From sequence record NC_041878.1: a stretch of DNA of 64,000 nucleotides. One strand, given 5' to 3'. Below are positions 1-64,000 of the stretch, one piece after another; positions within the stretch are counted from its first letter, which is position 1; each line of letters opens with the position of its first letter. Made by a program: the position numbers and the translations under genes. The notes under the pieces are model-generated. The model was not told where the DNA came from and searched no databases. It was given only the letters and a program-made list of their open reading frames with translations.

Positions 1-1
1 T

Positions 2-202
2 CATGACCATATTAAACAATCTATTTCAGGATTACATTCATTTGATTTAGAATACAAAGAACATGTTTACGATGGCAGTACTGAACCCTATACAATTAGA
101 TTAGTAAAAGGTACTGGTGAATGTATCAATCAAATGATTAAATATTATCCGTGGCTTGAAATAGAAGATGAATCTGTACAGGTCGAAGATCTACATGAAT
201 AA
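2..202 (+). CDS. Hypothetical protein, 3' part (runs off window start)
   Basis: Open frame from base 2 to TAA 200-202 (HDHIKQSISG...EDLHE); overlaps next ATG at 195. Confidence 0.6.
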   Translation, partial: HDHIKQSISGLHSFDLEYKEHVYDGSTEPYTIRLVKGTGECINQMIKYYPWLEIEDESVQVEDLHE

Positions 203-458
203 GAAAGCTAAGCAACGAATAATGAATAAATTAATCGAAGCTGAACCATCATTAAGTACTGACTATAAAAGACAGAATCGTTTTAAAAAGATTATTCTGA
301 TGAGTAGTAGATGTACTGGTGACAAGATGAATGAAGAACGTATACTTAATATGTTGCTTCGTCATATTGAAAATGCAAAACAGTTTCATGCAGCAATAGC
401 AAAAAGTGCAGTTCGTGAAGAACAATACTATGGTCTGTTGTGTGGTAAACCAAATTAG
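195..458 (+). CDS. Hypothetical protein
   Basis: ORF track 168..458; coupled ATG at 195 (MNKKAKQR). Confidence 0.6.
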   Translation: MNKKAKQRIMNKLIEAEPSLSTDYKRQNRFKKIILMSSRCTGDKMNEERILNMLLRHIENAKQFHAAIAKSAVREEQYYGLLCGKPN

Positions 459-628
459 TAACAAAGAGTGTAAGGGTTAGTACTCAGTATCATATTCCCC
501 CTCTGCCATCTTCCCCCATATGTTATGGGTTCTAGTCGCAGACACAGTTAGTACTTTGTTACTCGCGATTTTCCCGAAAGGGTGACGGTGTGAATAGTGC
601 ACATCACTGCTGTACGTGACAGTACAGA
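457..628 (+). ncRNA. Putative structured small RNA upstream of tRNA-Arg
   Basis: 10-bp stem AGTAACAAAG(457-466)/CTTTGTTACT(554-563), inner CCCATA/TATGGG hairpin, then hairpins CCC-GAAA-GGG, GGTGTG/CACATC and CTGTAC/GTACAG; no ORF. Confidence 0.5.
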
Positions 629-641
629 TTTTACAATAATT

Positions 642-717
642 GTTTGTGTAGCTCAGTTGGAATTAGAGCATTTGTCTACGAAACAAAGGGTCGCAGGTTC
701 GAGTCCTGCCATGAACA
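642..717 (+). tRNA. trnR: tRNA-Arg(ACG), CCA not encoded
   Basis: Cloverleaf: GTTTGTG/CATGAAC acceptor, TTTGT-CTACGAA-ACAAA anticodon arm, GCAGG-TTCGAGT-CCTGC T arm. Confidence 0.93.
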
Positions 718-739
718 CAAAATCTAAAGGATTAATGAA

Positions 740-958
740 ATGAGTAAATTACTAGACATGGTTAAAGACAAACACGTTAAGTTTAGCCATTATAAAGAAA
801 ACGAGTTATGGTACAGTACTGAATGCGGCTTTATGTTTCCGGTTCCGGTATCTGATACAGGTAACGCAGAATTTAAAAATGAAGACAAAGCCACGTTCTT
901 CATGCGTTGGATTCGTAAACATCTAGAAATGCTTACGAAAGAACAAGAAAATGCATGA
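740..958 (+). CDS. Conserved phage hypothetical protein
   Basis: AAGGA RBS; LWYxTxxGFxFPVPxxDxGxAxF...DKAxxFMRWIRK motif recalled from many phages. Confidence 0.75.
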   Translation: MSKLLDMVKDKHVKFSHYKENELWYSTECGFMFPVPVSDTGNAEFKNEDKATFFMRWIRKHLEMLTKEQENA

Positions 959-1301
959 TGAAACTTGGAAGGATTATCCCGATAAAAGGGATTTTCCATC
1001 CGAAGACCAATGGAAGAAGGTGCACTACGTACTCAATGTTTGCCAAACGGTAGGTGTTAAGTACTGTACATCGTACTTCACATATGAGTACTTTAGAAAG
1101 TACTGCTATGTACCGGATACGGGGTTTTGTTTTAACACACAATATGTGTATTTTGACGGAATTCCCCGATACATAGATAAAGTACATTCAGAAGAATCAT
1201 TCTTTCAGCAAAGTACTGTACATGATTATCATGATCTCACATTCGAAGAAATCATGATACTCAAAGAAATCTATGAATTTATAGTAGGGGATTTTCCGTA
1301 A
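951..1301 (+). CDS. Hypothetical protein
   Basis: 116-aa ORF overlapping the previous stop. Confidence 0.65.
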   Translation: MHDETWKDYPDKRDFPSEDQWKKVHYVLNVCQTVGVKYCTSYFTYEYFRKYCYVPDTGFCFNTQYVYFDGIPRYIDKVHSEESFFQQSTVHDYHDLTFEEIMILKEIYEFIVGDFP

Positions 1302-1331
1302 GGGAAATCCCTTTTTTCGTTTAGGGATTAT

Positions 1332-1727
1332 ATGGCAAGCTTAGTACAAAAATTTAAAGCATTTACTGATATATCAAGTAATGACATTACAAGAATCTAT
1401 GATGCTCTTTACATACAAAAAATATTAGTTAAGTTTCATCCTAATTTCACATTGTATGCAGATAGAGAAGATATTCTAATACTAGATGTTCAGCAAAAAG
1501 AAGTACTAACATATATTGAATTCCATGAGAATCATATGCTTGTTAATGTATCACGAGATTTCACGGATGACGAAGTAAACAGTGCTGAAGAATTTATTTT
1601 GAAGTACGATGCAACATCAGAATGGTTGTTCCAATTAAGTACTATTCACGATTTAGGATTTATTGAGAATCGTTATATGAAGTACTTGAATAAGTTACGT
1701 GACCTTTATAGTACTGACTATGATTAA
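1332..1727 (+). CDS. Hypothetical protein
   Basis: 131-aa ORF with AGGGA RBS. Confidence 0.7.
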   Translation: MASLVQKFKAFTDISSNDITRIYDALYIQKILVKFHPNFTLYADREDILILDVQQKEVLTYIEFHENHMLVNVSRDFTDDEVNSAEEFILKYDATSEWLFQLSTIHDLGFIENRYMKYLNKLRDLYSTDYD

Positions 1728-1730
1728 AAA

Positions 1731-1759
1731 TGAAACGAAAAAATAAACTATGGTATAAT
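1731..1759 (+). promoter_or_regulatory. TGAAAC-N17-TATAAT promoter (stable-RNA class)
   Basis: TGAAAC 1731-36, 17-nt spacer ending TGG, TATAAT 1754-59, directly upstream of tRNA-Pro. Confidence 0.7.
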
Positions 1760-1780
1760 GTAGTTAGAAAATAAAAAATT

Positions 1781-1852
1781 CTCCGGTTGGGTCAATGGTT
1801 GATCGCTTGTTTTGGGAACAAGAATATGGAAGTTCGATTCTTTCACTGGAGA
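1781..1852 (+). tRNA. trnP: tRNA-Pro(TGG) copy 1, CCA not encoded
   Basis: CTCCGGT/ACTGGAG acceptor, CTTGT-TTTGGGA-ACAAG anticodon arm, TTCGATT T loop. Confidence 0.88.
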
Positions 1853-1857
1853 CAAAA

Positions 1858-1933
1858 CGGGATGTAGCTCAGTTGATAGAGTGCGTCGTTTGGGGCGATG
1901 AAGCCGCTGGTTTGAGTCCAGCCATCCCGACCA
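1858..1933 (+). tRNA. trnP: tRNA-Pro(TGG) copy 2
   Basis: CGGGATG/CATCCCG acceptor, CGTCG-TTTGGGG-CGATG anticodon arm, ends ACCA. Confidence 0.93.
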
Positions 1934-1948
1934 ATTAAGGATAACATA

Positions 1949-2266
1949 ATGAAACGTAATAGACAAATGATATTGTCCAGTACTTCAGAAACCGATATTA
2001 AAGTTACAAGAATCAACCATCGTTATCATGCAAGATTATTCGTTAACGGTATATTCTCAGATGAAATGGCTTGTGAACTGCGTTCTGATATTGGATGGAT
2101 ATGCAGAGAAATGATGCGTTGGTGCGATAAGTTAGGTGCTGGTAATAATCATACTGATAGTGCTCGACGTAGACATAATAAAGATGATGCACCTCGCGGT
2201 AAAGTACTTTATTACGGTGAAATCCAAAACAATATTGAAAAACATAAAGCAAAGAAACAAAAATAA
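1949..2266 (+). CDS. Conserved phage hypothetical protein
   Basis: 105-aa ORF with AAGGA RBS between tRNA genes. Confidence 0.7.
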   Translation: MKRNRQMILSSTSETDIKVTRINHRYHARLFVNGIFSDEMACELRSDIGWICREMMRWCDKLGAGNNHTDSARRRHNKDDAPRGKVLYYGEIQNNIEKHKAKKQK

Positions 2267-2272
2267 TTCAAT

Positions 2273-2350
2273 GGTGACTATGAGCGTAACTGGCTAACGT
2301 TGGAGATTGTGAAACTCCTGATTCGGGTTCAAGCCCCGATAGTCACACCA
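2273..2350 (+). tRNA. trnH: tRNA-His(GTG) with encoded G-1 and A73
   Basis: G then GTGACTA/TAGTCAC acceptor, TTGTGAA anticodon loop, ends ACCA. Confidence 0.9.
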
Positions 2351-2369
2351 TATTTGATAAGGAAGTACT

Positions 2370-2621
2370 GTGGCAAGTTTAGATAAAATTCTCACTAAGA
2401 TGAGACAAAATAAAAGAGATTGGTCAATGCAAAGTTTGCTCACTGTAGCTAATAAGCTTAATATACCATACTCAAATTATAAATCAAGTCATTATATTTT
2501 CAAATATGATGGTATAGTTGAAAACCTGAGTATCCCCGAAAACAAAAAAGATATTCATCCAGACTATATCACAAAGTTTCTTAGATTCGTCGATAGAGTC
2601 CAGGAATTGCAAAGCGGTTGA
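2370..2621 (+). CDS. hicA: HicA-family toxin-like protein (no adjacent HicB)
   Basis: GTG start after AAGGA; SSHYIF...LSIP...IHPDYI matches the HicA dsRBD-like GSH motif pattern; 83 aa. Confidence 0.7.
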   Translation: MASLDKILTKMRQNKRDWSMQSLLTVANKLNIPYSNYKSSHYIFKYDGIVENLSIPENKKDIHPDYITKFLRFVDRVQELQSG

Positions 2622-2635
2622 AAAACCGCTAAAAT

Positions 2636-2712
2636 GGGTCGGTAACTCAGTTGGTCAGAGTGGTACACTGAAAATGTATTGGTCGCGAGTTCGAATCTCG
2701 CCCGTCCCACCA
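2636..2712 (+). tRNA. trnF: tRNA-Phe(GAA)
   Basis: GGGTCGG/CCGTCCC acceptor (one T:T), GTACA-CTGAAAA-TGTAT anticodon arm, TTCGAAT T loop, ACCA. Confidence 0.93.
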
Positions 2713-2720
2713 AAAAGTAC

Positions 2721-2749
2721 TTGACAAGCAGTACGTTAAGTGTTATCAT
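2721..2749 (+). promoter_or_regulatory. sigma70-like promoter
   Basis: TTGACA-N17-TATCAT. Confidence 0.7.
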
Positions 2750-2783
2750 GTGCAGGTTGAATCTTAAACAGGAATTAAACTTT

Positions 2784-3227
2784 ATGTCTGGTAAAATTAA
2801 AAGTACACTGAATTTTGTTAAAAGTTGGCCTACTGAGAATCGTCGTGAGGACACGCCCTTCACGATTCTCAGCAGTACCCAAGCTGAAGCGAATGCTGAA
2901 ATCACCAAAATCATGAATGCATGGGTCAGTACTGAAACTGATTCAGACGGTAAGATTGTTTATCAATGTTATCTTAAAAGCGTAAAGACTGAAGAAATTT
3001 ACGTTGCAAAACGTGTTCCAGTAACTTCTTTTGAGAAAGTACTGACGTATGAAGAACTGTTCGAATACATTGTTGAAAACAAAGTACGTCTGGTTCCATC
3101 TCCGTTAGTTTGGGAAACCGAAAATGGTGAACCTGCAACGTTCGTAACGCACGATGTATATTTCGATAAAGAACGTTATCAGGGTATGTCGGTATACGAC
3201 TGTATTCACACCCATTTAAACAAATAA
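2784..3227 (+). CDS. Hypothetical protein
   Basis: ORF 2679..3227; start moved to ATG 2784 behind AGGA because the upstream part overlaps tRNA-Phe and the promoter. Confidence 0.7.
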   Translation: MSGKIKSTLNFVKSWPTENRREDTPFTILSSTQAEANAEITKIMNAWVSTETDSDGKIVYQCYLKSVKTEEIYVAKRVPVTSFEKVLTYEELFEYIVENKVRLVPSPLVWETENGEPATFVTHDVYFDKERYQGMSVYDCIHTHLNK

Positions 3228-3270
3228 TAAAAATAAAATGGGGATAGATATTATCCCCTAACGGAACTTT

Positions 3271-3441
3271 ATGTTTGGTTTTTTTAGGAAGATCTTTTGT
3301 GGGCATTACGTGAGTATGGAAGTTTGTAAGATCCATTACTTACCTGGCAGTACTGAATTGATTTATACCAAAGTCTGTAAAGGTTGTGGAAAGAAGTTAG
3401 GTAACAGTACAACTAAACAAGTAGGCAAATATGAAAAATAA
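3271..3441 (+). CDS. Small Cys/His protein (FCGH...CxxC)
   Basis: 56-aa ORF read by eye: MFGFFRKIFCGH...VCKGCGKK. Confidence 0.55.
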   Translation: MFGFFRKIFCGHYVSMEVCKIHYLPGSTELIYTKVCKGCGKKLGNSTTKQVGKYEK

Positions 3442-3574
3442 GCAAGTTCCTTCGTATGAACCGGATGACGGTCCATTAACTCCTGAACAAATCGAAGCAA
3501 TACGTAAGCTAAGTGGTGCTTCACATTTAACCGAAGCTGATTTTAAAAATAGTCTATTCGATGAAAAAGAATAA
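3431..3574 (+). CDS. Small hypothetical protein
   Basis: 47-aa ORF read by eye: MKNKQVPSYEPDDGPLTPEQIEAIRK. Confidence 0.55.
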   Translation: MKNKQVPSYEPDDGPLTPEQIEAIRKLSGASHLTEADFKNSLFDEKE

Positions 3575-3809
3575 AGGTCTTTCGGACTTCATTCAAAGAG
3601 CCATGAACACTCCTGATATGATTCAGCGTGGTAAGATTCATGGTACTGATTCACAAATGCATCATAATTTATCTCGTAAAGAGATAATGAAACTTCTTGA
3701 TGCTGGTGATAAAGGTACTGATACAGAAATAACTGGCAGTACTTCAGAAGAAAGAAAATCAAGTTTACGCAGTATTCTTGATGAACAAAAAAAGAAAAAA
3801 GGTACTTAG
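3561..3809 (+). CDS. Hypothetical protein
   Basis: 82-aa ORF followed by AAAGGTAC/GTACCTTT terminator. Confidence 0.6.
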   Translation: MKKNKGLSDFIQRAMNTPDMIQRGKIHGTDSQMHHNLSRKEIMKLLDAGDKGTDTEITGSTSEERKSSLRSILDEQKKKKGT

Positions 3810-3821
3810 TACCTTTTTAAT

Positions 3822-3894
3822 ACCTCGTTAACTCAGTTGGTAGAGTAACGGTCTTTTAAACCGTGAGTGGTGTGTTCGATTCACACACGAGGTA
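3822..3894 (+). tRNA. trnK: tRNA-Lys(TTT), CCA not encoded
   Basis: ACCTCGT/ACGAGGT acceptor, ACGGT-CTTTTAA-ACCGT anticodon arm, TTCGATT T loop. Confidence 0.92.
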
Positions 3895-3916
3895 CAAATT
3901 ATAAAGGATATTATTA

Positions 3917-4393
3917 ATGGAACAAATTATAGAATTTATATCAACCACTCGTGCACGATGTGCAACATTGGTAGGTATACCAGCACCGTTTCCTAGAGGT
4001 TATGGTAATGTTTTATTTTTATACAGTCCAGATGGAACTACAAGATATTATGTAGAAAACTTATCATATGAAGATTTGAGGGATGCATTAAAATTAAATC
4101 TCATTGATGAAAATATAAAAGTTATAAGTACGGTGGTCGATGCCCCTGCACATCTTTGGGGTGAAACACCATGTGAAGTGTATAAAAATGTAATTGTAGT
4201 CGATTCAAGATTACCGAAAGAATGCTTGGGAAATTACGAAGAACAATTCTTAGATTTTCTATCTAAAGATATTGATGAACATCCTGAAAACGTTCGTCCA
4301 GTATCGAAAGAGTTATGGGAACACGTTGAACAATTAGTTCAGGGTGTTGAAGTTAATTTAGACGAACCATTGGAAGATGACGATGACTTTTGA
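3917..4393 (+). CDS. Hypothetical protein, paralog of 4377..4901
   Basis: Shares FPRGxGN...NLSYEDLxDA with the next gene. Confidence 0.75.
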   Translation: MEQIIEFISTTRARCATLVGIPAPFPRGYGNVLFLYSPDGTTRYYVENLSYEDLRDALKLNLIDENIKVISTVVDAPAHLWGETPCEVYKNVIVVDSRLPKECLGNYEEQFLDFLSKDIDEHPENVRPVSKELWEHVEQLVQGVEVNLDEPLEDDDDF

Positions 4394-4901
4394 AATGACA
4401 GTAGAACAAATTCCGGTATCAATTGGTAGCTCATCCTTAGTTGGGGTTTCATCTGAATTTCCACGTGGTCATGGTAACTATATTAGTACTTTCAAACGTA
4501 GTAATGTAGCTACGACATATGAAATAGTAAATCTATCATATGAAGATTTGGTAGATGCCATTCATAAAGGTATCATCGACACTAACACAATGGAAGCTGA
4601 AGTTTATCACATTTCAGAAACCATGAAAGTTGCTTTTGTTATCGATAAACGTTTTCCTCCAATCTGCTTAACTCCTGAATGGTTTTATGGTAATCGTTCA
4701 AAAGTTAAAGTTGATATTGTGCGGCGGAAATATAATGTACCAGAATTGGTATGTTCGTGTGAATATGAAGATTCACGCAATGCAGCTATTATGTACAATT
4801 ATTTTAGCTATAATATCCCTGATTGTATTGATATGAATGGTAAATGTATCGAATGTGGAACTTCCTATCGTTTAGTAAGGAAAAAGAATTATGAAGCCTG
4901 A
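4377..4901 (+). CDS. Hypothetical protein with C-terminal Cys motif, paralog of 3917..4393
   Basis: FPRGHGN...NLSYEDLVDA; CSC...CIECG tail. Confidence 0.75.
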   Translation: MTMTFEMTVEQIPVSIGSSSLVGVSSEFPRGHGNYISTFKRSNVATTYEIVNLSYEDLVDAIHKGIIDTNTMEAEVYHISETMKVAFVIDKRFPPICLTPEWFYGNRSKVKVDIVRRKYNVPELVCSCEYEDSRNAAIMYNYFSYNIPDCIDMNGKCIECGTSYRLVRKKNYEA

Positions 4902-5019
4902 ACAATGGATAATTGATGATATGCGAGCGATGCGAGCTATCAAAGAACGCACATATGAACAACAAGCGTACCTTGATTTGCTTCAATGGTACTGCTCAGT
5001 ACTGAACGGGAAAGCATAA
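4891..5019 (+). CDS. Small hypothetical protein
   Basis: 42-aa ORF MKPEQWIIDD..., translationally coupled to both neighbours. Confidence 0.5.
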   Translation: MKPEQWIIDDMRAMRAIKERTYEQQAYLDLLQWYCSVLNGKA

Positions 5020-5333
5020 TGAGTACTAATATCGTTTTACTTATCGTTTCGGGTATGCTGGTATTTGCTGCACTTCGTGTGTACTTCGGTCATAAGAAGA
5101 TCGTCAATGAACTGTACGCCCGACTTGTTGAAGATTCAGCAACTGCTGGTACAAAGAAAAGTCCATACACTATTCGCCGCCAACATAGTTCTTATTCTGG
5201 ACGTGATTACTATTACATCTATGAAGGTGATAATGTAGTTCAGACAAAGAACTTCTACACTGCAAAAGAAGCCCAAGTATCTATGAACGAATTAGAACAA
5301 TTGGGTGGATACCAGAAGACGAAGGTGGTATAA
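5019..5333 (+). CDS. Membrane-anchored protein, KSPY family 1/4
   Basis: N-terminal TM helix, KKSPY, C-terminal NELEQLGGYQKTKV. Confidence 0.75.
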   Translation: MSTNIVLLIVSGMLVFAALRVYFGHKKIVNELYARLVEDSATAGTKKSPYTIRRQHSSYSGRDYYYIYEGDNVVQTKNFYTAKEAQVSMNELEQLGGYQKTKVV

Positions 5334-5671
5334 TGACAGACATTCAAATATTAATGTTTTGTACTATAGTGGTTAGTATCTGTGCTTGTGTAATTCATAA
5401 CAGTACTAAAACAATTGCTGCACGTTTACATTGTCGTGCAATGGGTATTGAGTATGAAGCACCAAAATCTCTACCACATAGCCCCTATGGTGTAATTCAC
5501 ACTAATGCTAATGATGGTTCATGGGGATTTTGTGTTACAAAGAATGGAGAAATTTATCGTTCAAGTAAATATGCTTCTGCTCCAGTGTATAGCAACATTA
5601 AAAGTGCTATCACTGTAATGAACACATATGAAAAACTCGAAGGGTACAAAATAACTGTACTGGAGGATTAA
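5333..5671 (+). CDS. Membrane-anchored protein, KSPY family 2/4
   Basis: TM helix, HSPYG, GSWGFCVTKNGE, NTYEKLEGYKITV. Confidence 0.75.
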   Translation: MTDIQILMFCTIVVSICACVIHNSTKTIAARLHCRAMGIEYEAPKSLPHSPYGVIHTNANDGSWGFCVTKNGEIYRSSKYASAPVYSNIKSAITVMNTYEKLEGYKITVLED

Positions 5672-5988
5672 TGACAAGTACTTTAATTATTTGCTGTACA
5701 ATAGCTTTTTGTACTATTTGTTTGATGATTTGTAATGTACGAAAAGTAACAGCTAAGGTATATGCACAAGTTGCAACATACGATGCTTTACCAAAAAGCC
5801 CGTACAGTTTAATCCGAACAAAAAGTAGTTCAGGTGGTATTGGTTATAGCATTACAAAAAATGGTGAAATAATCTATATTCCTAGTACTGATGATAAACA
5901 GTATGAAGTGTTTGGTAGTTTATCTAATGCTATTTTTCATATTAATACCCTAGAAAAAATTGAAGGTTATCGTTTAACTCAAGTTTAA
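5671..5988 (+). CDS. Membrane-anchored protein, KSPY family 3/4
   Basis: TM helix, KSPYS, GIGYSITKNGE, NTLEKIEGYRLTQV. Confidence 0.75.
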   Translation: MTSTLIICCTIAFCTICLMICNVRKVTAKVYAQVATYDALPKSPYSLIRTKSSSGGIGYSITKNGEIIYIPSTDDKQYEVFGSLSNAIFHINTLEKIEGYRLTQV

Positions 5989-5997
5989 GGTATCATC

Positions 5998-6297
5998 ATG
6001 CAAATTATTGCTAGTATTGTGATCGCTGTGATTGTTATTTGTGTTATGGTGTACATGAACAAACGTACTGCTGCTAAATTGTATGCAGATTTAGTACTGG
6101 ATATTGATAAACCTGCAAGCCCATATGGTGTATCTCGTGAAATCTCTGAAGGTGGTTCATGGGGTTACTGTATCACTAAAGATGGTGAAGTAATGTATAG
6201 TGGTTCTAAAGCTAAGGTTTTTGATTCAGTTAATGCTGCTGTACGTGAAATTAATAAACTGGAAGCAGTACAAGGATTTAGGAAAACTCGTGTCTAA
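5998..6297 (+). CDS. Membrane-anchored protein, KSPY family 4/4
   Basis: TM helix, ASPYG, GSWGYCITKDGE, NKLEAVQGFRKTRV. Confidence 0.75.
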   Translation: MQIIASIVIAVIVICVMVYMNKRTAAKLYADLVLDIDKPASPYGVSREISEGGSWGYCITKDGEVMYSGSKAKVFDSVNAAVREINKLEAVQGFRKTRV

Positions 6298-6493
6298 ATT
6301 TAAATTTGGAAAATGCCCTCAGTGTGGCTGTACTGGTATTCATGCTTGCATGGGTAAGCCTTTGAAAAAAGGGGTTGACATGTCAGAGCATTCAATGTAT
6401 AGTACTTTGGAGGAAGCAATTGACCACATAAGAAAGTCAGAAGCTAAACGAAAAGGGGAACGTAAAAATGGCCGAAATGGTAGTAGTCGTTGA
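6290..6493 (+). CDS. Small putative Zn-binding protein
   Basis: GTG at 6290 after AGGA; CPQCGCTGIHAC. Confidence 0.6.
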   Translation: MSKFKFGKCPQCGCTGIHACMGKPLKKGVDMSEHSMYSTLEEAIDHIRKSEAKRKGERKNGRNGSSR

Positions 6494-6671
6494 GCACTAT
6501 GAAACACGGTACGGCTATGAAGAAAAACGTATCTTCAAAGCGTTTACCAACATTGCTTCATTTGAAGATTATTGTATCAAAAACGGCATCCAAATTTTAA
6601 AAGGTGCTTTCGGCACTACTTATTATGACGATGATTATAGTTACATTGTAAATCACGTGGAGTGTTTATAA
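6468..6671 (+). CDS. Hypothetical protein
   Basis: 67-aa ORF with GGGGA RBS. Confidence 0.6.
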   Translation: MAEMVVVVEHYETRYGYEEKRIFKAFTNIASFEDYCIKNGIQILKGAFGTTYYDDDYSYIVNHVECL

Positions 6672-6706
6672 TGAAAGATGAATTTCCTGACTACTAAGAG
6701 AAAACA

Positions 6707-7192
6707 ATGAAATTGAATCCAAACACCGTTATTAAAAAAGGTTTTGTAGTTGACATTTTTTCGTGGGAAAACGATGCTGACGATTATAAGCATACGATCA
6801 CTACAAGTCTAACTAAAGCCCAGGCTGATTTTCTGATCAACATTGCTCGTGCATTCATTTCTCGCAATGGTTCACGGATCAACCGTAATGCAAGTGGTTT
6901 TGGTAATAATGAAATCACTCCTGAAGTTGTTGCGTTTTTGGAAGAACAAGTTGAATCACTTGGTGATGAAAAAGATTCTATTATGGAACGCTTCGACCTT
7001 GAAGGTTATGAAGAATTCGGTGATTATGAATGGTTGGATTTCCTTCACGATTACGTACTTGGTTCACCAGTACAGTACGATGATGATTTTTGTCGTGTAG
7101 TTGAAACAATTGAACTGAAAGAACTGACAGAAGATTTTGTTGTTCCTGATTTCAATCCACCGTTCAAACGCATTAGTTCAGAAACTTTGTAA
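6707..7192 (+). CDS. Acidic hypothetical protein
   Basis: 161-aa ORF; followed by AGTGCTGCA/TGCAGTACT-TTT terminator. Confidence 0.7.
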   Translation: MKLNPNTVIKKGFVVDIFSWENDADDYKHTITTSLTKAQADFLINIARAFISRNGSRINRNASGFGNNEITPEVVAFLEEQVESLGDEKDSIMERFDLEGYEEFGDYEWLDFLHDYVLGSPVQYDDDFCRVVETIELKELTEDFVVPDFNPPFKRISSETL

Positions 7193-7232
7193 TTTCTATA
7201 GTGCTGCATTATGCAGTACTTTTAATTAAGAG

Positions 7233-7511
7233 ATGGAACACATCATGTATACACCATTGTCTGAAGAACAGATCCAGAAAGTTAAGAAGTATAATGTAGA
7301 TTCTGATTATGAAGCATATAAACGTGCTCAATCGATGATTGGTTGTAAAGTAATTAAAAGTTCCAAACGCCCTTTTAAAAGTACTTTAATTGTTAACACA
7401 TGTAAAGGTGTTATTCGTAATCCATATACAAATCTTTGGGGAATAAAGTTCGAAGAAGATGATAGTATTGTGGATGTTAAACAAGTGAAAATTTACACTG
7501 AGACTGAATAA
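7233..7511 (+). CDS. Hypothetical protein
   Basis: 92-aa ORF. Confidence 0.65.
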   Translation: MEHIMYTPLSEEQIQKVKKYNVDSDYEAYKRAQSMIGCKVIKSSKRPFKSTLIVNTCKGVIRNPYTNLWGIKFEEDDSIVDVKQVKIYTETE

Positions 7512-7957
7512 TGAAAAAACTTCTGTTAGTACTTGCAATTTTTACCCTGATTGGTTGTGATCCTTATCCTGCACAATCTGCACAACCAGAATCATCTCAA
7601 CCAAGTGAAAGCACTGCTGCAAATACTGAAGCGGCTCAGGTTGAAACTGAGGTTGATGTAGAAGAAGACACTGATGACAATGTTATTCAGATAGCACCTC
7701 AAACTAAAGAGCAAAAGAAAGAAGCGAAACGTGTTGATTATAAAGCACAAGAAAACATTCGTGTATCTGACAAAGAAGTTATTGTGTCCAAAGGTCGCAA
7801 TGATAACGTACAAACCGTAAAACGTGTTGAAGATAAAGACGCTGTTTGTTGGGTCGTTATGAACACACATGAATGGTCTGGTTCTATTAGTTGTATCCCA
7901 CGTGCACAACTTGCACCATCACAATCAACTGAACCTGCACCAGTAGCACAACAATAA
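7511..7957 (+). CDS. Lipoprotein
   Basis: MKK + hydrophobic core + LIGC lipobox; disordered linker; C-terminal VCW...ISC domain. Confidence 0.75.
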   Translation: MKKLLLVLAIFTLIGCDPYPAQSAQPESSQPSESTAANTEAAQVETEVDVEEDTDDNVIQIAPQTKEQKKEAKRVDYKAQENIRVSDKEVIVSKGRNDNVQTVKRVEDKDAVCWVVMNTHEWSGSISCIPRAQLAPSQSTEPAPVAQQ

Positions 7958-7961
7958 TCCA

Positions 7962-8004
7962 AAAGTACTCCTAAATAATTAGCATATACAAATAGGAGTA
8001 CTTT
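7962..8004 (+). promoter_or_regulatory. 12-bp hairpin sequestering an RBS, with TAAATA late-promoter core
   Basis: AAAGTACTCCTA(7962-73)/TAGGAGTACTTT(7993-8004); TAAATA 7972-77; ATG at 8005. Confidence 0.55.
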
Positions 8005-8136
8005 ATGATTCTTTTAAGTAAGATTTGGTCTATTCTAAAATCATTTTGGGCGGCTCTATGTGAAGAACCAGCCAACAATGTTTTAGGACAGGATCTTCCA
8101 CCAGATGAACCTTCAGACGAAGACCAATCACATTAA
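8005..8136 (+). CDS. Small amphipathic protein (43 aa)
   Basis: AGGAG RBS; MILLSKIWSILKSFWAALC then acidic tail; terminator follows. Confidence 0.6.
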   Translation: MILLSKIWSILKSFWAALCEEPANNVLGQDLPPDEPSDEDQSH

Positions 8137-8190
8137 TAAAAGGGAGCGGATTGCTCCCTGTTTTATAATGCATAAGGAAATGGATAAGAA

Positions 8191-8814
8191 GTGAGTGATT
8201 TAATAAACAGACACAATATTGTTGACCGATTTTTTAACAGTACTTCATTATTATCATTAAGTAAAGAAAGTACTGAAGATGTTATGATTTTCGAAGTACC
8301 TGAGTTTTTAGAAATACGAAGATACCCTAAAGAAAACCGATATGTATTTTCCATGTTAATTAAAGGTACATTTGAAGAAGAAGAATATGATCATAACTAT
8401 AGCCATTTTAATCCAGCTTCAAGGGGTAGGATAATGGTTAAGAAAACTCGTTCTAACTTAGTTGAAGTAATGCGTTATACTGATGGTAATTTTAAAATGG
8501 TCAGTACTTCATCTGATAGTAAATGGATCGAGTTTGCTCGAAGGGCTATAATGGTTCCTGGCGGTGGCCGTCAAGTAAAAGAAGAATTAGTCAGTACTTT
8601 AGATATGGAATATACTAAGCTTCCATTAACTGAAGAATATCATTTTCAAAGGATGACAACCAATGAAGGTTTAATTCTGGAGTTAGAGTACTGTTTGAAA
8701 GTACAACAAATTATTGAATTCATTGATAGCATTGGTAGTATTATTGCTGTTGATTCAAATAACAATTTAACAATACCTCTATTGTTCACGGAAAGATTAA
8801 GCGGGGATGCCTGA
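8191..8814 (+). CDS. Hypothetical protein
   Basis: 207-aa ORF, GTG start; 3' end overlaps tRNA-Cys. Confidence 0.7.
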   Translation: MSDLINRHNIVDRFFNSTSLLSLSKESTEDVMIFEVPEFLEIRRYPKENRYVFSMLIKGTFEEEEYDHNYSHFNPASRGRIMVKKTRSNLVEVMRYTDGNFKMVSTSSDSKWIEFARRAIMVPGGGRQVKEELVSTLDMEYTKLPLTEEYHFQRMTTNEGLILELEYCLKVQQIIEFIDSIGSIIAVDSNNNLTIPLLFTERLSGDA

Positions 8815-8878
8815 GTTGGCTTAAAGGAGCGGATTGCAAATCCGATGTTCGTGGGTTCGAATCCCACTCCCTGCTCCA
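8801..8878 (+). tRNA. trnC: tRNA-Cys(GCA)
   Basis: GCGGGGA/TCCCTGC acceptor, CGGA-TTGCAAA-TCCG anticodon arm, TTCGAAT, ends TCCA. Confidence 0.93.
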
Positions 8879-8891
8879 ATTTTGATAAGGA

Positions 8892-9257
8892 ATGTATATG
8901 CACCATTTTAATAGTTTAAAAGAAATTGCTCAGTTCTTTGATAAGAACTACTATCACTTTCTCAGATATGAAGATCACACCATTGAGTATAACGGTATTA
9001 CATACCTAATGGAACTTGATGAAGACGCACCAGTACCGCTAGTTAAGATTGGGTACTTTGATGATGAAGGTGATTTGAATCTTCTTCTATGTGTTGTGGA
9101 CTTCGGTTTACTAATCAACACGGATATTACCGATGATGAGCGTCCAGACATTTACGAGTACTGTACTATTATTCGTGATGAATTGTTTGATTTAAATCTT
9201 TACGATCTTGCTCGCTTCAACTTTGTTTTGGAACGTGCAAAAAAAGATATGGGTTAA
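8892..9257 (+). CDS. Hypothetical protein
   Basis: 121-aa ORF with AAGGA RBS. Confidence 0.7.
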   Translation: MYMHHFNSLKEIAQFFDKNYYHFLRYEDHTIEYNGITYLMELDEDAPVPLVKIGYFDDEGDLNLLLCVVDFGLLINTDITDDERPDIYEYCTIIRDELFDLNLYDLARFNFVLERAKKDMG

Positions 9258-9368
9258 ACTGGTGTGGTTTTATACAGTGCTTAAAGTACTGAAATAAAAC
9301 CACAAAACACCTTGACAGTGGCATCCTCTCATGGCAAAATATACGCATGTTGAATGAGAGGACGAGCT

Positions 9369-9557
9369 ATGATGATTACTCAGGAACGATTAAACGAGAT
9401 TGAGCAAGAACTCTTGAAAATTCAGCTTGAACTGAATGAGGCGATTGTAACTGACAACAATTCGAAACAGTTTGGTATTACTTTGTTTCAACGTGATTCA
9501 GTCAATAGTATTAGTCGTGCTCGTCAACACATTGGTAAGCTCTCAGAATTGTTGTGA
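9369..9557 (+). CDS. Small coiled-coil protein, paralog of 9565..9762
   Basis: ITQERLNEIEQELLKIQLEL. Confidence 0.65.
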   Translation: MMITQERLNEIEQELLKIQLELNEAIVTDNNSKQFGITLFQRDSVNSISRARQHIGKLSELL

Positions 9558-9564
9558 GGATTAT

Positions 9565-9762
9565 ATGTCAAAAATAACACCGGAACGGTTGAATGAACTC
9601 GAACAGCAGTTGATGCAAATTCAACATGAATTGCAAACCGTTGTTAGCCCTGTCAATTCAGATAATAATGTATTACTGAAGTACGCACAGGATCAGGCTG
9701 TTGGTCATGCACATAATACTCGTGTATGGGTAGAAGTACTGAAAGGTTATTTGGTCAGTTAG
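9565..9762 (+). CDS. Small coiled-coil protein, paralog of 9369..9557
   Basis: GAGGA RBS; ITPERLNELEQQLMQIQHEL. Confidence 0.65.
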   Translation: MSKITPERLNELEQQLMQIQHELQTVVSPVNSDNNVLLKYAQDQAVGHAHNTRVWVEVLKGYLVS

Positions 9763-9828
9763 TTCAGTTGGTAGAACGCTGCACTCATAATGCAGAAGTC
9801 ACTGGATCGTAGCCAGTACTGACCACCA
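9753..9828 (+). tRNA. tRNA with CAT anticodon (elongator Met or Ile2), atypical T loop
   Basis: GGTCAGT/ACTGACC acceptor, CTGCA-CTCATAA-TGCAG anticodon arm, ACTGG-ATCGTAG-CCAGT T arm, ACCA. Confidence 0.85.
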
Positions 9829-9846
9829 ATTTGACGGAGTGATTAT

Positions 9847-10068
9847 ATGTTTAAAAGTTTATTTTGCAAACATCAATATCATATCAATCTAATTTCTGTT
9901 AAAAACCACAAAAGTGCTTTTGATGCAGACATTAAGTACAAGATAACGTACAATGCAATATGCACTATATGCAACAAAGTAAAAATCAATTCATTTAATA
10001 TCAAAAGTGATGAAGAATTGGTCAACTGTGCTCAATTATCTGACGAACATTTACACGGAGTTAATTAA
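9847..10068 (+). CDS. Small Cys/His protein (LFCKH...CxxC)
   Basis: 73 aa; same pattern as 3271..3441. Confidence 0.65.
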   Translation: MFKSLFCKHQYHINLISVKNHKSAFDADIKYKITYNAICTICNKVKINSFNIKSDEELVNCAQLSDEHLHGVN

Positions 10069-10263
10069 ATGTCTGTATTCTTAGCAATACTGTTCATGAT
10101 TATCTGTTGGGTAATTGGTTTACTTGTTTTTGCCAACTTTGGTATTGCTGCACCGCAGTACGGTTCGGATAAGTTTAAACGCAATTATTACATAAAGTTT
10201 GTTTTGGGTTTGGTAGTACTGTTTATCGGGCTTCCTGGTCTTGGGTTTTATATTGCCCTGTAA
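10069..10263 (+). CDS. Small two-TM membrane protein
   Basis: Two hydrophobic segments, 64 aa. Confidence 0.65.
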   Translation: MSVFLAILFMIICWVIGLLVFANFGIAAPQYGSDKFKRNYYIKFVLGLVVLFIGLPGLGFYIAL

Positions 10264-10288
10264 TTAAATTAAAAAATATAAAAATAAA

Positions 10289-10317
10289 TGAAACGATAGA
10301 AAAAAATGTGGTATAAT
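10289..10317 (+). promoter_or_regulatory. TGAAAC-N17-TATAAT promoter (stable-RNA class)
   Basis: TGAAAC 10289-94, spacer ending TGG, TATAAT 10312-17, upstream of tRNA-Met. Confidence 0.7.
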
Positions 10318-10333
10318 AATCACATAAAGGAAA

Positions 10334-10411
10334 TGCGGAGTAGAGCAGTCTGGTTAGCTTGCAAGGCTCATAACCTTGAGGTCGGTGGTTCAAATCCATC
10401 CTCCGCATCCA
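10334..10411 (+). tRNA. trnM: tRNA-Met(CAT), initiator-like sequence
   Basis: TGCGGAG/CTCCGCA acceptor, D arm resembling tRNA-fMet, CAAGG-CTCATAA-CCTTG anticodon arm, ends TCCA. Confidence 0.9.
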
Positions 10412-10477
10412 ATTATTGAGAATCAAGTAGTAGCAATCGACCACTGTATTAACGCAACTCGATGCTTGATTCGATTA

Positions 10478-10550
10478 GGGGCTATAGCTCAGTTGGGAGA
10501 GCGTCTGCCTTGCACGTAGAAGGTCAACGGTTCGAACCCGTTTAGCTCCA
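10478..10550 (+). tRNA. trnA: tRNA-Ala(TGC), CCA not encoded
   Basis: GGGGCTA/TAGCTCC acceptor with G3:U70, TCTGC-CTTGCAC-GTAGA anticodon arm. Confidence 0.95.
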
Positions 10551-10561
10551 CAAAGTACTAT

Positions 10562-10683
10562 ATACTTATCGTCTAAAGTTTAACTTGCATAACAGACAGC
10601 ACTTGTTGTAATAGTTGAATAGGATACTGATTCGCTCGCAGGAGGTTTCGGGGATACAAGTGAAAGTCTTGTTGAGTATACCA
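10562..10683 (+). ncRNA. tRNA-like 122-nt RNA ending in CCA
   Basis: ATACTTA/TGAGTAT 7-bp acceptor-like stem + A + CCA; stacked ACAAG-TGAAAGT-CTTGT arm; GTCT/AGAC D-like stem. Confidence 0.55.
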
Positions 10684-10744
10684 ATTTTAAGTAACACAAA
10701 AGTAAGTAACTAAGAAACTCAATCAAAAACCAATGAGGTATATC

Positions 10745-11431
10745 ATGCAAGTAGAATTTAAAAACGCACTTTTCGGTCTGGAAGATTACGATTTCGCAGT
10801 AGTATCTGGTGACACTCTTATCATCGCACTGAAAACTCGCGAAATTCATCTGGAATTCGAATCTGAAGAAGAAGCATTTGATGCTAAATCAGAACTCGCA
10901 GTTGTAATTGAAGCTGCAAAAGCCGATTCCATTTCGATCACTGATGTACTGGAAGAAGCAGCAAGCGTAGTAACTGGTCTGTTCGGTGGTCTGGTTAGCT
11001 CTGTAAAAGCTAAAGCTACTAAAGCATCTTCTACTGTAGAAGCTCGTGCTGCTAAAGTTGTTGCGGATCTGGAAGAAGTACTGGATACCGTTGCACGTTC
11101 TAAAGCTGAACCACGCAATACCGCTAAAGATTCTGCTGATGCAGAAAGCGTATTCGGTACTACTCGCACTGCACGTAACTCTGCTGCTGATACTGTAGTA
11201 TCTGAACTGTCTGATAATGCACTTCGTGTTGCAATTTCTGACAAAGCTGATCATCTGGTAGAAAACGATACTCGCGTTAAAGCACTTGTTGCACAGCTTC
11301 GCACTTTCCACAGCGATGAAGAAGTTGATGACGTGATTCAGCAACATAAAGACCAGATCTTCCGTATTGCTCGTGCAAACGACCATCTGACTGTTAACGA
11401 AGTCTTTGTTGAACTGCTTCGCGGTCTGTAA
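10745..11431 (+). CDS. Ala-rich, probably abundant hypothetical protein
   Basis: GAGGT RBS; codon usage typical of highly expressed enterobacterial genes; terminator AAGGCAGCC/GGCTGCCTT follows. Confidence 0.8.
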   Translation: MQVEFKNALFGLEDYDFAVVSGDTLIIALKTREIHLEFESEEEAFDAKSELAVVIEAAKADSISITDVLEEAASVVTGLFGGLVSSVKAKATKASSTVEARAAKVVADLEEVLDTVARSKAEPRNTAKDSADAESVFGTTRTARNSAADTVVSELSDNALRVAISDKADHLVENDTRVKALVAQLRTFHSDEEVDDVIQQHKDQIFRIARANDHLTVNEVFVELLRGL

Positions 11432-11486
11432 TCTGAATTAAAAATACAAGGCAGCCATTGGCTGCCTTTTTTCGTTTAAGGACTAT

Positions 11487-12026
11487 ATGAAAATAACAGA
11501 ACAATATAGAAGTGTTGGTGTACAAGAGTACTATCAAAATGAAGAAACACAACGCACATATGAAAACCCACACGCTGAATTCGTAACCAAAAGCTTCCTG
11601 ACAGCCTTTCATGAGTACTTTACCGAAGATGCTACAGTACTTGATCTATGCTCCGGTAATGGCATTATAAGCTCTGTACTGAAGTCCTGTGGAGTACAGA
11701 ATATAGAGGGTGCAGACAAATATATGTATGAACGGTACACAGAAGAAACTGGTTTCGTTTGTCATCCATATTCGTTTGAAGATATAGCAGATTTCAATGT
11801 GCAATTCGAGAAGTATTATGATGTTATAGTATGTAGTTATGCATTTGATATTGTACCTGATTCATACAGGAATAAACTTCTGTACGCATTAAGTACTTAT
11901 GCTGATGCATTGATCCTGATTAGGCCGAACTCACATATTCTAGAATCCGATATGTGGGAATTAAATTTTCGTACAAAAGTACATAAAAGCACTACCACTG
12001 TATACAAGAAAAAAAGGCACTCATAA
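11487..12026 (+). CDS. Class I SAM-dependent methyltransferase, substrate unknown
   Basis: VLDLCSGNG motif I; YDVIVCSY motif IV-like; no DPPY/NPPY/PC DNA-MTase motif seen. Confidence 0.75.
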   Translation: MKITEQYRSVGVQEYYQNEETQRTYENPHAEFVTKSFLTAFHEYFTEDATVLDLCSGNGIISSVLKSCGVQNIEGADKYMYERYTEETGFVCHPYSFEDIADFNVQFEKYYDVIVCSYAFDIVPDSYRNKLLYALSTYADALILIRPNSHILESDMWELNFRTKVHKSTTTVYKKKRHS

Positions 12027-12040
12027 AGAGTGCCTTTTGT
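12012..12040. terminator. Bidirectional intrinsic terminator
   Basis: AAAAGGCACTC-ATAAA-GAGTGCCTTTT between convergent genes. Confidence 0.8.
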
Positions 12041-12041
12041 T

Positions 12042-13175
12042 TTACGCTTTACCTGCAATTACAACTTTACCAGTAAAGTTATCATTACTGATTAGAGTTA
12101 TATTGTCAGAATCATCAATTTCAATGGTAATAGCAACAAGTTTAGTTCCATCATACACAGACAAAGACGGTGTTGGTTTGTTGTGAGTACTGAACGGTAT
12201 TACCATTTCATATTCACTTCCATTTGCAACCCATACTAATGAAGTACTGTAAACTGTAGTTTGGTCAGTTGGTCCAATAATTACAACGTCTAAATCTTGT
12301 GCAACATCCTGTGTAATTGTAACGTTACCATTTGCATCCACTGATACATCTGGATTATAAATTACACCATTAGGACTTTGAATTTGAAGTACTAAGTCAG
12401 TACCACGATTATGTTCACTTTCATTCAATACATAACTGAATGTACCATCTCCATTATCAACAAACTGACTTGCTGCTACTGGAACATGTGTTGTGAAATC
12501 TGAATCTGCACCACTAGGTAATACTTCAAATGGAACAGTTGCAGTATTATAATGTGGTGAAGTAACCGTAATCGTACCCATTCCTGGAGAAACGAACTGA
12601 ACATTATCAAATGTAAAGACACGATTATGTACTGTAGTAGTATACTCAACTCCTTCTGGAGTAGTTAATGTCACAATCATACCATCTTCATTTAGAGTTC
12701 CACTTGCAGCACTTATTGAACCAGTAACAGTTGTACTGTCAACGGTTACGGTATTAACTACAATAGAACCTAAGTCTGGAGTTGGAATACTACATTCAGG
12801 TGTGTACATATCGAATAGATATATACCATTACTTAATACAACTTTATTATACAAGAAACGGATTACAAATCCGTACTGAGACATAGAATCATTATAACCA
12901 CGAACAAAGAATGAGTTTACTGGAATAAGATCCAGCAACTGATCATCTGTTAAACTATAGTCAAGAACTCTATTATTTGTGTTATAACCAGTTAATTGTA
13001 CTTTTTGATACACCACTTCTGATACTGGATCAATCAAATCAAATACATTAATAGAACGTTGCTTGTAAATCCTTACATTTTTCAGCTTAGTTCCATTTTT
13101 AAGTAATGCACCATCAACAATAAATCCACATATACCATATGGGTAATCATTTATACCAGCGATAGGTTTAGCCAT
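12042..13175 (-). CDS. Putative virion protein with beta-sandwich/Ig-like repeats
   Basis: 377 aa, Thr/Val/Asn-rich beta pattern with repeated C-terminal modules; TAAATA late core at 13201-06 (minus). Confidence 0.6.
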   Translation of the reverse strand: MAKPIAGINDYPYGICGFIVDGALLKNGTKLKNVRIYKQRSINVFDLIDPVSEVVYQKVQLTGYNTNNRVLDYSLTDDQLLDLIPVNSFFVRGYNDSMSQYGFVIRFLYNKVVLSNGIYLFDMYTPECSIPTPDLGSIVVNTVTVDSTTVTGSISAASGTLNEDGMIVTLTTPEGVEYTTTVHNRVFTFDNVQFVSPGMGTITVTSPHYNTATVPFEVLPSGADSDFTTHVPVAASQFVDNGDGTFSYVLNESEHNRGTDLVLQIQSPNGVIYNPDVSVDANGNVTITQDVAQDLDVVIIGPTDQTTVYSTSLVWVANGSEYEMVIPFSTHNKPTPSLSVYDGTKLVAITIEIDDSDNITLISNDNFTGKVVIAGKA

Positions 13176-13293
13176 ATATCACTCCCTAGTTATTATAAAG
13201 TATTTATTTTATATGACCTGTTTTTCTTGACATTTTCACCCCCTTCTAGTACTATAAAAACCAAAGAAAACATGTATTAACGACAGATTTTGC

Positions 13294-13322
13294 TTGACAA
13301 GACGGCATTTTTTGTTTATAAT
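13294..13322 (+). promoter_or_regulatory. Consensus sigma70 promoter
   Basis: TTGACA-N17-TATAAT. Confidence 0.85.
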
Positions 13323-13349
13323 ATATGGACATTAATTGAGGTAACATTT

Positions 13350-13925
13350 ATGACACGTTTGATTATTCGTGAAAACAAAATGAAGATTCGTTTGCACCAG
13401 GATGAAGCAGAATCTTTCATGGCAAAGGCAGCAGCAAAAGCTGACAAGTACAATAAACTTGCACCAGCAGGAAAGTCGCCATACGGCTTTAACCACGCAC
13501 ATTCACACTTAGTTGGAATGGCAGCAGAACATGCTTCGTGGATTCTGTTCAATGAGGTTGAGGCTCTGGCGGGTATTAACCTAAACATCGATCCTGCGTT
13601 TCAGGATGACCGCCGTGAAGGTGAATGCGACATTTACGTAGCAGGTAAACGCATTGAAGTAAAGGGTATTAAGTACGGTTCTTGGTTACGTTTCGGTCCA
13701 TGTATCAGTGCACGTCAGTTACCTAAAATTCAAAAGAAAGCTGACATTGTTCTTTGGGCGTTGTATAATGAACGTTGTCAGGAATTCACTTTCGAGGGTT
13801 TCAACTACGTTGATGAGATTGCAACCTTAGAAACTGTTATGACAGGTGCAGAAGGTCGTCCACTGATAGAAAACTATCCAGTACTACCTATCATCAAACC
13901 AATGCAATCGCTTAGTTTACATTAA
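13350..13925 (+). CDS. PD-(D/E)XK (restriction-endonuclease-fold) nuclease-like protein
   Basis: GMAAE helix, ECDI...IEVKG catalytic pattern; ATG 13350 after GAGGT. Confidence 0.55.
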   Translation: MTRLIIRENKMKIRLHQDEAESFMAKAAAKADKYNKLAPAGKSPYGFNHAHSHLVGMAAEHASWILFNEVEALAGINLNIDPAFQDDRREGECDIYVAGKRIEVKGIKYGSWLRFGPCISARQLPKIQKKADIVLWALYNERCQEFTFEGFNYVDEIATLETVMTGAEGRPLIENYPVLPIIKPMQSLSLH

Positions 13926-13936
13926 GAGGTCTTAAA

Positions 13937-14242
13937 ATGAAAGTGTTCGGTATTTTGTTTCTCGCGGTAGTAGCGTATATTGCTTTTATTCGTTTCGCAG
14001 ATGCAAGTACTTTACCAACAAACAAATATGCTTTTTGTTCAGGTTACGCAAGTAAAATGCACGAAGTATATCGTTTGAAACATTACCAAAAAATGCAAGA
14101 ATTTTTCGAAGCACTCATTGGTAACAAAACAGATGAATTTACATCAGAGTACTATCAGTCAGGTTCAGAAGTAGTTAAAACTGGTCTTTCCATTAAACTG
14201 AACGTCAATGATAAGTGCGAGGTGCTTTTCCATAAAGGGTAA
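13937..14242 (+). CDS. Secreted/periplasmic hypothetical protein
   Basis: Signal peptide ending ADA; two Cys. Confidence 0.65.
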   Translation: MKVFGILFLAVVAYIAFIRFADASTLPTNKYAFCSGYASKMHEVYRLKHYQKMQEFFEALIGNKTDEFTSEYYQSGSEVVKTGLSIKLNVNDKCEVLFHKG

Positions 14243-14245
14243 CAC

Positions 14246-14728
14246 ATGACAGAAGGTATTATATTTTTCTTTGCGTTTCAGGTTTTATTTGCAATTGCCA
14301 GTGGTGGCCTTGCACCTCGAATCATGTACGCATTGACAGTAAGTAATGGGTTCTGGAACTTCTTACAGAACTATGCTTTATCTTATCAGGTATCATACGA
14401 TCAGATACATAGTACTGAGAAGTTTCTACCTGAAGTTAATTCTAAGTTAGAGAAACTTTTAACTTTAGCATTAATTAATGAAGCAGGTGTCGGTATAAGT
14501 ACTGACTATCGCCGTGATAATGGTATAATACTTCGCATTGAAAAACCACATACGTTCACTGGTTCTGGATATGGCAATACCGTCCATTTTTATATGGACA
14601 ATGGTATGATTGATGAAGAAAAATATGCACTATCACCAACTGTTTTTATTCTTGCACAAAAAGTGTACAAGCGTGTACTTGCCGCTAAAGAGCAGGAAAA
14701 AATTGAAAAGAAACGAAGTAAAATCTAA
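14246..14728 (+). CDS. Membrane-anchored hypothetical protein
   Basis: N-terminal hydrophobic segment, 160 aa. Confidence 0.7.
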   Translation: MTEGIIFFFAFQVLFAIASGGLAPRIMYALTVSNGFWNFLQNYALSYQVSYDQIHSTEKFLPEVNSKLEKLLTLALINEAGVGISTDYRRDNGIILRIEKPHTFTGSGYGNTVHFYMDNGMIDEEKYALSPTVFILAQKVYKRVLAAKEQEKIEKKRSKI

Positions 14729-14787
14729 TTGACTTCAGTTTTAAATTAAGTATAATATTTTAAAATCAAATTGTGCGAGGATTTAAT

Positions 14788-15309
14788 ATGTCATCTGTAC
14801 TAGCAACTAAAATCACCAAAGGTATGATCAATCGTGCTGGTTATATTCCGATTGAAACAACGATGGATAATGGTGGTTTTCTCAGCATCATGGATGATGA
14901 CTTTATGTATTATACTTTCAAAGATTGTTTGAAGGTTGACCGTACCGATTTCCACAAATGGGTATGTTATTGGGATTCTTACCCATTTGCAATTGTCTGT
15001 GATGTTAAAGCTGACAAACTCGCAAACGGATATACCAAAGTTGCCATTCTCAATAAACAAATTGTTCCGGTTTCTGAAGTTGGTGAATTCCCTTCTAAAC
15101 GTAATATTTGTTTTGGTTCGATGATAAAAGGCAAATTCGTAACCAACAAAGGTGTTGAGCAGTACGTTACTGACAACTTCGGCAATGTTCAGGTTAGCAC
15201 ACGCACCAATGTAAGTACTGGTAAAAAAGAAAAAACTGTACTTTCAAATGATGAAATCAAAAATCTAAAAGAAGAAATGCAACGCAATTGGGGTTGTACT
15301 CTAAAATAA
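14788..15309 (+). CDS. Hypothetical protein
   Basis: Own promoter (TTGACT...TATAAT near 14729-57), GAGGA RBS. Confidence 0.7.
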   Translation: MSSVLATKITKGMINRAGYIPIETTMDNGGFLSIMDDDFMYYTFKDCLKVDRTDFHKWVCYWDSYPFAIVCDVKADKLANGYTKVAILNKQIVPVSEVGEFPSKRNICFGSMIKGKFVTNKGVEQYVTDNFGNVQVSTRTNVSTGKKEKTVLSNDEIKNLKEEMQRNWGCTLK

Positions 15310-15353
15310 TAAATTCGGGGATTAACTATCCCCGAAACTTTTAATGGTGAAAT

Positions 15354-15824
15354 ATGAAACGTTCAACTTTTCTTGGTATTACCTTAGCATTAATTGCAGT
15401 TGAAATTGCATATACTACTGCAAGCCTGAATGAAACATATCAATTCATGAATGGTGTACTACAAAATAAGTACTACGCTCTGTTTGCAATTTCATATATC
15501 GGGTTCGTATTATTCTCAGGATGGTTCTTTACTTTTTCAGTACCAACACTTGAGTATAAACGCCAAGTACATGGGTACTTTGAAGAAGTATTCGGACAAG
15601 AGAAATATAGTTTCCTGTATACTTATCACTTCCTTGCATTCGCGGTAGCAACATTTTATCTCAGTGCCTGGCCGTACTTTATTATGAGTACTGTTATGTG
15701 GCTATTCTGGACATGGGTACGTTCTAAGCAGAATGAATATGCGGAAGAATACGAACTCGAACGTAAGAAGGAAGAAGCTAAACATAAACCAACTGTAGTA
15801 CTTGATCGTACTGATTTACTATAA
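15354..15824 (+). CDS. Multi-pass membrane protein
   Basis: About 4 hydrophobic segments. Confidence 0.7.
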   Translation: MKRSTFLGITLALIAVEIAYTTASLNETYQFMNGVLQNKYYALFAISYIGFVLFSGWFFTFSVPTLEYKRQVHGYFEEVFGQEKYSFLYTYHFLAFAVATFYLSAWPYFIMSTVMWLFWTWVRSKQNEYAEEYELERKKEEAKHKPTVVLDRTDLL

Positions 15825-15833
15825 GAGGGAACT

Positions 15834-16283
15834 ATGTATTCACAAATGTTAACTAAGTTCTTGTTTGGATTCTTTGCTCTGTACCTTATTGCATTGTACG
15901 GTTCAGTAGCAATAACTTACAAAAGCTTACCACTAATCATTGCTTCACAATGGTATACTTTAGCATCAGTCATTGTAGTACTTACCGCATTCTGTGCGTT
16001 ATGTGCAACAGTTTTAAATGTAGGAATTATTTTTGAAGTTGATAATGATTGTAAACGCTTTAAGCTCAAGATATATGAAATACTGAACGATAAAGTTATT
16101 AGTCCTGTATGGCATTGGATACTTGCAATCAGTATGATTGGTTTATTCCAAATTGGTCATTACGGTGATTCATTAGTAACGCTTTGTTTATTTTCATGTA
16201 TTCTAACTTTCCGTATCGCACATCAAAGTGTTGTGCGAAAAGCGAAAATACAAGTACTGAACGCAGCTATAACTAAAAAATAA
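15834..16283 (+). CDS. Multi-pass membrane protein
   Basis: About 4 hydrophobic segments; GAGG RBS. Confidence 0.7.
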   Translation: MYSQMLTKFLFGFFALYLIALYGSVAITYKSLPLIIASQWYTLASVIVVLTAFCALCATVLNVGIIFEVDNDCKRFKLKIYEILNDKVISPVWHWILAISMIGLFQIGHYGDSLVTLCLFSCILTFRIAHQSVVRKAKIQVLNAAITKK

Positions 16284-16354
16284 ATCAAATACCAGTTGAC
16301 TCAACGTGGGTTAACTGGTATACTTTTCAGTATATTAAGTGATGGAGAAATAAA

Positions 16355-16600
16355 ATGAACCAGCAAGAAATTGTACAAAGCGTCAAGGAAAAAGAAGTAC
16401 TGATCAACGATCATCATGTTCGCATCAAAGCGTTGTATGAAGAAATCAATACTGGTCTTCAGCAATCCGGTGGTGTACGTACTTCAGAAGTAGATGAGAA
16501 GTATAAAAAGATCGATGCTGCCTTTGGTGCTAAATCAAAACTCGAAGGTGAAGTTCGTAATCTGAAAAAGCAATTGCTAGAGATGGTACTGAGTGAATAA
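16355..16600 (+). CDS. Small coiled-coil protein
   Basis: 81 aa, GGAG RBS, own promoter. Confidence 0.7.
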   Translation: MNQQEIVQSVKEKEVLINDHHVRIKALYEEINTGLQQSGGVRTSEVDEKYKKIDAAFGAKSKLEGEVRNLKKQLLEMVLSE

Positions 16601-17318
16601 ATCAAACATTGAAACCTTGATCTATAATCTCAGTGCAGTGAAGTATCAATTTGCAATTGTATGTGAAACTGCACTAGACCAGTTGAGCCATTATTTTTGT
16701 ACAATTGGTAATGCAATTAACTACGATCCTGTTCGTGGTATGATAGACTGTGATCGTTCTGGTAATTATTTTTGTATTATCGAAAATCACATCTTCAGTT
16801 TCGATGATATTCAGGCACAACGTAAAAAATCATGCGAAGAATTGGAAGTACAGTACAATCGCTTGAAAGAAATTTTTGGCGATGAAGTACCTGAAAACAT
16901 GAAGCGTTTGTACGTTGATGAAATTGAAAAACTGAAAAAACCGTTTGAAGTACTAGACGAATCATACTTTTTCAGTTATAATGATATTGCACGTGAGATG
17001 ATAGATGCCGTGCAAAAACGTTTTGAAGAAGATCGTCATCTGCGTTTACAGATTAACACTCCTGTAATCGATGAACAGTGCTCTATCATCTTTAAAGTAA
17101 AGAATACTGACAATCCACTAATTGTTAAATTGGCTATTACTACGTGTAAAGCTTGGATTGAAGTACTGGAGTATTATGTACAAGCTGAATGGTACTTTAC
17201 TGAAGAAGAAATTCAGAAGTATCAGGGAGCATCGCATTACTTTTCGTTAAGTTACATCAATACATGTATTGATAAATTCAAACAGATTGTTGAAAACCTG
17301 GAGAATCAAAATGCTTAA
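16593..17318 (+). CDS. Hypothetical protein
   Basis: 241-aa ORF coupled to the previous gene. Confidence 0.7.
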   Translation: MNKSNIETLIYNLSAVKYQFAIVCETALDQLSHYFCTIGNAINYDPVRGMIDCDRSGNYFCIIENHIFSFDDIQAQRKKSCEELEVQYNRLKEIFGDEVPENMKRLYVDEIEKLKKPFEVLDESYFFSYNDIAREMIDAVQKRFEEDRHLRLQINTPVIDEQCSIIFKVKNTDNPLIVKLAITTCKAWIEVLEYYVQAEWYFTEEEIQKYQGASHYFSLSYINTCIDKFKQIVENLENQNA

Positions 17319-17430
17319 ACCAATTATTCTGCTGATCGTTGTTCTCGGTATTGGTGCTGCTGGTGGTTATACTTATGGCACAAAACATCCTACAATGGGT
17401 GATTGTGTAAATTCGGTTATTGGGAGTTAA
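17311..17430 (+). CDS. Small membrane peptide (39 aa)
   Basis: MLKPIILLIVVLGIGAAGG..., GGAG RBS, read by eye. Confidence 0.5.
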   Translation: MLKPIILLIVVLGIGAAGGYTYGTKHPTMGDCVNSVIGS

Positions 17431-17432
17431 AA

Positions 17433-17867
17433 ATGGAAATCAGTCGTAAATCCTGGCATTATCGCATGACTGCATGGTGCTGGGATCATTTTGGGAAAAC
17501 ACCATCTAATTCACTGTGTGGTTATTTCTGGCAGATGGTGTTTTCCCCATTTGTAGTAATTGGTATGTATGCTGCAATTCTGGTCGTAGCACTTATCATG
17601 CTAAGTTGGGGTTTGTATTTCTCTGGTGCAATGCTTTGTAATGTTCTGCACTGGATTAATGTACTTCCTGATTCTTTTGATATGGTTCCTGGTGTATTCA
17701 ACTGGCGACACATGGTAGTTTCAGTACTGATTACATCTGGTATCGCTGCAAAAGTTGCATATTCAATCTATAAAGAAGATCATCCAAACAAAGAGCCAAA
17801 CGTTATATTCGAATTTATTAAAGCGAAGAAACGTAAAATCTGCCCACTGATCGAATTTAAAGATTAA
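17433..17867 (+). CDS. Membrane protein
   Basis: SWHYR...SLCGYFW motif, 2 TM segments. Confidence 0.7.
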   Translation: MEISRKSWHYRMTAWCWDHFGKTPSNSLCGYFWQMVFSPFVVIGMYAAILVVALIMLSWGLYFSGAMLCNVLHWINVLPDSFDMVPGVFNWRHMVVSVLITSGIAAKVAYSIYKEDHPNKEPNVIFEFIKAKKRKICPLIEFKD

Positions 17868-17920
17868 GTTTTAATGTACTACCCATTTAGAGTAGTACAT
17901 TTTATTTTAAGGAAGTTATT

Positions 17921-18448
17921 ATGTTCAAAGTTGGTAATTGGATAGTTCTTACGCTCGAAGATGCATTTAACAGGTGTCATGCACAAAATAGGGATATTAC
18001 TAATATCATTCGTGATACTCCCATTAAAGTACTGCGACTTGATAGTGATGGTGATATACGTGAATGGTGTACTCCTAGTGGTGTACGTCACTCCATGACA
18101 ATTACCACACGTGAACAACTTTTTTTCACGTTACATGATAGCAGTTCAGAATATGGTTCTTTCAAAATTATCCTGACTTATATCGAAGATGGTAAAACGA
18201 TTGAAGAAGAAGGTGTAACATTTGTCTCTATGGATCACAATTCCATTGAGTACAAATACAATCGTAAGAAACTTGGCTTTATCAAATATAAAGGTGAAGT
18301 TAAGTTAAACATCGATGAACTAAAACAAATTACGATTAGTACTCCTGAAAACGAACGAGTATATCATATCGAAAATGGCGTGATTGTGCGTGAACATATT
18401 ATGTATGATCATGAACGTAAATTTAAACGTTTCAAGCTGGGGAATTAA
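17921..18448 (+). CDS. Hypothetical protein
   Basis: 175-aa ORF, AAGGA RBS. Confidence 0.7.
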   Translation: MFKVGNWIVLTLEDAFNRCHAQNRDITNIIRDTPIKVLRLDSDGDIREWCTPSGVRHSMTITTREQLFFTLHDSSSEYGSFKIILTYIEDGKTIEEEGVTFVSMDHNSIEYKYNRKKLGFIKYKGEVKLNIDELKQITISTPENERVYHIENGVIVREHIMYDHERKFKRFKLGN

Positions 18449-18449
18449 A

Positions 18450-18773
18450 ATGCAAAACAATAATACGATTGGAACACCACTGTGGATGCGAAGTCCAATG
18501 CATGAGTACTATGTAGTACAGAATGGTGCTAAGTACATTGCTATCGACCAACATAGTGGTGGTTATCCATATGACACTAATTTTTCTTCTGCTGAACGTT
18601 ATTCAACATTAGAACTAGCAGTACAATCAATGAAACGTAATTCAGGTACTGCTGTTGTTCATTGTAAAATTTACGGTGAAGTTGTTCAGCAATGTGAAAT
18701 TGATCACCAGTTGCGTTTATCTGCAATTGCAAAACTTACACCTGAAGAAATTCGTGCATTGGGGTTAGGTTAA
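18450..18773 (+). CDS. Conserved phage hypothetical protein
   Basis: IDxHSGGYPY motif; C-terminal ALAKLT-like IAKLTPEEIRALGL. Confidence 0.7.
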   Translation: MQNNNTIGTPLWMRSPMHEYYVVQNGAKYIAIDQHSGGYPYDTNFSSAERYSTLELAVQSMKRNSGTAVVHCKIYGEVVQQCEIDHQLRLSAIAKLTPEEIRALGLG

Positions 18774-19156
18774 TGTTGGGTTCATTGGGATTGTTCTGGA
18801 GTGAAGAAGATGGTACTATGATTCTTTCTCCATGTGATGAATCATTCCAGGAACCTAAAGTGGCGTATTTTTACATTCAAGTTGAAACTGAATCGGAATA
18901 TAAGCATATTCGCATAGACAAGTGGAATACTCCTGTGCGAACCAATGACCATTTCGAATGTACCCGCTTCGATACGTATGAAGAAGCGTTGGAAGTAGTA
19001 AAGACATTTAACCTTGTCAGTACTTCTCATGTACATAAGATTCGTCTTGCTCGTGTAACTGGTACGTACATGTGGGATGATATAGTGTACGCTCATTGCT
19101 CCTTGAAAAATCTAGGAAATGGTAAATTTGGCCTTGCAATCAGCGAACGCATGTGA
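18773..19156 (+). CDS. Hypothetical protein
   Basis: 127-aa ORF coupled to the previous gene. Confidence 0.65.
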   Translation: MLGSLGLFWSEEDGTMILSPCDESFQEPKVAYFYIQVETESEYKHIRIDKWNTPVRTNDHFECTRFDTYEEALEVVKTFNLVSTSHVHKIRLARVTGTYMWDDIVYAHCSLKNLGNGKFGLAISERM

Positions 19157-19213
19157 TATATTATTTTACATCGAGGGGAGATAACCTTCCCTCCCTATTA
19201 AGTGAGAATTCAA

Positions 19214-19405
19214 ATGACAGCATATGAAATGTGTATTGCGAACATTGCTCGTAAAGTCCGTTCTACCAACCATAACACCGCTGAAGGTGTACAAATGCCA
19301 TCTGCATTTGAGTATTCAGTCGGTATTGCTGCTGGCTTTTGTAAAGATCCGAAAGAAGTTGTGATGGACATTTTCAACTTCAGCGAAGATAATCATAATT
19401 CCTGA
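19214..19405 (+). CDS. Small hypothetical protein
   Basis: TAAGTGAG RBS; ATG 19214. Confidence 0.6.
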   Translation: MTAYEMCIANIARKVRSTNHNTAEGVQMPSAFEYSVGIAAGFCKDPKEVVMDIFNFSEDNHNS

Positions 19406-19437
19406 AGGTACATTCTAGAGAAATTTAAAAAAAATCC

Positions 19438-19557
19438 TTGACAGTACTAAACAATGTGCTATACTGATAAGGTTCAAGCGGAAAGACAAGTTTTAAAAAT
19501 CTTCTCGCTAAAAAGTTTAAAAAAGTACTTGACAACCACTTCGTTAGATAGTACAAT
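19438..19557 (+). promoter_or_regulatory. Tandem sigma70 promoters feeding an ORF-free region
   Basis: TTGACA-N16-TATACT (19438-65) and TTGACA-N17-TACAAT (19529-57). Confidence 0.8.
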
Positions 19558-19563
19558 GTAGTC

Positions 19564-20470
19564 TCTGATAAGGAACAAAGTGTTCCGAAGCTGATAAAGA
19601 GTTCAGCGTGTTAAATCTAAAAAGAGGATTGAACGCAAATGTAACAGTTAAATATTAAATTTTATAATATTGATGACTAGGAACTTTTTTGATTTTTAAA
19701 TCTGGGCGAATGGTTCCCCCGATAACCGGAAAACTTTGAGGATCGCAATCATGAAGTAATTAACACTAATTGAATCTGATCATTTAAAATATTGCCGAGT
19801 TATTAGTGGTACGGGGCGGTGTCCAGGCAAAAAACGCCGCTACCTATTATCCACGAATGAATGACATTTTGCAAAGAACGAGTACTGCGTAAAGAGTACA
19901 AGCTGAGAGGAAACCGATACTCTTGAAATTATCAGTTATCGGCAGAGAATCTATGAAGGCTGTTCTTGTCTGACTTCGCCGTAGAAAAGTAACGGTACAA
20001 GGGTTATGTGAGATGTGTGAATCTTGCTGTAATGATGGATAACGAGTTAAGGCGTTTGATGGCTTACAGTCGGGTGATCCGGTCACAAATTAGGAGTAGA
20101 AACACAACTAACTGATCATGGTTAGATGAAGCTAAGGCAGAGCTTTCTCGTAAGTATTTGGTACGGGTACGGTGAGATGCATACCGTGAGTGTTTCAAAC
20201 ATGTGCGAACTGTATAGCGTAGATACAGTAACTCTTTCGAGAGTTGTTTGATTAACCGCATATGTCGAACTTTCCGAACAAAGTTCAAAACAGAATTGAA
20301 GTACTACGAAGTTGCGTGTTATAATCAGTTCGGTGAGGACTAACACGCAGCGATTTAATTACTGTACTGAATTGTATCATTCACAGTTTCGAGTTTGTGA
20401 TGCAATAAGGTGATAGTAATAAGTTCGAGCAAAACATAGGTTGTCTGAGCAGTGAAGCTGTTAACTTCAT
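19564..20470 (+). ncRNA. Putative large (about 900-nt) highly structured ncRNA
   Basis: No plausible ORF or RBS for 1.2 kb; at least 12 hairpins, including AACTCT-TTCG-AGAGTT, GTTGCGTGTTA/TAACACGCAGC and ACTGTAT/ATACAGT. Confidence 0.6.
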
Positions 20471-20478
20471 GATAAGCC

Positions 20479-20507
20479 TTGACAATTAGGGAATAGCCGA
20501 CTATAAT
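20479..20507 (+). promoter_or_regulatory. Consensus sigma70 promoter
   Basis: TTGACA-N17-TATAAT. Confidence 0.85.
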
Positions 20508-20630
20508 GTGTTTATAGATTCCCCACTACCTGTAAATGGTTAGCCCAAGTGCAGTAAAGATGTTTCGGTACGGGAGTTCACACAAAAAGGACTCCCACCT
20601 TTTAAGTTAGCTGATTAAGTGAGAATAATA

Positions 20631-20861
20631 ATGAAAAACGCACTCAAAACCCAATTGTTCAAAATGATTAAGAGCACTGCATCTGAACGCAATATGTCTC
20701 AGCGTGACCTGGGGAAAGCGTTGCAGGTTTCTCAACCACGTATTTCTAACCTTCTTGACGAGCGTCAAGATCTGTTCAGTATCGATAAACTGCTTGAATT
20801 CGTTGATACGTTAGGGTATCATGTAGAAATCAAAGCAGTGGAAAAGGAGACAGTACAATGA
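20631..20861 (+). CDS. XRE/HigA-like HTH transcriptional regulator
   Basis: MSQRDLGKALQVSQPRISNLL...FSIDKL (HTH_37-like pattern). Confidence 0.85.
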   Translation: MKNALKTQLFKMIKSTASERNMSQRDLGKALQVSQPRISNLLDERQDLFSIDKLLEFVDTLGYHVEIKAVEKETVQ

Positions 20862-21007
20862 AAGAATATATTGTAGAGTACTTCCAGAAAGGCGGTTCTA
20901 ACCCGTTAGCTACTCGCCAGTTCGCACATAACGAAGCAATGGCTCGTACTAATGCGAAGAACGAAAAAGGCCAGGATATTATTATCCGCAGCGTAAAACC
21001 TGCATAA
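20858..21007 (+). CDS. Small hypothetical protein (49 aa)
   Basis: AGGAG RBS, ATGA overlap with XRE stop; terminator follows. Confidence 0.6.
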   Translation: MKEYIVEYFQKGGSNPLATRQFAHNEAMARTNAKNEKGQDIIIRSVKPA

Positions 21008-21102
21008 CAAAAGCCAGTTACCCCACATTCAGAAAAGCCAGCTTAGCTCTGGCTTTTTTTATTGGATAATTTTAGTTGTTGCTATTTTGTACGGAGATAA
21101 AA

Positions 21103-22095
21103 GTGAGTCCAAAAAAATTAAACTTAGATGATATTCAGGAAGATATCCTTGACGAATGTTTTGAAAAAGAAGAATTAACTTTAGAATCACTTGTGGTAGA
21201 TGATTCTGACGAGGATACAACTTCTGATGCTGATGATGTACATCACGGTTTAACAATGGATCAGATTAAAACACAAATTAAAGCTGACCAGTACATTAGC
21301 AACGAAGATCTAGTACGAAAAGTACAATCCGGCGTAGATGTAGAAGAATCAAAGAAACTACTTGTTATGTTCAACAGTGGTTTAGTGTACAACGAAGCGA
21401 AAAATTGTACTTGTAATATTCCATTCCAGGATAAAGTACAATATGGTTTCGAAGGTTTAATGAAAGCTATCTATGGTTTCAATACAACTTTCCGTACAAT
21501 GTTTAGTACTTATGCAACAACTACGATCCGTCAACATATGTATCGTAACGGCAATAACGATGTTCGTATGGTAGCTCTACCTGAACATCTGTCGGTTAAC
21601 AACATTCGTATACAATCTTTTATCGAACGTTATATGAATGATAATACTGGCTATCCAACTAATGAGCAAATTGCTGAAAGTACTGGAATTGATATTCGTT
21701 CAGTAAAACGTATCATGAACTATAACAGTAATACTTTTAGTATTGATACGCCAATGAACAAAGGCGACGAAGGTTCAGAACAAACACTAAAAGATATTAT
21801 CCCTGGTGAAAGTGCTGATTATGTGGTTGATGAACGTTGTGTTGCAAAAGACTTTGTAAGTACAATGGAAGAAATCATGAATGAACTTGAAGAACATGAA
21901 CGTGTTCTACTTGGATTAGTTCACGGTTTAGATGGTTATCGTATCCATACGTTTGATGAAATTATTAACACTGGATACATTGATGGTAAAGGAAAGTTCG
22001 TAACTTCTAAAGCTACACTATCTCGTCGTTACAATGATATGATGGATAAAGTACGTCGTATTGTTGAACGTAAACAAATCAACTTTGATCTTTAA
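21103..22095 (+). CDS. sigma70-family RNA polymerase sigma factor
   Basis: Region 2 (LV...QxGFEGLMKAIxxF...FSTYATxxIRQ), region 3 (PTNEQIAESTGI...SIDTP), divergent region 4; acidic N-terminus; GTG after GGAG. Confidence 0.9.
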   Translation: MSPKKLNLDDIQEDILDECFEKEELTLESLVVDDSDEDTTSDADDVHHGLTMDQIKTQIKADQYISNEDLVRKVQSGVDVEESKKLLVMFNSGLVYNEAKNCTCNIPFQDKVQYGFEGLMKAIYGFNTTFRTMFSTYATTTIRQHMYRNGNNDVRMVALPEHLSVNNIRIQSFIERYMNDNTGYPTNEQIAESTGIDIRSVKRIMNYNSNTFSIDTPMNKGDEGSEQTLKDIIPGESADYVVDERCVAKDFVSTMEEIMNELEEHERVLLGLVHGLDGYRIHTFDEIINTGYIDGKGKFVTSKATLSRRYNDMMDKVRRIVERKQINFDL

Positions 22096-22107
22096 AGGTA
22101 CTATTTA

Positions 22108-22818
22108 ATGACACATAAAGATAAACGTTCAGTTAGTACTGATGCACTTGATACGCTCGGTACTATCCATACTCGCGAAGAACATCGGGATGCAATTCAC
22201 TTAGGTGTAGAACCAGTTATTGCTGGTGAAGATATTGCTGTAGGTGCAAACATTGGTATTGGTAAAGATGGTTTTGCATATGCTACCGATTACCGTTCTG
22301 ATATTAAAGCAGTTGGTATTGCAGATCCATTTCTTGCGAATCGTATTCAAAAAGGTGAATCTTTCTGGCTCGTAGTATATCCACGTAAGATTACTTCGCT
22401 ACGCCATGTTTGGACTCATCCTGATTTTGATTCTGAAGAAGATCAGAAAGTACTTGACATTGCAGAAGTCTCAAGCGATGATTTAATGGTAGAGATCCAA
22501 CGCCGTTTAGCTACTAATAACATTGTACAAACGGTTCAGGAGCCGCAGCAGAAAGCCGCTGACAGCGATGAAAAGGCTAAGGCATGGGCTTGGATTAACG
22601 AATACGCAGACGGCTTAGGGCTTGATACAGACGAACTGATGGACTACGCCGATATGTGGGTTTCCTCTGAACGTCGCGGAACCTGGGGTGATTACCTTTG
22701 CAAAGGTGGTGATCTCGAAGGTGAATATGTCTCTGACGAATTTTGGGATAACTACGATATTGTCCGTGATGAAAGTACTGATACCGAACGTGGTTCCTTC
22801 TTCACGTGTTCTTGTTAA
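22108..22818 (+). CDS. Conserved phage hypothetical protein
   Basis: STDALDTLG...RDAIHL...GIADPFL...FWLVVYPRKITSLRHVW motif recalled from many phages. Confidence 0.8.
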   Translation: MTHKDKRSVSTDALDTLGTIHTREEHRDAIHLGVEPVIAGEDIAVGANIGIGKDGFAYATDYRSDIKAVGIADPFLANRIQKGESFWLVVYPRKITSLRHVWTHPDFDSEEDQKVLDIAEVSSDDLMVEIQRRLATNNIVQTVQEPQQKAADSDEKAKAWAWINEYADGLGLDTDELMDYADMWVSSERRGTWGDYLCKGGDLEGEYVSDEFWDNYDIVRDESTDTERGSFFTCSC

Positions 22819-22826
22819 GGTGTTAA

Positions 22827-23018
22827 ATGAAAGAAGAACACAAAGGAATCATTTCTGTTGGTAAAATTTTAAATCGTAATCTGTTTGGTTTAAAAGGAAG
22901 TCGTCAGGGTTTTGGTAGTTTAGGTTTAGAGAATTTCAAAACTGAAACTATTGTTGATACTACAAAGATGACACCAGAAGAAAAGAAAGAATATTTGAAG
23001 AATTTCAACAAACAATAA
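22827..23018 (+). CDS. Small hypothetical protein
   Basis: 63-aa ORF. Confidence 0.55.
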   Translation: MKEEHKGIISVGKILNRNLFGLKGSRQGFGSLGLENFKTETIVDTTKMTPEEKKEYLKNFNKQ

Positions 23019-23072
23019 TTCATAGGGTTGACTTCGGTCAGCCCTTTATTTTAATTAAATTTTATAATTATT

Positions 23073-24047
23073 ATGGTTGCTAAGTTAACACAAAAAGAAG
23101 TTGAAAAGAAAGTCCAAAATAAATGCAAAAAACTGAATTATAAAGTTGAAAAGTTTGTATATACAACTGCTAAAAAAACTAAACTATTACTTACATGCGA
23201 TAATGGACATACATGGAATAGTACTTCGGTTGAAAACTTTTTAAGACTTTCTACTGGATGCCCCAAATGCAGTGGTACTAAGAAGCTGTCTCAGACTGAA
23301 GCAGAAGAAAATGTCAAATTAAAATGTTTAGAACTTAACTATACATGTGAACCATTCGATTACATATCTTCTAGAAAAACTTTATTGACACTGACTTGTA
23401 ATAACGGGCATACATGGAATACTACTACATATCACAAATTACTACAGGCAAACATAAATTATGGTTGTTGTAAAAAATGTGGTTCAATGAAATCTTCTGA
23501 AAAAATGAGGTTTGATAAAAATGATGTTCTACAAAAAATTAATTTAAGGTGTAAAGAATTAAATTATAAATGTGGTGAATTTGAATACATTAGTAGTGTT
23601 AAAACTAAACTTCCATTAACGTGCAATAAAGGACATTCATGGAATACTACTATTTGTAGAGATTTTTTAAATGGTTCATTATGTCCTATATGTAAAGGGC
23701 ATTCACAAAAGATTGCATACATTAATTTAATAAGTGATGGTGATATTTCTATAGGATTAAAATATGGAATTGAAAGCACTAAAGGTAGGAGATGTAAACA
23801 ACAAAATTACAGTAGTTCTTTTAACATAAAAAGGATCAAAAGTTTTGAATTCGAAACTGTCGATCTTTGCAAAAATGCCGAAAGCGAATGTAAAAAAATG
23901 TTCCAAGCAGAAAACATACGTCTTATTAAGAAAAAAGGAATTTTTACAAAAAAAGAATTACCTGATGGCTATACTGAAACTACTTATATTAAAAATATAG
24001 ACAAAATAATAGAAATTTATAAAAAATACGGCGGTGTTGAAATATGA
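23073..24047 (+). mobile_element. Free-standing homing-endonuclease-like gene (3 zinc-ribbon repeats + GIY-YIG-like C-terminus)
   Basis: Three LTCxxGHxW...CxxC repeats; C-terminal YI...KYGI...RR...E pattern; more AT/Lys-rich than neighbours. Confidence 0.65.
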
Positions 24048-24162
24048 AATACAGTTATGATTCATTGGATTTTAATAACGACCTTAAAAATGTATGATAA
24101 AAATATTGACTTCGGTCAGCCCTTTTTGTTATAATGAACCTATCATATATAGAGATACAATT

Positions 24163-24459
24163 ATGTTAGATGAAATTTATTTAAAACTGTTGAAGAATCC
24201 ACAAAATGGATTAAACATTGATATTCATTTTCAAAATGGAAACAATGTTAATATTCTGTTTATCGATAACCTGTATCATATTTTCAGTACTAATGGTATT
24301 GTTATGTTGGATCATTGGTATAGCCGTCGATTATTGAATATCAAAAAACGATTAGAAAAACTTTATAATGAGTTTGGTGAATCGGGTGCAGTAATTACTA
24401 AAATCAATAATGATGTACTAGCCAGTTATTATCAAATAAAAGAACAAGTTGGAGTTTAA
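24163..24459 (+). CDS. Hypothetical protein
   Basis: Start moved past the promoter cassette to ATG 24163. Confidence 0.65.
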   Translation: MLDEIYLKLLKNPQNGLNIDIHFQNGNNVNILFIDNLYHIFSTNGIVMLDHWYSRRLLNIKKRLEKLYNEFGESGAVITKINNDVLASYYQIKEQVGV

Positions 24460-24460
24460 T

Positions 24461-24634
24461 ATGAAAGATGAAAATGTTAAGAAAGGTTTAGTAGTTTCCT
24501 ATAGTGTTGTTACTAAAATGAATCCTATTGAAACAAAAGTAGAGACGCTACTCTTTGAAGATATTGAAGAAGGTCGTGAGTTCGCAAAGAACCACACTAC
24601 TATCAGTAAAGAAATTGTTCAGTTCGTTAAATGA
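24461..24634 (+). CDS. Small hypothetical protein
   Basis: GGAG RBS, ATG 24461. Confidence 0.55.
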
Positions 24635-24699
24635 AAAAAGGGTTGACTTCGGTCAGCCCTTTTTTGTATAATACGGCAATGAAATCAGGGAGTTCCACA

Positions 24700-25134
24700 A
24701 TGACACGTATTAATTTAGTTCCAGTACAAGAATTAGCCGATCAACATTTGATGGCCGAATATCGTGAATTGCCACGTGTGTTCGGTGCAGTTCAAAAGCA
24801 TATTGATGCTGGTAAGAAAATTAAAGATTTTAAAATCAACCAAACTTATATTCTTGGTACTGGTCATGTAACATTCTTCTATGATAAATTGCTATTCTTA
24901 TCTTTACGACATGAACAAATAGTACTTGAATGTTTAAAACGTGGAATAAAAATTAGTAATATCGATAAGTATGATGTTTCTAGTTTTCCTTCTGTGTGGT
25001 GTAATGATTATATTCCAACAGAAGCAGAAATAAGTATTTCACGTACTCGTTTGATTGAAAAGTTAAAAATTAAACCTTCTTGGTACAGGTTCAGTACTGA
25101 TTCAGTTCCTAAGTATTTTGAAGAAATGCTATAA
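24700..25134 (+). CDS. denV: Pyrimidine-dimer DNA glycosylase / endonuclease V
   Basis: MTRINL...[17 protein letters not shown]...[13 protein letters not shown]...KRG matches T4 DenV. Confidence 0.95.
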
Positions 25135-25197
25135 CTTTGACTTTTTCTCAGCACTGTCTACTATATTAATTCCTTGCAGAAAAACAGTAGGTATATT

Positions 25198-25383
25198 ATG
25201 ATAAGTCAATATCTAGTAGATCGCCTGAAAGAAAAAGGTTTTAAAATTGTCAGCCAGGATGATAGTGAAGTTGTGGTGAAAGGTACACTTCATGGTTCAT
25301 CCGTAGGAAACTGGACAACTGAAGAAGACGTACCACTGTACAACGACCGTGAAATTCGTAAGTTTCTGGAAGTTCACGGATAA
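25198..25383 (+). CDS. Small hypothetical protein
   Basis: AGGT RBS, ATG 25198. Confidence 0.55.
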   Translation: MISQYLVDRLKEKGFKIVSQDDSEVVVKGTLHGSSVGNWTTEEDVPLYNDREIRKFLEVHG

Positions 25384-25457
25384 TTTTAAGAAAAGGGTTG
25401 ACTTCGGTCAGCCCTTTTTGCTATACTCTCTGTACTGTATAGTCAGAGGAAAATAAG

Positions 25458-25853
25458 ATGATTAGTACTTCTATCAATCATGAATCGGCAATGCGTGTTC
25501 ACGGTGTATTGAAAGGTAAACCAAATCTATTCATCAACGAAGAATTGCTTTTTGAAATATCAGAAGCAACTAAAATTTTAATTGAGGCTTATGCGAATCG
25601 CAACAACTCGCGTAAAGAGTACGATTACTATATCAGTATGGTAGAAACTTATCTGGTAGATTATCATCGTACTACACCAGAAGCATTCGTACATTTCATT
25701 CGTTCGATCACCGATAATAACATTTGTATTCGGTACGATGATGTACCATATTTTCGTGAAATTGTTCGGATGTATGGTCCGTTAATTCGTTATGCTCGTT
25801 GTATCAAATGGGATGAATATGAAAGTTTTGAAATGGGAGTACTAGGAGCATGA
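25458..25853 (+). CDS. Hypothetical protein
   Basis: 131 aa, GAGGA RBS, own promoter. Confidence 0.7.
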   Translation: MISTSINHESAMRVHGVLKGKPNLFINEELLFEISEATKILIEAYANRNNSRKEYDYYISMVETYLVDYHRTTPEAFVHFIRSITDNNICIRYDDVPYFREIVRMYGPLIRYARCIKWDEYESFEMGVLGA

Positions 25854-26044
25854 CTTCATTTCGTCGATTTACTATAGCCTTTTGGGGCGGTCATGTTATC
25901 GGTGCAGTTGGGTTAATCGTTGGTATGATTCTGATGGTGCAACATCAAGATTTTACATACTTAATTGGTTCAGCGATATGTGGATTGATTGTTGCATTCT
26001 CATACGTACAACTTATGTTTAAATTCGTAAAGGTGAAATCATGA
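25850..26044 (+). CDS. Small two-TM membrane protein
   Basis: AGGAG RBS, two hydrophobic segments. Confidence 0.65.
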   Translation: MTSFRRFTIAFWGGHVIGAVGLIVGMILMVQHQDFTYLIGSAICGLIVAFSYVQLMFKFVKVKS

Positions 26045-26274
26045 TTTATCAATATGCTATCGTCGATGAAGAATCAGAAGAAGTAATTGGTAAGTATGTT
26101 AATACTGTTAAACCTTTTAAAATGCGTAACGTGATTTATACCCTGAAATCGCCCGATGGTGAAGTACTGTCACAAGGTAAAGCATTTCTTTCCAGGGCTG
26201 AAAAGTTTTGGGATCAGGTGAAAGATCCTCTGTACAGTGCGAATCAGAAAAACAATCTGATTATCGGTGGTTAA
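26041..26274 (+). CDS. Hypothetical protein
   Basis: 77 aa, AGGTG RBS. Confidence 0.65.
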   Translation: MIYQYAIVDEESEEVIGKYVNTVKPFKMRNVIYTLKSPDGEVLSQGKAFLSRAEKFWDQVKDPLYSANQKNNLIIGG

Positions 26275-26279
26275 TTAAA

Positions 26280-26308
26280 TGAAACCACGGATTTTTTTAT
26301 GGTATAAT
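26280..26308 (+). promoter_or_regulatory. TGAAAC-N17-TATAAT promoter (stable-RNA class)
   Basis: Same -35, TGG and -10 geometry as the two tRNA promoters. Confidence 0.7.
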
Positions 26309-26313
26309 CATAT

Positions 26314-26830
26314 AGACAATCCTGCTTGATAGGGAGAGAAATCTTCCTAATGATTGAATCCCTACTTCGATGAAAATGTAATTGGAGAGTTGAGAAGTTC
26401 AGGCAGTTCGGAGAGCAAAAGAAACCCGTTAGGAGATGGCATAGTTTGTACCACCCACGGCAATGCGGCTCTATAAAGAAGTACATCTAATCGTTACCAG
26501 TACTTCCTCGATAGACATATAAGTGCAACCTTACCAAAAACGATAAGGGAGAATATGCACCAATTTTGTACAATATAGATCCGTCCAAAATTTGTGAATC
26601 ATATTCAAGTACTTTGTTTGATTGTATAGACAAGTATTAAGTGAGCTAAGACCTCGACCGTTGTTAGAACTGAAATAGGAAGAAACAGGACAACCCGCTT
26701 CCGTGCTGAAAAGTAATTTTCAATACAATTGCCGACGACTATCATCGTCAGTTTTCATCCTCCTGCGGGGGGATGAAATTGCCTCTACAAATCTCGTCAG
26801 TAATAAATGTGTTGAACAGTACAACGATTG
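26314..26830 (+). ncRNA. Putative approx. 500-nt structured ncRNA
   Basis: No ORF; hairpins GTGCA/TGCAC enclosing CCTTA/TAAGG, TGAAAA/TTTTCA, GACGA/TCGTC, TTTCATCC-TCC-TGC-GGG-GGATGAAA. Confidence 0.55.
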
Positions 26831-26948
26831 AATTTTAAATATGATTTTCTTGCAGCGAAGCGTAAGAAAATCCTTGACTTGCTTCAGCAAGGCGAGTACA
26901 CTACTCGAATTGAAGCATAAACAAATCATAAAATATGAGGTACATCTG

Positions 26949-27752
26949 ATGGGTACAATCCTGATGAAAGCAGAACTGCAAGATGTTTCGGTTGATAATA
27001 TTAAGCAGTACTGCTTCGATCATTTAAATGGTCGTGAAGTTGAATTCTTTGCAACTCGCCCACAATTGCGTGAAGCTTTGGTCAAAGCTGACATTAGTCC
27101 ATCTTTGCAGCATAGCTTGAATAGTTATAAAACTCTCACACGTGATGAGTGTATTTCTATTTTGGAAAATAGCTCGCAAATCTGGAATTCGATTGTAACT
27201 GATTACCAGTACGATCTCGATCTTCTGTATAAAGTTGCAAATAAAATCAATTTGTCATACGTGGATTGTCAGGAAAGTCTTGACGTTGCATTTGTTAAAC
27301 AATACGCAGATTCAATGGACATTTCTGATTTTGTTTCTCGCCGTATTAATAACGGCACGATTGAACAATTCTTTGAAGTTCCACAAGTAATGAACCGTTA
27401 TATGCGTACTGCGGTTCGTTGGAGCATTAGCCGTCCTGAACTGGTAAGTTTTATTGCTCGTCATAAAACTGATATTCAGCGTACAGAAATTGAAAAATTT
27501 GTTGATGAACTGTATAATAAGCCGGTTAGTGAAGAAACATTGACTGCTGCATATTCAGATCATCGCCGTGCTTCTCACAGTGTTGATACTGTAGTTAGCT
27601 ACTTCAAACGTAATCGTACTAAAGTTGAATACGCTACGTGGGATGATTATGTACTGGATTGTCAACGTACTGGTGATGATGGCCTGGCTGATTGCTGGTT
27701 CCGTGATTTCTTCCGTCCAGAAATTTGTGAGTACGCTGGCATCCAAATTTAA
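26949..27752 (+). CDS. Helical-repeat protein, family with C-terminal TW..W motif
   Basis: GAGGT RBS, ATG 26949; C-terminal ATWDDY...CWF. Confidence 0.75.
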   Translation: MGTILMKAELQDVSVDNIKQYCFDHLNGREVEFFATRPQLREALVKADISPSLQHSLNSYKTLTRDECISILENSSQIWNSIVTDYQYDLDLLYKVANKINLSYVDCQESLDVAFVKQYADSMDISDFVSRRINNGTIEQFFEVPQVMNRYMRTAVRWSISRPELVSFIARHKTDIQRTEIEKFVDELYNKPVSEETLTAAYSDHRRASHSVDTVVSYFKRNRTKVEYATWDDYVLDCQRTGDDGLADCWFRDFFRPEICEYAGIQI

Positions 27753-27821
27753 AAAATACATTGACGTGGCACATTTTTTGTGCCATAATATCGGTACTTT
27801 CTTAGAACAAGGCAAAAAAAC

Positions 27822-28832
27822 ATGTTAACCATTAAGTCCGAAAAAACTTCTCTCATGGATCTGAGCATCAATGAACTTTCAAATGTTGCATGGGAATATC
27901 TTGAAGTTGAAGAATTCGTTGATGATTTGAATAATCCGAACTTCCTCGCACGTATGATGTACGGCAAAAATAAAGAAGTACTTGCATCTTTGACGAAGTG
28001 CGACAACTTCATTGCTTATGTACCAGAAGCATTTCTGGCGAAAATGATCGATGCCCGTAAAATTCAAACTGAACATTTTAAAATCGGTTCATCGATGTTC
28101 TATGATGGAAAACAATACTCAATCGAATTTCTCAATAAGTACGGTGCACACATTGACATGTACCATGTTGAAAATCAGAAAAGTATTACTCCTGAATTCC
28201 TTGAGAAATACCATGATGAAATCGATGTAAGTTCATTCTGGTCACGTTTTGATCGTACCTTTGGTATCGAAAATTTGAAACATTTCGCTACTTATAAAAA
28301 TGGTATGTTCCTTGAAGAAATTCAAGAATCTGAAGCAATTCGTTATTTGACTATTAGCGATCTCGAAAGTCTCGATATGCCAGTACCGGATTATTACCAT
28401 AACGTAATGACTGAACAGCGTGTCATGAGTGGTGATCCATGTAATGATGGTCAACGTTCATTCAGTATTTGGTTGCGTAAGTATCGCCGTGTTTCAAATA
28501 ATCCAACTGGATTCCCAACATGGAATGATCTTCTGGAACTTTATAAAAAGTACCCACGAATGAATCAGCACAACTATGTTGATTGGCTTCATGATCGTGC
28601 AGTAACTAATCGCGAAGATTACGTTAACGAATATCCAGAACATTTGTCCTATTCACCAAGTAATATTTCGTTCGGTGAGTATCGTGATATTGCGGGTGAA
28701 GATCATAAAGAAGAAGATTATGCCATTGAGTTTTCTGACGTACTTCAACCGGAAATTACACCGGATGTACAAGTTGCTCGCCGTGTTCCTGCACGTGATC
28801 CGGTAACTGGTCGCTTTGTTTCAGCAAACTAA
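27822..28832 (+). CDS. Helical-repeat protein, same family
   Basis: DPCNDG...PTWNDL...YVDWL; ends RDPVTGRFV. Confidence 0.75.
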   Translation: MLTIKSEKTSLMDLSINELSNVAWEYLEVEEFVDDLNNPNFLARMMYGKNKEVLASLTKCDNFIAYVPEAFLAKMIDARKIQTEHFKIGSSMFYDGKQYSIEFLNKYGAHIDMYHVENQKSITPEFLEKYHDEIDVSSFWSRFDRTFGIENLKHFATYKNGMFLEEIQESEAIRYLTISDLESLDMPVPDYYHNVMTEQRVMSGDPCNDGQRSFSIWLRKYRRVSNNPTGFPTWNDLLELYKKYPRMNQHNYVDWLHDRAVTNREDYVNEYPEHLSYSPSNISFGEYRDIAGEDHKEEDYAIEFSDVLQPEITPDVQVARRVPARDPVTGRFVSAN

Positions 28833-28898
28833 AAAACTAACTTAGTACTATATAATGCCAAACATCGTGTTTGGCATTTTTTATTAAAAGGTATTTGT

Positions 28899-29423
28899 AT
28901 GTCAACAATTACAGCAACAAAACATGTTTCAATCGATACACTCAGTGAATTACTGAATGCAATCAAAACTTATGGTAAAGATAAGGTAAGTGCTGATAAT
29001 ATGTATGAACTGTTTCGTGCAAGCATTAACAACATTAACACTGCCGAATGGTATGAACTAATTGAAATCGGTAGCGATGATTTAGTTGCCAGTACTATCA
29101 GTGAACTCTTTGCACATAATCATTTCCGTACACCATTCGTAAATGCTTTTGGTGTAACTGAAGAAGAATTTACTTCTCGTCTAATCAATATTGCATTAGA
29201 ACGTGATCTACATTTGTCTCGTGTTCCACCTTGCACTACAATTGAACAGCTTAATGATTTGGCTGAGCGTGACTTAGTATCTTTGTATTTTGTTGAACAT
29301 GTTGAATCAATTGATCTTGACTTTGTTCGCAAATATGCTGATGGTCTAGATTTGGGTGCTGTTGCTCGCCATTCTAATAAGCAAGATGTACGTGAATTTG
29401 CACAAGAACTATATTACAATTAA
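28899..29423 (+). CDS. Helical-repeat protein, short member
   Basis: IDLDFVRKYADGLD resembles LDVAFVKQYADSMD of 26949..27752. Confidence 0.7.
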   Translation: MSTITATKHVSIDTLSELLNAIKTYGKDKVSADNMYELFRASINNINTAEWYELIEIGSDDLVASTISELFAHNHFRTPFVNAFGVTEEEFTSRLINIALERDLHLSRVPPCTTIEQLNDLAERDLVSLYFVEHVESIDLDFVRKYADGLDLGAVARHSNKQDVREFAQELYYN

Positions 29424-29432
29424 GGATTACTG

Positions 29433-30227
29433 ATGTATATTGAAATTACACACGATTACGATGTTAAAGAAGTTGCAAAGGATATTCGTAGTTTCTGCTT
29501 CCGTGATGATATTACAGTAAAAGATTTCATTGCTTTAGTGGAAGAACTGGAACCAGAACGTTATCTTGAATTGTTTTATCGCAATGTTCTTGAGAATGTT
29601 AAAGGTGAGCTTCCAGATGATTTGGTTGAACTACTACTAACGTCACAACTTACTGTGGGTCATATTATTGGTTCATGTAAAGTATCCGATGCTATGGTTC
29701 AAAACATCATTGATAACCGTCTACGTGAAGTTGATAGCGAAAAACTTATCAGTACTCAAAATCTAACTTTCGAACAGTTTGAAACTGTTCTCAAAAATGG
29801 TTCAGACATTTATACTAGTTCACTTGGTTCTATGCTTGGTGATCTACGTAATGTAGAATATGCATTGTATGTAATTGATAATTGGGATCAAATTCCATCT
29901 ATTGCAGATGAAGATATTGCTGAATTCCGTTATTATCTTTTCAATGGCTTTGGTTCAGTACTGCTTTCTGATGAAGAATGTCTGAAACTATTTGGATTTG
30001 TGCGTCCAGCATTTAGCTCCGAAGAACTTCGTGAACATGAACCATGTACAGAAGGCTGGAAACGTGCATACAAATGGGCTGGTCGTAGTGATACGAAGTA
30101 CACATGGAACGAATTTATCGCCCGTCATATTCTTGCGAACCAGAATAACGTTGAAGGTGCAAAATCAGATCTAGAGTGGTTAGCTGAATCTTTATCTGAT
30201 GAGCAGGATTATTTTGATCACTGGTAA
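29433..30227 (+). CDS. Helical-repeat protein, same family
   Basis: EELREHEPCTEG...YTWNEF...DLEWL. Confidence 0.75.
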   Translation: MYIEITHDYDVKEVAKDIRSFCFRDDITVKDFIALVEELEPERYLELFYRNVLENVKGELPDDLVELLLTSQLTVGHIIGSCKVSDAMVQNIIDNRLREVDSEKLISTQNLTFEQFETVLKNGSDIYTSSLGSMLGDLRNVEYALYVIDNWDQIPSIADEDIAEFRYYLFNGFGSVLLSDEECLKLFGFVRPAFSSEELREHEPCTEGWKRAYKWAGRSDTKYTWNEFIARHILANQNNVEGAKSDLEWLAESLSDEQDYFDHW

Positions 30228-30293
30228 AAGTACTTGACTTAGGTCATAAGATTTGATAGACTGGATTCCTATAATTGAAAGGAGTCCAGTTTA

Positions 30294-30860
30294 ATGTTTA
30301 AGTTAGATAATGTGTACAAAAACACATGTTGTATGTGTTGTGGTATTCCACAGGAAAGTCCACGTTTTTTTGTAAAAGAAGATGGAACTAAAGTTCGTGT
30401 AACAGTAGATCATGTTCTTTTGCGTTCACTTGATGGACCAAATACAGCAGACAACTTAGTACTTATGTGTCATGATTGTAATCAGATGCGTGGTAACTTG
30501 TTCGCTGAACTTTCGGAATTCATTGATTGGTACTGGAGCGATACTCCTTTGCCTAAAGAAAAGAACTTTTCATATTTGCGTGGTAAACATCGTGTGAATA
30601 GTAAGTTCGATAGGTATACGTTTAAAGGTAATAACTTTGTAAAATCATCTACTCGTATCTTAGATGAAAATGATAATACTATTCGTATACAACAAAAGAA
30701 TATAAATTCTAAACAAGTAATTCCAGTACTTAAACCAAAATCATCTTCGTCAGTTCTTATAGGAACGATTGAACTCAATGGTTATGTGTACGAACAATAT
30801 AAACATCCTTTATTCGGAACAAGTCTGGTGAAAGTAGAATCTCACCAACAGGAACAATAA
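30294..30860 (+). CDS. HNH endonuclease-domain protein
   Basis: CCMC...TVDHV...G...NLVLMCHDCNQMRGN. Confidence 0.85.
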   Translation: MFKLDNVYKNTCCMCCGIPQESPRFFVKEDGTKVRVTVDHVLLRSLDGPNTADNLVLMCHDCNQMRGNLFAELSEFIDWYWSDTPLPKEKNFSYLRGKHRVNSKFDRYTFKGNNFVKSSTRILDENDNTIRIQQKNINSKQVIPVLKPKSSSSVLIGTIELNGYVYEQYKHPLFGTSLVKVESHQQEQ

Positions 30861-30861
30861 T

Positions 30862-31182
30862 ATGAACGCATTTGGATTTATGGTTGGAACAGTACTGGTT
30901 AATACCTTATTCGTATTTGATGTATTCATTTCCAAATACCAACGTCGCTGGTCACTTTGGGGTTCAACAATGACTGTTATTGTTGAGAGCTATAATGTAT
31001 TCCTCGTTACTCCAATATGGACACTAATTAGTTTATGGTTCAGTGGTTTGATCTTTGGTGATTCGGTAAACATTGTGCAAGTATGTGTGAGTGTAATGTT
31101 TTGGGTATACATTGTAGTACTGTACGGTTTTAGTACTCACAAATATTACGAATGGAAAGTACCGGAGATGAAAAAAGAGTAA
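30862..31182 (+). CDS. Multi-pass membrane protein
   Basis: Three hydrophobic segments. Confidence 0.65.
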   Translation: MNAFGFMVGTVLVNTLFVFDVFISKYQRRWSLWGSTMTVIVESYNVFLVTPIWTLISLWFSGLIFGDSVNIVQVCVSVMFWVYIVVLYGFSTHKYYEWKVPEMKKE

Positions 31183-32369
31183 TGACTTATAAAATATGGC
31201 AACCCAGGATAACCTCAATTGAAGTTCTTGGTAGCATAACTACAACAAATCATACAACAACTGATACAACACCAATACCTGTTATTAAAAGGAATAATAT
31301 GATCGCGATTACCGATCCAGTTCGTTTGCAAGTAGAAGATATTCTACGTGCAAGTTTGAAATACGCTTCAAATCTACGTGTTAAAGATGTAGTACGTTAT
31401 AAACTTGCCGAGAAGTTTATGAATACTCACAGCGATACTGAGTATTATGTGAATGAAAATGAAAAAGAAGGTAAGAGTACTTTCAAACAAGTAGTTAGTA
31501 CATTTTGTGAGAAACACAATTTGGGTACTATTAGTATGGGATACCAAGAACTTGTATTCAATGAAGAACAAGTAATTGGTTCAATTTCATTTGTATTCTA
31601 TACTGATAAAACCTTCGGGTTTGATTACATTATGGATGAAACTCTTGTTGATGATTTCAAACTTTGCATCAAGAATCGTGAGAACTGTAATAACACTCCT
31701 ATTCTTAATCGTTTGAGTCTGGACAACATGGGTCGTATGAACGAGAATAACATTCTGTTCAATCCACCTAAGATCAATATGCCATCAGAGATCATGTATC
31801 CGTGGTTTGATTTTACACCTGAAGAACTTGCAAAAAACTTCATGGATAGTACTGCGAATGTTCTAGTACTATACGGTGATCCAGGTACAGGTAAGACTAC
31901 GTTTATTAAACGTATGTTGCAGGGTGTTGGTTTTGAAGAGAACCGTTCTATTACGGTCGTTGATACACCAGCAGTAATGCAATCACCAGAACTGGTTAAT
32001 AATATCTATACGTCTAAACACAAAGATATTTTCATCTTTGAAGATGTTGACCGTCACCTTTATTCACGTGAAGAAGGTAATGATATTATGGCTGGTCTAT
32101 TGAACGCAGCAGAAGGTTTAGCATCACCTGATGTTAAGATCATTATCAGTACTAACATTAAGAATCTTAATGATATTGATAGTGCATTGATTCGTCCAGG
32201 TCGTTGTTTCAAAACTCTTGAGTTCTTGAAACTACAAAAAGAAGAACAGATTAATGTTCGTAACTTCTTAGGTCTTGATGTAGAAGTATGTACTTCTGCA
32301 ACACAATCTCTTGCAGAAGTAATGAATGAACGTGCAACTACCGGAATGGTTGGTTCAGGTTTTCTGTAA
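31182..32369 (+). CDS. AAA+ ATPase
   Basis: Walker A GDPGTGKT, Walker B FIFEDVD, STN sensor 1, DSALIRPGR SRH motif. Confidence 0.9.
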   Translation: MTYKIWQPRITSIEVLGSITTTNHTTTDTTPIPVIKRNNMIAITDPVRLQVEDILRASLKYASNLRVKDVVRYKLAEKFMNTHSDTEYYVNENEKEGKSTFKQVVSTFCEKHNLGTISMGYQELVFNEEQVIGSISFVFYTDKTFGFDYIMDETLVDDFKLCIKNRENCNNTPILNRLSLDNMGRMNENNILFNPPKINMPSEIMYPWFDFTPEELAKNFMDSTANVLVLYGDPGTGKTTFIKRMLQGVGFEENRSITVVDTPAVMQSPELVNNIYTSKHKDIFIFEDVDRHLYSREEGNDIMAGLLNAAEGLASPDVKIIISTNIKNLNDIDSALIRPGRCFKTLEFLKLQKEEQINVRNFLGLDVEVCTSATQSLAEVMNERATTGMVGSGFL

Positions 32370-32423
32370 TTAATTTGGGATGCTTCGGCATCCCTTTTTT
32401 CGTTTGACATTTGGGAGTATTTC

Positions 32424-32612
32424 ATGTTATCATATGATGTAGTACTGAAAGGATTAAAAGATGGTGAAGACGTATATGAAACTATCGAACTCAAAATTGA
32501 AGCCGAAACCGAAGTTGAAGTAGATGCATTGATCGCAGATGCTATCTATCAGGTTCGTTTAGATAATATGTATTATAAAATGAAATATGTATCTAAGGTA
32601 AAATGTGAATGA
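32424..32612 (+). CDS. Small acidic protein
   Basis: 62 aa, GGGAG RBS. Confidence 0.6.
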   Translation: MLSYDVVLKGLKDGEDVYETIELKIEAETEVEVDALIADAIYQVRLDNMYYKMKYVSKVKCE

Positions 32613-32866
32613 CCCGAAGTGTACAATCCTATATCAATCGTTATAAAGCATCCTGGAAAACTCGTCGGGATGTAAACAGTACTATCAAACAATTGCAAGA
32701 TAAATTGAACTGTCTGATGAAAACACGCTCGAAAGATTTAAGGAACTCTAAGAATCTGGATGAGAAAGTAGCAGTACGCAATCGTTATGATAACGATATT
32801 AAATTTTATGATTACCTTCTGTACATTATTAAGTTAGACTATTATGAGATTGTGAGTGAGTTATGA
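32609..32866 (+). CDS. Hypothetical protein
   Basis: 85 aa, coupled. Confidence 0.6.
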   Translation: MTRSVQSYINRYKASWKTRRDVNSTIKQLQDKLNCLMKTRSKDLRNSKNLDEKVAVRNRYDNDIKFYDYLLYIIKLDYYEIVSEL

Positions 32867-33030
32867 TTTATCAAATGATTGTAAAAGCATTGAAAGAGCT
32901 ACAGGCATCCGGTACTGACATTGGAAATGCAGTTAAGTACTGTTCAGATAACGCATTCGACCTTGTGCAAAAATATGAGGAAGGAACAACTATTGATGAA
33001 TTGTTAATGATTTGTATGAATCATAAATAA
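32863..33030 (+). CDS. Small hypothetical protein (55 aa)
   Basis: MIYQMIVKALKEL..., read by eye. Confidence 0.5.
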   Translation: MIYQMIVKALKELQASGTDIGNAVKYCSDNAFDLVQKYEEGTTIDELLMICMNHK

Positions 33031-33062
33031 ATGAAAGGAAATCATTTATAAGGATATAAACC

Positions 33063-33335
33063 ATGATTCATCCAGATATGAACGTCATTAAGAAATGGAA
33101 TACAGTTAAAATTTCCCAGCTTGGCGACTTGCTTAAATCACAAGGTTTTCACTTTGTTAAATCATTCAGTACTGATGAGCACCGTATTTTCGTTAGCGAA
33201 GACAATTCACTAATGATTATATTTGAGCGTAATGTTGGTAAAGTGTACAATACAAAAGACCGTAAAACTGCTTTACATTCTTTTAGTGCCGTTCCTGACA
33301 TGCCAAAATTAAATGACGTTAAGCGTCCACAATAA
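33063..33335 (+). CDS. Hypothetical protein
   Basis: 90 aa, AAGGA RBS. Confidence 0.65.
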   Translation: MIHPDMNVIKKWNTVKISQLGDLLKSQGFHFVKSFSTDEHRIFVSEDNSLMIIFERNVGKVYNTKDRKTALHSFSAVPDMPKLNDVKRPQ

Positions 33336-33416
33336 CCAAAAAGGGGTTGACTTCGGTCAGCCCCTTTGCTATTATGGCGGTACTGAAGCGAAAAACAACT
33401 TTTAAGAGAGAAGAAA

Positions 33417-34337
33417 ATGGAAGTACGTAACTGCCGTAACGTTAAATTCAATGGTCAATTCGTTCTTAAAAACCTGCAAGTATTACGTAAACAATATAAA
33501 TTCAAATCTGGAGTTTTAACTTTAATTTCAGTTGCAACTCGTGATGGATTAAAATGCGATACTTGTCAGAATGATAAGATTCATTTCGAATTGCACCCTG
33601 AATACGGTATGGCAATGTATGCTGGGTCAGTACGCATGACTAAGGATCATGATCTTCTTAATTCACTCGAAGGTTCAGATGGTGCAGATAACCAGCATCT
33701 TCTTTGTGAAACTTGCAATACTTTGCGTGGGAATCGTTTTGCTGAATATAAAGAATTTAAAGATTGGTACGATTCAGTACTGGCAAAAGGTCTTAATCCA
33801 CATACTGCAATTAATAAAGTAAAACGTAATTTCTCTTATATGGATTTCCATAAGAACGGATATTCAGAATCACAACTTCCAGAAATTTTAGGTACTATTG
33901 ATATAATTCCTGTTGATGTTAAAAATTCTTTAACTGAACATTTCCTAAAACACCAGGCATTCAAAGCAATTAAAGGTATGTTTAGTTTTCACACATTACT
34001 ATCATATTCTGAGAAAGCATGGAATGATTACCTTAATGAACTGATGGTTATTTTGGTAAAAACTCGTACTAAACAAGATATTCAAATGCGTAATACCAAT
34101 TTTAATATCTACAAATACAAAAAAAGTAAAAAGAAAATTACAACATTCTTCGTTCATATTAATGAAACTATTAAAGTCGAATATCAAAAAGTTAAAAAAG
34201 ACGCACACAAAGTTGGTATTCAAAAACAAATTAAAGAAGTACTGAACAACCAAGAACAATCATTTAAAGTTATTCCTGTTCGTCCGAACTTCTTCCAGCG
34301 TTTGAAGAATGCATTTCAAGTACTGGTAGCAGCATAA
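33417..34337 (+). CDS. HNH-domain protein with long C-terminal extension
   Basis: CDTC...MTKDH...G...NQHLLCETCNTLRGN; HNH part parallels 30294..30860. Confidence 0.75.
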   Translation: MEVRNCRNVKFNGQFVLKNLQVLRKQYKFKSGVLTLISVATRDGLKCDTCQNDKIHFELHPEYGMAMYAGSVRMTKDHDLLNSLEGSDGADNQHLLCETCNTLRGNRFAEYKEFKDWYDSVLAKGLNPHTAINKVKRNFSYMDFHKNGYSESQLPEILGTIDIIPVDVKNSLTEHFLKHQAFKAIKGMFSFHTLLSYSEKAWNDYLNELMVILVKTRTKQDIQMRNTNFNIYKYKKSKKKITTFFVHINETIKVEYQKVKKDAHKVGIQKQIKEVLNNQEQSFKVIPVRPNFFQRLKNAFQVLVAA

Positions 34338-34367
34338 ATCAAAAGGGAGCCAATTGCTCCCTTTCTA

Positions 34368-35027
34368 TTATAGTAATTGTCTAACTTCGAACTCATAAAT
34401 TTTGCCGTTAAAGAATGGTGTAGCAGCAGTTCCACTAAAAGCATTCTTACCTACAGTGTAGTTTTGTAGGGTATTGATATTAAAAACTTGTGAACTTGAT
34501 TGAAAAAGAACATCGTTGATGTAAACAAATGAACCTGTACTCAAAAGTTGAATTCTAATTTCCATTGGAGTATTGGCATCATTTGTGAATGTTGATGTAC
34601 TGTAGTTGTCACCTGTATTATTAATACTCATATATGTTTTAAATGGGGCTACTGCGTTTGATGTGTACCCAAATAAAAAATAATTTCCGTTGGTTTGTAT
34701 CGGTCTAGTATCCATTAGAAGTGTAAGATATTGTCCACCTCTATATACTAACCCTGATATTTTATAATAAATTTCCATATTAGTTCCAATGGCTAATTTA
34801 TTATCCTTGAAGTTAAAGTATGAAGAAGCACTCCCGTTAAAATTCATATATGTTCCATATTGGTTTAGACCAACTGTAACATCGGCTCCACGGTTTATAG
34901 TTATATTATTATCACTTTTGTCTTTAATGTCAGAAATAGTATTAAACTCATGCATACTAAGAAGTACTTTATAGTTCGGTGGTATGATTACGTTTGCGTA
35001 TTCAAATAATCTTGGGAATGGTAACAT
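34368..35027 (-). CDS. MLPF-family putative virion protein, concanavalin/LamG-like
   Basis: MLPFPRLFEYAN N-terminus; YMNFNG...FNGKIYEFEV lectin-like pattern. Confidence 0.75.
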   Translation of the reverse strand: MLPFPRLFEYANVIIPPNYKVLLSMHEFNTISDIKDKSDNNITINRGADVTVGLNQYGTYMNFNGSASSYFNFKDNKLAIGTNMEIYYKISGLVYRGGQYLTLLMDTRPIQTNGNYFLFGYTSNAVAPFKTYMSINNTGDNYSTSTFTNDANTPMEIRIQLLSTGSFVYINDVLFQSSSQVFNINTLQNYTVGKNAFSGTAATPFFNGKIYEFEVRQLL

Positions 35028-35041
35028 GTGAATAGTTTTCC

Positions 35042-35689
35042 TTATGTTGGTCTACGAATTTCAAAACGGTAAATTTTACCATATAAGTACGGTGCTGATG
35101 GTGCACCATTGTTAACCCACGCATTCTTACCAATTTTATATTGTTGGTTAACCATACTTATTGCTGCGGTAGTGCTAAAAAATAATGAGTCATTAACAAA
35201 TAATTGTGTACCAGTACTCCTTATTTTAAATAGCATTTCAATTGGCTCAGCAGATGTGTCAGGGAATGTATTAGTACTTTGTAATTCACCAGCACTTTGA
35301 TAATACATCCAAAGAGTATAAGGTGCTGGGGCGTTAGATGAATATCCAGCAACAAAATATTGCCCATTAGTACCTGCTGGTCTACAATCTATGATTTGAT
35401 TTGAATATATTCCACTTCTATATGTGAAGTTGCTTATTTTAATATAAATGTCAAGTTCTCCTAAATCCAACAAACTAGAGTTAAACTCTACCCATTGTGC
35501 TTGACCAGTGAAGTTCATATAAGTACCGTATGCATCAACACCAACAGGCAAATAACCAAAAGCAGATACTGGAATTTTATTAGGACTTCTATCAACTATG
35601 TCAGACGTACTAATAAAATCATATAAAGCAAAAACTGGAACAGAACTAAGATCATTTCCATATTGAAGCATTCTTGTAAATGGAAGCAT
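35042..35689 (-). CDS. MLPF-family putative virion protein, concanavalin/LamG-like
   Basis: MLPFTRMLQYGN; close paralog of 34368..35027; TAAATA at 35724-29 (minus). Confidence 0.75.
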   Translation of the reverse strand: MLPFTRMLQYGNDLSSVPVFALYDFISTSDIVDRSPNKIPVSAFGYLPVGVDAYGTYMNFTGQAQWVEFNSSLLDLGELDIYIKISNFTYRSGIYSNQIIDCRPAGTNGQYFVAGYSSNAPAPYTLWMYYQSAGELQSTNTFPDTSAEPIEMLFKIRSTGTQLFVNDSLFFSTTAAISMVNQQYKIGKNAWVNNGAPSAPYLYGKIYRFEIRRPT

Positions 35690-35732
35690 ATTATAATAAC
35701 CTCATATTTTTAAAATTATTAATTATTTAGGC

Positions 35733-35761
35733 TTGACACGATGTTAAATCTTTGATATAAT
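35733..35761 (+). promoter_or_regulatory. Consensus sigma70 promoter
   Basis: TTGACA-N17-TATAAT, back-to-back with the minus-strand late core. Confidence 0.85.
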
Positions 35762-35788
35762 GTCAGTATTAAGTGCGAGAGGTAGAAA

Positions 35789-36571
35789 ATGATTAGTCGT
35801 CGCGAAGTACTGAAACTGCGTATCGCTGAGAATTTTGATGCGATGATGGATACGCTTGAGTGCATCCTGAATCCGTTGAACCCAATCAAGGCTATGACCG
35901 TGACTGGAGCGAGTGGTATTGGTAAATCTTATAACCTGATTAAACGGTTAGAAGATGCTCATGATCATGGTTATTGTAACTTCCACTATCTTAACGGTAA
36001 ATGTACTGGACTTGGTTTGTATCAGGCATTATATAATGCTCGTCACTTAGGTTCAGTACTGCTGATGGATGACGTTGACGTATTTGATACAGAAGATAAG
36101 TTGAACCTTCTGAAAGCATCTCTTGAATCTGATGATAATCGAATCATCACTTACATGAGTTCTTCACGTCACTTAGCTGATAACGGAATTCCTACTCAGT
36201 TCGAGTTCTGTGGTAAGGTTATCTTTATCACGAACAAAGACCTAGTGAAAATTTCCGAAGCTAACTCAGCATTGTCTCCACATGTTGAGGCATTGATGAC
36301 TCGTGGTGCATTCATTGACCTTGAGATCCATGATAACGAAAGTGTTATGGTTCACATTGAGAACATCATGCGTAGTACTAACATTGTTAAAGGTCTTGGT
36401 GTTAGCAGCGATGGTGCAGAGAAGATACTGAACTTCATGTTGAAGAACAGTGCTAATCTCCGTAAGCCATCATTGCGTATGCCAGTTCAATTGGCAGGGC
36501 TGTACTTGCAGTTCCCTGATAAATGGGAGCAACATGCAATGAAAGTATGTGTTAAATCTGTAAAGGTGTAG
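35789..36571 (+). CDS. P-loop AAA-like ATPase
   Basis: GASGIGKS Walker A, LLMDDVD Walker B, FITN, ALMTR. Confidence 0.85.
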   Translation: MISRREVLKLRIAENFDAMMDTLECILNPLNPIKAMTVTGASGIGKSYNLIKRLEDAHDHGYCNFHYLNGKCTGLGLYQALYNARHLGSVLLMDDVDVFDTEDKLNLLKASLESDDNRIITYMSSSRHLADNGIPTQFEFCGKVIFITNKDLVKISEANSALSPHVEALMTRGAFIDLEIHDNESVMVHIENIMRSTNIVKGLGVSSDGAEKILNFMLKNSANLRKPSLRMPVQLAGLYLQFPDKWEQHAMKVCVKSVKV

Positions 36572-36578
36572 TGTAACG

Positions 36579-36902
36579 ATGGAAATCATAGCAGTACTAT
36601 CAATTATAGTTTTTATTATCATGTTCGTCGGGTACTGGACATATGCTGATTACTATACTAATTTAAAAATAGATATACGCCGAATGTATTGGGTGACTCA
36701 TGTAATTATGTACGGCATTGCTGCTGAATGTATATTACTTTCAATGGGTGAACCTGAACCACTTAAAGCTGCGATAAAAGCGTGTTCCGCAGTTATAGGT
36801 TATGGTACTATTATAATTGTTGCGTCCAGTTTTGGTGCTGCACTTATTTTGTTTTTTGGTGAATCTCGTAAGTACTTTGGTCGCAAAAGAAATAAACTTT
36901 AG
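36579..36902 (+). CDS. Membrane protein, ADYY family
   Basis: Three TM segments; WTYADYY; ends YFGRKRNKL. Confidence 0.7.
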   Translation: MEIIAVLSIIVFIIMFVGYWTYADYYTNLKIDIRRMYWVTHVIMYGIAAECILLSMGEPEPLKAAIKACSAVIGYGTIIIVASSFGAALILFFGESRKYFGRKRNKL

Positions 36903-36910
36903 GTGGTGTA

Positions 36911-37263
36911 ATGTTTCATGATTTTATGTACATCAATGGTGTATTGTGGGCTGTAGTTGGTATTATCATGATAATCGGAAATTTAACTTATGCCGATTAT
37001 TATACAAAGTTGAATGAAAAATTCGTATCAAACTTTTGGGGTACTTATGCTATTTGTATGGGTGCAGCAATAGTTAACTTCGTTTTACTTTTGTTATAAC
37101 GTTGGCGGTTGGTAAAACTGATGGACCAGAACCATTGAATTATGGATTAGGTTGGCTTGCAGTACTGTCCATTATAGTGTATAGTATCGGTGTTATTTGG
37201 GCTATCTGTATCGGATTTTGTAATTTAAAACAATATTTCGGTCGTAAACGTAATAAAATTTAA
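36911..37263 (+). pseudogene. Frameshifted ADYY-family membrane protein
   Basis: Frame 1 stops at 37099; the -1 frame continues GPEPL...KQYFGRKRNKI to 37263, mirroring the upstream paralog. Confidence 0.7.
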
Positions 37264-37276
37264 GGTATCAATTAAA

Positions 37277-38047
37277 ATGATTAAACTTTGTATTGAAGAT
37301 ATTACACTGAATCAGTTAGAACCTAAACTGCTTCCTTTTGTTCAATGGAAATCTCTGAAAGTTTCCGATCTCGAAGGTGTCAGTGACGAAATCATTTCGA
37401 AGTACATCTTCCAAATGGCACGTCCAGTTATCAAATCTATGATCAAAAATAAGAATATAGATTTTAGTCATCTTACTGACGATCAATGGGTTGACCTGGT
37501 ACATGAAGCATACAACGATGACTATTCATTGTTTGACTACTTCCAGCTTCCGTACAGTGCATTGATGAAATTACTGGAATCGGATCGTAATGTTAATCGC
37601 TATGCTAGTGCAATGGCAAAAACACAAAAGAATATGCCAGTACAAGAAGCATTACGTCATGCTAGTAATAGTTTCTTAAACCATATTCTTCTGACGAATA
37701 GCAATCCTGCTCTTATGGATTATATGTTCTCTGAAGAAGGTATTGCACAACTGAAAGAGAAACGCCATTCACAGTATCTTCAGTATTTGACTTCAGAAGA
37801 AGCAAAAAAGATCGGTGCACGTAATATTAAGAACCGTCGCATTAGTCCTGAGCTTCTTCGTCGTGCTGGTGCTTGCCATAATGGTGTTTCGTACTGTTCT
37901 AAAATGCTTAAAGAACTGAATCTGGAACAGATTACATGGGATGAAGCAATTCATACAATCCGTAATAATCCTAAACTTCAGAAACGTTCTTCACTTCTGG
38001 ACTATATGGAATGGATCTATCAACGTAGCTCACACCTTCCAGAATAA
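37277..38047 (+). CDS. Helical-repeat protein, same C-terminal family as 27822 and 29433
   Basis: ISPELLRRAGACHNG...ITWDEA...YMEWIY. Confidence 0.75.
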   Translation: MIKLCIEDITLNQLEPKLLPFVQWKSLKVSDLEGVSDEIISKYIFQMARPVIKSMIKNKNIDFSHLTDDQWVDLVHEAYNDDYSLFDYFQLPYSALMKLLESDRNVNRYASAMAKTQKNMPVQEALRHASNSFLNHILLTNSNPALMDYMFSEEGIAQLKEKRHSQYLQYLTSEEAKKIGARNIKNRRISPELLRRAGACHNGVSYCSKMLKELNLEQITWDEAIHTIRNNPKLQKRSSLLDYMEWIYQRSSHLPE

Positions 38048-38093
38048 ATTATAAATTAAAACTCCCTACGGGGAGTTTTTTATTGAGGCTCTT

Positions 38094-38444
38094 ATGGTTC
38101 TACCTAACGTATTATATAATATTGCAGTACTTCTATTTGTACTTAATCTTTCAACATTAGTAGTACTCTTTGTTGGTTGGTTAACTCACGCTAATTACTA
38201 CTATAAACTTTACGAAACTGTTGATGACGTTGCAATTTTTGTACATAGTTTATTCACTGCAATCTTTGGCTTTATTGGAATTATTGGTTATCTAGTTGAT
38301 GATAGCAAACCTCGTCTATTTGATGCAATCATTTCATTAAATGGGTTGTATGTAGCTGCTATACTATTGGTTATAGTACTAGGCTATCTTCAAGGTTATA
38401 TAATGAAGGTGCATAATTACTTCGGTAATAAAAGGGGAAGGTAA
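38094..38444 (+). CDS. Membrane protein, ADYY family
   Basis: WLTHANYY; ends YFGNKRGR. Confidence 0.7.
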   Translation: MVLPNVLYNIAVLLFVLNLSTLVVLFVGWLTHANYYYKLYETVDDVAIFVHSLFTAIFGFIGIIGYLVDDSKPRLFDAIISLNGLYVAAILLVIVLGYLQGYIMKVHNYFGNKRGR

Positions 38445-38782
38445 TGGAAGCGTTACTAAGTATATCTGAATATGTTGTGTATCCATCATTAATATACATG
38501 GCACTGTATGTGTTCATCTTTGTTATGTGGTTGTTCGCAACGGACTTTTACGATGTTGTAGAAGATGTAATCGGTGATGGTAAAGCATTCTTCACTACGA
38601 TGTTTGTAATAAGTATACTGAACTATATTATTGGTAAGTTCATATGGTCATGGGCTAACCCAATAAACTACTTGTTTAACGGCATTCTCTGCATTATCCT
38701 ATTGCTCATTATCGGTATTCTGTTTCTAACATTTTGTGAATCATTCAACCAGTACTGCCGAGAAAAACGAGGAAAAGATTAA
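38444..38782 (+). CDS. Membrane protein, ADYY family (divergent)
   Basis: WLFATDFY; ends YCREKRGKD. Confidence 0.7.
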   Translation: MEALLSISEYVVYPSLIYMALYVFIFVMWLFATDFYDVVEDVIGDGKAFFTTMFVISILNYIIGKFIWSWANPINYLFNGILCIILLLIIGILFLTFCESFNQYCREKRGKD

Positions 38783-39132
38783 TGTTATATATTTTTATTA
38801 ACGGTTACACAATAGTATTTTTAACATTTATTATTGTTACAGTACTGGATTGGGTTTTGGGTATTGATAAACTTAACCCATATTTGAATGAAAAGCTTGA
38901 AGGTGTAAGTAAGAAAAACGCAGAAGTATTCTTTCCTACAATTGCTTTAACTTTATTGGGTATATTTTCTGCACTCATGTATTTGTGTACTGGATTTATA
39001 TTCTTCCACGTTATATACTTCTTTGTAGTCTTTTGTGGCTTAGTGATTTTGGGAATAATAATTGCAGTTTGGGCGATCTTTAAAGTACTGTCCAGTATTC
39101 GGAACTTTATTATTTCCAAGAAAAAACAGTAA
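38782..39132 (+). CDS. Three-TM membrane protein
   Basis: Same topology and basic tail as neighbours. Confidence 0.65.
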   Translation: MLYIFINGYTIVFLTFIIVTVLDWVLGIDKLNPYLNEKLEGVSKKNAEVFFPTIALTLLGIFSALMYLCTGFIFFHVIYFFVVFCGLVILGIIIAVWAIFKVLSSIRNFIISKKKQ

Positions 39133-39198
39133 TTTGGCTTGACTTAGGCTTTCGAACTCCGTATAATAGCTCCATCAAATGATGACGAGGATTTAGAA

Positions 39199-39495
39199 AT
39201 GAACAAAGAAGATATGATTGTTGAAGCTGCAAAACGTACTCTTGTTGAACTTAAAAAACAAGTTAAGTCTACACCTCCGATGGTTGTACCATTTGCTGTA
39301 GTCGGTCTGATTGTAGGCCATTGGTGGGCTACTGTAGTTGTGATCATTCTTATGCTTGTATGGGAAGGTTATGAGCACTACAACGATGTAGTTGCAGAAG
39401 AAGTTGCAGGTATCAAATCTGCTTCTAAAGAAGCAGCAGACTCTGCCAACAATGTACAGTCTGAAGAAGTCAGTACTGAAAACAAAGAACAATAA
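39199..39495 (+). CDS. Membrane protein with acidic tail
   Basis: GAGGA RBS, own promoter, central hydrophobic stretch. Confidence 0.7.
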   Translation: MNKEDMIVEAAKRTLVELKKQVKSTPPMVVPFAVVGLIVGHWWATVVVIILMLVWEGYEHYNDVVAEEVAGIKSASKEAADSANNVQSEEVSTENKEQ

Positions 39496-39546
39496 TAATT
39501 ATACCCGCCAGCATTGTTGGCGGTTTTTTAATTGCGAGGAAAACAA

Positions 39547-40170
39547 ATGAAACGTACTAAAAATATTAATAAAGACCGTTTCCGTAAAGTTCATACATTC
39601 TGGAAATATAGTGCATTATTCCTGGCTATCTCAGGTAGTACTTTATTTCTGACAGGTTGCGACGATACTGAAAACGTATCAGTTTATCAAACGATTCAGG
39701 ACTGTGAACGTTCTGCTGCGAATGATAAAGCTAAAGAACAATGTGCTTTGGATTACCAAAATGCATTAGCACAAAATAAAAGTACTGCACCTAAGTACAG
39801 TTCACAACGTGATTGTGAAGATGAATTCGGTGCGAATCAGTGTACTACCACGAATAGTACTCATAGTTCTATGATGTGGTTCCCATTAATGAGCGGTTAT
39901 AGTTCTTCTCATGCGAACTATCCGAGCCAGCCATTATATTCAAGTACACGTTATAGTTCACCAATGCACGGAAAATTTGTAGATGCAAAAGGTAATTCAT
40001 TTGGTTCCTTTAAACCATCTGGTACTTCTTCTGTATCTCGATCAGCACTGTCAAGCAAACCAGCGGTAACAACTACAACAACTCGTGGTGGATTTGGTAG
40101 TACTGTTTCAACTCATGCTGCACGTGCATCATCATCACATTCTTCCGGTGGTCACAGTTTCGGTGGATAA
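39547..40170 (+). CDS. ygiB: DUF1190 / YgiB-like lipoprotein
   Basis: MKRTKNI..FRK, LTGC lipobox, VSVYQ...DC...APKY...DC..EFG..QC, PLMxGY, TTTRGGFG match E. coli YgiB. Confidence 0.9.
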   Translation: MKRTKNINKDRFRKVHTFWKYSALFLAISGSTLFLTGCDDTENVSVYQTIQDCERSAANDKAKEQCALDYQNALAQNKSTAPKYSSQRDCEDEFGANQCTTTNSTHSSMMWFPLMSGYSSSHANYPSQPLYSSTRYSSPMHGKFVDAKGNSFGSFKPSGTSSVSRSALSSKPAVTTTTTRGGFGSTVSTHAARASSSHSSGGHSFGG

Positions 40171-40195
40171 AAGAAAAGCCCCAAAAGGGGCTTTT

Positions 40196-40849
40196 TTAAT
40201 TTGTGAGATTTAATGGTGGTGTCGGAACTGTAATAGTACTGCCACCATTATATAATGCTTTATTTGTAATCCGTATTTGATCATAGTACGCAAGTGAATT
40301 TGTTTCATATCCACCAATGCGTAACGGAGTATTATTATCTCCCCAAATATCAGATGTTAAAGTAATTTTAAGTATACCATTGATGTACAAATAAACATTA
40401 CCTGAATGTTGAAGGATACAGAAATGTGTCCATGTGTTTAATGGTATGTTAGCACTTGACGAAACTGAACCACCTTTTGCTCTACCTTGTAGGTATAGAC
40501 TTCCACTGTATATTTTCAAACCACTAGTGGTTCCTGTTCCTGAACTCATGTACCAGTTGTTTGATGTATTGTTTGTGCAATACGCATACCATTCAAGTGT
40601 GAAATCCTGACCAGTACCAATAGTTGTATCAGCACGATCCACAGCACTGATTGTATAGTACCCGTAACGAAAATCATAGCTGTTCCCAATAATAGCGGGT
40701 GTTGTTGGTACAGGAACAGAGCCAACAGTATTAATAACCCTTGTTGGTTTAGCAATATCAATTTTGCCGTTGTTTGCATGTAATAGGAATTTTGTAGCGT
40801 ATTCAACTATTACATTTGCATATTTTATGATTCTTGCGAATGGTAACAT
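40196..40849 (-). CDS. MLPF-family protein, LamG/concanavalin-like
   Basis: MLPFARIIKYAN; DFTLEW...WTHFC...LYING...LRIGG...DQIRIT. Confidence 0.8.
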   Translation of the reverse strand: MLPFARIIKYANVIVEYATKFLLHANNGKIDIAKPTRVINTVGSVPVPTTPAIIGNSYDFRYGYYTISAVDRADTTIGTGQDFTLEWYAYCTNNTSNNWYMSSGTGTTSGLKIYSGSLYLQGRAKGGSVSSSANIPLNTWTHFCILQHSGNVYLYINGILKITLTSDIWGDNNTPLRIGGYETNSLAYYDQIRITNKALYNGGSTITVPTPPLNLTN

Positions 40850-40858
40850 AATAGTTCC

Positions 40859-41530
40859 TTATTTTATCTCTGTTATTTTTAATTTAGCAAGTGAACCACC
40901 AAAATAATATGGTTGCCCACCAACTTCAGCACTAACATATGATCCACCAATAGATAGCTTATATCCAATTCCGTATGGATATAGAGGAAATGTTTGTGTA
41001 TTATTGTAATAAGAACTTTTCACCGTAATACCAGAATTCTTTATATATGTGAATGTCATAGTTTCCCACGACATATGGTTAGTTCCATTCATTAAAACTC
41101 TATTATATGTTTCCCCGCTATCTAAAAAGTACTGGAAATATGTTGATGGAAATTGGTTTAATGCACATGTGATTCCTGGAATTCTTTGTGAGCTATAATT
41201 ACCAGTTTCCCATAAACCTTCCATCACTGAAGTTCTGTTAGTTTTAAACTGTATTACTACCTCAAAACTTCTATTAGTAAGATCTAGTTTTGAACCACTT
41301 ATAATTGGTGGTGTTACATAATATCCTGCACCACTAAATTTAAAAACGTTTTGTCCTAATTGTGGATCGTATTGGACAGAGCCAGCAGTTCCAATTGTAC
41401 TAAATTGTGCTCCTGCATTATCTCTGATAAAATTGTCACCAATTGTTTGTGTACTGAAATCAATATCTAACAGTACTGTATTTGGAGGTAAAATATTTGC
41501 ATATTCTACCAATCTTGGAAATGGTAACAT
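40859..41530 (-). CDS. MLPF-family protein, lectin-like
   Basis: MLPFPRLVEYAN; paralog of 44030..44701. Confidence 0.75.
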   Translation of the reverse strand: MLPFPRLVEYANILPPNTVLLDIDFSTQTIGDNFIRDNAGAQFSTIGTAGSVQYDPQLGQNVFKFSGAGYYVTPPIISGSKLDLTNRSFEVVIQFKTNRTSVMEGLWETGNYSSQRIPGITCALNQFPSTYFQYFLDSGETYNRVLMNGTNHMSWETMTFTYIKNSGITVKSSYYNNTQTFPLYPYGIGYKLSIGGSYVSAEVGGQPYYFGGSLAKLKITEIK

Positions 41531-41538
41531 AATATCCT

Positions 41539-42396
41539 CTATTGAAATCTATATTGTGAATTTATTGGTGAAGTTGAATATCCATACATACTATATACTT
41601 TAACGCCATCTAATGATGTATATAATGCTCCGCGAGATATACCAACTGAAGTGTTAAAACCGACTTGCGACCAAGTATTAGTACTAATACTATATTTGTA
41701 CAATCTTTCAGCATTAACACAGTAGATGGCATCATTATATTCATTATAAGTCATTCTACCTTGCATTGATGCCATAGAACTCCATGTTCCAGTAGAAATT
41801 AAAAATTTCTGACCACTAGAACCTTGACAGTACAAATAATTTCCATCAGTTGTCATATCACCAGCCAACGAATTAGTAATACTAGAACTTGTTAGTGTAG
41901 TCCATGCATTAGATGCAATGTCATATGAAAATAATTGTGAACCGCCGTCACTACCCCATAGATATAGCTTTCCATTATTTGTACTTACAAACCTACAATG
42001 GTGTCTAGCTGATGGCTTATTAGTACTCGTTGTATTTTCAGACCAAGTATTAGATGATATATCGTATATAAAAAATCTGTTTTGCATGGAACCAGTATAT
42101 CCACCAAACATATATATTTTTCCATTATATCCAGCTAAACCTGAACCATGCATTGCTAATGTTCCATTAGCTAATGGTTCCCATGTTTCAGTACGAGTGT
42201 CAAATCTCCAAAATTCATTATTATAATCACTGCCAACTACTGCACCACCATACATATAACCATAGTTATCTAAACTAGTATATCCAAAAGAAAATCGTGC
42301 ACTAGGGGAAATAGTAGGTGAAATTTGGATTCTTGTTCCGGTATTATTTTCTTTTCTGATATTTCCATATTCTATCAATCTTGGGAATGGTAACAT
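41539..42396 (-). CDS. MLPF-family protein, Kelch beta-propeller
   Basis: MLPFPRLIEYGN; YMYGG...WRFD...TWE and IYMFGG...YDI...TWS Kelch repeats. Confidence 0.8.
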   Translation of the reverse strand: MLPFPRLIEYGNIRKENNTGTRIQISPTISPSARFSFGYTSLDNYGYMYGGAVVGSDYNNEFWRFDTRTETWEPLANGTLAMHGSGLAGYNGKIYMFGGYTGSMQNRFFIYDISSNTWSENTTSTNKPSARHHCRFVSTNNGKLYLWGSDGGSQLFSYDIASNAWTTLTSSSITNSLAGDMTTDGNYLYCQGSSGQKFLISTGTWSSMASMQGRMTYNEYNDAIYCVNAERLYKYSISTNTWSQVGFNTSVGISRGALYTSLDGVKVYSMYGYSTSPINSQYRFQ

Positions 42397-43100
42397 TATA
42401 CTTCTCCGCTTAATTCATGTGTATATATTTTTGCAATTGTCGCATTATCTAATAGATAATCATACATCCTGTGTCCAGCAATTCCCCCAGCTAACGGTGT
42501 AGCGGTTGGGTTACTTGGATAGTACCCTAAACCAACACTACGTGCTGTTGTTGTACCAGTACCGTAACCAGTAAATGTAGGACTTACTGACTGAGTTTTT
42601 ATCAATACTCCATCAGCATAAAAACGTAAAGTATTAGTACTCCTATCATAAGAATATACAGCATGTACCCATGTATTAACAGGCATTGAGTACTGACCAA
42701 AATAAGAATTAGTAGTACTCGCAGTATTCACACAATAAAAATTCCGTACTAACGATGGAGAACCACCAGTATTGTAACTGAACCCAATATTACCAGATGC
42801 ATTTATGTATGCCTTTGCAGCAGTACTAGTAGTGTATACCCAATTCATTGCAGTCCATGATGAATTTGCATAAACTATTTCATCATAGTATAATCTCTGT
42901 GCTCCATTACATACAAGAGCTTGTTTACCACCAACTGTACCTATTGTACCAGATGTATAAGTGAAGTTCGCTTGTGTAAATTTAGGATTTGTGGTATCAC
43001 CATGATTAGCAATATCAGCACGTAAGGGTAAGTACACCAATGGTGCTGGAAGAATATTTGCAGCATTTCCATATTCTAACATTCTTGAAAAAGGTAACAT
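42396..43100 (-). CDS. MLPF-family protein, LamG-like
   Basis: MLPFSRMLEYGN; WVHAVYSYD...RFYADG...RMYDYLL. Confidence 0.8.
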   Translation of the reverse strand: MLPFSRMLEYGNAANILPAPLVYLPLRADIANHGDTTNPKFTQANFTYTSGTIGTVGGKQALVCNGAQRLYYDEIVYANSSWTAMNWVYTTSTAAKAYINASGNIGFSYNTGGSPSLVRNFYCVNTASTTNSYFGQYSMPVNTWVHAVYSYDRSTNTLRFYADGVLIKTQSVSPTFTGYGTGTTTARSVGLGYYPSNPTATPLAGGIAGHRMYDYLLDNATIAKIYTHELSGEV

Positions 43101-43109
43101 AATATCTCC

Positions 43110-43952
43110 CTATTTGATTTTGTAAAATTTAGTTCCGTTTACTGTCCAACCTGTATCATATGAACATGCTATAGCAACTTCATTTCCACCAGCAGGAGCA
43201 GTATTGTTAATTTTTGTCCATACATTAGTGTTTATACTGTACTGCCATAAACCCGCCGTTGGCCCAACTGCATAAATGTAATTACCCATTCTACTTATTT
43301 TATTACGTGTTCCAATTCCTGCACATGATGCAAGGGTTTGCCATGTATTACTTTCTATATGATAACGTGCAAATGAAGTACTGTACATCATATACAAATA
43401 ACCAGAACTATAAATTAAACCTACCTCATCACCATTACTGCTACCAAAAGGTAAAGTTGCTAAACCTGTGGTACTCCATGTATTTTGTAACACACTATAT
43501 CTCCACATAGCTGAACCTTTAACTGCATAAACATAATCACTATTATCATAGTTCATCGCAATACTTAAATCATACGTGCTTTGTGGTAGTACTGCCATCT
43601 GACTCCAAGTATTCAAGATTGTATCATATCTGTCAAATCTGTTCGTACTACTATATCCACCAGCACAATAGATATATCTGCTATCAGCACATATTCCAAT
43701 GTTTCTAACATTTATTGGTCTTGTTGTAAGTAAGGTGACTGCACCTGAAACTGGATTCAGTTTATATATTTGGCTTGTCTGGTTAATGAAATATATATTG
43801 TCTCTGTATGTACAAGATCTTGACCCATATGTTCCAAAGGTTGAAACGGTGGTATATTCTTGTACTGTTCCTGATAATTTATTTGGGTTTGAATCATCAT
43901 AATTAAACACTACTGTATTTCCGTACTCATTGATTATAGAAAAAGGTAACAT
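43110..43952 (-). CDS. MLPF-family protein, Kelch beta-propeller
   Basis: MLPFSIINEYGN; IYCAGG...RYD...NTWS repeats; TAAATA at 43982-87 (minus). Confidence 0.8.
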   Translation of the reverse strand: MLPFSIINEYGNTVVFNYDDSNPNKLSGTVQEYTTVSTFGTYGSRSCTYRDNIYFINQTSQIYKLNPVSGAVTLLTTRPINVRNIGICADSRYIYCAGGYSSTNRFDRYDTILNTWSQMAVLPQSTYDLSIAMNYDNSDYVYAVKGSAMWRYSVLQNTWSTTGLATLPFGSSNGDEVGLIYSSGYLYMMYSTSFARYHIESNTWQTLASCAGIGTRNKISRMGNYIYAVGPTAGLWQYSINTNVWTKINNTAPAGGNEVAIACSYDTGWTVNGTKFYKIK

Positions 43953-44029
43953 TTCAATCCCTCAAATTTATTAATATTATGTATTTACTTACAAAAACAG
44001 AAAAAGCCCAACCTAAGTTGAGCTTATAA

Positions 44030-44701
44030 TTAACTTATAATCTTTAATTTTAAATACTTCATGTACCCATAAAAATTAGTTGCCGTAGGAGTTTTGAAAT
44101 AACCACCTACACCAAAAGACTGTCCATTAGAACATTCAAATGCAGTATACGTGGACTGATTGGCAATAACACCATTTACATATCTGGTAATAGTTACATT
44201 TGAATCAACTTTTCTGTACACAACTCTTTGCCAATCACTTACTAACTGACCATCAACAAAATGTCGAACAAATGTACTAGCGTTCTGTAGAAAGTACTGA
44301 TCATTTCCTGCGTACTGTAATATCTGATGAGCAAATCCAGGTATGTTATTCGTTACATCTGGATAATATCCTGTACCATAAAGTAATTGAATTGCGTTAA
44401 CCGCAGAGTTTCTTTTGTACATAACATCGAACTCATAATTCTTCCCGTTCAATGAGATAGATGCATCTAGCGGGGTACTGAAAACTGCACCATTGAAATA
44501 CATAACATTTGCATTCAACATATTATCCAGTACGATTTTACCCTCCAAAGAATTTAACTTAGTGAAAAGTCTATTCTTATAACTATAATCAATTATATTA
44601 GTATCACCCAATGCTTGTCGAGAAAAATCTAAATTTATTTCATACTCATTGGAAACTACTTTTTTATTACCGTACTGTAATAATCTTGGAAATGGTAACA
44701 T
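44030..44701 (-). CDS. MLPF-family protein, lectin-like
   Basis: MLPFPRLLQYGN; FYGYMKYLKL C-terminus. Confidence 0.75.
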   Translation of the reverse strand: MLPFPRLLQYGNKKVVSNEYEINLDFSRQALGDTNIIDYSYKNRLFTKLNSLEGKIVLDNMLNANVMYFNGAVFSTPLDASISLNGKNYEFDVMYKRNSAVNAIQLLYGTGYYPDVTNNIPGFAHQILQYAGNDQYFLQNASTFVRHFVDGQLVSDWQRVVYRKVDSNVTITRYVNGVIANQSTYTAFECSNGQSFGVGGYFKTPTATNFYGYMKYLKLKIIS

Positions 44702-45464
44702 ATAAATTCCCCTCTATATCTTTTAATATCCTGTATTTACCATTGTTATAACTATATAAATATCTACTATCCGCACATAACATAGAATTGTTTAATTCAG
44801 ATGTTCCTAATGATGCAGTACTCCATGTGTCACTTAACATATCATATATGTACAGATTACTATTACCTATACCATATAACTTGTAATTGTTATACGCCGT
44901 GCCAGTACTATAACTCAACTTCAACGGAGGAAATGTAAGTTCTTCCCAGGTCCACGTACTTATATCTATCCGATACATACCATTGTATAAATCAGCAGCC
45001 CATATGTAAAAGTAATTAGTCTCACCAATATTAACAAAATATATCATCGCTTGTGATAATTTTCCTGGAGAATTCGTAGTAACAATAACATCCCATGTGT
45101 CAGATTCAATACTATATCTATACAACTTATCACTTACCTGTGTGCCATTACTATCCTTTACACCACCGTACAAGTATATGTGAGAATTATAATACGTACT
45201 CGTTGTACCATATAAAACTTCAGGCATAGATGATAATTGATGCATGGTATTATCTATAGTACTGTACCTGTACAAATTATTAGTTACCTGTGTACCATTC
45301 CATCCACCACATATGTATATGTCTGACTGTACTGAACATACCATATGACCATATAATTGTGTGCCACCTAGTGTAATTCCTTGCGGTTCTACAACTTCCA
45401 TATCTCCATCAATAATACCAGGTGCTGAATTTCCATAAGCACTTACTATACTAAACGGTAACAT
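44667..45464 (-). CDS. MLPF-family protein, Kelch beta-propeller
   Basis: MLPFSIVSAYGN; IYICGG and IYLYGG Kelch repeats; 35-nt overlap with the next gene. Confidence 0.75.
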   Translation of the reverse strand: MLPFSIVSAYGNSAPGIIDGDMEVVEPQGITLGGTQLYGHMVCSVQSDIYICGGWNGTQVTNNLYRYSTIDNTMHQLSSMPEVLYGTTSTYYNSHIYLYGGVKDSNGTQVSDKLYRYSIESDTWDVIVTTNSPGKLSQAMIYFVNIGETNYFYIWAADLYNGMYRIDISTWTWEELTFPPLKLSYSTGTAYNNYKLYGIGNSNLYIYDMLSDTWSTASLGTSELNNSMLCADSRYLYSYNNGKYRILKDIEGNLYVTISKIITVR

Positions 45465-45474
45465 TTTAAATCTC

Positions 45475-45563
45475 CTATTGATTATTTGTTAATGTATTAG
45501 GGAATGAACGATCATCTCCATAAATTATTCTTACAGCACCACCAATTGCGGAAAAGGTAACAT
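45475..45563 (-). pseudogene. Collapsed MLPF-family gene (N-terminus joined out of frame to a GAVRIIYG C-terminus)
   Basis: AAGGAG RBS, MLPFPQLVVL*; shifted frame reads AIGGAVRIIYGDDRSFPNTLTNNQ*; TAAATA at 45627-32 (minus). Confidence 0.65.
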
Positions 45564-46216
45564 ACTTTTATCTCCTTCTTATTTTTTTATACGTCTCTAT
45601 TATACTATGATAGAAACTAATATAGGTATTTACCCACTTTATCATTCCTAGACACTCCTTAGAACACATGCTATAATCCCCCTAGAAGCTCGTAGAACGC
45701 TCTACAACGCACGTGTTTGATTCCTGTAGTATCGCTATTGCGATATCGAAAGGATTCAAACTAGCTAAAATAGCGTTCACGATATTCTATGTATTAATAT
45801 ACAGTACTGTAATAATACACAATATGGATAAGTTATCAGTACTATATGTTTGTACAGGAAAAGATAGGTTCTATCTTATAGTACTATAGAAGTACAGTTC
45901 AGTACTGTTGACCCCTTCCGCTATATCCGTTCCTGAAGTCGAATGCGAATAGCACAAAAAGTACAGCAACCTTTTTTCAAAAATGATAACATGAGGTTGG
46001 GAAAAATCTGGAGTGATCGTGAAATCAAATACGAATCAAGGAAATTTTGGAGTACCCTTCAGACTTTTTCTGAGATCTCGAAAGTACACCAAAGTAAAGA
46101 CGCATCGTAGAAATTACGTTCAATACTATAATACAAATACAAAGTACTGAAAATTTATACAGTACTGTTATTATGCACAGTGCAATATAAATTTTAAAAT
46201 CAGATGAAAAAAGTAC

Positions 46217-46370
46217 TTGACGAGGGATGATGGAATTGATACTATAGCTACAAGTTAAGGAGACAGGCAACGGTCAAGCCTCTCAGCCACGTAGCCTGGA
46301 ACCTTAACAGTACTGCAATGATGGTTGCCCCCTGATTTGCAGTCCTCTTACCAGAGGTGTTCTCTTCATT
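46217..46370 (+). ncRNA. Promoter-fed structured small RNA candidate
   Basis: TTGACG-N17-TACTAT (46217-45); GTTAAGG/CCTTAAC, AGGC/GCCT, ACTGCAA/TTGCAGT, CCTCT/AGAGG. Confidence 0.45.
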
Positions 46371-46599
46371 GCTTAGGAAACATTAAGTACTAAGCGTGTT
46401 AAAAATTTGAAGTACTTTATAGTACTATGCAGTGTACATTCTACTAAGTCATCCTGCCAATAACTTTTGAATGTATAGTGCTAGTACTATATCTTTTTAA
46501 GTGAGAATATTAGTACTGTATAAGTACTGATGAATTACCAAAGTACAGATACAATGAGGGTATATGTTGTCTGAATTTTGGGTGTACTATCCCTATCTG

Positions 46600-46730
46600 C
46601 TATCTTCAGATGGATAGACTTCTGGCGGTGTAGATGGCTGGATGTTTAAACGTCTAGACTGCTATCCTTCTGGATGGCTAAAAGGCTAGATGGCTATCCG
46701 TATAGATGGATAGACGTTTAGACGGCTAAA
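46600..46730. repeat. Iteron-like short direct repeats (TAGATGGCTA / AGATGGATAGAC)
   Basis: At least 6 imperfect copies of T(A/G)GA(T/C)GG(C/A)T in about 130 bp. Confidence 0.6.
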
Positions 46731-46912
46731 TGATTTTTTCTGTCAAAATTCCATTAGCTCCCCTTCCGCGACTGGATAGAACCAGGCAGAATCGAAAGTC
46801 GTCTTTTCGTGTTGACAGGGATATAATACCACACTGAAAAACAATTGCAAGGGATTTTTTGCAGAAAAATAAATTTGACAAGTGAACCAGGATTATAGTA
46901 CTATATAAGCAA

Positions 46913-46946
46913 GCCAGAGAAATGGCCTAGCCCACAGGGTGCGGAG
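46913..46946 (+). repeat. Two-hairpin element copy 1
   Basis: GCC-AGAGAAAT-GGC + GCCCACAGGGTGCGGAG; TTGACA at 46875. Confidence 0.85.
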
Positions 46947-46984
46947 ATCCGTCTATTGCTTTTTATTTGAATTTTGGACACAAT

Positions 46985-47017
46985 TCCGCACCCTGTGGGT
47001 CAAGGAGTTTCGCCTCC
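46985..47017 (-). repeat. Two-hairpin element copy 2 (convergent with copy 1)
   Basis: GGAG-GCGAAA-CTCC + ACCCACAGGGTGCGGA; minus-strand TTGCAT-N17-CATAAT upstream. Confidence 0.85.
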
Positions 47018-47088
47018 ATGTAAAGTATTATGCCAGTACTGCGAACATAATGCAAGGACTTTTTACGATTTTCTTTAAAAAAGTTTCC

Positions 47089-47222
47089 CCTTCTATATAC
47101 GTATAAAGGAAGCGTTTAGAGCGTGTCAGATCCTGGGGCTTACAGTTTTGTACTTTATACTTTATAAAGCCGTGTAAAGCGTCCTATGCGTTCCTTGTAC
47201 GTGTATACGTATATAGAGAAGG
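47089..47222. repeat. Long imperfect inverted repeat
   Basis: CCTTCTATATACGTATA-AAGGAAGCG ... CGTTCCTT...TATACGTATATAGAGAAGG. Confidence 0.65.
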
Positions 47223-47266
47223 AAAAGCCTGTTAGAAAGAATCTTATAAAAACTTATATAAAGTAC

Positions 47267-47661
47267 TTGCAAAGGTTTTTTGGTGTGATAGTATTAATCC
47301 CGTCGAACAGGACAACGCTCTTTAAAAACTTGCTGGTGAATACTTAAACATGCCTCCAGGTACTTTGAAAAAAGAATCTGAGAGAATGAAAAAGTACTTG
47401 ACAGCAAGAATAGAAAGTGTAGAATGTTCAATATCGAAAGGCGGTAAGGTTCGCCGGATGGTAGGAAGCGGTAGCAGGGCGATAAAGTACTGCTACAGTG
47501 ATAAGCCGGAAGTGCTATCACAGCGTTATAAAGGTTAACATAACTGTTAACGTCCTATCTACTGCCTTTTGATTCTTTCAGTACGGTAAAAGGTACGAAA
47601 GAATAAAGATTCAGAAAGTTATCAAAAAGTACTTGACGGACTGAATCGCACGATGTAAGAT
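47267..47661 (+). promoter_or_regulatory. Three tandem early promoters with boxA
   Basis: TTGCAA..TAGTAT (47267-94), CGCTCTTTAAAA boxA-like (47316-27), TTGACA..TAGAAT (47398-425), TTGACG-N17-TAAGAT (47633-61). Confidence 0.75.
47437..47569 (+). ncRNA. Multibranch structured RNA / leader
   Basis: AAAGGCGGTA/TACTGCCTTT closing stem; inner GTAGCAG/CTGCTAC, GTGATA/TATCAC, GTTAAC/GTTAAC. Confidence 0.5.
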
Positions 47662-47722
47662 GTTAAGTAAGCCGAGTGGCTAACCCAAAATTCAAAATTT
47701 AACTTTTAAGAAGGTATATATC

Positions 47723-48400
47723 ATGACTACTACTAACAACGCTAAAGCTACCAAAGTTACCCTGAACTCTATCGTTTTCGCTCCGGCTCCGGTACTGCGT
47801 GAACTGAAAGAAGGTGAAAACTACACCAAAACCGAACTGAAAGCCCACGAAAAAGAAATGGGCGAATATCTCCGCACCACGTCGCACGATTTGGCGATGT
47901 ACCTGGTAAACAAAACCGACAATACTGATACCATTGTCAAACTGTTTGCCGCTACCGCCGAAGCGATCCCTACAGTACTGGCCGAAGTACTGAAACAGCG
48001 TGAAGAAGAAGAAGCCGCTAAACAGGCTGAACGCGAAAAAGCGGAAGAAGAAAAACGTCGCCTCGCTGAACAGGAAGAAAAAGAACTGCAAGCGAAGAAA
48101 GATGAAATGCTTAAACACATGACCGATGTTCTGGGGCTGGATCTGGATGTTGCGAAAGCTGCGGTTGAAACGGTGGCGAAAAAGCTGAACGTTGGCAACC
48201 ATACTAAAAACTCTTATGAGCGTGTAACCTGCACCATTGAAGGCAATCAGTACGATGTTCCGGTGCGTGGTAATATGTCTCAGGCACTGAAAGATCTGGC
48301 GGCGAAATATGGTTTCGCTGATGACCGCGATGGATTCATCGAAAAATTCCGCGATGAACCTGCAACTGCTGATGCTGACAAAGATACCGCCGAAGCGTAA
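47723..48400 (+). CDS. Abundant early protein, possibly H-NS/MvaT-like
   Basis: AAGGT RBS; strong host-optimal codons; E/K/A coiled coil ending LGLD; small C-terminal domain (YDVPVRGN...GFI). Confidence 0.8.
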   Translation: MTTTNNAKATKVTLNSIVFAPAPVLRELKEGENYTKTELKAHEKEMGEYLRTTSHDLAMYLVNKTDNTDTIVKLFAATAEAIPTVLAEVLKQREEEEAAKQAEREKAEEEKRRLAEQEEKELQAKKDEMLKHMTDVLGLDLDVAKAAVETVAKKLNVGNHTKNSYERVTCTIEGNQYDVPVRGNMSQALKDLAAKYGFADDRDGFIEKFRDEPATADADKDTAEA

Positions 48401-48549
48401 TATCAAAAGTAATGCGGCAAGGGGGCTAGAAAGCCCCCTGAGCCTTTCTAACAGTACTGTAATACCTTTCCTCAAAGTACTATTAGAAACGCTTAGAATC
48501 AATCCTACAGCGTTTTAAGATGTATACTTATTAAGTGAGAATAAACGCT

Positions 48550-48819
48550 ATGGAACTAAAACCACTTTCTGAACTCCGCGATAAAAAAACCATTGTCGCC
48601 AGGACAATGATCCACACTTCCCCACGTCAAAAGGTTTTATCTGGCTATCTGGTTTTTGTGCTGGATGGTAAACTAATACAACGTCGGATCTATGATATGG
48701 CCTATAATAGTACTTTTATGAGTGCTATGTATATAGTTTACAAAGGCGTTAACTATGCCGTAGATCTTGCATGTAAGACGATTAGCGGGGCTTTCAGCGT
48801 CGAAACGTTGAAAGTATAA
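48550..48819 (+). CDS. Hypothetical protein
   Basis: TAAGTGAG RBS, ATG 48550. Confidence 0.65.
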   Translation: MELKPLSELRDKKTIVARTMIHTSPRQKVLSGYLVFVLDGKLIQRRIYDMAYNSTFMSAMYIVYKGVNYAVDLACKTISGAFSVETLKV

Positions 48820-48954
48820 GCCTACAATCAAAAGCCCTTAGAAACGTTTCTAGGGGCTTTATATTTGATTTTAAAAAGTACTAAGAAAGTACTTGCAATT
48901 TATTTTTGAATCTGTAGAATACTCGTTATTGAAACACGTAACGAGATTTAAGAA

Positions 48955-49239
48955 ATGCAAGTAACACTGAACGGATTTACTTTTACAAAGAATGTTGATG
49001 GTACTGATAACATTCAGTCAGTACTTAAAAACAAAGATAATAAAGCATTAGGCGGGATTGTCAAAGATGCTAAGAAGATGGCAAACTTACAACGCCTGAA
49101 ACGTTCGCCTGATGTTCTGGTATTCCTGGCTAAAGTACAGGAAGAAACTGAAAAAGTTTACTTTGAACAAAAGAAACCAAAACCTTACAATAAGTACAAA
49201 AGGAAATTTAATCCTTGCATTCATTCTATAAATGTGTAG
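48955..49239 (+). CDS. Basic hypothetical protein
   Basis: Own promoter; 94 aa. Confidence 0.65.
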   Translation: MQVTLNGFTFTKNVDGTDNIQSVLKNKDNKALGGIVKDAKKMANLQRLKRSPDVLVFLAKVQEETEKVYFEQKKPKPYNKYKRKFNPCIHSINV

Positions 49240-49274
49240 AATGTCTTATATCGAAACGCGACGGAGTAAACAAG

Positions 49275-49664
49275 ATGGAAAGTAAAGCGAAGTTAGAACA
49301 ATACAGATTAGTACTTGATGTACTGATTCAAATGAAAGATTGTATTGACAAAGATGATACTTATACTACAGTACTGAATAAGTCATTCAATCTTTCTCGC
49401 TCCCTGGGTATCTGCTGGCATGTATATGTTCACACTCCACCAGCGGAGATCACTGGTATCGGATCGGACTATCTTGAACCTGCATTCATTGCGTTAGGGC
49501 TTGATCGTGAATATCCGGTTGAATGCCAGGTTGATACTGATTCGCCGCGAATCCTGCACTTTACACAACGTAACCTTTACGATCCTGATAACGAGTGCGG
49601 AAAGTTGCGGATCAAGTTGGTTAATGATTTGATTCAGTACTTTGAACAAAAGTTATCGCAGTAA
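49275..49664 (+). CDS. Hypothetical protein
   Basis: GGAG RBS, ATG 49275. Confidence 0.7.
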   Translation: MESKAKLEQYRLVLDVLIQMKDCIDKDDTYTTVLNKSFNLSRSLGICWHVYVHTPPAEITGIGSDYLEPAFIALGLDREYPVECQVDTDSPRILHFTQRNLYDPDNECGKLRIKLVNDLIQYFEQKLSQ

Positions 49665-49722
49665 AAATCTTTACAAAAAAGAGGTTGACTTCGGTTGGCC
49701 TCTTATAGTACTATATTAATAA

Positions 49723-49756
49723 GCCAGAACAAAGGCGTGACCCACAGGGTGCGGAG
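49723..49756 (+). repeat. Two-hairpin element copy 3
   Basis: GCC-AGAACAAA-GGC + ACCCACAGGGTGCGGAG; TTGACT at 49685. Confidence 0.85.
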
Positions 49757-49793
49757 ATCCGTTCAGTGAAAAGATAATGAATTTTAGATATAA

Positions 49794-49827
49794 CTCCGCA
49801 CCCTGTGGGTTAAGGAATTTCGCTTCC
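49794..49827 (-). repeat. Two-hairpin element copy 4 (convergent with copy 3)
   Basis: GGAA-GCGAAA-TTCC + ACCCACAGGGTGCGGAG; minus-strand TTGACA-N17-TATATT. Confidence 0.85.
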
Positions 49828-50087
49828 ATGAATAATAATATACCACTGCTGGAAAGTACTGTCAAGGAAAAAAACAGGGGAACTTTCATGTTCCCCCTAA
49901 ATGCGACAAAGGCATATATCGGACTTTGTGCGAGCTTCGTTGATCGCATGAGTACTATATCACAACGGCCAGGCGAGTGCAACTATTTGATCTGTGATAA
50001 AAATATACTTTCAAACGTGAAAAGTACTTGCAAAGAATGATTAAAGGAGTATACTTAACTTATCGAAACGAACAAGAGGATTTAAAA

Positions 50088-50360
50088 ATGGCTAGTTACA
50101 GTGCGTCAATGATTGTTAAGGATTTAGCAGGAAAGCCGTGTTTAGCTTGCGGTTCCTTTGGTAACATTGCGATAGATGGTAGATTATCTATTTCCAGGGC
50201 GATAGAGATAGCGGAGGAAAGTTTTAAGAAAGAATCCAAATTTCAAAACAGCGAATACTTGGGATTTGTAATTGAGAAAACTTCTCGATTCGTTGAATAT
50301 CGTAATCCGAGTATTATCGGTAATAAAGAAGTAAAAACTTTTAAAGAACTTGAACGATAA
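50088..50360 (+). CDS. Hypothetical early protein
   Basis: GAGGA RBS, own promoter. Confidence 0.7.
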   Translation: MASYSASMIVKDLAGKPCLACGSFGNIAIDGRLSISRAIEIAEESFKKESKFQNSEYLGFVIEKTSRFVEYRNPSIIGNKEVKTFKELER

Positions 50361-50423
50361 TACTTGCAAAGTGGGTAATGGTTTAGTACTATTACCCTAT
50401 CGAAACGAACTGAGGATTTAAAG

Positions 50424-50870
50424 ATGGGAACTCCAGCATGTATCGCAGTAATGAACGACAATAAAGAAGTTACTTGGACTTATGTTAACTATGACGGTTA
50501 TTTAAACGGCGTAGGTAGAATGTTGATCGAGCATTACAACGATCTGTCAATAGCTAAAAAATTAATTTCAATGGGTGATATTTCAACATTGAAGCGAACG
50601 ATGGATTGCCCCGTTGGTCACTCATTCGCTACACCTGCACCAAATTGCACAGTATTCTATGAGCGGGATCGTGGTGAAGATAATGTAAAACCACGTCACG
50701 GCGATTATGCTATGTTCCTGCGTTGTAATAAAGGTACAATTAGTTATATCTACACGGATGGACAATGGCACATAGTACGGGAAACAAGTAAACGCGGTGC
50801 AATTTTAGACCGTCATAAATTGTTAGTACTTGGCGAAGTGTTATCCGGTTTATATGATTTTTCGCGTTAA
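50424..50870 (+). CDS. Conserved phage hypothetical protein
   Basis: MGT...Y..YDGY..GVG..L..HY...LI..GDIS motif recalled from many phages. Confidence 0.75.
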   Translation: MGTPACIAVMNDNKEVTWTYVNYDGYLNGVGRMLIEHYNDLSIAKKLISMGDISTLKRTMDCPVGHSFATPAPNCTVFYERDRGEDNVKPRHGDYAMFLRCNKGTISYIYTDGQWHIVRETSKRGAILDRHKLLVLGEVLSGLYDFSR

Positions 50871-50946
50871 TTAAATTGTATATAGTACTTGCAAAATTCT
50901 GCGAGTACTATATAATTACTTATATCTTAAACGGGAGAACAAAGAA

Positions 50947-51402
50947 ATGAAAGCTATCGAATTTGAACAGAAAGTAAGAGAATCCTTTTTGAAGTACTTC
51001 CCGAACGGGCATATTCGTTTATCTAAACTTGCTTTAGGTGGCGGCTTACATATTGCTTGCGGCCTGATTGCAAACGTTAAAGAGATCACCGCAACGATCA
51101 GACAAAACGACCCGTTAAACGTTTCTATCTTTATTCATGATAACTATGTATTCAATGATTCAGAAACGGATCTTGATAATGTAGTACTTGAATTTGATAA
51201 TTCTCATGTATCGGTTATTCCTGATAATCCGCACATGTACAGCCAATCGCACAAGATCGCAGCACGTAAAATTAACGCTGCACCAGAAAAAGCACTGGTA
51301 AACCTGGATAAGTATTTTAAACGTGTTAAAGATGTTGTCACAGAGCAAGCGGCATTAAACCGGATTATCAAACAAGATACAATCGATCCTAAGTATCTGT
51401 AA
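50947..51402 (+). CDS. Hypothetical early protein
   Basis: GGGAG RBS, own promoter. Confidence 0.7.
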   Translation: MKAIEFEQKVRESFLKYFPNGHIRLSKLALGGGLHIACGLIANVKEITATIRQNDPLNVSIFIHDNYVFNDSETDLDNVVLEFDNSHVSVIPDNPHMYSQSHKIAARKINAAPEKALVNLDKYFKRVKDVVTEQAALNRIIKQDTIDPKYL

Positions 51403-51482
51403 AATTATTATCAAAAGTACTTGCAAAATGAATGCGAGTACTTTATAATAAAGTTACATTATTAATCAAGAGGAAGTAACAA

Positions 51483-51608
51483 ATGGTCACTATCGAAAAA
51501 GTAAAAGAAATGCTGGAAGAACTCCGCGATCAGGGTTTTGTTGTTGCTGATACTGATGACGAATTAGAAGCAGCGGCAGAAATAGCATTGACCGTTTTAA
51601 ATAGCTAA
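51483..51608 (+). CDS. Small acidic early protein (41 aa)
   Basis: GAGGA RBS, own promoter; read by eye. Confidence 0.6.
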   Translation: MVTIEKVKEMLEELRDQGFVVADTDDELEAAAEIALTVLNS

Positions 51609-51680
51609 TTAAAAATAGTACTTGCATTAATTTGTGAGTACTATATAATTACTTATATCGAAACAGCGGAGTAACTTGCA

Positions 51681-51908
51681 ATGATTGAATTTCGCAGAAC
51701 TATGGAAATGTCTATCACTATCACTGACCCACGTTATACTGAGAAAGAGATCGCGGAAGGGTTATCTGACGGCTCAATGAATATGGGCGAAGAAGATGGC
51801 GAAGATGCAGGAAAGATTTTTAATAGTGCATGGGATGAAATCGCTACTATTGATGATCTTCATGTATCGGATGTTATGACGCCGGATGTTCAATTTTCAG
51901 TGATTTAA
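51681..51908 (+). CDS. Small acidic early protein
   Basis: GGAG RBS, own promoter. Confidence 0.65.
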   Translation: MIEFRRTMEMSITITDPRYTEKEIAEGLSDGSMNMGEEDGEDAGKIFNSAWDEIATIDDLHVSDVMTPDVQFSVI

Positions 51909-51981
51909 TTATCAAAAGTACTTTGACAATTTTGTTAGAGTACTTTATAATTAACTTACATTAAGCGAGAGGATTTTAAAA

Positions 51982-52404
51982 ATGTTACAAGTCAGAGGTT
52001 ATGCGGAAGGTGGTTTCTGTTTCATGTTGGATGATAAAGCGGTATCAGTACATGAAGCATTATTAGCGAATGGGGGTAAGTTTCATAAGAGAACCATTAA
52101 CGCTCTTAATCGTAATAACCTGGCGAACGAACAAGATCTGGCAGAGTTTGAAAAGCTGGTAAAGGTTTTACATACTGGCTTAGATGCCTTTAATGCTCGT
52201 AAAGTACTGCGTGATCATTTCAATATTGATGTATTGAAGATTGAGAACTATTATATTTTAACTAGTTCTGAAATTTATGATCTCATGAAAGTATATGAGA
52301 TCTGTAAGTACAAAGTAAGTGTAAAAAGTCCTGCACACTCAACGATGTACTATTTCTTTGAGTACTTAAACCGGAAAGATGTTCGCCGCCTGGAAAGAAC
52401 ATAA
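51982..52404 (+). CDS. Hypothetical early protein
   Basis: GAGGA RBS, own promoter. Confidence 0.7.
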   Translation: MLQVRGYAEGGFCFMLDDKAVSVHEALLANGGKFHKRTINALNRNNLANEQDLAEFEKLVKVLHTGLDAFNARKVLRDHFNIDVLKIENYYILTSSEIYDLMKVYEICKYKVSVKSPAHSTMYYFFEYLNRKDVRRLERT

Positions 52405-52455
52405 TTCAAGAAAGGGGTTGACTTCGGTTAGCCCCTTCTGTATACTGTATTCATT

Positions 52456-52489
52456 GGCAGATAAAGCCGCAAGCCCATAGGGTGCGGAG
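52456..52489 (+). repeat. Two-hairpin element copy 5
   Basis: GGC-AGATAAA-GCC + GCCCATAGGGTGCGGAG; TTGACT-N17-TATACT (52418-46). Confidence 0.85.
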
Positions 52490-52585
52490 GTATGTCTGTA
52501 AGAATATAAATTTGAATAAAGTACTTGCAATCTATTTTAAAAGGCGTATACTTATCTATATCGAAACAACACAGAGGAAAACGAA

Positions 52586-52921
52586 ATGGAACAGACTACC
52601 CTGGTAAATGAAGATGCAATCATTGATTGTCTCCTGAATGTAATCCTTAACGCTGGCTATTGTGTAAGCGTGAATGATGGGGAATGTACTGTTATTAATC
52701 GCAGTACTGACAAAGAAGAGATTATGTCTGAGCTTCGCGGTACAGACAGCGATTGGATCAGAATTTATAAACCTGGTGAAGCCTACCATGTTGGATCTGT
52801 TGAACTGATTTACAACAATGGATCGGACGGATTAGATCTTATCAGTAATACAGCGGCAAGTGATTTAGAAGCCCTGGATGAATTACTTATTCCAGTATAT
52901 GAATTGATTGATACGCTGTAA
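52586..52921 (+). CDS. Conserved phage hypothetical protein
   Basis: GAGGA RBS; LIYNNG...LISN motif. Confidence 0.7.
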   Translation: MEQTTLVNEDAIIDCLLNVILNAGYCVSVNDGECTVINRSTDKEEIMSELRGTDSDWIRIYKPGEAYHVGSVELIYNNGSDGLDLISNTAASDLEALDELLIPVYELIDTL

Positions 52922-52990
52922 ACATTATCAAAAGTACTTGCAATTAGAAAGCGAGTACTTTATAATGATTATATTAAATCAGGAGGATAT

Positions 52991-53158
52991 ATGGACGAAC
53001 TTTTAAAACTCTGGCAACAATTCAGTACTGTATCAGTTAACGATGATGATGAAATTGAAGAATCATTTTTGCACTTTGAAAAGGGAACAGACAGATTAGA
53101 AGTGTGGAAATGGTTTGAGAATCAGAATCCTGATTTTAAAGTATCTGATTTAGTTTAA
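52991..53158 (+). CDS. Small conserved phage protein (55 aa)
   Basis: AGGAGG RBS; LW..F....NDDDEIEE.FLHF..GT.R.EVW.WF. Confidence 0.65.
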   Translation: MDELLKLWQQFSTVSVNDDDEIEESFLHFEKGTDRLEVWKWFENQNPDFKVSDLV

Positions 53159-53241
53159 TGTAAACATTATCAAAAGTACTTTACTTATTTTGTAGAGTAC
53201 TTTATAATGATTATAGTTAATTAAGAGAGAGGGTTTAAGAA

Positions 53242-53421
53242 ATGAAATTATATGCTTATGCGTCTAATAGTGGTGAAGCTATTGCAGTTGGTAGATCTGA
53301 GCGTGGTGCTAAATCTACTGCTACTAAAAACAAAAGTACTGAAATAGGTTATATCAGTACTATTAACAATATGTACATTCCTACTCATAAAAAAATTAAT
53401 AATAAGTGGGTATCAATTTAA
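53242..53421 (+). CDS. Small early protein (59 aa)
   Basis: GAGG RBS, own promoter; read by eye. Confidence 0.6.
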   Translation: MKLYAYASNSGEAIAVGRSERGAKSTATKNKSTEIGYISTINNMYIPTHKKINNKWVSI

Positions 53422-53493
53422 TGTATATAAGTACTTGCAAGTTATTTGTGAGTACTATATAATGATTGTACTTTAAGTGAGAGGAAAGAAAAC

Positions 53494-53865
53494 ATGAATC
53501 CAGTATATGAAATCCAGGCAGATATTTTCAACACGTTCTCTGAGATCGTTACACGTGGTCATGATGAGGAATCATACAAAAGAGAACAGGCCAGAATCCA
53601 GAATGATATTAACCGCCTTAAATTAGTGCGGGATCGTTATGCCTGTAATACTCTTATGACTAGCATGTTTTGCAATGTCATGTTGCGTAAAATGTGCCTG
53701 GCTTATCGTTATGAGGGTATTCTTTATTGTACGGCTAATAATGTCCCTGGCCGTCCAAATACTGACTACTTACATACATTAAACTTAACATCGGATCAAT
53801 GGGATAGTTTAAAACAATTCCATGTATGGATCAGTACTGGCGATGTATACGCTCCAGTGCCTTAA
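53494..53865 (+). CDS. Hypothetical early protein
   Basis: GAGGA RBS, own promoter. Confidence 0.7.
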   Translation: MNPVYEIQADIFNTFSEIVTRGHDEESYKREQARIQNDINRLKLVRDRYACNTLMTSMFCNVMLRKMCLAYRYEGILYCTANNVPGRPNTDYLHTLNLTSDQWDSLKQFHVWISTGDVYAPVP

Positions 53866-53911
53866 TTAACTATAGGGGAACATTGTTCCCCTTTTTAAGT
53901 GAGATCCGCCT

Positions 53912-54166
53912 ATGAATATTTTTTATCAAACTAACAGGTTATGCGTTGCATTTGATTGTGATTCTGATAAAATACAATGCGTAATCTACCGGAAAGGAAC
54001 GGCGGTATATGATAACTGGAAAGTACTACAATCATATACAATGCGGCGTAAAGGTTTTAAACGCCTGGATAATCGAACACAGAAAGCGGCCTTGCGACAA
54101 ATGATCAAAGCAATGCGGAACCGTCAAACAATGGCTTTAAACATTGCACTTAACAGTAAGGAATGA
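53912..54166 (+). CDS. Basic hypothetical protein
   Basis: 84 aa. Confidence 0.6.
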   Translation: MNIFYQTNRLCVAFDCDSDKIQCVIYRKGTAVYDNWKVLQSYTMRRKGFKRLDNRTQKAALRQMIKAMRNRQTMALNIALNSKE

Positions 54167-54170
54167 TACA

Positions 54171-54329
54171 ATGATTCATGATGTGGTTATTACTCTGACA
54201 GTACAATCTGATAATGAAGTACTGACTAACGACGAAATTATAAAGGCGATGGAAGAAAAACTATCCCTGATGAAAGCCGAACCGCAAATGGTTAAAGAGC
54301 TTGCGGAATCCGCAGAAGTGTTTGATTAA
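54171..54329 (+). CDS. Small hypothetical protein
   Basis: AAGGA RBS, ATG 54171. Confidence 0.55.
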   Translation: MIHDVVITLTVQSDNEVLTNDEIIKAMEEKLSLMKAEPQMVKELAESAEVFD

Positions 54330-54391
54330 TTAAAAAAGGGGTTGACATATGTTAGCCCCTTCTGTATACTGTATTCATTGAAATAAATTAG

Positions 54392-54407
54392 CCCACAGGG
54401 TGCGGAG
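54392..54407 (+). repeat. Two-hairpin element copy 6 (first hairpin absent)
   Basis: CCCACAGGGTGCGGAG; TTGACA-N17-TATACT (54342-70). Confidence 0.8.
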
Positions 54408-54618
54408 ATGTATCTATTAAAAAAGTACTGTATACTTAACCAGTACCTATCAAATATAAATTCAAACGAAAAAAGTACTTGCAATGGATGATAAAAGGAG
54501 TATAATTGTTTACATGGAAGGGCAAGAGGTGAAAGGTAATGAGTCGCAGTACTGAAATAGTTCTGTTTATCTTTGTACTAGTAGCACTATCTATTAATTT
54601 TAATTGAGAGGATTCAAA

Positions 54619-54852
54619 ATGTCTTTATATGATGTAACTGTAAACAGTACTGGTATTGGTCGTTCTGGTACTACTAAGATGCTGGCTGTTGCTTTCTTTC
54701 CTCATATGAATGAAGCAAGACAAGGTATCAATGAGTGGGTATCAGAGAACTTTGTTGCTCCGGTAACTGTGAGTGTTGAATTAAAATCTCACTCAAATAT
54801 TATCTATCCATCAGAAGTCCAGGGATATGAGCGTATTGTAATTATTGAATAA
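54619..54852 (+). CDS. Hypothetical early protein
   Basis: GAGGA RBS, ATG 54619. Confidence 0.65.
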   Translation: MSLYDVTVNSTGIGRSGTTKMLAVAFFPHMNEARQGINEWVSENFVAPVTVSVELKSHSNIIYPSEVQGYERIVIIE

Positions 54853-54923
54853 TTCATTAAAAGTACTTTGACAAAATGGTTAGAGTACTTTATAATGTAG
54901 TTATTGAGTGGGGAGGAAACAAA

Positions 54924-55034
54924 ATGCAATTTGTTTTCGGTGCAATTAGTGGTGTACTGATTTATCTGAATTGGGATGTTATCAGTCCCTGGATTGAATC
55001 AGTACTGAAATTTACATTAACCTTTTTTAATTGA
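54924..55034 (+). CDS. Small membrane peptide (36 aa)
   Basis: GGAGG RBS, own promoter. Confidence 0.5.
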   Translation: MQFVFGAISGVLIYLNWDVISPWIESVLKFTLTFFN

Positions 55035-55045
55035 GAGAAACAAAA

Positions 55046-55249
55046 ATGGCACAGAAAGATCGTCGTTATGCTATCGCTGCTGAGTTCACTGGTCACGCTT
55101 CTGGTAAGAAACGTTTTGTACTGCGTTTTGAAGGTACTCGCGTATCCGATCATGGTTCCCGTTATGAAGCGGAACAGGAGATCGCGAAGTACAAGAAAGC
55201 GGGTACTATCCCTAACGTGAATGGTTCACGTTTGCTGGTGGAGGCGTAA
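55046..55249 (+). CDS. Small conserved phage protein
   Basis: EFTGH...FVLRF motif. Confidence 0.65.
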   Translation: MAQKDRRYAIAAEFTGHASGKKRFVLRFEGTRVSDHGSRYEAEQEIAKYKKAGTIPNVNGSRLLVEA

Positions 55250-55425
55250 TGCGGGAGTTTGCATTGTATGACAAGGTACACATGGAAAGGGAATATCCGT
55301 TAAGTACTAAGAAAGTACTTGATACTGTACCCGATATTTCTGATCATGAAGTTGAACGTATTATCAACATGAATGTATCAGAAAGTATTGAGATTGATAA
55401 TACTATTATCATTCGTACACTGTAA
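55249..55425 (+). CDS. Small hypothetical protein (58 aa)
   Basis: GGAGG RBS, coupled start. Confidence 0.55.
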   Translation: MREFALYDKVHMEREYPLSTKKVLDTVPDISDHEVERIINMNVSESIEIDNTIIIRTL

Positions 55426-55503
55426 AAAAACATTATCAAAAGTACTTGCTAATAGAATGCGAGTACTTTATAATGTACTTATATTAAGCGAGAGAATAAA
55501 GAA

Positions 55504-55707
55504 ATGAAAAGACTTCAAATTGACGTATCGGAACAAGCATTCAATCAATTGAAAGAATTGAAGGGTAAATGTGAAAGTGCTAGTTACGCAGATGTTACCC
55601 AAAAAGCATATAAAGTACTCGACTTCTTTATGAATGCAAAAGCTGATGGCAAATCTATAATTGTCGTAGATAAAGATGGTAAAGAAACGATAGTAGAAAT
55701 GCTTTAA
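55504..55707 (+). CDS. Ribbon-helix-helix (CopG-like) DNA-binding protein
   Basis: RLQIDV beta strand + two amphipathic helices (SYADVTQKAY). Confidence 0.6.
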   Translation: MKRLQIDVSEQAFNQLKELKGKCESASYADVTQKAYKVLDFFMNAKADGKSIIVVDKDGKETIVEML

Positions 55708-55784
55708 CTATATTATCAAAAGTACTTGCTAATAGAATGCGAGTACTTTATAATGTAGTTATTGAATCAAACAGAGATAAAGAA

Positions 55785-56087
55785 ATGAAAACTCCACATC
55801 ATAAAGCGTATGAATATCATTATTACTTTGTTGGTAAAGATGGTATTCCTTATGTAGCAAAAAACTATCTCGCTGTAGTTCCTGGCGTTAATGTTGAAAT
55901 GCTGATTAAACGCTGGAACCTTGCTGCTGGTCATGGTCGGAAGTATGTTCTTAAAGGTGAGGTGGATCTTAAAACAGCTTTATATACTCGCGGCAGTACT
56001 GGAACTATGATTGCGAATGATTGGAAGTTACTCGATCATATGCAATTCCACGGTATTGAATTTGAAGTAAAACAAATCGCAGCATAA
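55785..56087 (+). CDS. Hypothetical early protein
   Basis: ATG 55785 after own promoter. Confidence 0.7.
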   Translation: MKTPHHKAYEYHYYFVGKDGIPYVAKNYLAVVPGVNVEMLIKRWNLAAGHGRKYVLKGEVDLKTALYTRGSTGTMIANDWKLLDHMQFHGIEFEVKQIAA

Positions 56088-56152
56088 TTACAAAGTACTG
56101 GTGAAATATCCAGTACTGTTTTTATGTACAGTACTATATCCATTGAATACAT

Positions 56153-56188
56153 CTCCGCACCCTGTGGGCTGTAGCATTGTTCTTGCTA
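56153..56188 (-). repeat. Two-hairpin element copy 7 (antisense, stand-alone)
   Basis: AGC-AAGAACAAT-GCT + GCCCACAGGGTGCGGAG; minus-strand TTGACA-N17-TATTAT; runs into AGTACTGG/CCAGTACT terminator near 56094-117. Confidence 0.85.
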
Positions 56189-56313
56189 TGTGATAATAAT
56201 ATACTAGTACTTATATAATGTCAAGGAAATAATTATACTTTCAAACGTGAATTTGTCCTTGCATTTATTAATTAGTACTGTATAATACTTGTATTGAATC
56301 GGGAGAACGAACA

Positions 56314-56565
56314 ATGAACAAAGATTTAGTACTGTATTCGATTGCAATGATACTGTCAAGCATAGTAGTATACGTTGGTATCGATGAAGCAAGATCCGGT
56401 ATCTTCTGGCAAGCTACGGTCATTGCAGAAAACATCAACGATACATGGTTTAACTTTATAACTCATGGTATCAATTCGTTGTTCTTTATGGTGGTATGGA
56501 TCGGCGTTGGTTCAATGATTGCATTTGTTTTTCATTTAGTGTTTGACAACGAGCAAGAGTCCTGA
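56314..56565 (+). CDS. Two-TM membrane protein
   Basis: GGGAG RBS; two hydrophobic segments. Confidence 0.65.
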   Translation: MNKDLVLYSIAMILSSIVVYVGIDEARSGIFWQATVIAENINDTWFNFITHGINSLFFMVVWIGVGSMIAFVFHLVFDNEQES

Positions 56566-56755
56566 TATAGTACACGAATTGAAACGGAGAGATACTATGA
56601 GAGTTCAACCGATTGCACCAATTTTTAAGTTAGCCAGCAGTACTGTTAAAGATGAATATCCGAAACATATTGTTGACAATCCTTGTAGTACTGTAGTATC
56701 TTTGGGTCAGAAAACTTTTGCACAGTTATATGACAAACAATGTAAAATCAAATGA
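56543..56755 (+). CDS. Small hypothetical protein (start uncertain)
   Basis: ORF track; an internal ATG near 56598 after GGAG is more likely. Confidence 0.45.
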   Translation: MTTSKSPDIVHELKRRDTMRVQPIAPIFKLASSTVKDEYPKHIVDNPCSTVVSLGQKTFAQLYDKQCKIK

Positions 56756-56763
56756 GGTTTTAA

Positions 56764-57639
56764 ATGGGTAAGTATATTTCGTGGGGTATCTTTGGGGTTA
56801 TCGCCCTTGCAGTAATGGCAGCGGTATTTGGTGCATCATTCACAGTAAAAGAAACTGAGCGTACTGTACTGTTGCGTAATGGTAAGTTCGTGGAAGTAGC
56901 ACAGCCGGGTTTTCACCTTAAAATGCCTTTCATTACTGACACAAAAGCAATTCAGGTAACAGGCGAATCCCGCCGTTGGGAAAAGCTACAAGCATATTCA
57001 CGCGATCAACAACCTGCGGATATGGCTGTATCTGTATCTTTCAACGTACAGCCTGGACAAGTCGAACAGTTATATAAAAAGTATAACAGCATTGACGCGA
57101 TGATTTCACGTGTAATTGATCGCCAGGTGCCGCAAGCACTGGAAAACGTTTTCGGCAAGTACACAGCAATTTCAGCAGTACAAGATCGTACTAAGCTGGT
57201 GGCTGATGTTAATAAAGCCGTTAAAGAAGCAATGGCTGATGAACCGGTAACAGTATCGAGCGTACAGATCGAAGGTCTATCCTTCTCTGATGCATACGAT
57301 AAAGCAGTTGAAGATCGTATGACTGCACAGGTTGCGGTTGAACAATCCCAGCAAGATCTGGAAAAAGCTAAGATCACTTCACAGATTGCACTGACTAACG
57401 CTAAAGCCGAAGCTGATGCAAACTTTGCGAAGTTAGACGCCGAAGCGAAAGGTATCAAAGCAAAAGGTGACGCCGAAGCATCTGCGATTAAAGCGAAAGG
57501 TGAAGCCCTTAAACAAGCTGGTGATACTTTAGTAGCATATATTTACGCTACTACGTGGAAAGGTAATTCACCTACTACCGTAGTGCCTAATACCTCCATC
57601 ACTGGCTTGAGTCTGCCAGGGCAGCAAAAGCCGCAATAA
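56764..57639 (+). CDS. SPFH/band 7 (prohibitin-like) membrane protein
   Basis: N-terminal TM, ERTVLLRNGK...PGFHLKMPF, FSDAYDKAVE, Ala-rich coiled coil. Confidence 0.92.
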   Translation: MGKYISWGIFGVIALAVMAAVFGASFTVKETERTVLLRNGKFVEVAQPGFHLKMPFITDTKAIQVTGESRRWEKLQAYSRDQQPADMAVSVSFNVQPGQVEQLYKKYNSIDAMISRVIDRQVPQALENVFGKYTAISAVQDRTKLVADVNKAVKEAMADEPVTVSSVQIEGLSFSDAYDKAVEDRMTAQVAVEQSQQDLEKAKITSQIALTNAKAEADANFAKLDAEAKGIKAKGDAEASAIKAKGEALKQAGDTLVAYIYATTWKGNSPTTVVPNTSITGLSLPGQQKPQ

Positions 57640-57778
57640 GTACTGAATACTACAAAAGCCTAGCAATGTCTAGGCTTTTTTATATTTCGAAAAATATACT
57701 TTCAAACGTGAAAAGTACTTGCACAAAATGATCTGATGTAGTATTATCTTTATATCGACAACGAACAAGGAGAAACAA

Positions 57779-57976
57779 ATGGAACAACATTATGTACATA
57801 TCCCTAGCCCTCTGTTGTTTTCGAGAGAAGCTAGATTGTCTCGCATTAAGTACTTGAGCAAGGCAAAGGCAAGTACTGAGAAAGAAGATCGTGAATGGAA
57901 CTTGATTATGGCGAAGATGATGAAGCGTCATGAAAAGCAATGGATGGAAGTTTACAAAGAAGACTTTCTGAAGTAA
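57779..57976 (+). CDS. Small early protein
   Basis: AGGAG RBS, own promoter. Confidence 0.65.
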   Translation: MEQHYVHIPSPLLFSREARLSRIKYLSKAKASTEKEDREWNLIMAKMMKRHEKQWMEVYKEDFLK

Positions 57977-58054
57977 ACATTATCAAAAGTACTTTGACAA
58001 AATGGTTAGAGTACTTTATAATGATTACATCAACCACTAAGAAGGAATGTACAA

Positions 58055-58249
58055 ATGACTACTGAAGAATGGCGTAAACTTTCTCTGCAAACATCAATAA
58101 CTGAGAAAGAAAAACAGCAGAAGACTATGTTTAATAGACGTTTGAAGTATCCCCCAAGAAGTGAATTACGTCGCTTGTGCGTTCAATATTCATGGTGGTT
58201 TCGTCACGAATTAAATGATTTTCGTGTACGTTTGGCAAAAATTCAGTAA
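58055..58249 (+). CDS. Small basic early protein
   Basis: AAGGA RBS, own promoter. Confidence 0.6.
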   Translation: MTTEEWRKLSLQTSITEKEKQQKTMFNRRLKYPPRSELRRLCVQYSWWFRHELNDFRVRLAKIQ

Positions 58250-58322
58250 ACATTATCAAAAGTACTTTACTTAATTGATAGAGTACTTTATAATGATTAC
58301 ATCAAATAATGAGGAAATTGAA

Positions 58323-58646
58323 ATGAGAAATTTATTATTAGTACTGGCGGCATTTGGTACAGGTTTAATGTGTGGGAAGTTTATCTACAAAGAGAATATC
58401 TCGTTTGACTTGTTTAGTGAAACAAAGTATACTTGTTCATACAAAGCTTACAGTGAAGAATTACTTCCAATATCAGACAGTAATACTTATACTGAAAAAG
58501 AGTTGAAGAAGTATCAAGAAGGTGATAGTATTATGGGAATGAAGATTGTTAGATTGTTTCCATTCCCTGATGCGTACAGTATGTTTGTACAATCAAATAC
58601 GAATCCTGAACACAGTATTTTAATTAAGTGCGAGAAGAAAAAATGA
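58323..58646 (+). CDS. Membrane-anchored/secreted protein
   Basis: GAGGA RBS; N-terminal hydrophobic segment. Confidence 0.65.
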   Translation: MRNLLLVLAAFGTGLMCGKFIYKENISFDLFSETKYTCSYKAYSEELLPISDSNTYTEKELKKYQEGDSIMGMKIVRLFPFPDAYSMFVQSNTNPEHSILIKCEKKK

Positions 58647-59032
58647 AAACTTACGAACAACTGAAAGGTGTAGCTGGTAAGATTGTTGACAACATTCAAA
58701 AGAACAGAATCAATGAAGCAGTATTCACTACTGTAACAGGCCGCAAAACTAAAGCTATAGAGTTGGGTACTTTGGTCGGTATGGTATCTGCGGCATGTTG
58801 TGAACGCAAGATTGATACTGCGATCTTGGAATTGTACTTGCGTAATGTTCATGGGTTTGAATATCGCGGTGTCCGTAACATGAGCAATGCAATGTTGGAC
58901 GCATACGCAATTAAAGTACTTTCACATTGTGGTGATAAAGTTTTACGGTCTGGACACTTCAAAAAGATTGAAGAACTCGCCGCACAAAATACACCAGTAG
59001 ATGAAGCAGCAAAAATCATCTTAGCAATGTAA
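58643..59032 (+). CDS. Hypothetical protein
   Basis: ATGA overlap with previous stop. Confidence 0.7.
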   Translation: MKTYEQLKGVAGKIVDNIQKNRINEAVFTTVTGRKTKAIELGTLVGMVSAACCERKIDTAILELYLRNVHGFEYRGVRNMSNAMLDAYAIKVLSHCGDKVLRSGHFKKIEELAAQNTPVDEAAKIILAM

Positions 59033-59103
59033 TTATTATCAAAAGTACTTTGACAAATAAGTTAGAGTACTTTATAATGATTATATTCAACGAGGGGAAT
59101 ATA

Positions 59104-59295
59104 ATGAGCAAACAATTTACTCATGCACCAAAAGCTGGTGGTGGTTATGAAATCATGTTCGGTAATAATGTGATCGATAGTGCTGATACTTTAAAAGAAG
59201 CACGTAATAAAATTGCAAAGTTCAAACGTGAAATGAAATTTTCTAATCTGGTGAATAAGTACTTTAATTATTCAGACAACTTAAAGAAAAAATAG
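59104..59295 (+). CDS. Small early protein
   Basis: GAGGGG RBS, own promoter. Confidence 0.6.
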   Translation: MSKQFTHAPKAGGGYEIMFGNNVIDSADTLKEARNKIAKFKREMKFSNLVNKYFNYSDNLKKK

Positions 59296-59357
59296 CTTGC
59301 ATCACTCGTAATTATGAAGTATAATCTTTACATCAACCACTAAGAAGGAACAACAAA

Positions 59358-59744
59358 ATGTTTACTACTCATTACTTTGAAACAAGAACCCTGGCTCGTA
59401 ACAACGTTGCTGTACTGAACGGTAAATTCAAAGACTTCGGTACTGATGCACCGAAAGGCCAGCGTTGGGCTGTATTGGTTGAAGCACAAGAAGCACAACC
59501 AGTGCCGGAAGTCAAAGAAGAAATTAAAATCGAACAAGCAACAACTGATAATTCTTCTGTCAGTACTTCCATCAAAGATCTGCATGTTGCCGCCATTGCA
59601 AATGCTATGCCAAACGTATCCTTTACGCCAGGTATGAAACGCCGCGACGATCTGAAAACGCCTAATGGTAAGCCTGTACGCCTCATGGTACGTCGTTCGA
59701 TGGTGGCTGTACGGTTGGCTCAACATATGGCTAACTACGCTTAA
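59358..59744 (+). CDS. Conserved phage hypothetical protein
   Basis: FETRTLAR...KFKDFGTDAPKGQRWAV; AAGGA RBS. Confidence 0.7.
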   Translation: MFTTHYFETRTLARNNVAVLNGKFKDFGTDAPKGQRWAVLVEAQEAQPVPEVKEEIKIEQATTDNSSVSTSIKDLHVAAIANAMPNVSFTPGMKRRDDLKTPNGKPVRLMVRRSMVAVRLAQHMANYA

Positions 59745-59863
59745 AATTCGATTGGGGGCTTATATGCCCCCATAATTAAGTAAGGATAATACCATATGCC
59801 AATTACTCCAGTTGTTTTGTTAATTGTGGTGTGTATAATAATTTTTATATTGTTGAGGCCGCG

Positions 59864-60106
59864 ATGAAAAAGATGGTAATTGATAATACACAATTACGCA
59901 TACACTTTAAAGCAAGTACTAAAGTACTGGACAAAGCATTAAGGGTTGTGCGAGAATATACAAAAGGTGAAGTTAGACCGAGGCGATTAGGTTGTGGATT
60001 GTTTGAAGTACTGGACGTTTCGCATAATGAGCGAATCGTAATTCAAAACAGTAAACTTAACTTAATGACTCATGAACAATATAATAAGTTCGTTGAACGC
60101 CGTTGA
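59864..60106 (+). CDS. ParE/RelE-like toxin-fold protein
   Basis: PRRL...LDV...RIV...LMTHEQYNK resembles ParE-like small proteins; GAGG RBS. Confidence 0.45.
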   Translation: MKKMVIDNTQLRIHFKASTKVLDKALRVVREYTKGEVRPRRLGCGLFEVLDVSHNERIVIQNSKLNLMTHEQYNKFVERR

Positions 60107-60162
60107 CATAATCCCCTAAATATGATTATAATAAATTTATAGTCATTAGGGGATTTTTTATT

Positions 60163-60681
60163 ATGCCAGGAACATTCCGCAGTAAAAATAGTGCTACCCT
60201 AGCAGGTCACTCTGATAAATGGAGTAACTCTAATCGTAGTGCGTCAAGTCATGATGCTGGTCAAGGTAGTAGAGGAAGCCGAAACCAGGGAACAGGTATT
60301 CAAGGGAAACTAAACACTATGCCATCACAAGGCGTAGACACTTCCAAAATGAAACCAGAAGAAAAGTTAAAGTACTTTAAATCGTTGGGGTTAATGCCTG
60401 GTGCAGAACCTACACCAGAACCAGAAGTACAACCTGAACCAAAACCAGAACGTAACAAAGTACAAGCATTAACGCAAGACCTACAGAAAGTATTTGCTAA
60501 CACTCCAAACTATCTGCATAGTATTGTACAGCAGCTTAAAGAAGTGCCACCAGCACAATTTAAAAAAGCTGTATTCGCGGCGTATCGTGCAATGCAAGAA
60601 GCTACAGCACAAGCAAACGTAGATCCTAAAGCAGTACTTAAACATATAGAAGATGCAATTAACCAAAGTATCTACGATTAA
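60163..60681 (+). CDS. Hypothetical protein with disordered Gly/Ser N-terminus, probably late
   Basis: TAAATA at 60117-22; AGGGGA RBS; PE repeats. Confidence 0.7.
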   Translation: MPGTFRSKNSATLAGHSDKWSNSNRSASSHDAGQGSRGSRNQGTGIQGKLNTMPSQGVDTSKMKPEEKLKYFKSLGLMPGAEPTPEPEVQPEPKPERNKVQALTQDLQKVFANTPNYLHSIVQQLKEVPPAQFKKAVFAAYRAMQEATAQANVDPKAVLKHIEDAINQSIYD

Positions 60682-60744
60682 TATTTGACAGTACTCAATT
60701 CATCTGATAGTATTAAGTTATTCCAAACAACAAGGTACTATCAA

Positions 60745-61083
60745 ATGAAAAGAATTTTATTAGTCGGACTTCTGTTTGCAAGTACTGTTAACGCTCAAAT
60801 GTTAACTTGCTCTAACAGTACTCTTTCTTTTCGTAATAACGATGGAAGTTATAGCGAAAAGGTAGCAACAAAACTTTCAAACATCAACGTAGAAGTACTG
60901 GAACAAGCTATAACGTTCTATGCTGGTGGAATTGATAAACTGGAATTTTGGAAAGATTACAATGAGTATCGTAATGATACTGGTAAGGTAGTTCGCTCAG
61001 GTGATACTTTTTCATTGTATACCACTATTCCAACTGATACAAATAAAATGCAGCCTGTTAAAGTTGATTATGTCTGCAAATAA
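60745..61083 (+). CDS. Secreted hypothetical protein
   Basis: Signal peptide MKRILLVGLLFASTVNA; two Cys. Confidence 0.7.
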   Translation: MKRILLVGLLFASTVNAQMLTCSNSTLSFRNNDGSYSEKVATKLSNINVEVLEQAITFYAGGIDKLEFWKDYNEYRNDTGKVVRSGDTFSLYTTIPTDTNKMQPVKVDYVCK

Positions 61084-61136
61084 ATTCAAATAAAAGGTTG
61101 ACTTCGGTCGGCCTTTTTTGTTATACTTACTTTATT

Positions 61137-61169
61137 GGCAGATAAGCCGTTAGCCCATTGGGTGCGGAG
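61137..61169 (+). repeat. Two-hairpin element copy 8
   Basis: GGC-AGATAA-GCC + GCCCATTGGGTGCGGAG; TTGACT at 61098. Confidence 0.85.
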
Positions 61170-61325
61170 TTATGTCATTTTTAAGTACTTTCTATTTTGA
61201 AAATATTATACAAAAACTTATAAAAAGTCCTTGCAGATAATTCTGATTCTGCTATTATAACCACATCAAGACGGGGCAACGTCTTAGAAAACAAAATTCA
61301 AATATTAAGTGAGAGGCAGTACAAA

Positions 61326-61673
61326 ATGACTAAATCAATCAAAGTTAAAGCTACTAAATCAGTTCAGGCAAACAACGTAGAAAACATTAAAAGACTGCCT
61401 ATTGGTACTGTAGTAGTTCATAACTATGGTGAGTTTACCCACGGTGTAATTGTAGGTCATGCAGAACATGCTTACCAGGTTTATTTTAGTGCTGATATGT
61501 CACCGATGCTTCCAAAGTATCAGGCTAATACCGATGAAGCAATTAAAGCACGTATGCGTACTATTACCCTGGGCAAAGGATTCTTTGTAAGTCGCTTCAA
61601 AACAATTGAAGCAGTTCGTGAAGCACAACGCAAATATAAAAATCGTGGTCTGGATCTCGAATCAGCAGCGTAA
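61326..61673 (+). CDS. Hypothetical early protein
   Basis: GAGG RBS, own promoter. Confidence 0.7.
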   Translation: MTKSIKVKATKSVQANNVENIKRLPIGTVVVHNYGEFTHGVIVGHAEHAYQVYFSADMSPMLPKYQANTDEAIKARMRTITLGKGFFVSRFKTIEAVREAQRKYKNRGLDLESAA

Positions 61674-61763
61674 TTGAATTTAAAAAGGAGTTGACAACAG
61701 TTGGCTCCTTTGCTATACTACCCATAAGAACTTAATTGAAGTACTTTTTAAAGGCATATCATC

Positions 61764-61982
61764 ATGAGAAACATTTTAGAAGAACTCCTTAAAGAACCAA
61801 CCGAAGAAGAAATGCAAGCCAGTGCAGTACTGCGTGATCTCTGTATTCAAAATGAGCTTGAGTTTCCTGAACAATTGTTCATGTTGCAGTATTTTGCAGG
61901 TATTGAACCAGGTCTGATCGTTTCAAAGGTGAACGCATTAAACACGCCTTTGATTGAAAATGCAATACACGTAATGCACTAA
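61764..61982 (+). CDS. Small acidic protein
   Basis: 72 aa, own promoter. Confidence 0.6.
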   Translation: MRNILEELLKEPTEEEMQASAVLRDLCIQNELEFPEQLFMLQYFAGIEPGLIVSKVNALNTPLIENAIHVMH

Positions 61983-62037
61983 TTAATTCTACAAAGTACT
62001 TGACTCCGGTTGAGTACTTTAGTATTATATATTCATT

Positions 62038-62068
62038 GGCAGATAAGCCGTTACCTACAAGGTGCATA
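62038..62068 (+). repeat. Two-hairpin element copy 9 (degenerate, compensatory)
   Basis: GGC-AGATAA-GCC + ACCT-ACA-AGGTGCATA; TTGACT-N17-TATTAT (62000-28). Confidence 0.7.
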
Positions 62069-62190
62069 ATTGTATCTGTATAAAAGAAAATATAAATTCA
62101 AATAAAAAACTTGCATTTATCCGTCAGTACTGTATAATGATTTACATGGATTAGGGAATGGCCTTAATCATTTTAAGTGAGAATACTATC

Positions 62191-62760
62191 ATGAAATTTG
62201 AAGAACTGAACGAGCAACAAAAAGCTAGAGCACTTGACAAACATCGTTATATTAACGTTGATTATGACGAATGGCATGATTTTGTCAAAGACGATCATCA
62301 TTCGAAACTGGAAGCCGTTGGTTTTGAAGGCGTAGAGTCGCGTTACAGTGGTTTTTGTTCCCAGGGCGACGGGGCAAGTTTTCTTGCAAGTAACGTTGAC
62401 ATTGAGAAGTTTCTGCGTTCACAAAAACGTTGGACGCATTATCGTGCCTTGCATGAGTTTATTCGTATCAATGAGATCACGGCGAAAGTAGTTGCGTTAC
62501 CTTCTCATTACGTACACTACAATACAACTCAAGCGGAGTTATCAGGCGATTGGTATATTGATTTTACTCCTAAGCAGGAAGCACTATATAAAGAACTCGA
62601 AGAAGAGATCGACGCATATATCACACAAGCGGGTAAAGATTATTACGCTGATCTTGAAACTGCGTACTACGATCTTACCAGTGACGAACAAGTAGAACAA
62701 ACAATCATCGCGAATGATTTAGATTTTGAAGAAACAGATCATTCAGTAACTTATCTTTGA
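62191..62760 (+). CDS. Conserved acidic phage/plasmid protein (YSGFxSQGDGASF family)
   Basis: SGFCSQGDGASF motif; homologs recalled as being annotated antitoxin-like. Confidence 0.65.
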   Translation: MKFEELNEQQKARALDKHRYINVDYDEWHDFVKDDHHSKLEAVGFEGVESRYSGFCSQGDGASFLASNVDIEKFLRSQKRWTHYRALHEFIRINEITAKVVALPSHYVHYNTTQAELSGDWYIDFTPKQEALYKELEEEIDAYITQAGKDYYADLETAYYDLTSDEQVEQTIIANDLDFEETDHSVTYL

Positions 62761-62964
62761 CAAGTACTAAAACTTTATGATATAGTACTCGCATAGAAAA
62801 AAACACGAGCAAACAACTATGCGAGTACTTAAATCACATAACGATATAATTTTCGCTACTTATGGCGATTGTTATATGGTTAAAAAAGGGAGGATGAAAA
62901 TAGTTTGTAATAATCCCGTAATTGCTTTATACTATTACTGTAAACTTTTAAGTGAGAATATAAA

Positions 62965-63297
62965 ATGAGAAAACCTAACGTAGAAATTCTTTGTGATTCG
63001 CATCATGGTGTACATATCCCGTCCATCATGATTCAACGTCTGGTAGATGCAGGTTGGCGAAACATTCCCGCCGATGCCGTAGAAGTACTTTCTTCCGTAG
63101 ACAATGAAGGTTATTGGGATTGTTGGGAAGAAGTACTTAACAATGCAGAATGGCATGATGCAAGTACTGGTCAAGTATTCAAGTTGCACCAGGACGGCGA
63201 TCTGTTTGCTTATTGCAAGGATAGTATGACTCCGCAAGAGTATCATCATATGTTTGGTGAATATCCAGACTGGTACAATCAGGAAGAAGAAGCATAA
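62965..63297 (+). CDS. Conserved phage hypothetical protein
   Basis: HGVHIP...YWDCWEEVL.NA...LHQDGDLF. Confidence 0.7.
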   Translation: MRKPNVEILCDSHHGVHIPSIMIQRLVDAGWRNIPADAVEVLSSVDNEGYWDCWEEVLNNAEWHDASTGQVFKLHQDGDLFAYCKDSMTPQEYHHMFGEYPDWYNQEEEA

Positions 63298-63350
63298 TTA
63301 AATTTAAAAAGTACTTGACTCCGGTCAGGTACTTTGCTATTATGTATACA

Positions 63351-63387
63351 TAGCAAGAACAATGCTTTAGCCCATAGGGTGCAGGAG
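63351..63387 (+). repeat. Two-hairpin element copy 10
   Basis: AGC-AAGAACAAT-GCT + GCCCATAGGGTGCAGGAG; TTGACT-N17-TATTAT (63315-43). Confidence 0.8.
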
Positions 63388-63506
63388 TGTAGTTATAGTA
63401 TAAGGATGTAGTACTGAAAGAAATATAAAGTTAAATGAAAAATTCCCTTGCTTTCTTTCTTTCGTGTGGTATACTTTAGTTATTGAAACAGAGCGGAGTT
63501 TGAAAA

Positions 63507-63749
63507 ATGTCTAAATCAGGAATCGAATTTAAAGTGCGGAAATGGTCTGAGCATGGTGCAAGACGCCCATTCGATGTAGTAGCACTGGATCACGACAACA
63601 ACAAACAGCACTACCAGCCAGGCTGCACTTTCAGTACTGAGGATGGGGCAGAGCGTCACGCTCAAGTACTGGCACAGCGTATTAAAGACAATGCAAACAC
63701 TATTAAGTTTATTCGTGATTGCTGGCCTGTAGACGGCGGGATCGAATAA
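63507..63749 (+). CDS. Hypothetical early protein
   Basis: GGAG RBS, own promoter. Confidence 0.7.
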   Translation: MSKSGIEFKVRKWSEHGARRPFDVVALDHDNNKQHYQPGCTFSTEDGAERHAQVLAQRIKDNANTIKFIRDCWPVDGGIE

Positions 63750-63828
63750 AAATTCAAATGAAAAAGTACTGGACAATCTAAGTTTAGTACTTTATAATTT
63801 AAATACAAAACGAATTGAGGAACTGATT

Positions 63829-64000
63829 ATGTTGAAAATGTATAAAGGTATCAATGGCTTGGCACTGAAAGCTAACCGTCCACTGAACAGAACTGAACTG
63901 TTAGAAGTTGTACCTTCAATTTTCGCTATCGAAGGGCATTCTTCACGTAGTTCACGTTTTGCACCAGTTGCTACTATCGACGTGGTAGACCGCCTGGCAC
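63829..64000 (+). CDS. DUF932/DUF945-family protein, 5' part
   Basis: PL...EL...PSIFA...HxSRSxRF...TI.V..RL; runs off the window end. Confidence 0.7.
   Translation, partial: MLKMYKGINGLALKANRPLNRTELLEVVPSIFAIEGHSSRSSRFAPVATIDVVDRLA

Follow-up and report, generated by a model that had tools for sequence, protein, structure and literature searches.

The stretch analysed here (the window) comprises 64,000 bases of Pectobacterium phage vB_PcaM_CBB (CBB), a giant or "jumbo" phage, and corresponds to positions 310001-374000 of record NC_041878.1. Its GC content is 36.0%, slightly higher than the one third or so estimated in the initial annotation. CBB has a T4-like architecture with a long terminal repeat (PMC5259590). 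This direct repeat is 22,456 bp long, and the first 18 kb of its right-hand copy form the end of the window. One strand carries nearly all of the genes, and transcripts are mostly co-directional. The palindrome AGTACT is dispersed over the whole length:

1..64000, unstranded: 277 dispersed AGTACT sites, 186 wholly within coding sequences, 90 wholly non-coding and 1 across a boundary
45465..47349, unstranded: 1.9-kb non-coding leader across the repeat boundary, with 17 AGTACT (9 per kb)
45924..64000, + strand: right-hand copy of the direct terminal repeat, first 18 kb (repeat_region annotation)

Abundance of AGTACT

AGTACT is the commonest hexamer in the window, with an approximately 13-fold excess. 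Base composition predicts 21.5 copies, dinucleotide-preserving shuffles (n = 100) give 19.0 +/- 4.2 with a maximum of 33, and Markov models of order 2 and order 3 predict 47 and 116, respectively. The hexamer ranks first under base-composition, shuffle and Markov order 1-3 models alike. The initial annotation had counted 17 copies in bases 1-2721, where about 0.9 are expected; that count is exact, and the window-wide over-representation that it proposed is real. The other strongly over-represented words (GTACTG, CAGTAC, AAGTAC and GTACTT) all overlap AGTACT.

Density is 3.6 per kb in coding and 7.5 per kb in non-coding DNA, a roughly two-fold difference, and it is 6.8 per kb in the repeat (45924-64000) vs 3.3 per kb in 1-45800. 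Two thirds of all sites lie in genes, where they have no further sequence context and fall, as first noticed, in all coding frames (85 as Ser-Thr, 73 as x-Val-Leu and 28 as [K/Q/E]-Tyr-x). Minus-strand genes are enriched comparably (2.8 vs 3.7 per kb). The flanks are weakly symmetric, with C before and G after the hexamer. In the CBB sampling, which covered 69% of the unique genome, there are 829 AGTACT in 243.9 kb, and every sampled part is enriched, late structural genes included.

Terminal-repeat promoters and hairpins

Promoters are consensus predictions throughout (-35/-10 match), and those used for positional counts were selected solely by that match. In the terminal repeats, of roughly 21 kb, 40-64% of the predicted sigma70-type promoters have an AGTACT copy ending 1-2 nt before the -10 hexamer (15/36 in the CBB repeat, 14/22 in RaK2 and 18/39 in the fEgEco12 repeat), and the usual second copy abuts the -35 hexamer. 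Outside the CBB repeat, the position 1-2 nt upstream of the -10 is occupied in 0/33 and 0/21 promoters (0/54). Many strong predicted promoters have no AGTACT. That the motif occurs in promoters, as the initial annotation stated, is borne out by several predictions in the window, the dual-site ones being a family of similar cassettes:

2716..2749, + strand: predicted non-repeat promoter, sole AGTACT copy abutting the -35 (AAAAAGTAC directly before TTGACA ... TATCAT)
19524..19557, + strand: predicted non-repeat promoter, sole AGTACT copy abutting the -35
50884..50916, + strand: predicted dual-AGTACT sigma70-type promoter (AGTAC directly before TTGCAA, spacer, AGTACT-A-TATAAT)
51416..51449, + strand: predicted dual-AGTACT promoter
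51617..51649, + strand: predicted dual-AGTACT promoter, -35 = TTGCAT
51917..51951, + strand: predicted dual-AGTACT promoter, perfect TTGACA-17-TATAAT
52933..52966, + strand: predicted dual-AGTACT promoter
53175..53208, + strand: predicted dual-AGTACT promoter
53430..53463, + strand: predicted dual-AGTACT promoter
54862..54896, + strand: predicted dual-AGTACT promoter, perfect TTGACA-17-TATAAT
55441..55474, + strand: predicted dual-AGTACT promoter
55721..55754, + strand: predicted dual-AGTACT promoter
57988..58022, + strand: predicted dual-AGTACT promoter, perfect consensus hexamers
58261..58294, + strand: predicted dual-AGTACT promoter
59044..59078, + strand: predicted dual-AGTACT promoter, perfect consensus hexamers
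63765..63798, + strand: predicted dual-AGTACT promoter

About 55 of the 90 non-coding sites stand in promoter-like contexts. In IMG/VR, the exact dual-AGTACT pattern is found in eleven large contigs only: nine of 354-378 kb, including CBB, GAP32, BF and fHe-Yen9-04, and two of 109 and 203 kb, presumed to be fragments of the same kind. The two copies are 20 bp apart in RaK2 and fEgEco12 vs 21-22 bp in CBB. This distance varies by 1-2 bp between genera, and the copies are anchored to the promoter hexamers and not to each other; an intrinsic promoter element would thus also fit, and a rigid dimer-of-dimers is disfavoured.

Paired sites also build hairpins, and those that the initial annotation had placed in terminator arms are confirmed as hairpin arms (the first two below):

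7962..8004, + strand: hairpin with AGTACT within 12-bp arms (-15.8 kcal/mol, z = -5.1)
56094..56117, + strand: terminator hairpin AGTACTGG...CCAGTACT, then a U run (-12 kcal/mol); "Torf26" in the supplement of the CBB paper
61995..62018, + strand: hairpin with AGTACT arms around a TTGACT -35 element, terminator and promoter in one (-15.4 kcal/mol, z = -5.2)

Such hairpins and terminators, the location of nearly all genes on one strand and a site frequency in mRNA of roughly one per 300 nt would suit a function in RNA, with AGUACU serving as the target of an RNA-binding protein or an RNase, or as a self-complementary hairpin-building element. This is highly improbable, as the perfect two-fold symmetry and weakly symmetric flanks indicate duplex DNA, the copies in front of the -10 and -35 hexamers are not part of the transcripts that these promoters make, and minus-strand genes are similarly enriched.

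Selection on the DNA

Synonymous-codon shuffling leaves 38.4 +/- 5.8 genic AGTACT (maximum 55) and codon-order shuffling 22.5 +/- 4.5, where 186 are observed. AGT-ACT encodes 63% of Ser-Thr dipeptides (16% expected), the dipeptides themselves are raised (ST 135 vs 75 expected, VL 146 vs 99 expected), and 186 of 303 synonymous opportunities for the hexamer are used (61%). According to the initial annotation, its reading would fall if the enrichment disappeared after codon and dinucleotide correction or were equally shared by unrelated hexamers. The enrichment persists under both corrections and no unrelated hexamer shares it, so neither objection holds. AGTACT enrichment is a selected trait at the DNA level and does not simply follow from codon or dinucleotide usage; this selection takes precedence over the choice among synonymous codons and even alters which dipeptides are used. 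A side effect of codon or dipeptide usage, or of repeated regulatory cassettes carrying AGTACT promoters and terminators, is hardly credible: the promoter-like non-coding sites and the similarity of the dual-site promoters agree with it, but two thirds of the sites are genic and without further context, their number is five-fold above codon-shuffled expectation, and late structural genes are enriched as well, which together rule it out as a full explanation.

Conservation points the same way. CBB and GAP32 have 66 of 93 AGTACT sites in common, while control hexamer windows of equal flank identity are conserved at 30% (sigma region) and 47% (repeat), so that AGTACT is conserved about twice as often as other hexamers. 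Outside the repeat, gaps between sites have a CV of 0.85 (0.72-0.84 within single regions), compared with 0.99 +/- 0.08 in simulations and 1.07-1.34 for other abundant hexamers; gaps below 25 bp and above 1.5 kb are under-represented. Compensation of lost sites by nearby gains gave no signal in an underpowered sample (n=27). A neutral sequence-specific drive (biased mismatch repair of the very-short-patch type or other templated conversion) that creates functionless AGTACT would fill synonymous opportunities too and mimic conservation. It is nevertheless very unlikely: one-mismatch neighbours are not depleted (AGTATT/AATACT 1.23x, AGTTCT 1.27x, AGCACT 1.82x), no Vsr-like gene adjoins either cytosine methyltransferase, spacing is more even than random, amino-acid usage is shifted, and AGTACT has a fixed position in one promoter class and is missing from the others.

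That more sites seem to be better, given the share of free opportunities taken, would also be consistent with a Chi-like or HIP1-like stimulation of recombination or replication, serving recombination-dependent replication or recombination between terminal repeats. The T4-like architecture with its long repeat (PMC5259590) and the peak of density in the repeat and its leader fit this proposal, as does the recently reported improvement of transformation by HIP1, which depends on homology and methylation (PMC13756078). We consider it improbable all the same, because AGTACT, being a palindrome, lacks the polarity of Chi or uptake signals, and because the fixed positions beside the -35 and -10 hexamers are left unexplained.

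Distribution, known systems and a possible reader

All sampled Rak2-like relatives (12-24 kb each, three genera) are enriched 6-19 fold: GAP32, BF, fHe-Yen9-04, four metagenomic genomes, Klebsiella phages KP13-7, RCIP0023 and RaK2, and E. coli phages EC.P1 and fEgEco12. Chromosomal samples of these phages contain about 2-3.4 AGTACT per kb at 30-40% GC, and in RaK2 and fEgEco12 the terminal repeat or its early-region equivalent contains 6.3-6.5 per kb; the leader of fEgEco12 (1.7 kb) also has 17 sites. AGTACT is not enriched in the one T4-like phage sampled (0.7x), and the one KVP40-like phage sampled has 0 sites. A 50-kb sample of E. coli K-12 has 0.06 per kb, making the phage DNA about 50 times richer than this host-type stretch. 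Our literature search found no paper describing AGTACT hyper-abundance in these phages.

AGTACT is identical to the target of the ScaI restriction-modification system (m4C), and CBB encodes three DNA methyltransferases (PMC5259590). One of them, gp157, belongs to the beta-class N4-cytosine enzymes, which would fit a ScaI-type modification; among solved structures it comes closest to M.PvuII (E = 3.6e-20). AGTACT could then be primarily a methylation target, a dense epigenetic mark protecting or identifying phage DNA, with terminal-repeat promoters active in virion DNA, which would be fully methylated, and silent in newly replicated DNA, or the reverse. More than 1,000 ScaI sites per genome would require protection wherever such a restriction system is met, and HIP1 has two orphan methylases that recognise it (PMC4390886, PMC13756078). 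The other candidate is CBB_72, a small PF05869 adenine methyltransferase with 41-46% identical homologues in RaK2, K64-1, KP13-7, Munch and EJP2, a family thus present clade-wide. However, these enzymes are no closer to CBB_72 than those of unrelated phages, and gp157 is confined to the CBB/GAP32/BF/Yersinia/Erwinia subclade, whereas Klebsiella and E. coli Rak2-like phages of sister genera are equally enriched. Homologues about 50% identical to gp157 lie in prophage-like contexts as orphan enzymes, no ScaI-type nuclease adjoining them, and the cytosine methylation detected in RaK2 by bisulfite is at CpG, a dinucleotide that AGTACT lacks (PMC3622015). Genomes normally avoid restriction targets or are indifferent to them and do not accumulate them; methylation lifts avoidance but does not by itself explain a 13-fold enrichment. 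We therefore regard this explanation as doubtful. The earlier proposal that a phage-encoded protein, methylase or recombination/packaging system reads AGTACT stands as regards a selected DNA-level feature, not as regards the reader: among the candidate proteins examined none was identified as such, and gp468, the window's sole HTH regulator, lacks conservation across the clade.

The cyanobacterial highly iterated palindrome HIP1 (GCGATCGC), which the initial annotation had invoked, proves an apt precedent. Both words are short, perfect and many-fold over-represented after correction, occur in all frames and between genes at about one copy per gene, are conserved at orthologous positions and are non-randomly spaced (PMC5861425). 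A 10-90 kb periodicity is reported for HIP1, and selection rather than neutral repair is inferred for it (PMC5861425, PMC4390886, PMC13756078). In contrast to HIP1, an 8-mer of a cellular phylum, AGTACT is a 6-mer of a virus lineage with only a candidate cognate methylase, and one specific class of promoters contains it at fixed positions. AGTACT also stands out in a genome purged of nearly half of its palindromic hexamers (29/64 absent; GCGC 0 observed vs 66 expected), which upholds the contrast drawn earlier with the avoidance of restriction-type palindromes.

The USS/DUS uptake sequences and Chi are likewise over-represented genome-wide, with roughly one copy per kb, and label DNA as "self" for a dedicated machine, and uptake sequences also form inverted pairs in terminators; yet they are asymmetric and orientation-dependent with known readers, whereas AGTACT is symmetric. 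AGTACT is also the central six bases of the enterobacterial SlmA-binding site, GTGAGTACTCAC, and the hosts of these phages possess SlmA. The flanks that SlmA requires, however, are unenriched (GTnAGTACT 44 vs 50 expected, AGTACTnAC 29 vs 45), and the full site occurs once vs 2.7 expected.

Since AGTACT is kept by selection and flanks core elements of the first-entering promoters, some factor very probably reads it. We propose that this factor is a symmetric (dimeric) protein, encoded throughout the clade, that binds or modifies DNA; a perfect 6-bp palindrome would suit a classical helix-turn-helix repressor less well than a reader of enzyme-like or ribbon-helix-helix type. Such a reader would occupy or mark phage DNA about every 300 bp and, bound to two copies overlapping RNA polymerase contact regions, would control the immediate-early promoters of the terminal repeat, most likely by shutting them off. 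SPO1 TF1 and phi29 p6, phage proteins that coat the genome and repress early promoters as well, offer a model in which an abundant protein lies along the phage chromosome, prefers phage DNA and shuts early promoters. TF1 recognises hydroxymethyluracil DNA and p6 DNA shape or supercoiling, neither of them a hexamer; the likeness is one of possible working mode, not of family membership, the reader in Rak2-like phages being hypothetical.

The trait thus extends beyond the window first described to the whole clade, and its position is fixed in one class of terminal-repeat promoters. AGTACT is a cis-element under selection in all sampled Rak2-like jumbo phages and in effect a phage "highly iterated palindrome". 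On our best reading, which we hold with about even confidence, it would be a counterpart of cyanobacterial HIP1, the site of a clade-encoded reader that both marks phage DNA and controls immediate-early promoters.

AGTACT in the coding and non-coding DNA of the window

The window is identical (100%) to positions 310001-374000 of KU574722.1/NC_041878.1, the genome of Pectobacterium phage vB_PcaM_CBB (CBB, genus Mimasvirus). It counts among the "Rak2-like" jumbo myoviruses; its genome comprises 355.9 kb and, in addition, a direct terminal repeat of 22,456 bp (PMC5259590), the right-hand copy of which occupies the window from position 45924 onwards. AGTACT occurs 277 times in the window and is its commonest hexamer. 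Base composition alone predicts 21.5 copies, shuffles that preserve dinucleotides give 19.0 ± 4.2 (maximum 33), and Markov models of order 2 and 3 predict 47 and 116; AGTACT is the top word under every background model tested, Markov orders 1-3 included. The initial annotation had counted 17 copies in bases 1-2721, and a recount gives exactly this number. The remaining strongly over-represented hexamers all overlap AGTACT. GTAC is enriched 3-fold, and the NGTACN words are all raised about 2-fold except for CGTACG and GGTACC, which are absent. AGTACT is its own reverse complement, so a polarity test of the Chi or uptake-signal type yields no asymmetric word; a role in recombination is given lower weight. 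Window positions 1-10600 hold a dense tRNA gene cluster with very small ORFs in between, and AGTACT lies directly 3' of several tRNA ends (2716, 10554).

The coding tests took in the 132 annotated CDSs of the window, which carry 186 AGTACT against 38.4 ± 5.8 after shuffling of synonymous codons and 22.5 ± 4.5 after shuffling of codon order. The excess claimed for the whole window from a reading of the sequence thus outlasts both codon and dinucleotide correction, and the shuffles rule out an artefact of codon, dipeptide or dinucleotide usage. All three reading frames are used (85, 28 and 73 copies). AGT-ACT encodes 63% of Ser-Thr dipeptides, with 16% expected, and GTA-CTN encodes 65% of Val-Leu dipeptides. 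The motif distorts protein composition itself: judged by amino-acid frequencies, Ser-Thr occurs 135 times against 75 expected (1.8x) and Val-Leu 146 against 99 (1.5x), and the reversed dipeptides are not over-used (Thr-Ser 66 against 75, Leu-Val 93 against 99). The protein sequence leaves room for AGTACT at 303 positions when all frames are counted, and 186 of these (61%) are occupied. The only additional context of the in-gene copies is a weak preference for a preceding C and a following G. Density is 7.5 per kb in non-coding and 3.6 per kb in coding DNA.

Avoidance of short palindromes is a textbook trait of phages, and it is extreme in CBB. Twenty-nine of the 64 palindromic hexamers, with a summed expectation of 174 occurrences, are absent from the window, as is GCGC (66 expected). 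In the joint CBB loci, which count most of the terminal repeat twice, CTTAAG is found 0 times against 88, GATATC 2 against 88 and GCGC 0 against 266. The pattern is common to the relatives with some host-specific differences, and GCGC is absent from every Rak2-like relative examined; a 50-kb E. coli K-12 sample contains 342 (6.8 per kb). In Klebsiella phages (loci L013 and L019), GATATC is found 27 times against 15, and GGTACC, at 0 against 27 in CBB, 10 times against 3. Avoidance of GATC is limited to E. coli phage EC.P1 (0.33x). The clade-wide loss of GCGC suggests one of two causes: intense restriction pressure, or cleavage of host GCGC by a phage nuclease. With so many palindromes purged, the near-saturation of a single one speaks for strong, unexplained selection throughout the clade.

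Distribution, conservation and spacing among Rak2-like phages

The samples amount to 69% of the unique sequence of CBB and to 12-24 kb for each relative. In five more pieces of CBB, AGTACT is enriched 6.7-16 fold, and the late structural genes share in this (3.4 copies per kb in the tail sheath gene and 3.0 in the tail fibre gene). In total, 829 copies lie in 243.9 kb of unique CBB sequence, with 6.4 per kb in the repeat and 3.1 per kb in the remainder. Enrichment of 6-19 fold is found in GAP32, Serratia phage BF, Yersinia phage fHe-Yen9-04, four metagenomic genomes of 355-371 kb, Klebsiella phages KP13-7, RCIP0023 and RaK2, and E. coli phages EC.P1 and fEgEco12, and wherever hexamers were ranked in these relatives AGTACT came first or second. 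In their chromosomal samples, whose GC content ranges between 30% and 40%, the density is about 2-3.4 per kb; it is 6.3-6.5 per kb in the early region of RaK2 and the repeat of fEgEco12. There is no enrichment in a T4-like phage (4 against 6.2 expected) or a KVP40-like phage (0 against 3.8 expected), and the 50-kb E. coli K-12 sample contains 3 copies (0.06 per kb). A tail sheath search delimits a discrete group of 72 records that match most of the sheath at no less than 60% identity.

When IMG/VR was searched for three AGTACT in close succession, the matches listed were mostly chance occurrences and coding tandem repeats, and among them dispersed enrichment was seen only in RaK2 and one Rak2-like-looking fragment. 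The local clusters in contigs L086, L066, L098, L141, L152, L107 and L051 are in-frame tandem repeats, such as ACC-AGT-ACT-TCC units that recur at multiples of 18 or 30 bp. These contigs, most of them far below the size of a Rak2-like genome, encode Ser/Thr-rich repeat proteins and have no genome-wide enrichment. Full-text literature searches returned no paper linking AGTACT to Rak2-like phages, and the motif is not described in the searched text of the CBB, RaK2 and fEgEco12 papers.

The sites also bear signs of selection. In CBB-GAP32 alignments, 66 of 93 CBB copies are conserved, and control hexamer windows of equal flanking identity are conserved at 30% (sigma-factor region) and 47% (repeat). 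Conservation is 60% with BF (controls 20%) and 45% with a metagenomic relative (controls 17%). Compensatory turnover, in which a loss is matched by a nearby gain, gave no signal (n = 27). Outside the repeat, the gaps between sites have a coefficient of variation of 0.85 (n = 684; 0.72-0.84 in single regions), compared with 0.99 ± 0.08 for random placement and 1.07-1.34 for other abundant hexamers. Both extremes are rare, with 24 gaps below 25 bp against 51 expected and 2 above 1.5 kb against 6.5 expected. In three shorter samples from relatives, the coefficient is near 1 and regularity is not significant.

A neutral drive could in principle raise the count of a word, and is given lower weight. 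In the case of a very-short-patch-like repair drive, the one-mismatch neighbours of AGTACT are not depleted (0.66-2.5x; AGTATT/AATACT 1.23x), and the genes flanking the cytosine methylases yielded no Vsr-like gene and no Pfam domain, both of which argue against it. In the Rak2-like clade as a whole, AGTACT is an element under selection at the DNA level: it stands near saturation in coding DNA, is conserved in position and, at short range, is fairly evenly spread. The nearest phenomenon is HIP1, the highly iterated palindrome of cyanobacteria (PMC5861425, PMC4390886, PMC13756078), and three features of a palindrome of this type are found here: over-representation, presence in all frames and between genes with an excess that codon usage does not explain, and conservation beyond background.

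AGTACT in the predicted promoters of the terminal repeat

Many AGTACT pairs 21-22 bp apart belong to promoters, here consensus predictions, of the form ATTATCAAA-AGTAC/TTGACA (or TTGCAA), spacer, AGTACT-T-TATAAT. When promoters are picked solely for their resemblance to TTGACA-16/18-TATAAT, a copy of AGTACT sits 1-2 nt upstream of the -10 hexamer (-19 to -14) in 15 of 36 predictions from the CBB repeat, 14 of 22 from an early region of RaK2 and 18 of 39 from the repeat of fEgEco12. It is thus present in 40-64% of the predicted terminal-repeat promoters of three genera, against none of 54 elsewhere (0/33 in that early part of the window which lies outside the repeat, 0/21 in a late region). A second copy abutting the -35 hexamer accompanies the -10 copy in 30-50% of promoters. 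The copies are separated by 20 bp in RaK2 and fEgEco12 and by 21-22 bp in CBB, a difference between genera which implies that each AGTACT is anchored to its own hexamer. This fixed position overlaps the RNA polymerase contact regions of a defined promoter class, as in an operator of a sigma70 promoter. In IMG/VR, the exact dual-site pattern occurs in only eleven large contigs. Nine of these measure 354-378 kb and include CBB, GAP32, BF and fHe-Yen9-04; the other two (109 and 203 kb) probably represent pieces of similar genomes. In the supplement of the CBB paper, the table of promoters lists others than these, and AGTACT appears only within the terminator sequences given there. AGTACT is built into the immediate-early class of predicted promoters in the terminal repeat.

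Other strong predicted promoters of the window are free of AGTACT. One such class reads AAAAAGGGG-TTGACT-TCGGTCAGCCCC-TTTTTGT-TATAAT, with the -35 inside a GC-rich terminator hairpin whose T run serves as the spacer of the next promoter.

Hairpin-type promoter cassettes in the window (approximate positions)
24096-24136, plus strand, hairpin-type cassette
24633-24673, plus strand, hairpin-type cassette
25388-25428, plus strand, hairpin-type cassette
33337-33376, plus strand, hairpin-type cassette
52408-52447, plus strand, hairpin-type cassette
54332-54371, plus strand, hairpin-type cassette
61088-61128, plus strand, hairpin-type cassette
61681-61720, plus strand, hairpin-type cassette

Pairs of AGTACT further supply the two arms of hairpins, terminators included; a function exerted at the RNA level is given lower weight. 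The terminal repeat opens with a gene-free leader of 1.7-1.9 kb and 17 AGTACT in both CBB (window 45465-47349) and fEgEco12 (L164:1-1688), which could hold packaging, ejection or replication signals.

Two host factors were considered. A LexA (SOS) box is rejected, as extended sites of that type show no enrichment: pairs 18 bp apart create only five matches to the LexA-box-like TACTG-N10-CAGTA, which cannot account for the single AGTACT sites.

LexA-box-like TACTG-N10-CAGTA pairs in the window
46145, in the terminal repeat, also holding CTGT-N8-ACAG (start 46165)
52687, in the terminal repeat
54426, in the terminal repeat
56096, in the terminal repeat
56114, in the terminal repeat, also holding CTGT-N8-ACAG (start 56116)

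A host SlmA site is rejected since the GTN...NAC flanks that it needs are not enriched (44 against 50 and 29 against 45; full site 1 against 2.7 expected).

Candidate readers and the meaning of the motif

Methylation of AGTACT would give the motif a reader among the three methyltransferases of CBB, and this too is given lower weight. The protein gp157 is a beta-class N4-cytosine methyltransferase whose nearest solved relative is M.PvuII. Its homologues of 85% identity or more are confined to the CBB/GAP32/BF/Yersinia/Erwinia/XbC2 subclade, the next match being a Cellulophaga phage protein at 53%. Since it is restricted to one subclade and missing from enriched genera, gp157 is not the clade-wide cause. 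No nuclease lies beside gp157 or its roughly 50% identical homologues, which are orphan enzymes. A ScaI-like type II restriction-modification target is not supported, on the same two grounds, the lack of a neighbouring nuclease and the absence of gp157 from enriched genera. As to the specificity of gp157, named homologues and gene neighbourhoods gave only orphan methylases, and palindrome avoidance compared between genomes with and without it gave no clear target (TCGCGA is weakly suggestive in an underpowered comparison). CBB_399 is a C5-cytosine methylase with 74-76% identical homologues in E. coli jumbo phages of about 350 kb. Bisulfite sequencing of RaK2 revealed CpG methylation, and AGTACT contains no CpG (PMC3622015), which would speak against CBB_399 as the reader if the RaK2 enzyme is its orthologue. 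The small PF05869 adenine methylase is clade-wide at only 41-46% identity, and unrelated phages are equally close. The HTH regulator gp468, which adjoins the sigma-factor gene, is not conserved in the clade and is likewise rejected. No hydroxymethylase or glucosyltransferase genes were found in Rak2-like phages (PMC5259590, PMC3622015), and these phages do not appear to use T4-style cytosine replacement.

The preferred model is that a putative symmetric protein encoded by the clade binds or modifies AGTACT. Such a protein would mark phage DNA at intervals of about 300 bp, and would control the immediate-early promoters of the terminal repeat. SPO1 TF1 and phi29 p6 are genome-coating repressors of early promoters. 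By analogy, they may be the nearest working models for the reader.

A further proposal, which we consider rather unlikely, is that Rak2-like identity is written in the sequence as a two-word code, dense in AGTACT and devoid of GCGC, that phage-encoded readers would use to discriminate phage from host DNA. The positive mark would be AGTACT about every 300 bp, at some 50 times its density in the 50-kb E. coli sample, and the negative mark zero GCGC against about 7 per kb in that sample. If true, the code would serve host shut-off and degradation, coating and protection of the phage chromosome, and the timing of immediate-early promoters.

The AGTACT-rich, GCGC-free signature marks Rak2-like fragments in metagenomes, and digestion with ScaI or RsaI would yield pieces of about 300 bp from these genomes. 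The selection spans a clade of about 70 sequenced giant phages, on which the motif offers a direct experimental handle, including on the otherwise opaque biology of a terminal repeat that contains dozens of tiny genes with no known function. The purpose of HIP1-type palindromes has been in question for 30 years, and the AGTACT phages provide a small, fast system for finding what such highly iterated palindromes are for.

Follow-up and report, generated by a model that had tools for sequence, protein, structure and literature searches.

What is carried by a stretch of more than one kilobase that holds no annotated gene in the gene-dense DNA of a jumbo phage? The window analyzed here, the whole stretch of 64,000 nt from sequence record NC_041878.1, is DNA of the Pectobacterium jumbo phage vB_PcaM_CBB (CBB), in which gp469 ends at 19405 and the next gene, encoding an HTH regulator, starts at 20631, leaving 1,225 nt (19406-20630) without an annotated gene. 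A preliminary description of this DNA had pointed to a gene gap of about 1.2 kb, fed by two strong TTGACA promoters, free of ORFs and dense in hairpins, as a candidate large ornate non-coding RNA (ncRNA), a member of GOLLD or ROOL or else a new class, directly upstream of an XRE regulator and a sigma factor; it had also proposed a cmscan search against Rfam and a search for covariation in syntenic homologs. The gap is indeed the largest unannotated one in the gene-dense part of the window, the second measuring 674 nt and the rest less than 270 nt, and an XRE-type HTH gene and a sigma gene do lie 3' of it, as the following downstream context, outside the RNA.

20631-20861, + strand: HTH_37 regulator
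20858-21007, + strand: 49-aa ORF
21103-22095, + strand: sigma-70-family factor

The genes flanking the RNA on both sides share one orientation, and in CBB a strong terminator is located between the 49-aa ORF and the sigma gene. According to the CBB genome paper, the RNA region is assigned to the early, host-takeover genes, and the early gene block containing it has a concentration of RpoD-like promoters bearing UP elements (PMC5259590).

The element is syntenic in all sequenced Mimasvirus and Eneladusvirus phages as well as several metagenomic relatives. Matches were obtained in 18 phage records, the DNA of different genera being 68% identical over 740 nt, and additional lineages were found in IMG/VR and JGI metagenomes; six IMG/VR contigs from a 17-mer scan all failed the covariance model and are therefore chance matches, as is a Saprospiraceae MAG, the sole match in the genome collection. 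The order of RNA, optional HTH or other small ORF, small ORF and sigma gene recurs in GAP32, XbC2, Kaldavass, BF, pEa44, Yen904, L022, and L025, and the sigma-gene neighborhood of the RNA is retained even in the divergent lineage L025. Conserved blocks and model R1 (a covariance model of the 5' domain, see below) were absent from the sigma-factor neighborhoods of fENko-Kae01, Hallingskeid, 121Q, and EJP2. Distant Rak2-like phages possess the sigma factor without the RNA, indicating that sigma function does not generally depend on the RNA. As for host mimicry, blastn (E <= 10) against 5,426 complete E. coli genomes gave zero matches.

Several deposited genomes have small ORFs called at the locus, such as GAP32_487A, six tiny ones in Kaldavass, and BF gp415, which is read from the opposite strand, and these calls disagree among phages in strand, frame, and position. 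The longest - strand ORFs of the gap encode 79 aa and 74 aa, the longest + strand ORF encodes 41 aa, and no conserved ORF was found in the gap across the relatives. In seven phage pairs, substitutions are without 3-base periodicity (chi-square p = 0.69-0.92), whereas the adjacent sigma gene, which served as a control in the same pairs, is strongly periodic (p < 1e-14), and indels are mostly not multiples of 3 (multiples making up 2/12 to 7/17). A protein-coding gene or a cluster of small ORFs thus fails the periodicity, indel-frame, and ORF-conservation tests; the small ORFs annotated across the locus are spurious, and the region is non-coding. As to the strand, the minimum free energy (MFE) is -205.1 kcal/mol on the + strand against -167 on the - strand, better by 38, and the sense strand is G-rich and C-poor (G 23.7%, C 15.9%); the RNA was assigned to the + strand because of invariant or conserved G-U pairs.

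A near-consensus sigma-70 promoter is present 5' of the element in every lineage and is duplicated in most. Both promoters reported earlier are there in CBB, and a third, P3, lies further downstream.

19438..19465, + strand: promoter P1, TTGACA-16-TATACT, TG-extended, 11/12 consensus positions
19529..19557, + strand: promoter P2, TTGACA-17-TACAAT, 11/12 consensus positions
20353..20606, + strand: optional 3' extension with hairpins 20371-20406 and 20450-20471, promoter P3, a conserved segment, and a terminator-like hairpin
20479-20507, + strand: promoter P3, 12/12 consensus positions, embedded in the 3' extension
20572-20606, + strand: terminator-like hairpin GGGAGU...ACUCCC plus ACCUUUUAAG

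An A-rich UP-like tract is located 5' of promoter P1, which is kept in CBB, GAP32, XbC2, Kaldavass, and BF/pEa44. Promoters P1 and P2 are tandem copies of each other, with the first transcribed bases CTGATAAGG being part of the duplicated unit, and TTGACA-17-TAnnAT occurs at the promoter P2 site in 13/13 homologs examined; we infer that the conserved RNA starts at ~19563, behind promoter P2. In every lineage, a GC hairpin followed by ACUUUUAAUU stands just ahead of the site where ribosomes bind for the next ORF. The 3' extension also holds a covarying helix, GGGAA/UUCCC in CBB and GAGCA/UGCUC in BF, which can form only in transcripts from upstream because its 5' arm lies within the P3 spacer. 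The RNA probably ends at this conserved terminator, just 5' of the HTH/sigma-factor genes. The interval 19438-20470 of the preliminary description covers the promoters and the conserved core (~19563-20352) but misses the probable 3' end with the terminator at 20572-20606; the transcript probably reaches ~250 nt past that end coordinate, with P3 inside the added part. Judged from these signals, the best explanation would be an RNA gene from window position 19563 to ~20606 on the + strand, with a transcript of ~1,045 nt if the terminator is its end.

The architecture of the RNA consists of two conserved domains, an invariant block, and variable segments between them.

19563..20352, + strand: conserved core of the structured RNA, ~790 nt in CBB and 621-973 nt in relatives
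19624..19647, + strand: block A, GAGGAUUGAACGCA(A/G)AUGUAACAG, invariant in every lineage
19648..19861, + strand: variable expansion domain enclosed by helix P2, holding a conserved UCAUGAAGUAAUU block (19749-19761)
19859..20002, + strand: 5' central domain, with helices P3ext, P3, P3a, P3b, P3c, P3d, and P4
19863-65/19968-70, + strand: helix P3ext
19874-79/19962-67, + strand: helix P3
19883-86/19895-98, + strand: helix P3a
19900-03/19958-61, + strand: helix P3b
19906-09/19949-52, + strand: helix P3c
19913-19/19937-43, + strand: helix P3d
19978-82/19992-96, + strand: helix P4
20003..20098, + strand: variable linker between the two conserved domains
20099..20351, + strand: 3' domain, with 11 helices, H1-H11
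20099-105/20190-96, + strand: helix H1
20108-14/20119-25, + strand: helix H2
20128-33/20141-46, + strand: helix H3
20166-71/20180-85, + strand: helix H4
20199-207/20257-65, + strand: helix H5
20210-15/20223-28, + strand: helix H6
20232-35/20240-43, + strand: helix H7
20246-48/20254-56, + strand: helix H8
20267-73/20280-86, + strand: helix H9
20311-21/20341-51, + strand: helix H10
20325-27/20334-36, + strand: helix H11
20274-79 with 20328-33, + strand: candidate loop-loop (kissing) contact of H9 loop CCGAAC with H11 loop GUUCGG

Block A (24 nt) is unchanged even in the most divergent lineages, L022 and L025. Its surroundings could form helix P1, in which AGAG (19623-19626) pairs with 5' CUCU (19563-19566), and helix P2, in which GCAAAUGUAACAG of block A pairs with UGACAUUUUGCA (19862-19873); both are compatible with every lineage having a partner and are without covariation support because both of their sides are invariant. 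Block A also shares 10 nt (GAUUGAACGC) with the 5' end of 16S rRNA; mimicry of 16S rRNA was rejected, the identity being limited to these 10 nt and SSU models being unmatched. Blocks A and C are separated by 97 to 258 nt, depending on the lineage; the lineage-specific expansion segments occupy fixed places in the RNA, and large insertions are present in the linker of GAP32, XbC2, Kaldavass, L013, and L018. In the 3' domain, the conserved strand UUGaAGUACUACGAAGUU (20296-20313) is mostly unpaired. The L022 and L025 lineages lack this domain, which therefore cannot be indispensable for the core function.

All ten hairpins listed in the preliminary description are present at the coordinates it gives, but their density in CBB is barely above chance (MFE -205.1 kcal/mol, z = -2.1 vs 20 shuffles), and because it is so marginal the structure is convincing only with comparative evidence. 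In the divergent homologs, folding is much more stable than in shuffles (L022, z = -6.2; L025, z = -3.4), and the shape is kept through matched base-pair changes in ~10 related giant phages. In the 3' domain (69 pairs), 96.2% of cells are paired vs 33-47% in slid controls, and double changes are found at 33/69 pairs vs 3-10 in the slid controls, a result matched by 0/500 shuffles. For the 5' domain, the raw MAFFT alignment yielded only a poor RNAalifold consensus, its hairpin arms being misaligned, and was replaced by per-sequence constrained folds and a four-sequence model. The 5' central domain (33 pairs) has 92.5% of cells paired vs 31-43% in slid controls, with double changes at 20/33 pairs vs 1-8 and, again, 0/500 shuffles matching. 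Covariance model R1, for which just 4 Mimasvirus sequences served as the seed, matches the CBB 5' central domain site with 67.9 bits (E = 1e-12) and recovers CBB, BF, Yen904, and L022. Both domains together comprise 102 tested pairs in 18 helices, 53 of them with double changes, which were counted per sequence and not per evolutionary event, over ~6-8 independent lineages and on an alignment (A4) that was fitted to the model. Covariation in syntenic homologs, the check proposed at the outset, is strong in two separately tested domains. Seven of the listed hairpins (20108-25, 20168-88, 20209-29, 20230-45, 20267-86, 20311-51, and part of 20147-67) belong to the 3' domain, and six of these seven are the helices H2, H4, H6, H7, H9, and H10 that covary across phages, while those at 19572-86 and 20371-406 are lineage-specific. 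A long-range pairing of ACUUCG (19973-78) with CGAAGU (20306-11) is broken in GAP32 and Yen904 and is not claimed.

The RNA was further compared with known families by cmscan against Rfam 15, using the gathering score on the whole window, E <= 10 on 19300-20700, and E <= 0.5 on six homolog loci. Among 4,227 families, none matched at E <= 0.8, the best E of 0.83 being at chance level. The GOLLD and ROOL models gave zero matches even at E <= 10 on 19300-20700, so membership in either was not borne out; as the models of GOLLD, ROOL, OLE, group I/II introns, and RNase P are all unmatched, the other option of the preliminary description, a new class, is correct. Models of OLE RNA, raiA RNA, HEARO, and other large bacterial ncRNAs in Rfam, as well as those of RNase P RNA, tmRNA, SRP RNA, 6S RNA, and rRNA, were likewise unmatched, and ARAGORN found neither tRNA nor tmRNA on the locus. 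A group I/II intron was rejected, since the Rfam core models are unmatched and the flanking genes are not restorable exons, gp469 and the HTH gene being complete, unrelated genes and not two halves of one. The location is not tRNA-adjacent as in ROOL, for the nearest tRNA gene ends at 10551, ~9 kb upstream of the RNA. A CsrA sponge was also rejected, because GGA motifs number ~8 in 800 nt by a rough hand count, about as expected. No description of the element was found in the literature searched, and a screen of 10,006 viral structured-RNA candidates gives motifs of 29-151 nt only (PMC10690425). Exceeding 500 nt, non-coding, and built of many covarying helices with conserved unpaired blocks, the element has the properties by which large ornate structured ncRNAs are operationally defined. 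Together with its synteny, the helices kept by compensatory changes, and the lack of a match in Rfam, this makes us highly confident that the locus is a genuine gene for a structured ncRNA belonging to a new class.

As for its role, the RNA may be transcribed at a high level by the host sigma-70 RNA polymerase right after DNA entry. Most transcripts would end at the terminator and accumulate as folded RNA, and in lineages without the internal promoter P3 the downstream HTH/small-ORF/sigma genes would be supplied by read-through. The RNA would then work in trans via its tertiary fold, with block A and other invariant junction and loop nucleotides forming a binding or active site for a conserved partner. 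This partner might be a transcription takeover protein, either host RNA polymerase/sigma-70 or the phage sigma factor, for which the RNA would serve as scaffold or decoy; transcription machinery is guessed solely because the RNA gene adjoins the phage sigma gene even in the most divergent lineages. No likeness in sequence to 6S RNA or known RNA polymerase-binding RNAs was detected. 6S RNA, whose ~180 nt fold into one long, irregular hairpin around a central bubble, binds the sigma-70 RNA polymerase holoenzyme by open-promoter mimicry. It would share with the CBB RNA, which adjoins a sigma gene, the proposed action of an abundant RNA that binds the transcription machinery; in size, the CBB RNA exceeds it 4-6 times, and it is multi-branched and unmatched by 6S models. 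Such a trans-acting scaffold or decoy mechanism is put forward tentatively, whereas the reading as a whole, with the stand-alone gene for a large structured ncRNA of a new class and its trans-acting mechanism blended into one judgment, appears reasonably probable.

The RNA might instead act in cis, as a giant leader of the HTH/small-ORF/sigma operon whose fold and terminator set read-through by attenuation or antitermination. In GAP32, BF, Yen904, and L022, no promoter is recognizable in the stretch from the RNA to the next ORF, so that transcription can enter their downstream genes only by reading through the hairpin and ACUUUUAAUU; the terminator adjoins the ribosome-binding site throughout the lineages, its U-tract region could pair with conserved upstream AAAG and UG bases, and the synteny with sigma persists even in L025. 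However, the leaders, riboswitches, and antitermination RNAs known from bacteria measure 50-250 nt, while the element measures 600-1,200 nt. Moreover, the consensus promoter P3 stands downstream of the core in five lineages and bypasses it, the strong terminator of CBB splits the 49-aa ORF from sigma, and the first gene 3' of the RNA varies by lineage (HTH, a 126-155 aa ORF, or none) although the RNA is constant. A cis-acting leader is accordingly considered rather unlikely, and it does not exclude an additional trans role.

The two invariant loops of H9 and H11 are perfectly complementary, being paired in 54/54 cells vs 7-50% in slid controls, and they co-change in one compensatory event (CCAAAC/GUUUGG in Yen904); 54/500 shuffles equal this result, so that the kissing contact is suggestive only. 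The pRNA of phi29-like Bacillus phages (~120-174 nt), a part of the packaging motor, is also phage-encoded and works via complementary loop-loop contacts; it has no homology to the CBB RNA, in which the candidate loop pairing rests on one covarying event. If CCGAAC and GUUCGG paired between molecules, as in the phi29 pRNA ring, the RNA could self-assemble into an RNA-only quaternary structure like those of GOLLD and ROOL, which it resembles in size class (~0.6-1 kb), ornate multi-domain build with many conserved helices and variable expansion segments, phage location, and discovery via comparative sequence analysis (cryo-EM structures, PMC12286853). Against this, homology to GOLLD and ROOL is absent, no tRNA gene is adjacent, the loop pair sits in the 3' domain that L022 and L025 lack, its covariation is a single event, and intramolecular and intermolecular contacts are indistinguishable from sequence. 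Self-assembly is therefore regarded as unlikely. There is a similarly slim chance that the RNA, instead of being a passive scaffold, is a new host-takeover RNA machine, be it a large ribozyme with an active site made of block A and its invariant partners or an RNA-only multimer like ROOL/GOLLD; in the latter case, the assembly would form within minutes of infection.

A replication-origin transcript, that is, a structured primer RNA comparable to ColE1 RNA II or the T4 origin transcript, whose persistent hybrid primes DNA synthesis, is very improbable. It would agree with a long structured untranslated RNA behind a strong promoter, with the AT-rich tract at 19650-19700 inside the element, and with the precedent of ColE1 RNA II, as primers can be ~550 nt and highly structured; on the other side, iterons and direct repeats are absent save for the promoter duplication, the genes on either side are co-oriented, and a size of 600-1,200 nt with two-domain conservation is more than priming needs. 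An iteron-like repeat array is found elsewhere, at 46590-46730, at the terminal-repeat boundary and away from the RNA locus. Finally, conservation at the DNA or protein level without a functional RNA (regulatory binding sites, decayed pseudogenes, or unannotated small proteins) is scarcely credible, because the small ORFs annotated in GAP32, BF, and Kaldavass and the three promoters inside 1.1 kb, which would favor it, are set against inconsistent ORF calls, absent codon periodicity, and frame-breaking indels, and it cannot explain >50 pairs with compensatory double changes or G-U on one strand only.

In the distant relative PA5oct, a Pseudomonas jumbo phage, ORF-free transcripts of 236-619 nt have been described, and two of them account for 2-5% of phage reads each and are abundant from early infection (PMC7318152). 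These RNAs (ncRNA001, ncRNA002, and ncRNA004) are similar to the CBB RNA in being hundreds of nt long, ORF-free, and encoded by a jumbo phage of the wider Rak2-related group. However, they were defined by RNA-seq expression and the CBB RNA by structure and conservation alone, and they were rejected as homologs since no sequence similarity was detectable.

A stand-alone gene for a large structured ncRNA of a new class would be of wider interest. Structured ncRNAs >500 nt are rare in bacteria and phages, and those with known functions, such as ribosomal RNA, RNase P, and self-splicing introns, are fundamental. The orphan classes GOLLD, ROOL, OLE, and raiA draw intense structural interest, and most are found in organisms that are hard to manipulate. 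Unlike GOLLD and ROOL, which occur in Lactobacillales and in lake or rumen organisms, the CBB-type RNA is present in Enterobacterales jumbo phages that have been isolated and can be propagated (CBB, GAP32, BF, pEa_SNUABM phages, and fHe-Yen9-04), with culturable hosts. Its clear promoters and terminator make knock-down, deletion, pull-down, and cryo-EM directly feasible, and its constant place before the phage sigma gene provides a concrete, testable hypothesis on the takeover of host transcription by jumbo phages. Genome annotation at the locus is corrected as well.

In addition, a second structured RNA of ~480 nt was observed at ~26312-26790 on the same strand, 6 kb downstream of the first. 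It possesses its own sigma-70-type promoter, a 3' hairpin, and strong covariation, and neither a match in Rfam nor sequence similarity to the first RNA was detected. Were the first RNA a host-takeover RNA machine, Rak2-like jumbo phages would, with this second RNA, bring several large functional RNAs into play at an early stage of infection, in hosts open to genetics. The second RNA is present in 62 phage records, including genera without the first RNA, and its carriers comprise 121Q, PBECO4, Sharanji, phAPEC6, EJP2, GAP32, SE_PL, and others.

The query region matches Pectobacterium phage vB_PcaM_CBB (NC_041878/KU574722) at 100% identity. This phage is a Rak2-like jumbo myovirus (genus Mimasvirus) with a 378-kb genome, and window positions equal record positions minus 310,000. 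In the deposited annotation, 1,225 nt between gp469 (end 19405) and an HTH gene (start 20631) carry no feature, which bears out the 1.2-kb gap in a dense genome named in the preliminary description. It is the largest gap in the gene-dense part (1-45,464), where the second measures 674 nt and usual spacers are below 120 nt. Both TTGACA promoters described there are present, 10 of the 10 hairpins were found in the sequence, and the XRE regulator and sigma factor placed downstream correspond to HTH, small-ORF and sigma-factor genes. As for the hairpin density, the hairpins are real, but folding energy by itself is weak evidence (794-nt core, MFE -205.1 kcal/mol, z = -2.1, 20 shuffles). The gap and hairpins are thus confirmed, yet alone they cannot tell a structured RNA from an AT-rich spacer. 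The element under study, RNA #1 (predicted to span about 19563-20606, conserved core 19563-20352), has the following features:

19438-19465, plus strand, promoter P1 (11/12 positions, sigma-70 consensus scan)
19529-19557, plus strand, promoter P2 (11/12 positions, same scan)
19624-19647, plus strand, block A, GAGGAUUGAACGCA(A/G)AUGUAACAG, invariant in all lineages
20479-20507, plus strand, internal promoter P3 (12/12 positions, same scan)
20572-20606, plus strand, terminator-like hairpin of RNA #1 in CBB, GGGAGU...ACUCCC-ACCUUUUAAG

The RNA #1 region is not coding, as the preliminary description had proposed. No ORF in the gap is conserved, and the longest reach 79 and 74 aa (minus strand) and 41 aa (plus strand). 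In seven pairwise homolog comparisons, substitutions were even over codon positions (chi-square p = 0.69-0.92) and just 2/12 to 7/17 indels were divisible by three, so that most break frame, while the sigma-factor gene of the same phage pairs, used as control, gave p of 3e-15 to 3e-28 with all indels in frame. Small ORFs annotated over the locus in GAP32, BF and Kaldavass showed no conservation, vary in strand, frame and position, and are probably annotation artefacts:

GAP32_487A, L002 (GAP32) 3116-3283, small annotated ORF over the locus
BF gp415, L003 (BF) 2925-3293, minus strand, opposite to RNA #1, small annotated ORF
BF gp414, L003 (BF) 3385-3600, small annotated ORF across the locus
Kaldavass CDS0114-0120, L006 (Kaldavass) 1524-2998, six tiny ORFs over the locus

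The RNA #1 region was matched in 18 phage records by blastn. It is carried by Mimasvirus and relatives (CBB, GAP32, XbC2, Kaldavass) and by Eneladusvirus (BF, six pEa_SNUABM phages, fHe-Yen9-03, fHe-Yen9-04), with 68% identity between genera over 740 nt; for the sigma-factor genes the DNA figure is 76%. Its flanks are constant in every case, with the same small genes upstream and then the (HTH)/small-ORF/sigma-factor genes. Further lineages came from IMG/VR and JGI metagenomes, scanned for the pattern of the most conserved block; in all, the family comprises few independent lineages. Among these metagenomic homologs, L023 is 93% identical to CBB, L013/L024 and L018 are kin of XbC2 and Kaldavass, L016/L022 have only the 5' half in common with RNA #1, and L025, on a 349-kb contig, shares nothing but the promoter, block A and some 50 nt beyond it. 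In L022 (Ga0308168_1001746, 5036-5665) the 5' domain is kept and the 3' part differs (folding z = -6.2); in L025 (Ga0308166_1000037, 334-820) unrelated structured sequence follows those 50 nt (z = -3.4). These reduced or divergent versions, from uncultured jumbo-phage lineages, still lie upstream of a sigma-factor gene and may define the minimal functional core. The distant Rak2-like phages fENko-Kae01, Hallingskeid, EJP2 and 121Q encode the sigma factor with 34-43% identity between proteins, and neither a gap upstream of this gene nor a conserved RNA #1 block was found in them.

We infer that RNA #1 is ordered as 5' CUCU, block A, variable domain, 5' central domain, variable linker and 3' domain; the structure tests cover the CBB core except about 300 nt of variable domain and linker, the latter with large insertions in the GAP32/XbC2 group. 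The initial CUCU of the transcript could pair with AGAG of block A, and the invariant UGACAnnUUGC (19862-19873) can pair with the 3' part of block A, enclosing a variable domain of 97-258 nt; because neither helix ever varies, both are consistent but unproven. Block A also reads GAGGA-N10-AUG-UAA, a Shine-Dalgarno-like sequence followed by a start codon and instant stop, both parts of which are paired in the proposed fold; the resemblance may reflect ribosome binding or be a coincidence.

Comparison of syntenic relatives revealed compensatory pairs in both domains. In the 3' domain (20099-20351), a nine-lineage MAFFT alignment analyzed by RNAalifold gave 69 pairs in 11 helices. Standard pairs occupy 96.2% of cells, against 33-47% when the 3' partners were slid by 1-3 columns, and 33 of the 69 pairs show double changes with the pair kept in at least one sequence (3-10 after sliding); neither the pairing nor the double-change count nor the covariation score was reached in any of 500 column shuffles. 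For the 5' central domain (19859-20002), the raw alignment misplaced hairpin arms, so each lineage was folded between AUGAAC and GUUCAU anchors, and the same nested topology appeared in nearly all of them. A covariance model, R1, with a hand-written structure and a seed of four Mimasvirus sequences only, matched CBB (67.9 bits), L023, BF (52.5), L022 (39.5) and Yen904 (25.2 bits, E = 0.005), and gave no match in distant phages, L025 or chance loci. In the R1 alignment, which is fitted to the model and biased toward structure, an effect offset by slid controls and non-seed lineages, 92.5% of cells are paired (31-43% slid) and 20/33 pairs show double changes (1-8 slid; 0/500 shuffles match). For instance, CBB and L023 have AAGAAC...GUUCUU where all other lineages have AUGAAC...GUUCAU. 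The H9 loop CCGAAC is fully complementary to the H11 loop GUUCGG in 9/9 lineages, Yen904 having CCAAAC/GUUUGG; as this is one covarying event, equalled by 54/500 shuffles, the loop-loop contact is suggestive only. The plus strand is supported by G-U pairs, some of them invariant (e.g., 3'-domain columns 44/62 and 245/283), which would be A-C mismatches on the opposite strand, by an MFE 38 kcal/mol below that of the minus strand, by more G than C in the sense strand, and by the conserved plus-strand promoter.

P1 and P2 form a tandem duplication reaching into transcribed CTGATAAGG. In every lineage, a GC-rich hairpin followed by ACUUUUAAUU lies directly 5' of the next ORF's ribosome-binding site. 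From these signals, the predicted transcript would be about 1,045 nt long in CBB, the extremes being 568 nt in L022 and 1,242 nt in XbC2. Between core and terminator, hairpins and P3 make up an optional module that is present in some lineages. It contains a covarying helix (GGGAA/UUCCC in CBB, GAGCA/UGCUC in BF) whose 5' arm sits within the P3 spacer and which is therefore possible only in transcripts from upstream. P3 is missing from GAP32, BF, Yen904 and L022, so downstream genes there need read-through or unrecognised promoters. The HTH gene is apparently absent in BF, where the 49-aa ORF homolog directly follows the terminator. After the 49-aa ORF of CBB, a strong intrinsic terminator (21008-21102, AAAAGCCAG-CUUAGCU-CUGGCUUUUUUU) would insulate the sigma-factor gene from upstream transcription; the sigma-70 scan found no promoter of its own for this gene in CBB.

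Rfam 15 returned only tRNAs in the whole window at gathering score, a best E of 0.83 over the RNA #1 region at E <= 10, and nothing inside the element in six homolog loci at E <= 0.5; GOLLD, ROOL, OLE, introns and RNase P were thus unmatched. ARAGORN detected no tRNA or tmRNA in RNA #1, and E. coli genomes gave no match. Similar to the orphan ornate RNAs GOLLD and ROOL, RNA #1 is large, modular and phage-borne, but it does not match the covariance models that define them, is not associated with tRNA genes as they are, and so belongs to neither family. As a biological precedent, the closest are the ORF-free transcripts, two of them abundant, seen by RNA-seq in the distant relative PA5oct (PMC7318152), which have no detectable sequence similarity to RNA #1. 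The CBB genome paper covers promoters and the early region without a word on this gap (PMC5259590), and the literature searched holds no description of an RNA at this locus. The motifs given by a large viral structured-RNA screen, which might include fragments of RNA #1, measure only 29-151 nt (PMC10690425). Of the claimed large ncRNA, known class or new, the second branch is the one that held, and RNA #1 is best seen as a class of its own among large structured RNAs.

The locus very probably holds a new structured-RNA gene, a conserved, non-coding plus-strand element with promoter and terminator signals. In the CBB paper, the block of small genes whose promoters are RpoD-like with UP elements belongs to the earliest phase, that of host takeover (PMC5259590), so host RNA polymerase should make RNA #1 within minutes of infection, perhaps at high levels, as the doubled promoter suggests. 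The gene keeps its place directly ahead of the phage sigma-factor gene in each lineage, L025 included, where little but block A is unchanged. RNAs acting via a precise three-dimensional fold typically have invariant unpaired or junction nucleotides set in covarying helices. Given early-block placement, such nucleotides and this synteny, RNA #1 might tentatively act in trans, as scaffold or decoy for the machinery of transcription takeover, while read-through would feed the downstream operon. Less likely is that it serves in cis as leader or attenuator of that operon, a reading compatible with a trans role. The stretch from P3 to the HTH gene (20508-20606), ending in the terminator-like hairpin, is conserved in CBB, XbC2, Kaldavass, L013, L018 and BF/pEa44, and for P3-started transcripts it could be a leader of about 100 nt attenuating the HTH/sigma operon. 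A self-assembling RNA cage is more doubtful still, and a replication primer quite improbable, as RNA #1 contains no iterons. Conservation at the DNA or protein level is hardly credible, given the lack of codon periodicity and the compensatory pairs in both domains.

The unexplained gaps that 121Q and EJP2 have close to the sigma gene are homologous and define a second large structured RNA, without sequence relation to RNA #1 and far more widespread. The 62 phage records that carry it include phages of Escherichia, Salmonella, Erwinia, Yersinia and others, with a CBB match at 26388-26810:

26275-26948, plus strand, second-largest gap of the window, RNA at about 26312-26790
about 26299-26307, plus strand, promoter, extended -10, TGGTATAAT, just past a terminator-like hairpin
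26758-26777, plus strand, 3' hairpin
Homologs: L010 5020-5545 (121Q); L011 7295-7830 (EJP2); L035, L036, L037

RNAalifold on six genus-level lineages predicted 76 pairs, and compensatory double changes occur in 36 of them; no Rfam family matched. Identity between CBB and 121Q is about 70% for the second RNA, against only 34% at the protein level for their sigma factors.

Finally, a 1.9-kb ORF-poor stretch (45465-47349) spans the terminal-repeat start. It has conserved counterparts in GAP32 (84%), BF (74%, at the start of the genome) and fHe-Yen9-04, and no meaningful Rfam match. It includes iteron-like direct repeats, TAGATGG(A/C)TA and variants (46590-46730), and a sub-segment of about 130 nt with matches in unrelated phages of Vibrio, Aeromonas and E. 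coli, often close to the ends of their genomes. The stretch resembles a packaging, genome-end or replication element acting as DNA rather than an RNA.

Follow-up and report, generated by a model that had tools for sequence, protein, structure and literature searches.

An unannotated gap of 674 bp in the genome of the Pectobacterium jumbo phage vB_PcaM_CBB is confirmed by comparative sequence analysis as a non-coding, promoter-driven gene for a predicted structured RNA. The gap (26275-26948) lies in a 64-kb stretch of the genome, hereafter the window, whose positions are used throughout (adding 310000 gives the record position), and it separates CBB_523, which ends at 26274, from CBB_524, which starts at 26949. 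In all probability the gene is real and its structured RNA belongs to a family that has not been described. Judged on its sequence, this is a kind of RNA not described before: a jumbo-phage family with five paralogs that also occurs in enteric bacteria, on mobile islands. Our best reading is that these large RNAs form a new, trans-acting class, with a replication-priming RNA as the main rival; we give the whole explanation, RNA gene and mechanism together, a probability of about 0.5.

The element has no conserved ORF, only short non-conserved ones, and the stop-free stretches vary among copies in strand, frame and place. Variable columns counted by position modulo 3 (135, 129 and 133) betray no codon periodicity, and the ORFs of the element have no family match in PHROG or Pfam. 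We therefore reject a coding or decayed-gene reading on the grounds of ORF positions, absent codon periodicity and lack of protein matches. An earlier note on this DNA had described an ORF-free stretch following a TGAAAC promoter, and this description holds: the gap carries no annotation and its short ORFs are not conserved. Protein homology in a shifted frame, which that note had considered, was found in no frame with either PHROG or Pfam. In public records the RNA regions are left blank or have spurious small ORFs annotated over them, and one record labels part of the element as a repeat_region.

The promoter (26280-26308, + strand) consists of a TGAAAC box at 26280-26285, a 14-nt spacer and an extended -10 element, TGGTATAAT, at 26300-26308. 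It is compatible with the host sigma-70 polymerase, and the transcript would probably start near 26314-26316. Exactly three sites of the form TGAAAC-N16-18-TATAAT occur in the window, at 1731 (tRNA-Pro), 10289 (tRNA-Met) and 26280; shuffled windows contain 0.13 such sites on average, and none of 100 shuffles had three. The earlier note had met this promoter form only before the two tRNA genes and proposed an RNA gene co-regulated with tRNAs. The restriction is correct within the window, and the promoter class is indeed common to the RNA and the tRNAs, but it does not extend to the genome: CBB has 34 promoters of the TGAAAC class (34 of 34 on the + strand), which also precede DNA polymerase, ssDNA-binding protein, gyrase, a late sigma factor and other protein genes. 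The RNA is thus part of a whole promoter class and not of a tRNA regulon. This class, with its non-canonical -35 and its presence before replication genes, had been described by Buttimer et al. 2017 (PMC5259590). The promoter is conserved ahead of every copy examined: TGRRAC-N17-TGnTATAAT is matched upstream of 41 of 43 phage copies (another site was picked in the remaining two) and likewise of three bacterial copies. Five further bacterial copies, read by eye, have TGAAA[CT]-N~15-TGTCCTATACT upstream, with ATATCC in one of them (L069). The promoter scan also lists weak promoter-like sites on the - strand.

The RNA core, of about 490 nt, extends on the + strand from the start region to a conserved CAAATCTCGTCAG tail (26315-26806). 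A family profile matches the window at 26316-26805 (nhmmer, 410.7 bits, E = 5e-124), and neither this profile nor other comparisons found a second copy within the 64 kb. The conserved element continues to about 26897, beyond the end at 26830 given in the earlier note, and with its 3' hairpins the RNA is probably about 585 nt long. No terminator is evident between the window copy and CBB_524. The window copy has every hallmark of the family: the promoter, P4-P5 with CACGGCAAUGCGGC, the pseudoknots PK-A, PK-B and PK-C, the G-run of P15 and the CGTCAR tail.

Folding of the window copy by itself is only mildly unusual (z = -2.34). The evidence for structure is comparative, and covariation among copies is strong. 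Over 43 distinct phage copies, the 85 pairs of our model are 93.6% canonical and 58 of them have changed on both sides. Shuffling yields 45.5 on average and 51 at most; sliding the partners by one to three columns leaves 37-44% canonical. Six bacterial copies excluded from the derivation of the model reach 93% canonical pairs (448 of 481 cells) and add new compensatory pair types. RNAalifold, applied to 21 copies, gives 57 predicted pairs, of which 26 show compensatory changes, and the U-G wobble pairs in this alignment are consistent with the + strand alone. Compensatory changes and strand-specific G-U pairs together argue for selection on the + strand fold. The free-standing gene of about 500 nt for a structured RNA, as first proposed from the window alone, is supported, and there is no coding signal.

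The predicted fold comprises, on the + strand, about 18 helices, three pseudoknots and many near-invariant loops. It opens with P1 (26317-26356), a two-part hairpin with an outer CAATC/GATTG and an inner TAGGGA/TTCCTA stem. Its alignment statistics are weak (60-75% canonical) because this variable hairpin is poorly aligned; listing the copies reveals compensatory variants such as AAACT/AGTTT with CCTTG/CAAGG. The 5' side of the P1 internal loop forms PK-A, in which TGCTTGA (26323-29) pairs with TCAGGCA (26399-405) in the P3 loop; PK-A is 90% canonical with six of seven pairs changed on both sides, and its pair 26325/26403 is 100% canonical with five pair types. Between these strands lies the P2 hairpin (26366-26386), which has a conserved loop, GAAAAUGUA; its pairs are 88% canonical, or 100% in the bacterial copies, and five have changed on both sides. 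The P3 hairpin itself (26394-26409, pairing 26394-96 with 26407-09) is 100% canonical, and its middle pair alternates between A-U, U-A and C-G. P4 (AGAGC/GCTCT, 100% canonical, four of five pairs changed on both sides) then encloses the irregular P5 hairpin (26412-26472 for both), with a near-invariant loop CAUAGUUUGUA, a strand CACGGCAAUGCGGC, and 100% canonical pairing in P5a and P5b. It is followed by P6 (26478-26506), a GAAGTAC/GTACTTC hairpin with a variable loop that is 91% canonical, all seven pairs having changed on both sides.

The P7 region (26523-26606) has an inner CCTTA/TAAGG helix (26529-33/26544-48) and two alternative outer helices that are mutually exclusive. GAATATG/CATATTC (26551-57/26600-06) is 87% canonical with four pairs changed on both sides, and GTGCA/TGCAC (26523-27/26556-60) is 50% canonical. 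P8 (26562-26592) is a movable hairpin with a conserved 17-nt loop, UACAAUAUAGAUCCGUC: its site differs among copies. The paralog group near 94 kb has it in the P13 loop, and the E. coli island copy has one at each of the two sites. P9 (26608-26638), AGTACTT/AAGTATT, is 92% canonical, or 98% in the bacterial copies; all seven of its pairs have changed on both sides, and its loop forms PK-C, pairing ATTGTAT (26621-27) with ATACAAT (26723-29). PK-C is 91% canonical with five pairs changed on both sides; in bacterial copies it is 100% canonical and includes the new variants TTTATGT/ACATAAA and TTCATAC/GTATGAA. The P10 hairpin (26642-26656), TGAG/CTCG with a CUAAGAC loop, is 96% canonical with three of four pairs changed on both sides. 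In the interval 26660-26702, P12 (GGAAG/CTTCC, 26678-82/26698-702) is 100% canonical with four of five pairs changed on both sides, and its loop takes part in PK-B (GTTGT 26660-64 with ACAAC 26690-94; 100% canonical, three pairs changed on both sides). The long-range helix P11 (26671-26722), TGAAA (26671-75) with TTTCA, encloses P12 and P13 (26705-07/26712-14) and is 100% canonical with four of five pairs changed on both sides.

Further downstream, two direct repeats, ATCATCGTCAG (26741-51) and ATCTCGTCAG (26791-800), stand on either side of P15. They change in parallel among paralogs: columns 26742/26792 are T/T in 31 copies and C/C in 12, and the last base is G in both or A in both. P15 (26753-26778) is an 11-bp hairpin with a run of six G in nearly all copies and five in a few. 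Its G-rich core is 96% canonical, pairing being kept through C-G to U-G changes that are consistent with the + strand only. The conserved 3' extension (26807-26897), described from listings and single-sequence folds with no alignment score, contains GTGTTGAAC and two hairpins. H16 is a long hairpin (26843-51/26864-72) with an apical loop related to GAACGNAGUGA; H17 (26873-76/26893-96 and 26878-82/26887-91) contains a TTGAC resembling a -35 box. Both recur in most phage and bacterial copies with differing stem sequences. In three of the five paralog groups, those of paralogs 2-4, a canonical hairpin followed by a U-run lies inside the conserved element; if this were an efficient terminator, it would remove the conserved P15 and tail.

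All the stems listed in the earlier note are present in the sequence, and the comparative alignment separates them. P1 and P12 are supported. The CCTTA/TAAGG stem is conserved with no pair changed on both sides, and the same is true of the G-rich core of the 11-bp hairpin, which keeps its pairing through C-G to U-G changes only. GTGCA/TGCAC is doubtful and competes with the better-supported 26551-57/26600-06 helix. Two stems lack support: GACGA/TCGTC, which is 73% canonical with no pair changed on both sides, and TGAAAA/TTTTCA, whose TTTCA strand pairs instead with the TGAAA of P11.

Matches to the query occur at 250 places in 62 jumbo-phage records. In CBB itself the nhmmer profile locates five ancient, diverged paralogs, every one of them on the + strand within an unannotated gap of 660-790 bp; they lie at 32, 94, 174, 258 and 336 kb, spaced by 62, 80, 84, 78 and 52 kb around the 355.9-kb unique genome. 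Related complete genomes have four or five located copies each, on one strand; across genera, copies from corresponding genome positions mostly cluster together. Cultured member phages infect E. coli, Serratia, Erwinia, Yersinia, Salmonella and Pectobacterium. When an 8-kb query was compared with distant relatives, denV and this RNA gave the best matches, or the only ones.

Bacterial genomes gave no match to a strict 32-nt pattern; a second pattern, taken from another part of the RNA, led to seven loci. Chromosomal islands of E. coli, Serratia, Enterobacter and Buttiauxella contain full-length homologs, with a single RNA copy in the non-coding region beside the integrase. The next gene encodes a CI-like repressor in divergent orientation. 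In the E. coli island (the ffs-ybaA island) the integrase is broken by an IS3 and the RNA gene is intact. The RNA module is the only thing that phages and the E. coli island have in common, and among most bacterial contexts too it alone is shared; we looked for a partner protein common to the E. coli island and the phages and found none. A plasmid collection contained no match to the RNA. In one chromosomal island the RNA is adjoined by a candidate defence system.

How might such an RNA act? We propose that it would accumulate as a stable molecule in the middle phase of infection, alongside genes of the same promoter class (tRNAs and replication genes), and would work in trans as an RNA particle. 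Large, ornate, pseudoknotted non-coding RNAs of this sort are known: ROOL (about 580 nt) and GOLLD (about 800 nt) are two examples, which phages and prophages often carry and which frequently have tRNA genes close by. In cryo-EM each assembles into multimers of RNA only (bioRxiv 10.1101/2024.12.08.627333). The present RNA may have a phage or host protein as its partner, or it may, like ROOL and GOLLD, form assemblies, either of its own kind or with its four paralogs; the five paralogs could also conceivably co-assemble into one hetero-oligomeric particle. Since it is found as a self-contained module in mobile elements that share these hosts but are otherwise unrelated, the RNA probably targets some host process, or a phage-host conflict, that is general among the Enterobacterales. 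We hold this trans-acting mechanism tentatively, at slightly less than even odds. It does not explain the even spacing, the co-orientation and the long separate retention of five copies, nor the two parallel-changing repeats, which look like protein-binding sites.

These same features are what a role in replication initiation would account for. Each copy would then be an origin, with the transcript hybridised near the G-rich P15 and processed into a primer, giving five origins for a 356-kb genome and one for a small integrative element. With five copies placed at random, a smallest gap as large as that in CBB has a probability of about (1 - 5 x 0.146)^4 = 0.005, and other genomes preserve both this spacing and the restriction to one strand. 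However, synteny is inherited, so the spacing is in effect one observation. All copies run along the direction of bulk transcription, including those whose neighbouring genes face the opposite way, and each paralog is kept at its syntenic site, as expected of a cis-acting element. Replication genes are driven by the same promoter class, the phage encodes RNase H proteins, the islands have their single copy in a non-coding region beside the integrase, the two repeats resemble iterons, and the G6 run with the conserved sequence downstream of the core would fit a hybrid-forming region. On the other hand, three pseudoknots and many invariant loops exceed the needs of known primer RNAs, and the E. 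coli island keeps an intact RNA gene despite its broken integrase. The GC skew is equivocal as an origin signature, rising by 0.04-0.10 at four loci (about 1 to 2.6 SD, with a random-position SD of 0.04) and falling at the fifth. On balance we consider an initiation role unlikely. A fuller version is more doubtful still: the five RNAs would be cis-acting, heavily pseudoknotted primers like ColE1 RNA II, and the islands would have captured one copy either as a satellite, which would be replicated by an infecting jumbo phage, or as a defence, which would divert the phage replication machinery.

Two known systems illustrate what such an origin could resemble. ColE1 RNA II, a promoter-driven transcript of about 555 nt, must be folded to function, contains a G-rich segment and depends on RNase H. 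The present RNA is like it in size, promoter and G-run, and a single copy would let a mobile element replicate without its own initiator protein; it differs in having no sequence relation, a far more knotted fold and far more conserved loops. In T4, of which CBB is a distant relative, oriF and oriG are promoter-dependent R-loop origins that use a middle-mode promoter, and there are several origins per genome, as there would be in CBB if the RNAs were origins. The T4 origins are not known to yield large structured RNAs that are conserved. The likeness to oriF and oriG lies in the use of CBB's non-canonical -35 class, which PMC5259590 also places before replication genes.

Alternatively, the RNA could be the long 5' untranslated leader of the gene downstream, here CBB_524, and regulate it in the manner of a riboswitch or attenuator. 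The lack of an evident terminator before CBB_524 would be consistent with this, as would the two mutually exclusive helices of the P7 region, the internal hairpin and U-run of some copies, and the last hairpin of the ~94 kb paralog group, which abuts the ribosome-binding site and start codon of the next gene. However, the genes flanking the five CBB copies, including those downstream, are annotated differently and show no family in common at the level of annotation. The 174-kb copy is antiparallel to both its neighbours; no gene follows it on the same strand, and a bidirectional terminator comes after it. Both observations speak for a transcription unit of its own. In the bacterial elements the next gene is the divergent repressor. 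A cis-regulatory leader is therefore very improbable.

A DNA-only repeat, a small mobile element that is non-autonomous or the remains of a decayed gene, whose RNA would have no role, is scarcely credible: the element is multi-copy, the module sits in unrelated genomic contexts and there is the repeat_region label, but against these stand the compensatory changes and strand-specific G-U pairs, the conserved promoter, the lack of terminal inverted repeats and of protein homology in any frame, and paralogs fixed at syntenic sites across genomes, with no polymorphic insertion sites seen among close relatives.

The Rfam search, the ARAGORN tmRNA mode and the comparative alignment suggested in the earlier note were all run, and no known family emerged from them. 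With Rfam 15 at the gathering threshold, no family matches the element anywhere in the window; at E <= 10 (26000-27100) and E <= 5 (12 other loci) we obtained scattered chance matches, none recurring. ROOL, GOLLD, tmRNA, RNase P and group I introns are thereby excluded as families. The covariance models of ROOL (RF03087) and GOLLD (RF01998) remain unmatched in all these searches, so that the ROOL-like character once suggested applies to size and setting and not to family membership. ARAGORN finds ten tRNAs and no tmRNA in the window, and neither within the RNA region. Bacterial RNase P RNA has no Rfam match either, and a GAGGAAAGUCC-type motif was not seen in the sequence, in line with the absence of tmRNA or RNase P hallmarks already noticed. 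A group I intron (RF00028) is rejected as well, the element being intergenic with its own promoter and interrupting no gene. A divergent member of one of these families is hardly to be believed, for its ROOL-similar size, its tRNA-gene-rich phage setting and its pseudoknot-rich fold are outweighed by these negative searches and by its interrupting no gene. The RNA differs further from ROOL and GOLLD in having five diverged, position-specific paralogs per genome and Gram-negative enteric hosts.

In the available text of the literature on CBB, GAP32, phAPEC6, UE-S1, fEgEco12 and PA5oct and of surveys of structured phage RNAs, we found neither this RNA nor a transcriptome of the family's phages. 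The supplements of a 10,000-candidate survey (PMC10690425) may contain an unnamed overlapping candidate. A study of the related jumbo phage PA5oct describes ncRNA002, a 451-nt RNA detected by RNA-seq that makes up about 5% of phage reads (PMC7318152). Like our RNA, it is long, non-coding, of similar length and located in a gene-free gap. It has no similarity to the family profile, even with all nhmmer filters off, and is an analogy only.

Large RNAs with intricate folds are rare. RNase P, group I and II introns, tmRNA, OLE, ROOL and GOLLD have each opened new biochemistry or stay a puzzle. The class is tractable, with its strong covariation, cultured phages, five separately conserved paralogs for genetics and natural island versions. 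If the five copies are origins, they would provide the first account of how replication starts in Rak2-like jumbo phages; if the RNA acts in trans, it would be a new RNA player in the conflict between phage and host.

The window is identical in sequence to Pectobacterium phage vB_PcaM_CBB (KU574722.1; Mimasvirus), a genome of 378,379 bp of which 22,456 bp are terminal repeat and about 356 kb are unique; adding 310000 to a window position gives the CBB record position. An unannotated stretch of 674 bp separates CBB_523, which ends at 26274, from CBB_524, which starts at 26949. It is close to certain, from comparison of sequences, that this stretch contains an RNA gene whose product, large and compactly folded, belongs to an undescribed family. 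The structured RNA gene proposed here in the earlier note agrees with covariation, with bacterial test copies and with a conserved promoter. In a mechanical ORF list, CBB_524 begins at an upstream ATG (26841; ORF 26841-27752) and would run into the RNA's conserved 3' hairpins; a start at 26949, as annotated and with its own ribosome-binding site, fits better.

A coding gene was ruled out: stop-free stretches vary among copies in strand, frame and position, the variable columns lack a three-base periodicity (135/129/133), and ORFs of the window matched no PHROG or Pfam family. The last result also bears on the decayed gene remnant with protein homology that the earlier note had envisaged as an alternative. 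The comparison with Rfam that it had suggested was made with Rfam 15 on the window and 12 other loci; nothing was returned at the gathering threshold and no match recurred at permissive thresholds. ARAGORN found no tmRNA, in line with the first reading of the sequence, in which no tmRNA hallmarks were seen. In other phage records the region is either blank or overlaid by short hypothetical ORFs, some of them on the opposite strand (GAP32_503A at 1024-1137 of the GAP32 locus, L003; 7t3_0445-0447 at 595-1088 of the 7t3 locus, L005), and these are probably spurious calls. One record labels part of the region as a repeat_region. We found no published description of the RNA in the portions consulted of the literature on these phages and on structured phage RNAs.

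The short stems initially listed for this region all occur in the sequence. Folded alone, it reaches -122 kcal/mol, only mildly better than shuffles (z = -2.34), and the case therefore depends on comparison with relatives. RNAalifold predicted 57 pairs from 21 copies; in 26 of these, both sides carry compensatory changes. We then built a model with about 18 helices from a 43-copy alignment, scanning all column pairs for stacked covarying pairs and mutual information. Its well-aligned part comprises 85 pairs, with 93.6% canonical cells and changes on both sides in 58 pairs. Column shuffles, which do not correct for phylogeny, gave a mean of 45.5 such pairs (maximum 51) and 76% canonical cells, and partners shifted by 1-3 columns were canonical in 37-44%. 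Helices P1, P8 and P14 align poorly, and their statistics understate or misstate their support. At P7, either of two alternative helices may form. The model includes three pseudoknots: PK-A (26323-29 with the P3 loop, 26399-405), PK-B (26660-64 with the P12 loop, 26690-94) and PK-C (the P9 loop, 26621-27, with 26723-29). Six bacterial copies kept outside model building provided an independent test; at the same pairs, 93% of their cells are canonical (448/481), and new compensatory variants appear. Changes from C-G to U-G are frequent, and are compatible with the + strand only.

The P8 hairpin, which carries a conserved 17-nt loop, is inserted at a site that varies by paralog group, and both sites are occupied in the E. 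coli copy. Such a shifting insertion site is typical of peripheral docking elements in large folded RNAs. The direct repeats ATCATCGTCAG (26741-26751) and ATCTCGTCAG (26791-26800) flank a G-rich hairpin and vary in parallel among paralogs, as if one partner read both. The end of the element was formerly placed at 26830, which is too short, as conservation continues further 3': the CGTCAG tail is followed by GTGTTRAAC, by a long hairpin whose apical loop is related to GAACGNAGUGA, and by a second hairpin. Judging from listings and single-sequence folds, most copies have both hairpins, with differing stem sequences. A TTGAC within the second resembles a -35 box with an UP element, and may be RNA structure, promoter, or both. 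Just 5' of the last conserved hairpin, and inside the conserved RNA, a canonical terminator-like hairpin with U7 is found in three of the five paralog groups (20090-20120 in copy L029, 3800-3830 in copy L031, and many others); it is absent from the window copy.

Upstream of the RNA, a promoter-like sequence can be read on the + strand, where TGAAAC (26280-85) precedes the extended -10 TGGTATAAT (26300-08). TGAAAC-N16-18-TATAAT occurs at exactly three sites in the window (1731, 10289 and 26280; shuffle mean 0.13), preceding tRNA-Pro, tRNA-Met and the RNA. Two tandem tRNA-Pro(UGG) genes (1781-1853 and 1858-1933, 4 nt apart) lie close 3' of one such promoter, and ARAGORN places 10 tRNAs within the window's first 10.6 kb. 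Across the CBB genome we counted 34 TGRRAC-N13-15-TGnTATAAT sites; all are on the + strand, and the - strand has none. Downstream of them lie all five RNAs, a number of tRNAs and many replication and middle-phase protein genes; DNA polymerase, ssDNA-binding protein, gyrase B and the late sigma factor are among the proteins encoded behind this promoter class. The term "tRNA promoter" used in the earlier note is therefore apt within the window, but too narrow genome-wide. A scan matched TG[AG][AG]AC, a spacer of about 17 nt and TGnTATAAT in 41 of 43 phage copies, and printed a different site for the other two. Bacterial copies have TGAAA[CT] with TGTCCTATACT (ATATCC in one copy) or TGCTATACT, and the E. 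coli island copy has TGGGAT with TGATATAAT. For CBB and GAP32, Buttimer et al. (PMC5259590) described this class as the divergent RpoD-like promoter.

Among phage records, blastn matched 62 with 250 places, three to five per genome, and the conserved core alone recovered the same 62 at E <= 1. The matched records among those listed are all jumbo phages (319-386 kb): CBB and GAP32 (Mimasvirus), Serratia BF, Yersinia fHe-Yen9 and Erwinia pEa_SNUABM (Eneladusvirus), 121Q, PBECO4, phAPEC6 and relatives (Asteriusvirus), and Salmonella 7t3/Munch, Klebsiella fENko-Kae01 and Xanthomonas and Erwinia jumbo phages. Weak partial matches to RaK2 and K64-1 were seen only with a bacterial copy as query, and in two pattern scans of IMG/VR every contig returned came from the same phage group. 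A 50-nt segment of Klebsiella phage phiKp_21 (LC768490.1, 21,925 bp; 10104-10153) matches the P12/PK-B part of a bacterial copy at 86%, and could be a further carrier or chance. When distant relatives were searched with an 8-kb query around the locus, denV and the RNA were the best or sole matches found; denV (CBB_519, endonuclease V; 24700-25134) has 66-77% DNA identity with T4-like phages.

An nhmmer profile search over the rest of the CBB genome brought the total to five copies, all on the + strand and each in a separate unannotated gap of 660-790 bp (record positions 32318-32834, 94260-94787, 174424-174964, 258145-258679 and 336316-336805, the last being window 26316-26805). Distances between neighbours around the 356-kb unique genome are 52-84 kb. 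Of ten full-length genomes or contigs, four yielded the complete set of five, and the three besides CBB share its layout. The other six yielded three or four copies, with gaps of 130-163 kb that may hide a copy missed by the search patterns; elsewhere in the ten, adjacent copies are 55-102 kb apart on one strand. In a tree of 43 distinct copies, clustering is mostly by genome position across genera, which places the duplications before the Mimasvirus/Eneladusvirus split, and every paralog has been retained since. The ~32-kb copy breaks this grouping, CBB's falling near the window paralog and GAP32's elsewhere.

A full-length homolog was matched in 2 of 5,426 complete E. coli genomes (NZ_AP027515.1 and NZ_CM130020.1). 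The one examined, from LR-29-1 (L067:5838-6430; NZ_AP027515.1 ~3478975-3479570), is intact, has its own phage-type promoter and scores E = 5e-101 against the profile. It occupies a 1.4-kb unannotated gap in a ~10.7-kb island between ffs and ybaA, together with an IS3-interrupted tyrosine integrase, several hypothetical proteins, a resolvase and a candidate defence system (PADLOC PDC-M45, with DuOB, DUF488 and mSLOG-DUF4326 proteins). Only the RNA part of this island matches phages, most closely the 174-kb paralog of Serratia BF and Erwinia phages (80.6%). A pattern scan of one bacterial genome per species gave seven further loci (L069-L075), all full-length copies: one in Buttiauxella, two in Enterobacteriaceae, two in Serratia, one in Enterobacter chinensis and one on a small binned contig. 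Each of these loci that was examined has the RNA at the border of an integrated element, where it adjoins an integrase or a recombinase and, in many cases, a CI-like repressor. One context, read in L069, consists of tyrosine integrase, RNA, divergent CI-like repressor and Cro-like gene (L071 shows integrase and RNA, and L075 has the same flanks by DNA similarity); in another the RNA follows a large serine recombinase, and in a third it adjoins two ParB-like genes and a serine recombinase. Just ~600-970 bp around the RNA are common to the different contexts. The plasmid collection contained no match to the RNA.

Does the RNA act in trans, or at its own site? We infer a stable trans-acting RNA particle, made in the middle phase, because the complexity of the fold and its invariant loops match catalytic or scaffold RNAs, the 174-kb copy is a stand-alone unit ending at a terminator, and unrelated mobile elements carry the RNA module alone, beside an integrase. 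That position is the usual place of prophage cargo genes. The main rival is a cis-acting RNA for replication initiation, which explains several features that the trans-acting model does not: the even spacing of the five copies (chance ~0.005 for five random points, although in effect a single inherited observation), their common orientation with transcription, and the retention of each at its own site. Small elements carrying exactly one copy, a promoter class shared with replication genes, and two flanking repeats that vary in parallel like binding sites also favour it. GC skew did not decide between the two. A leader or riboswitch is unlikely, since the genes downstream differ in annotation and some copies have no downstream gene on their own strand.

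As a trans-acting particle, the RNA would be expressed in the middle phase and would either work together with a protein or assemble, with itself or with its paralogs, in the manner of ROOL and GOLLD. Its target would be a process common to enteric hosts.
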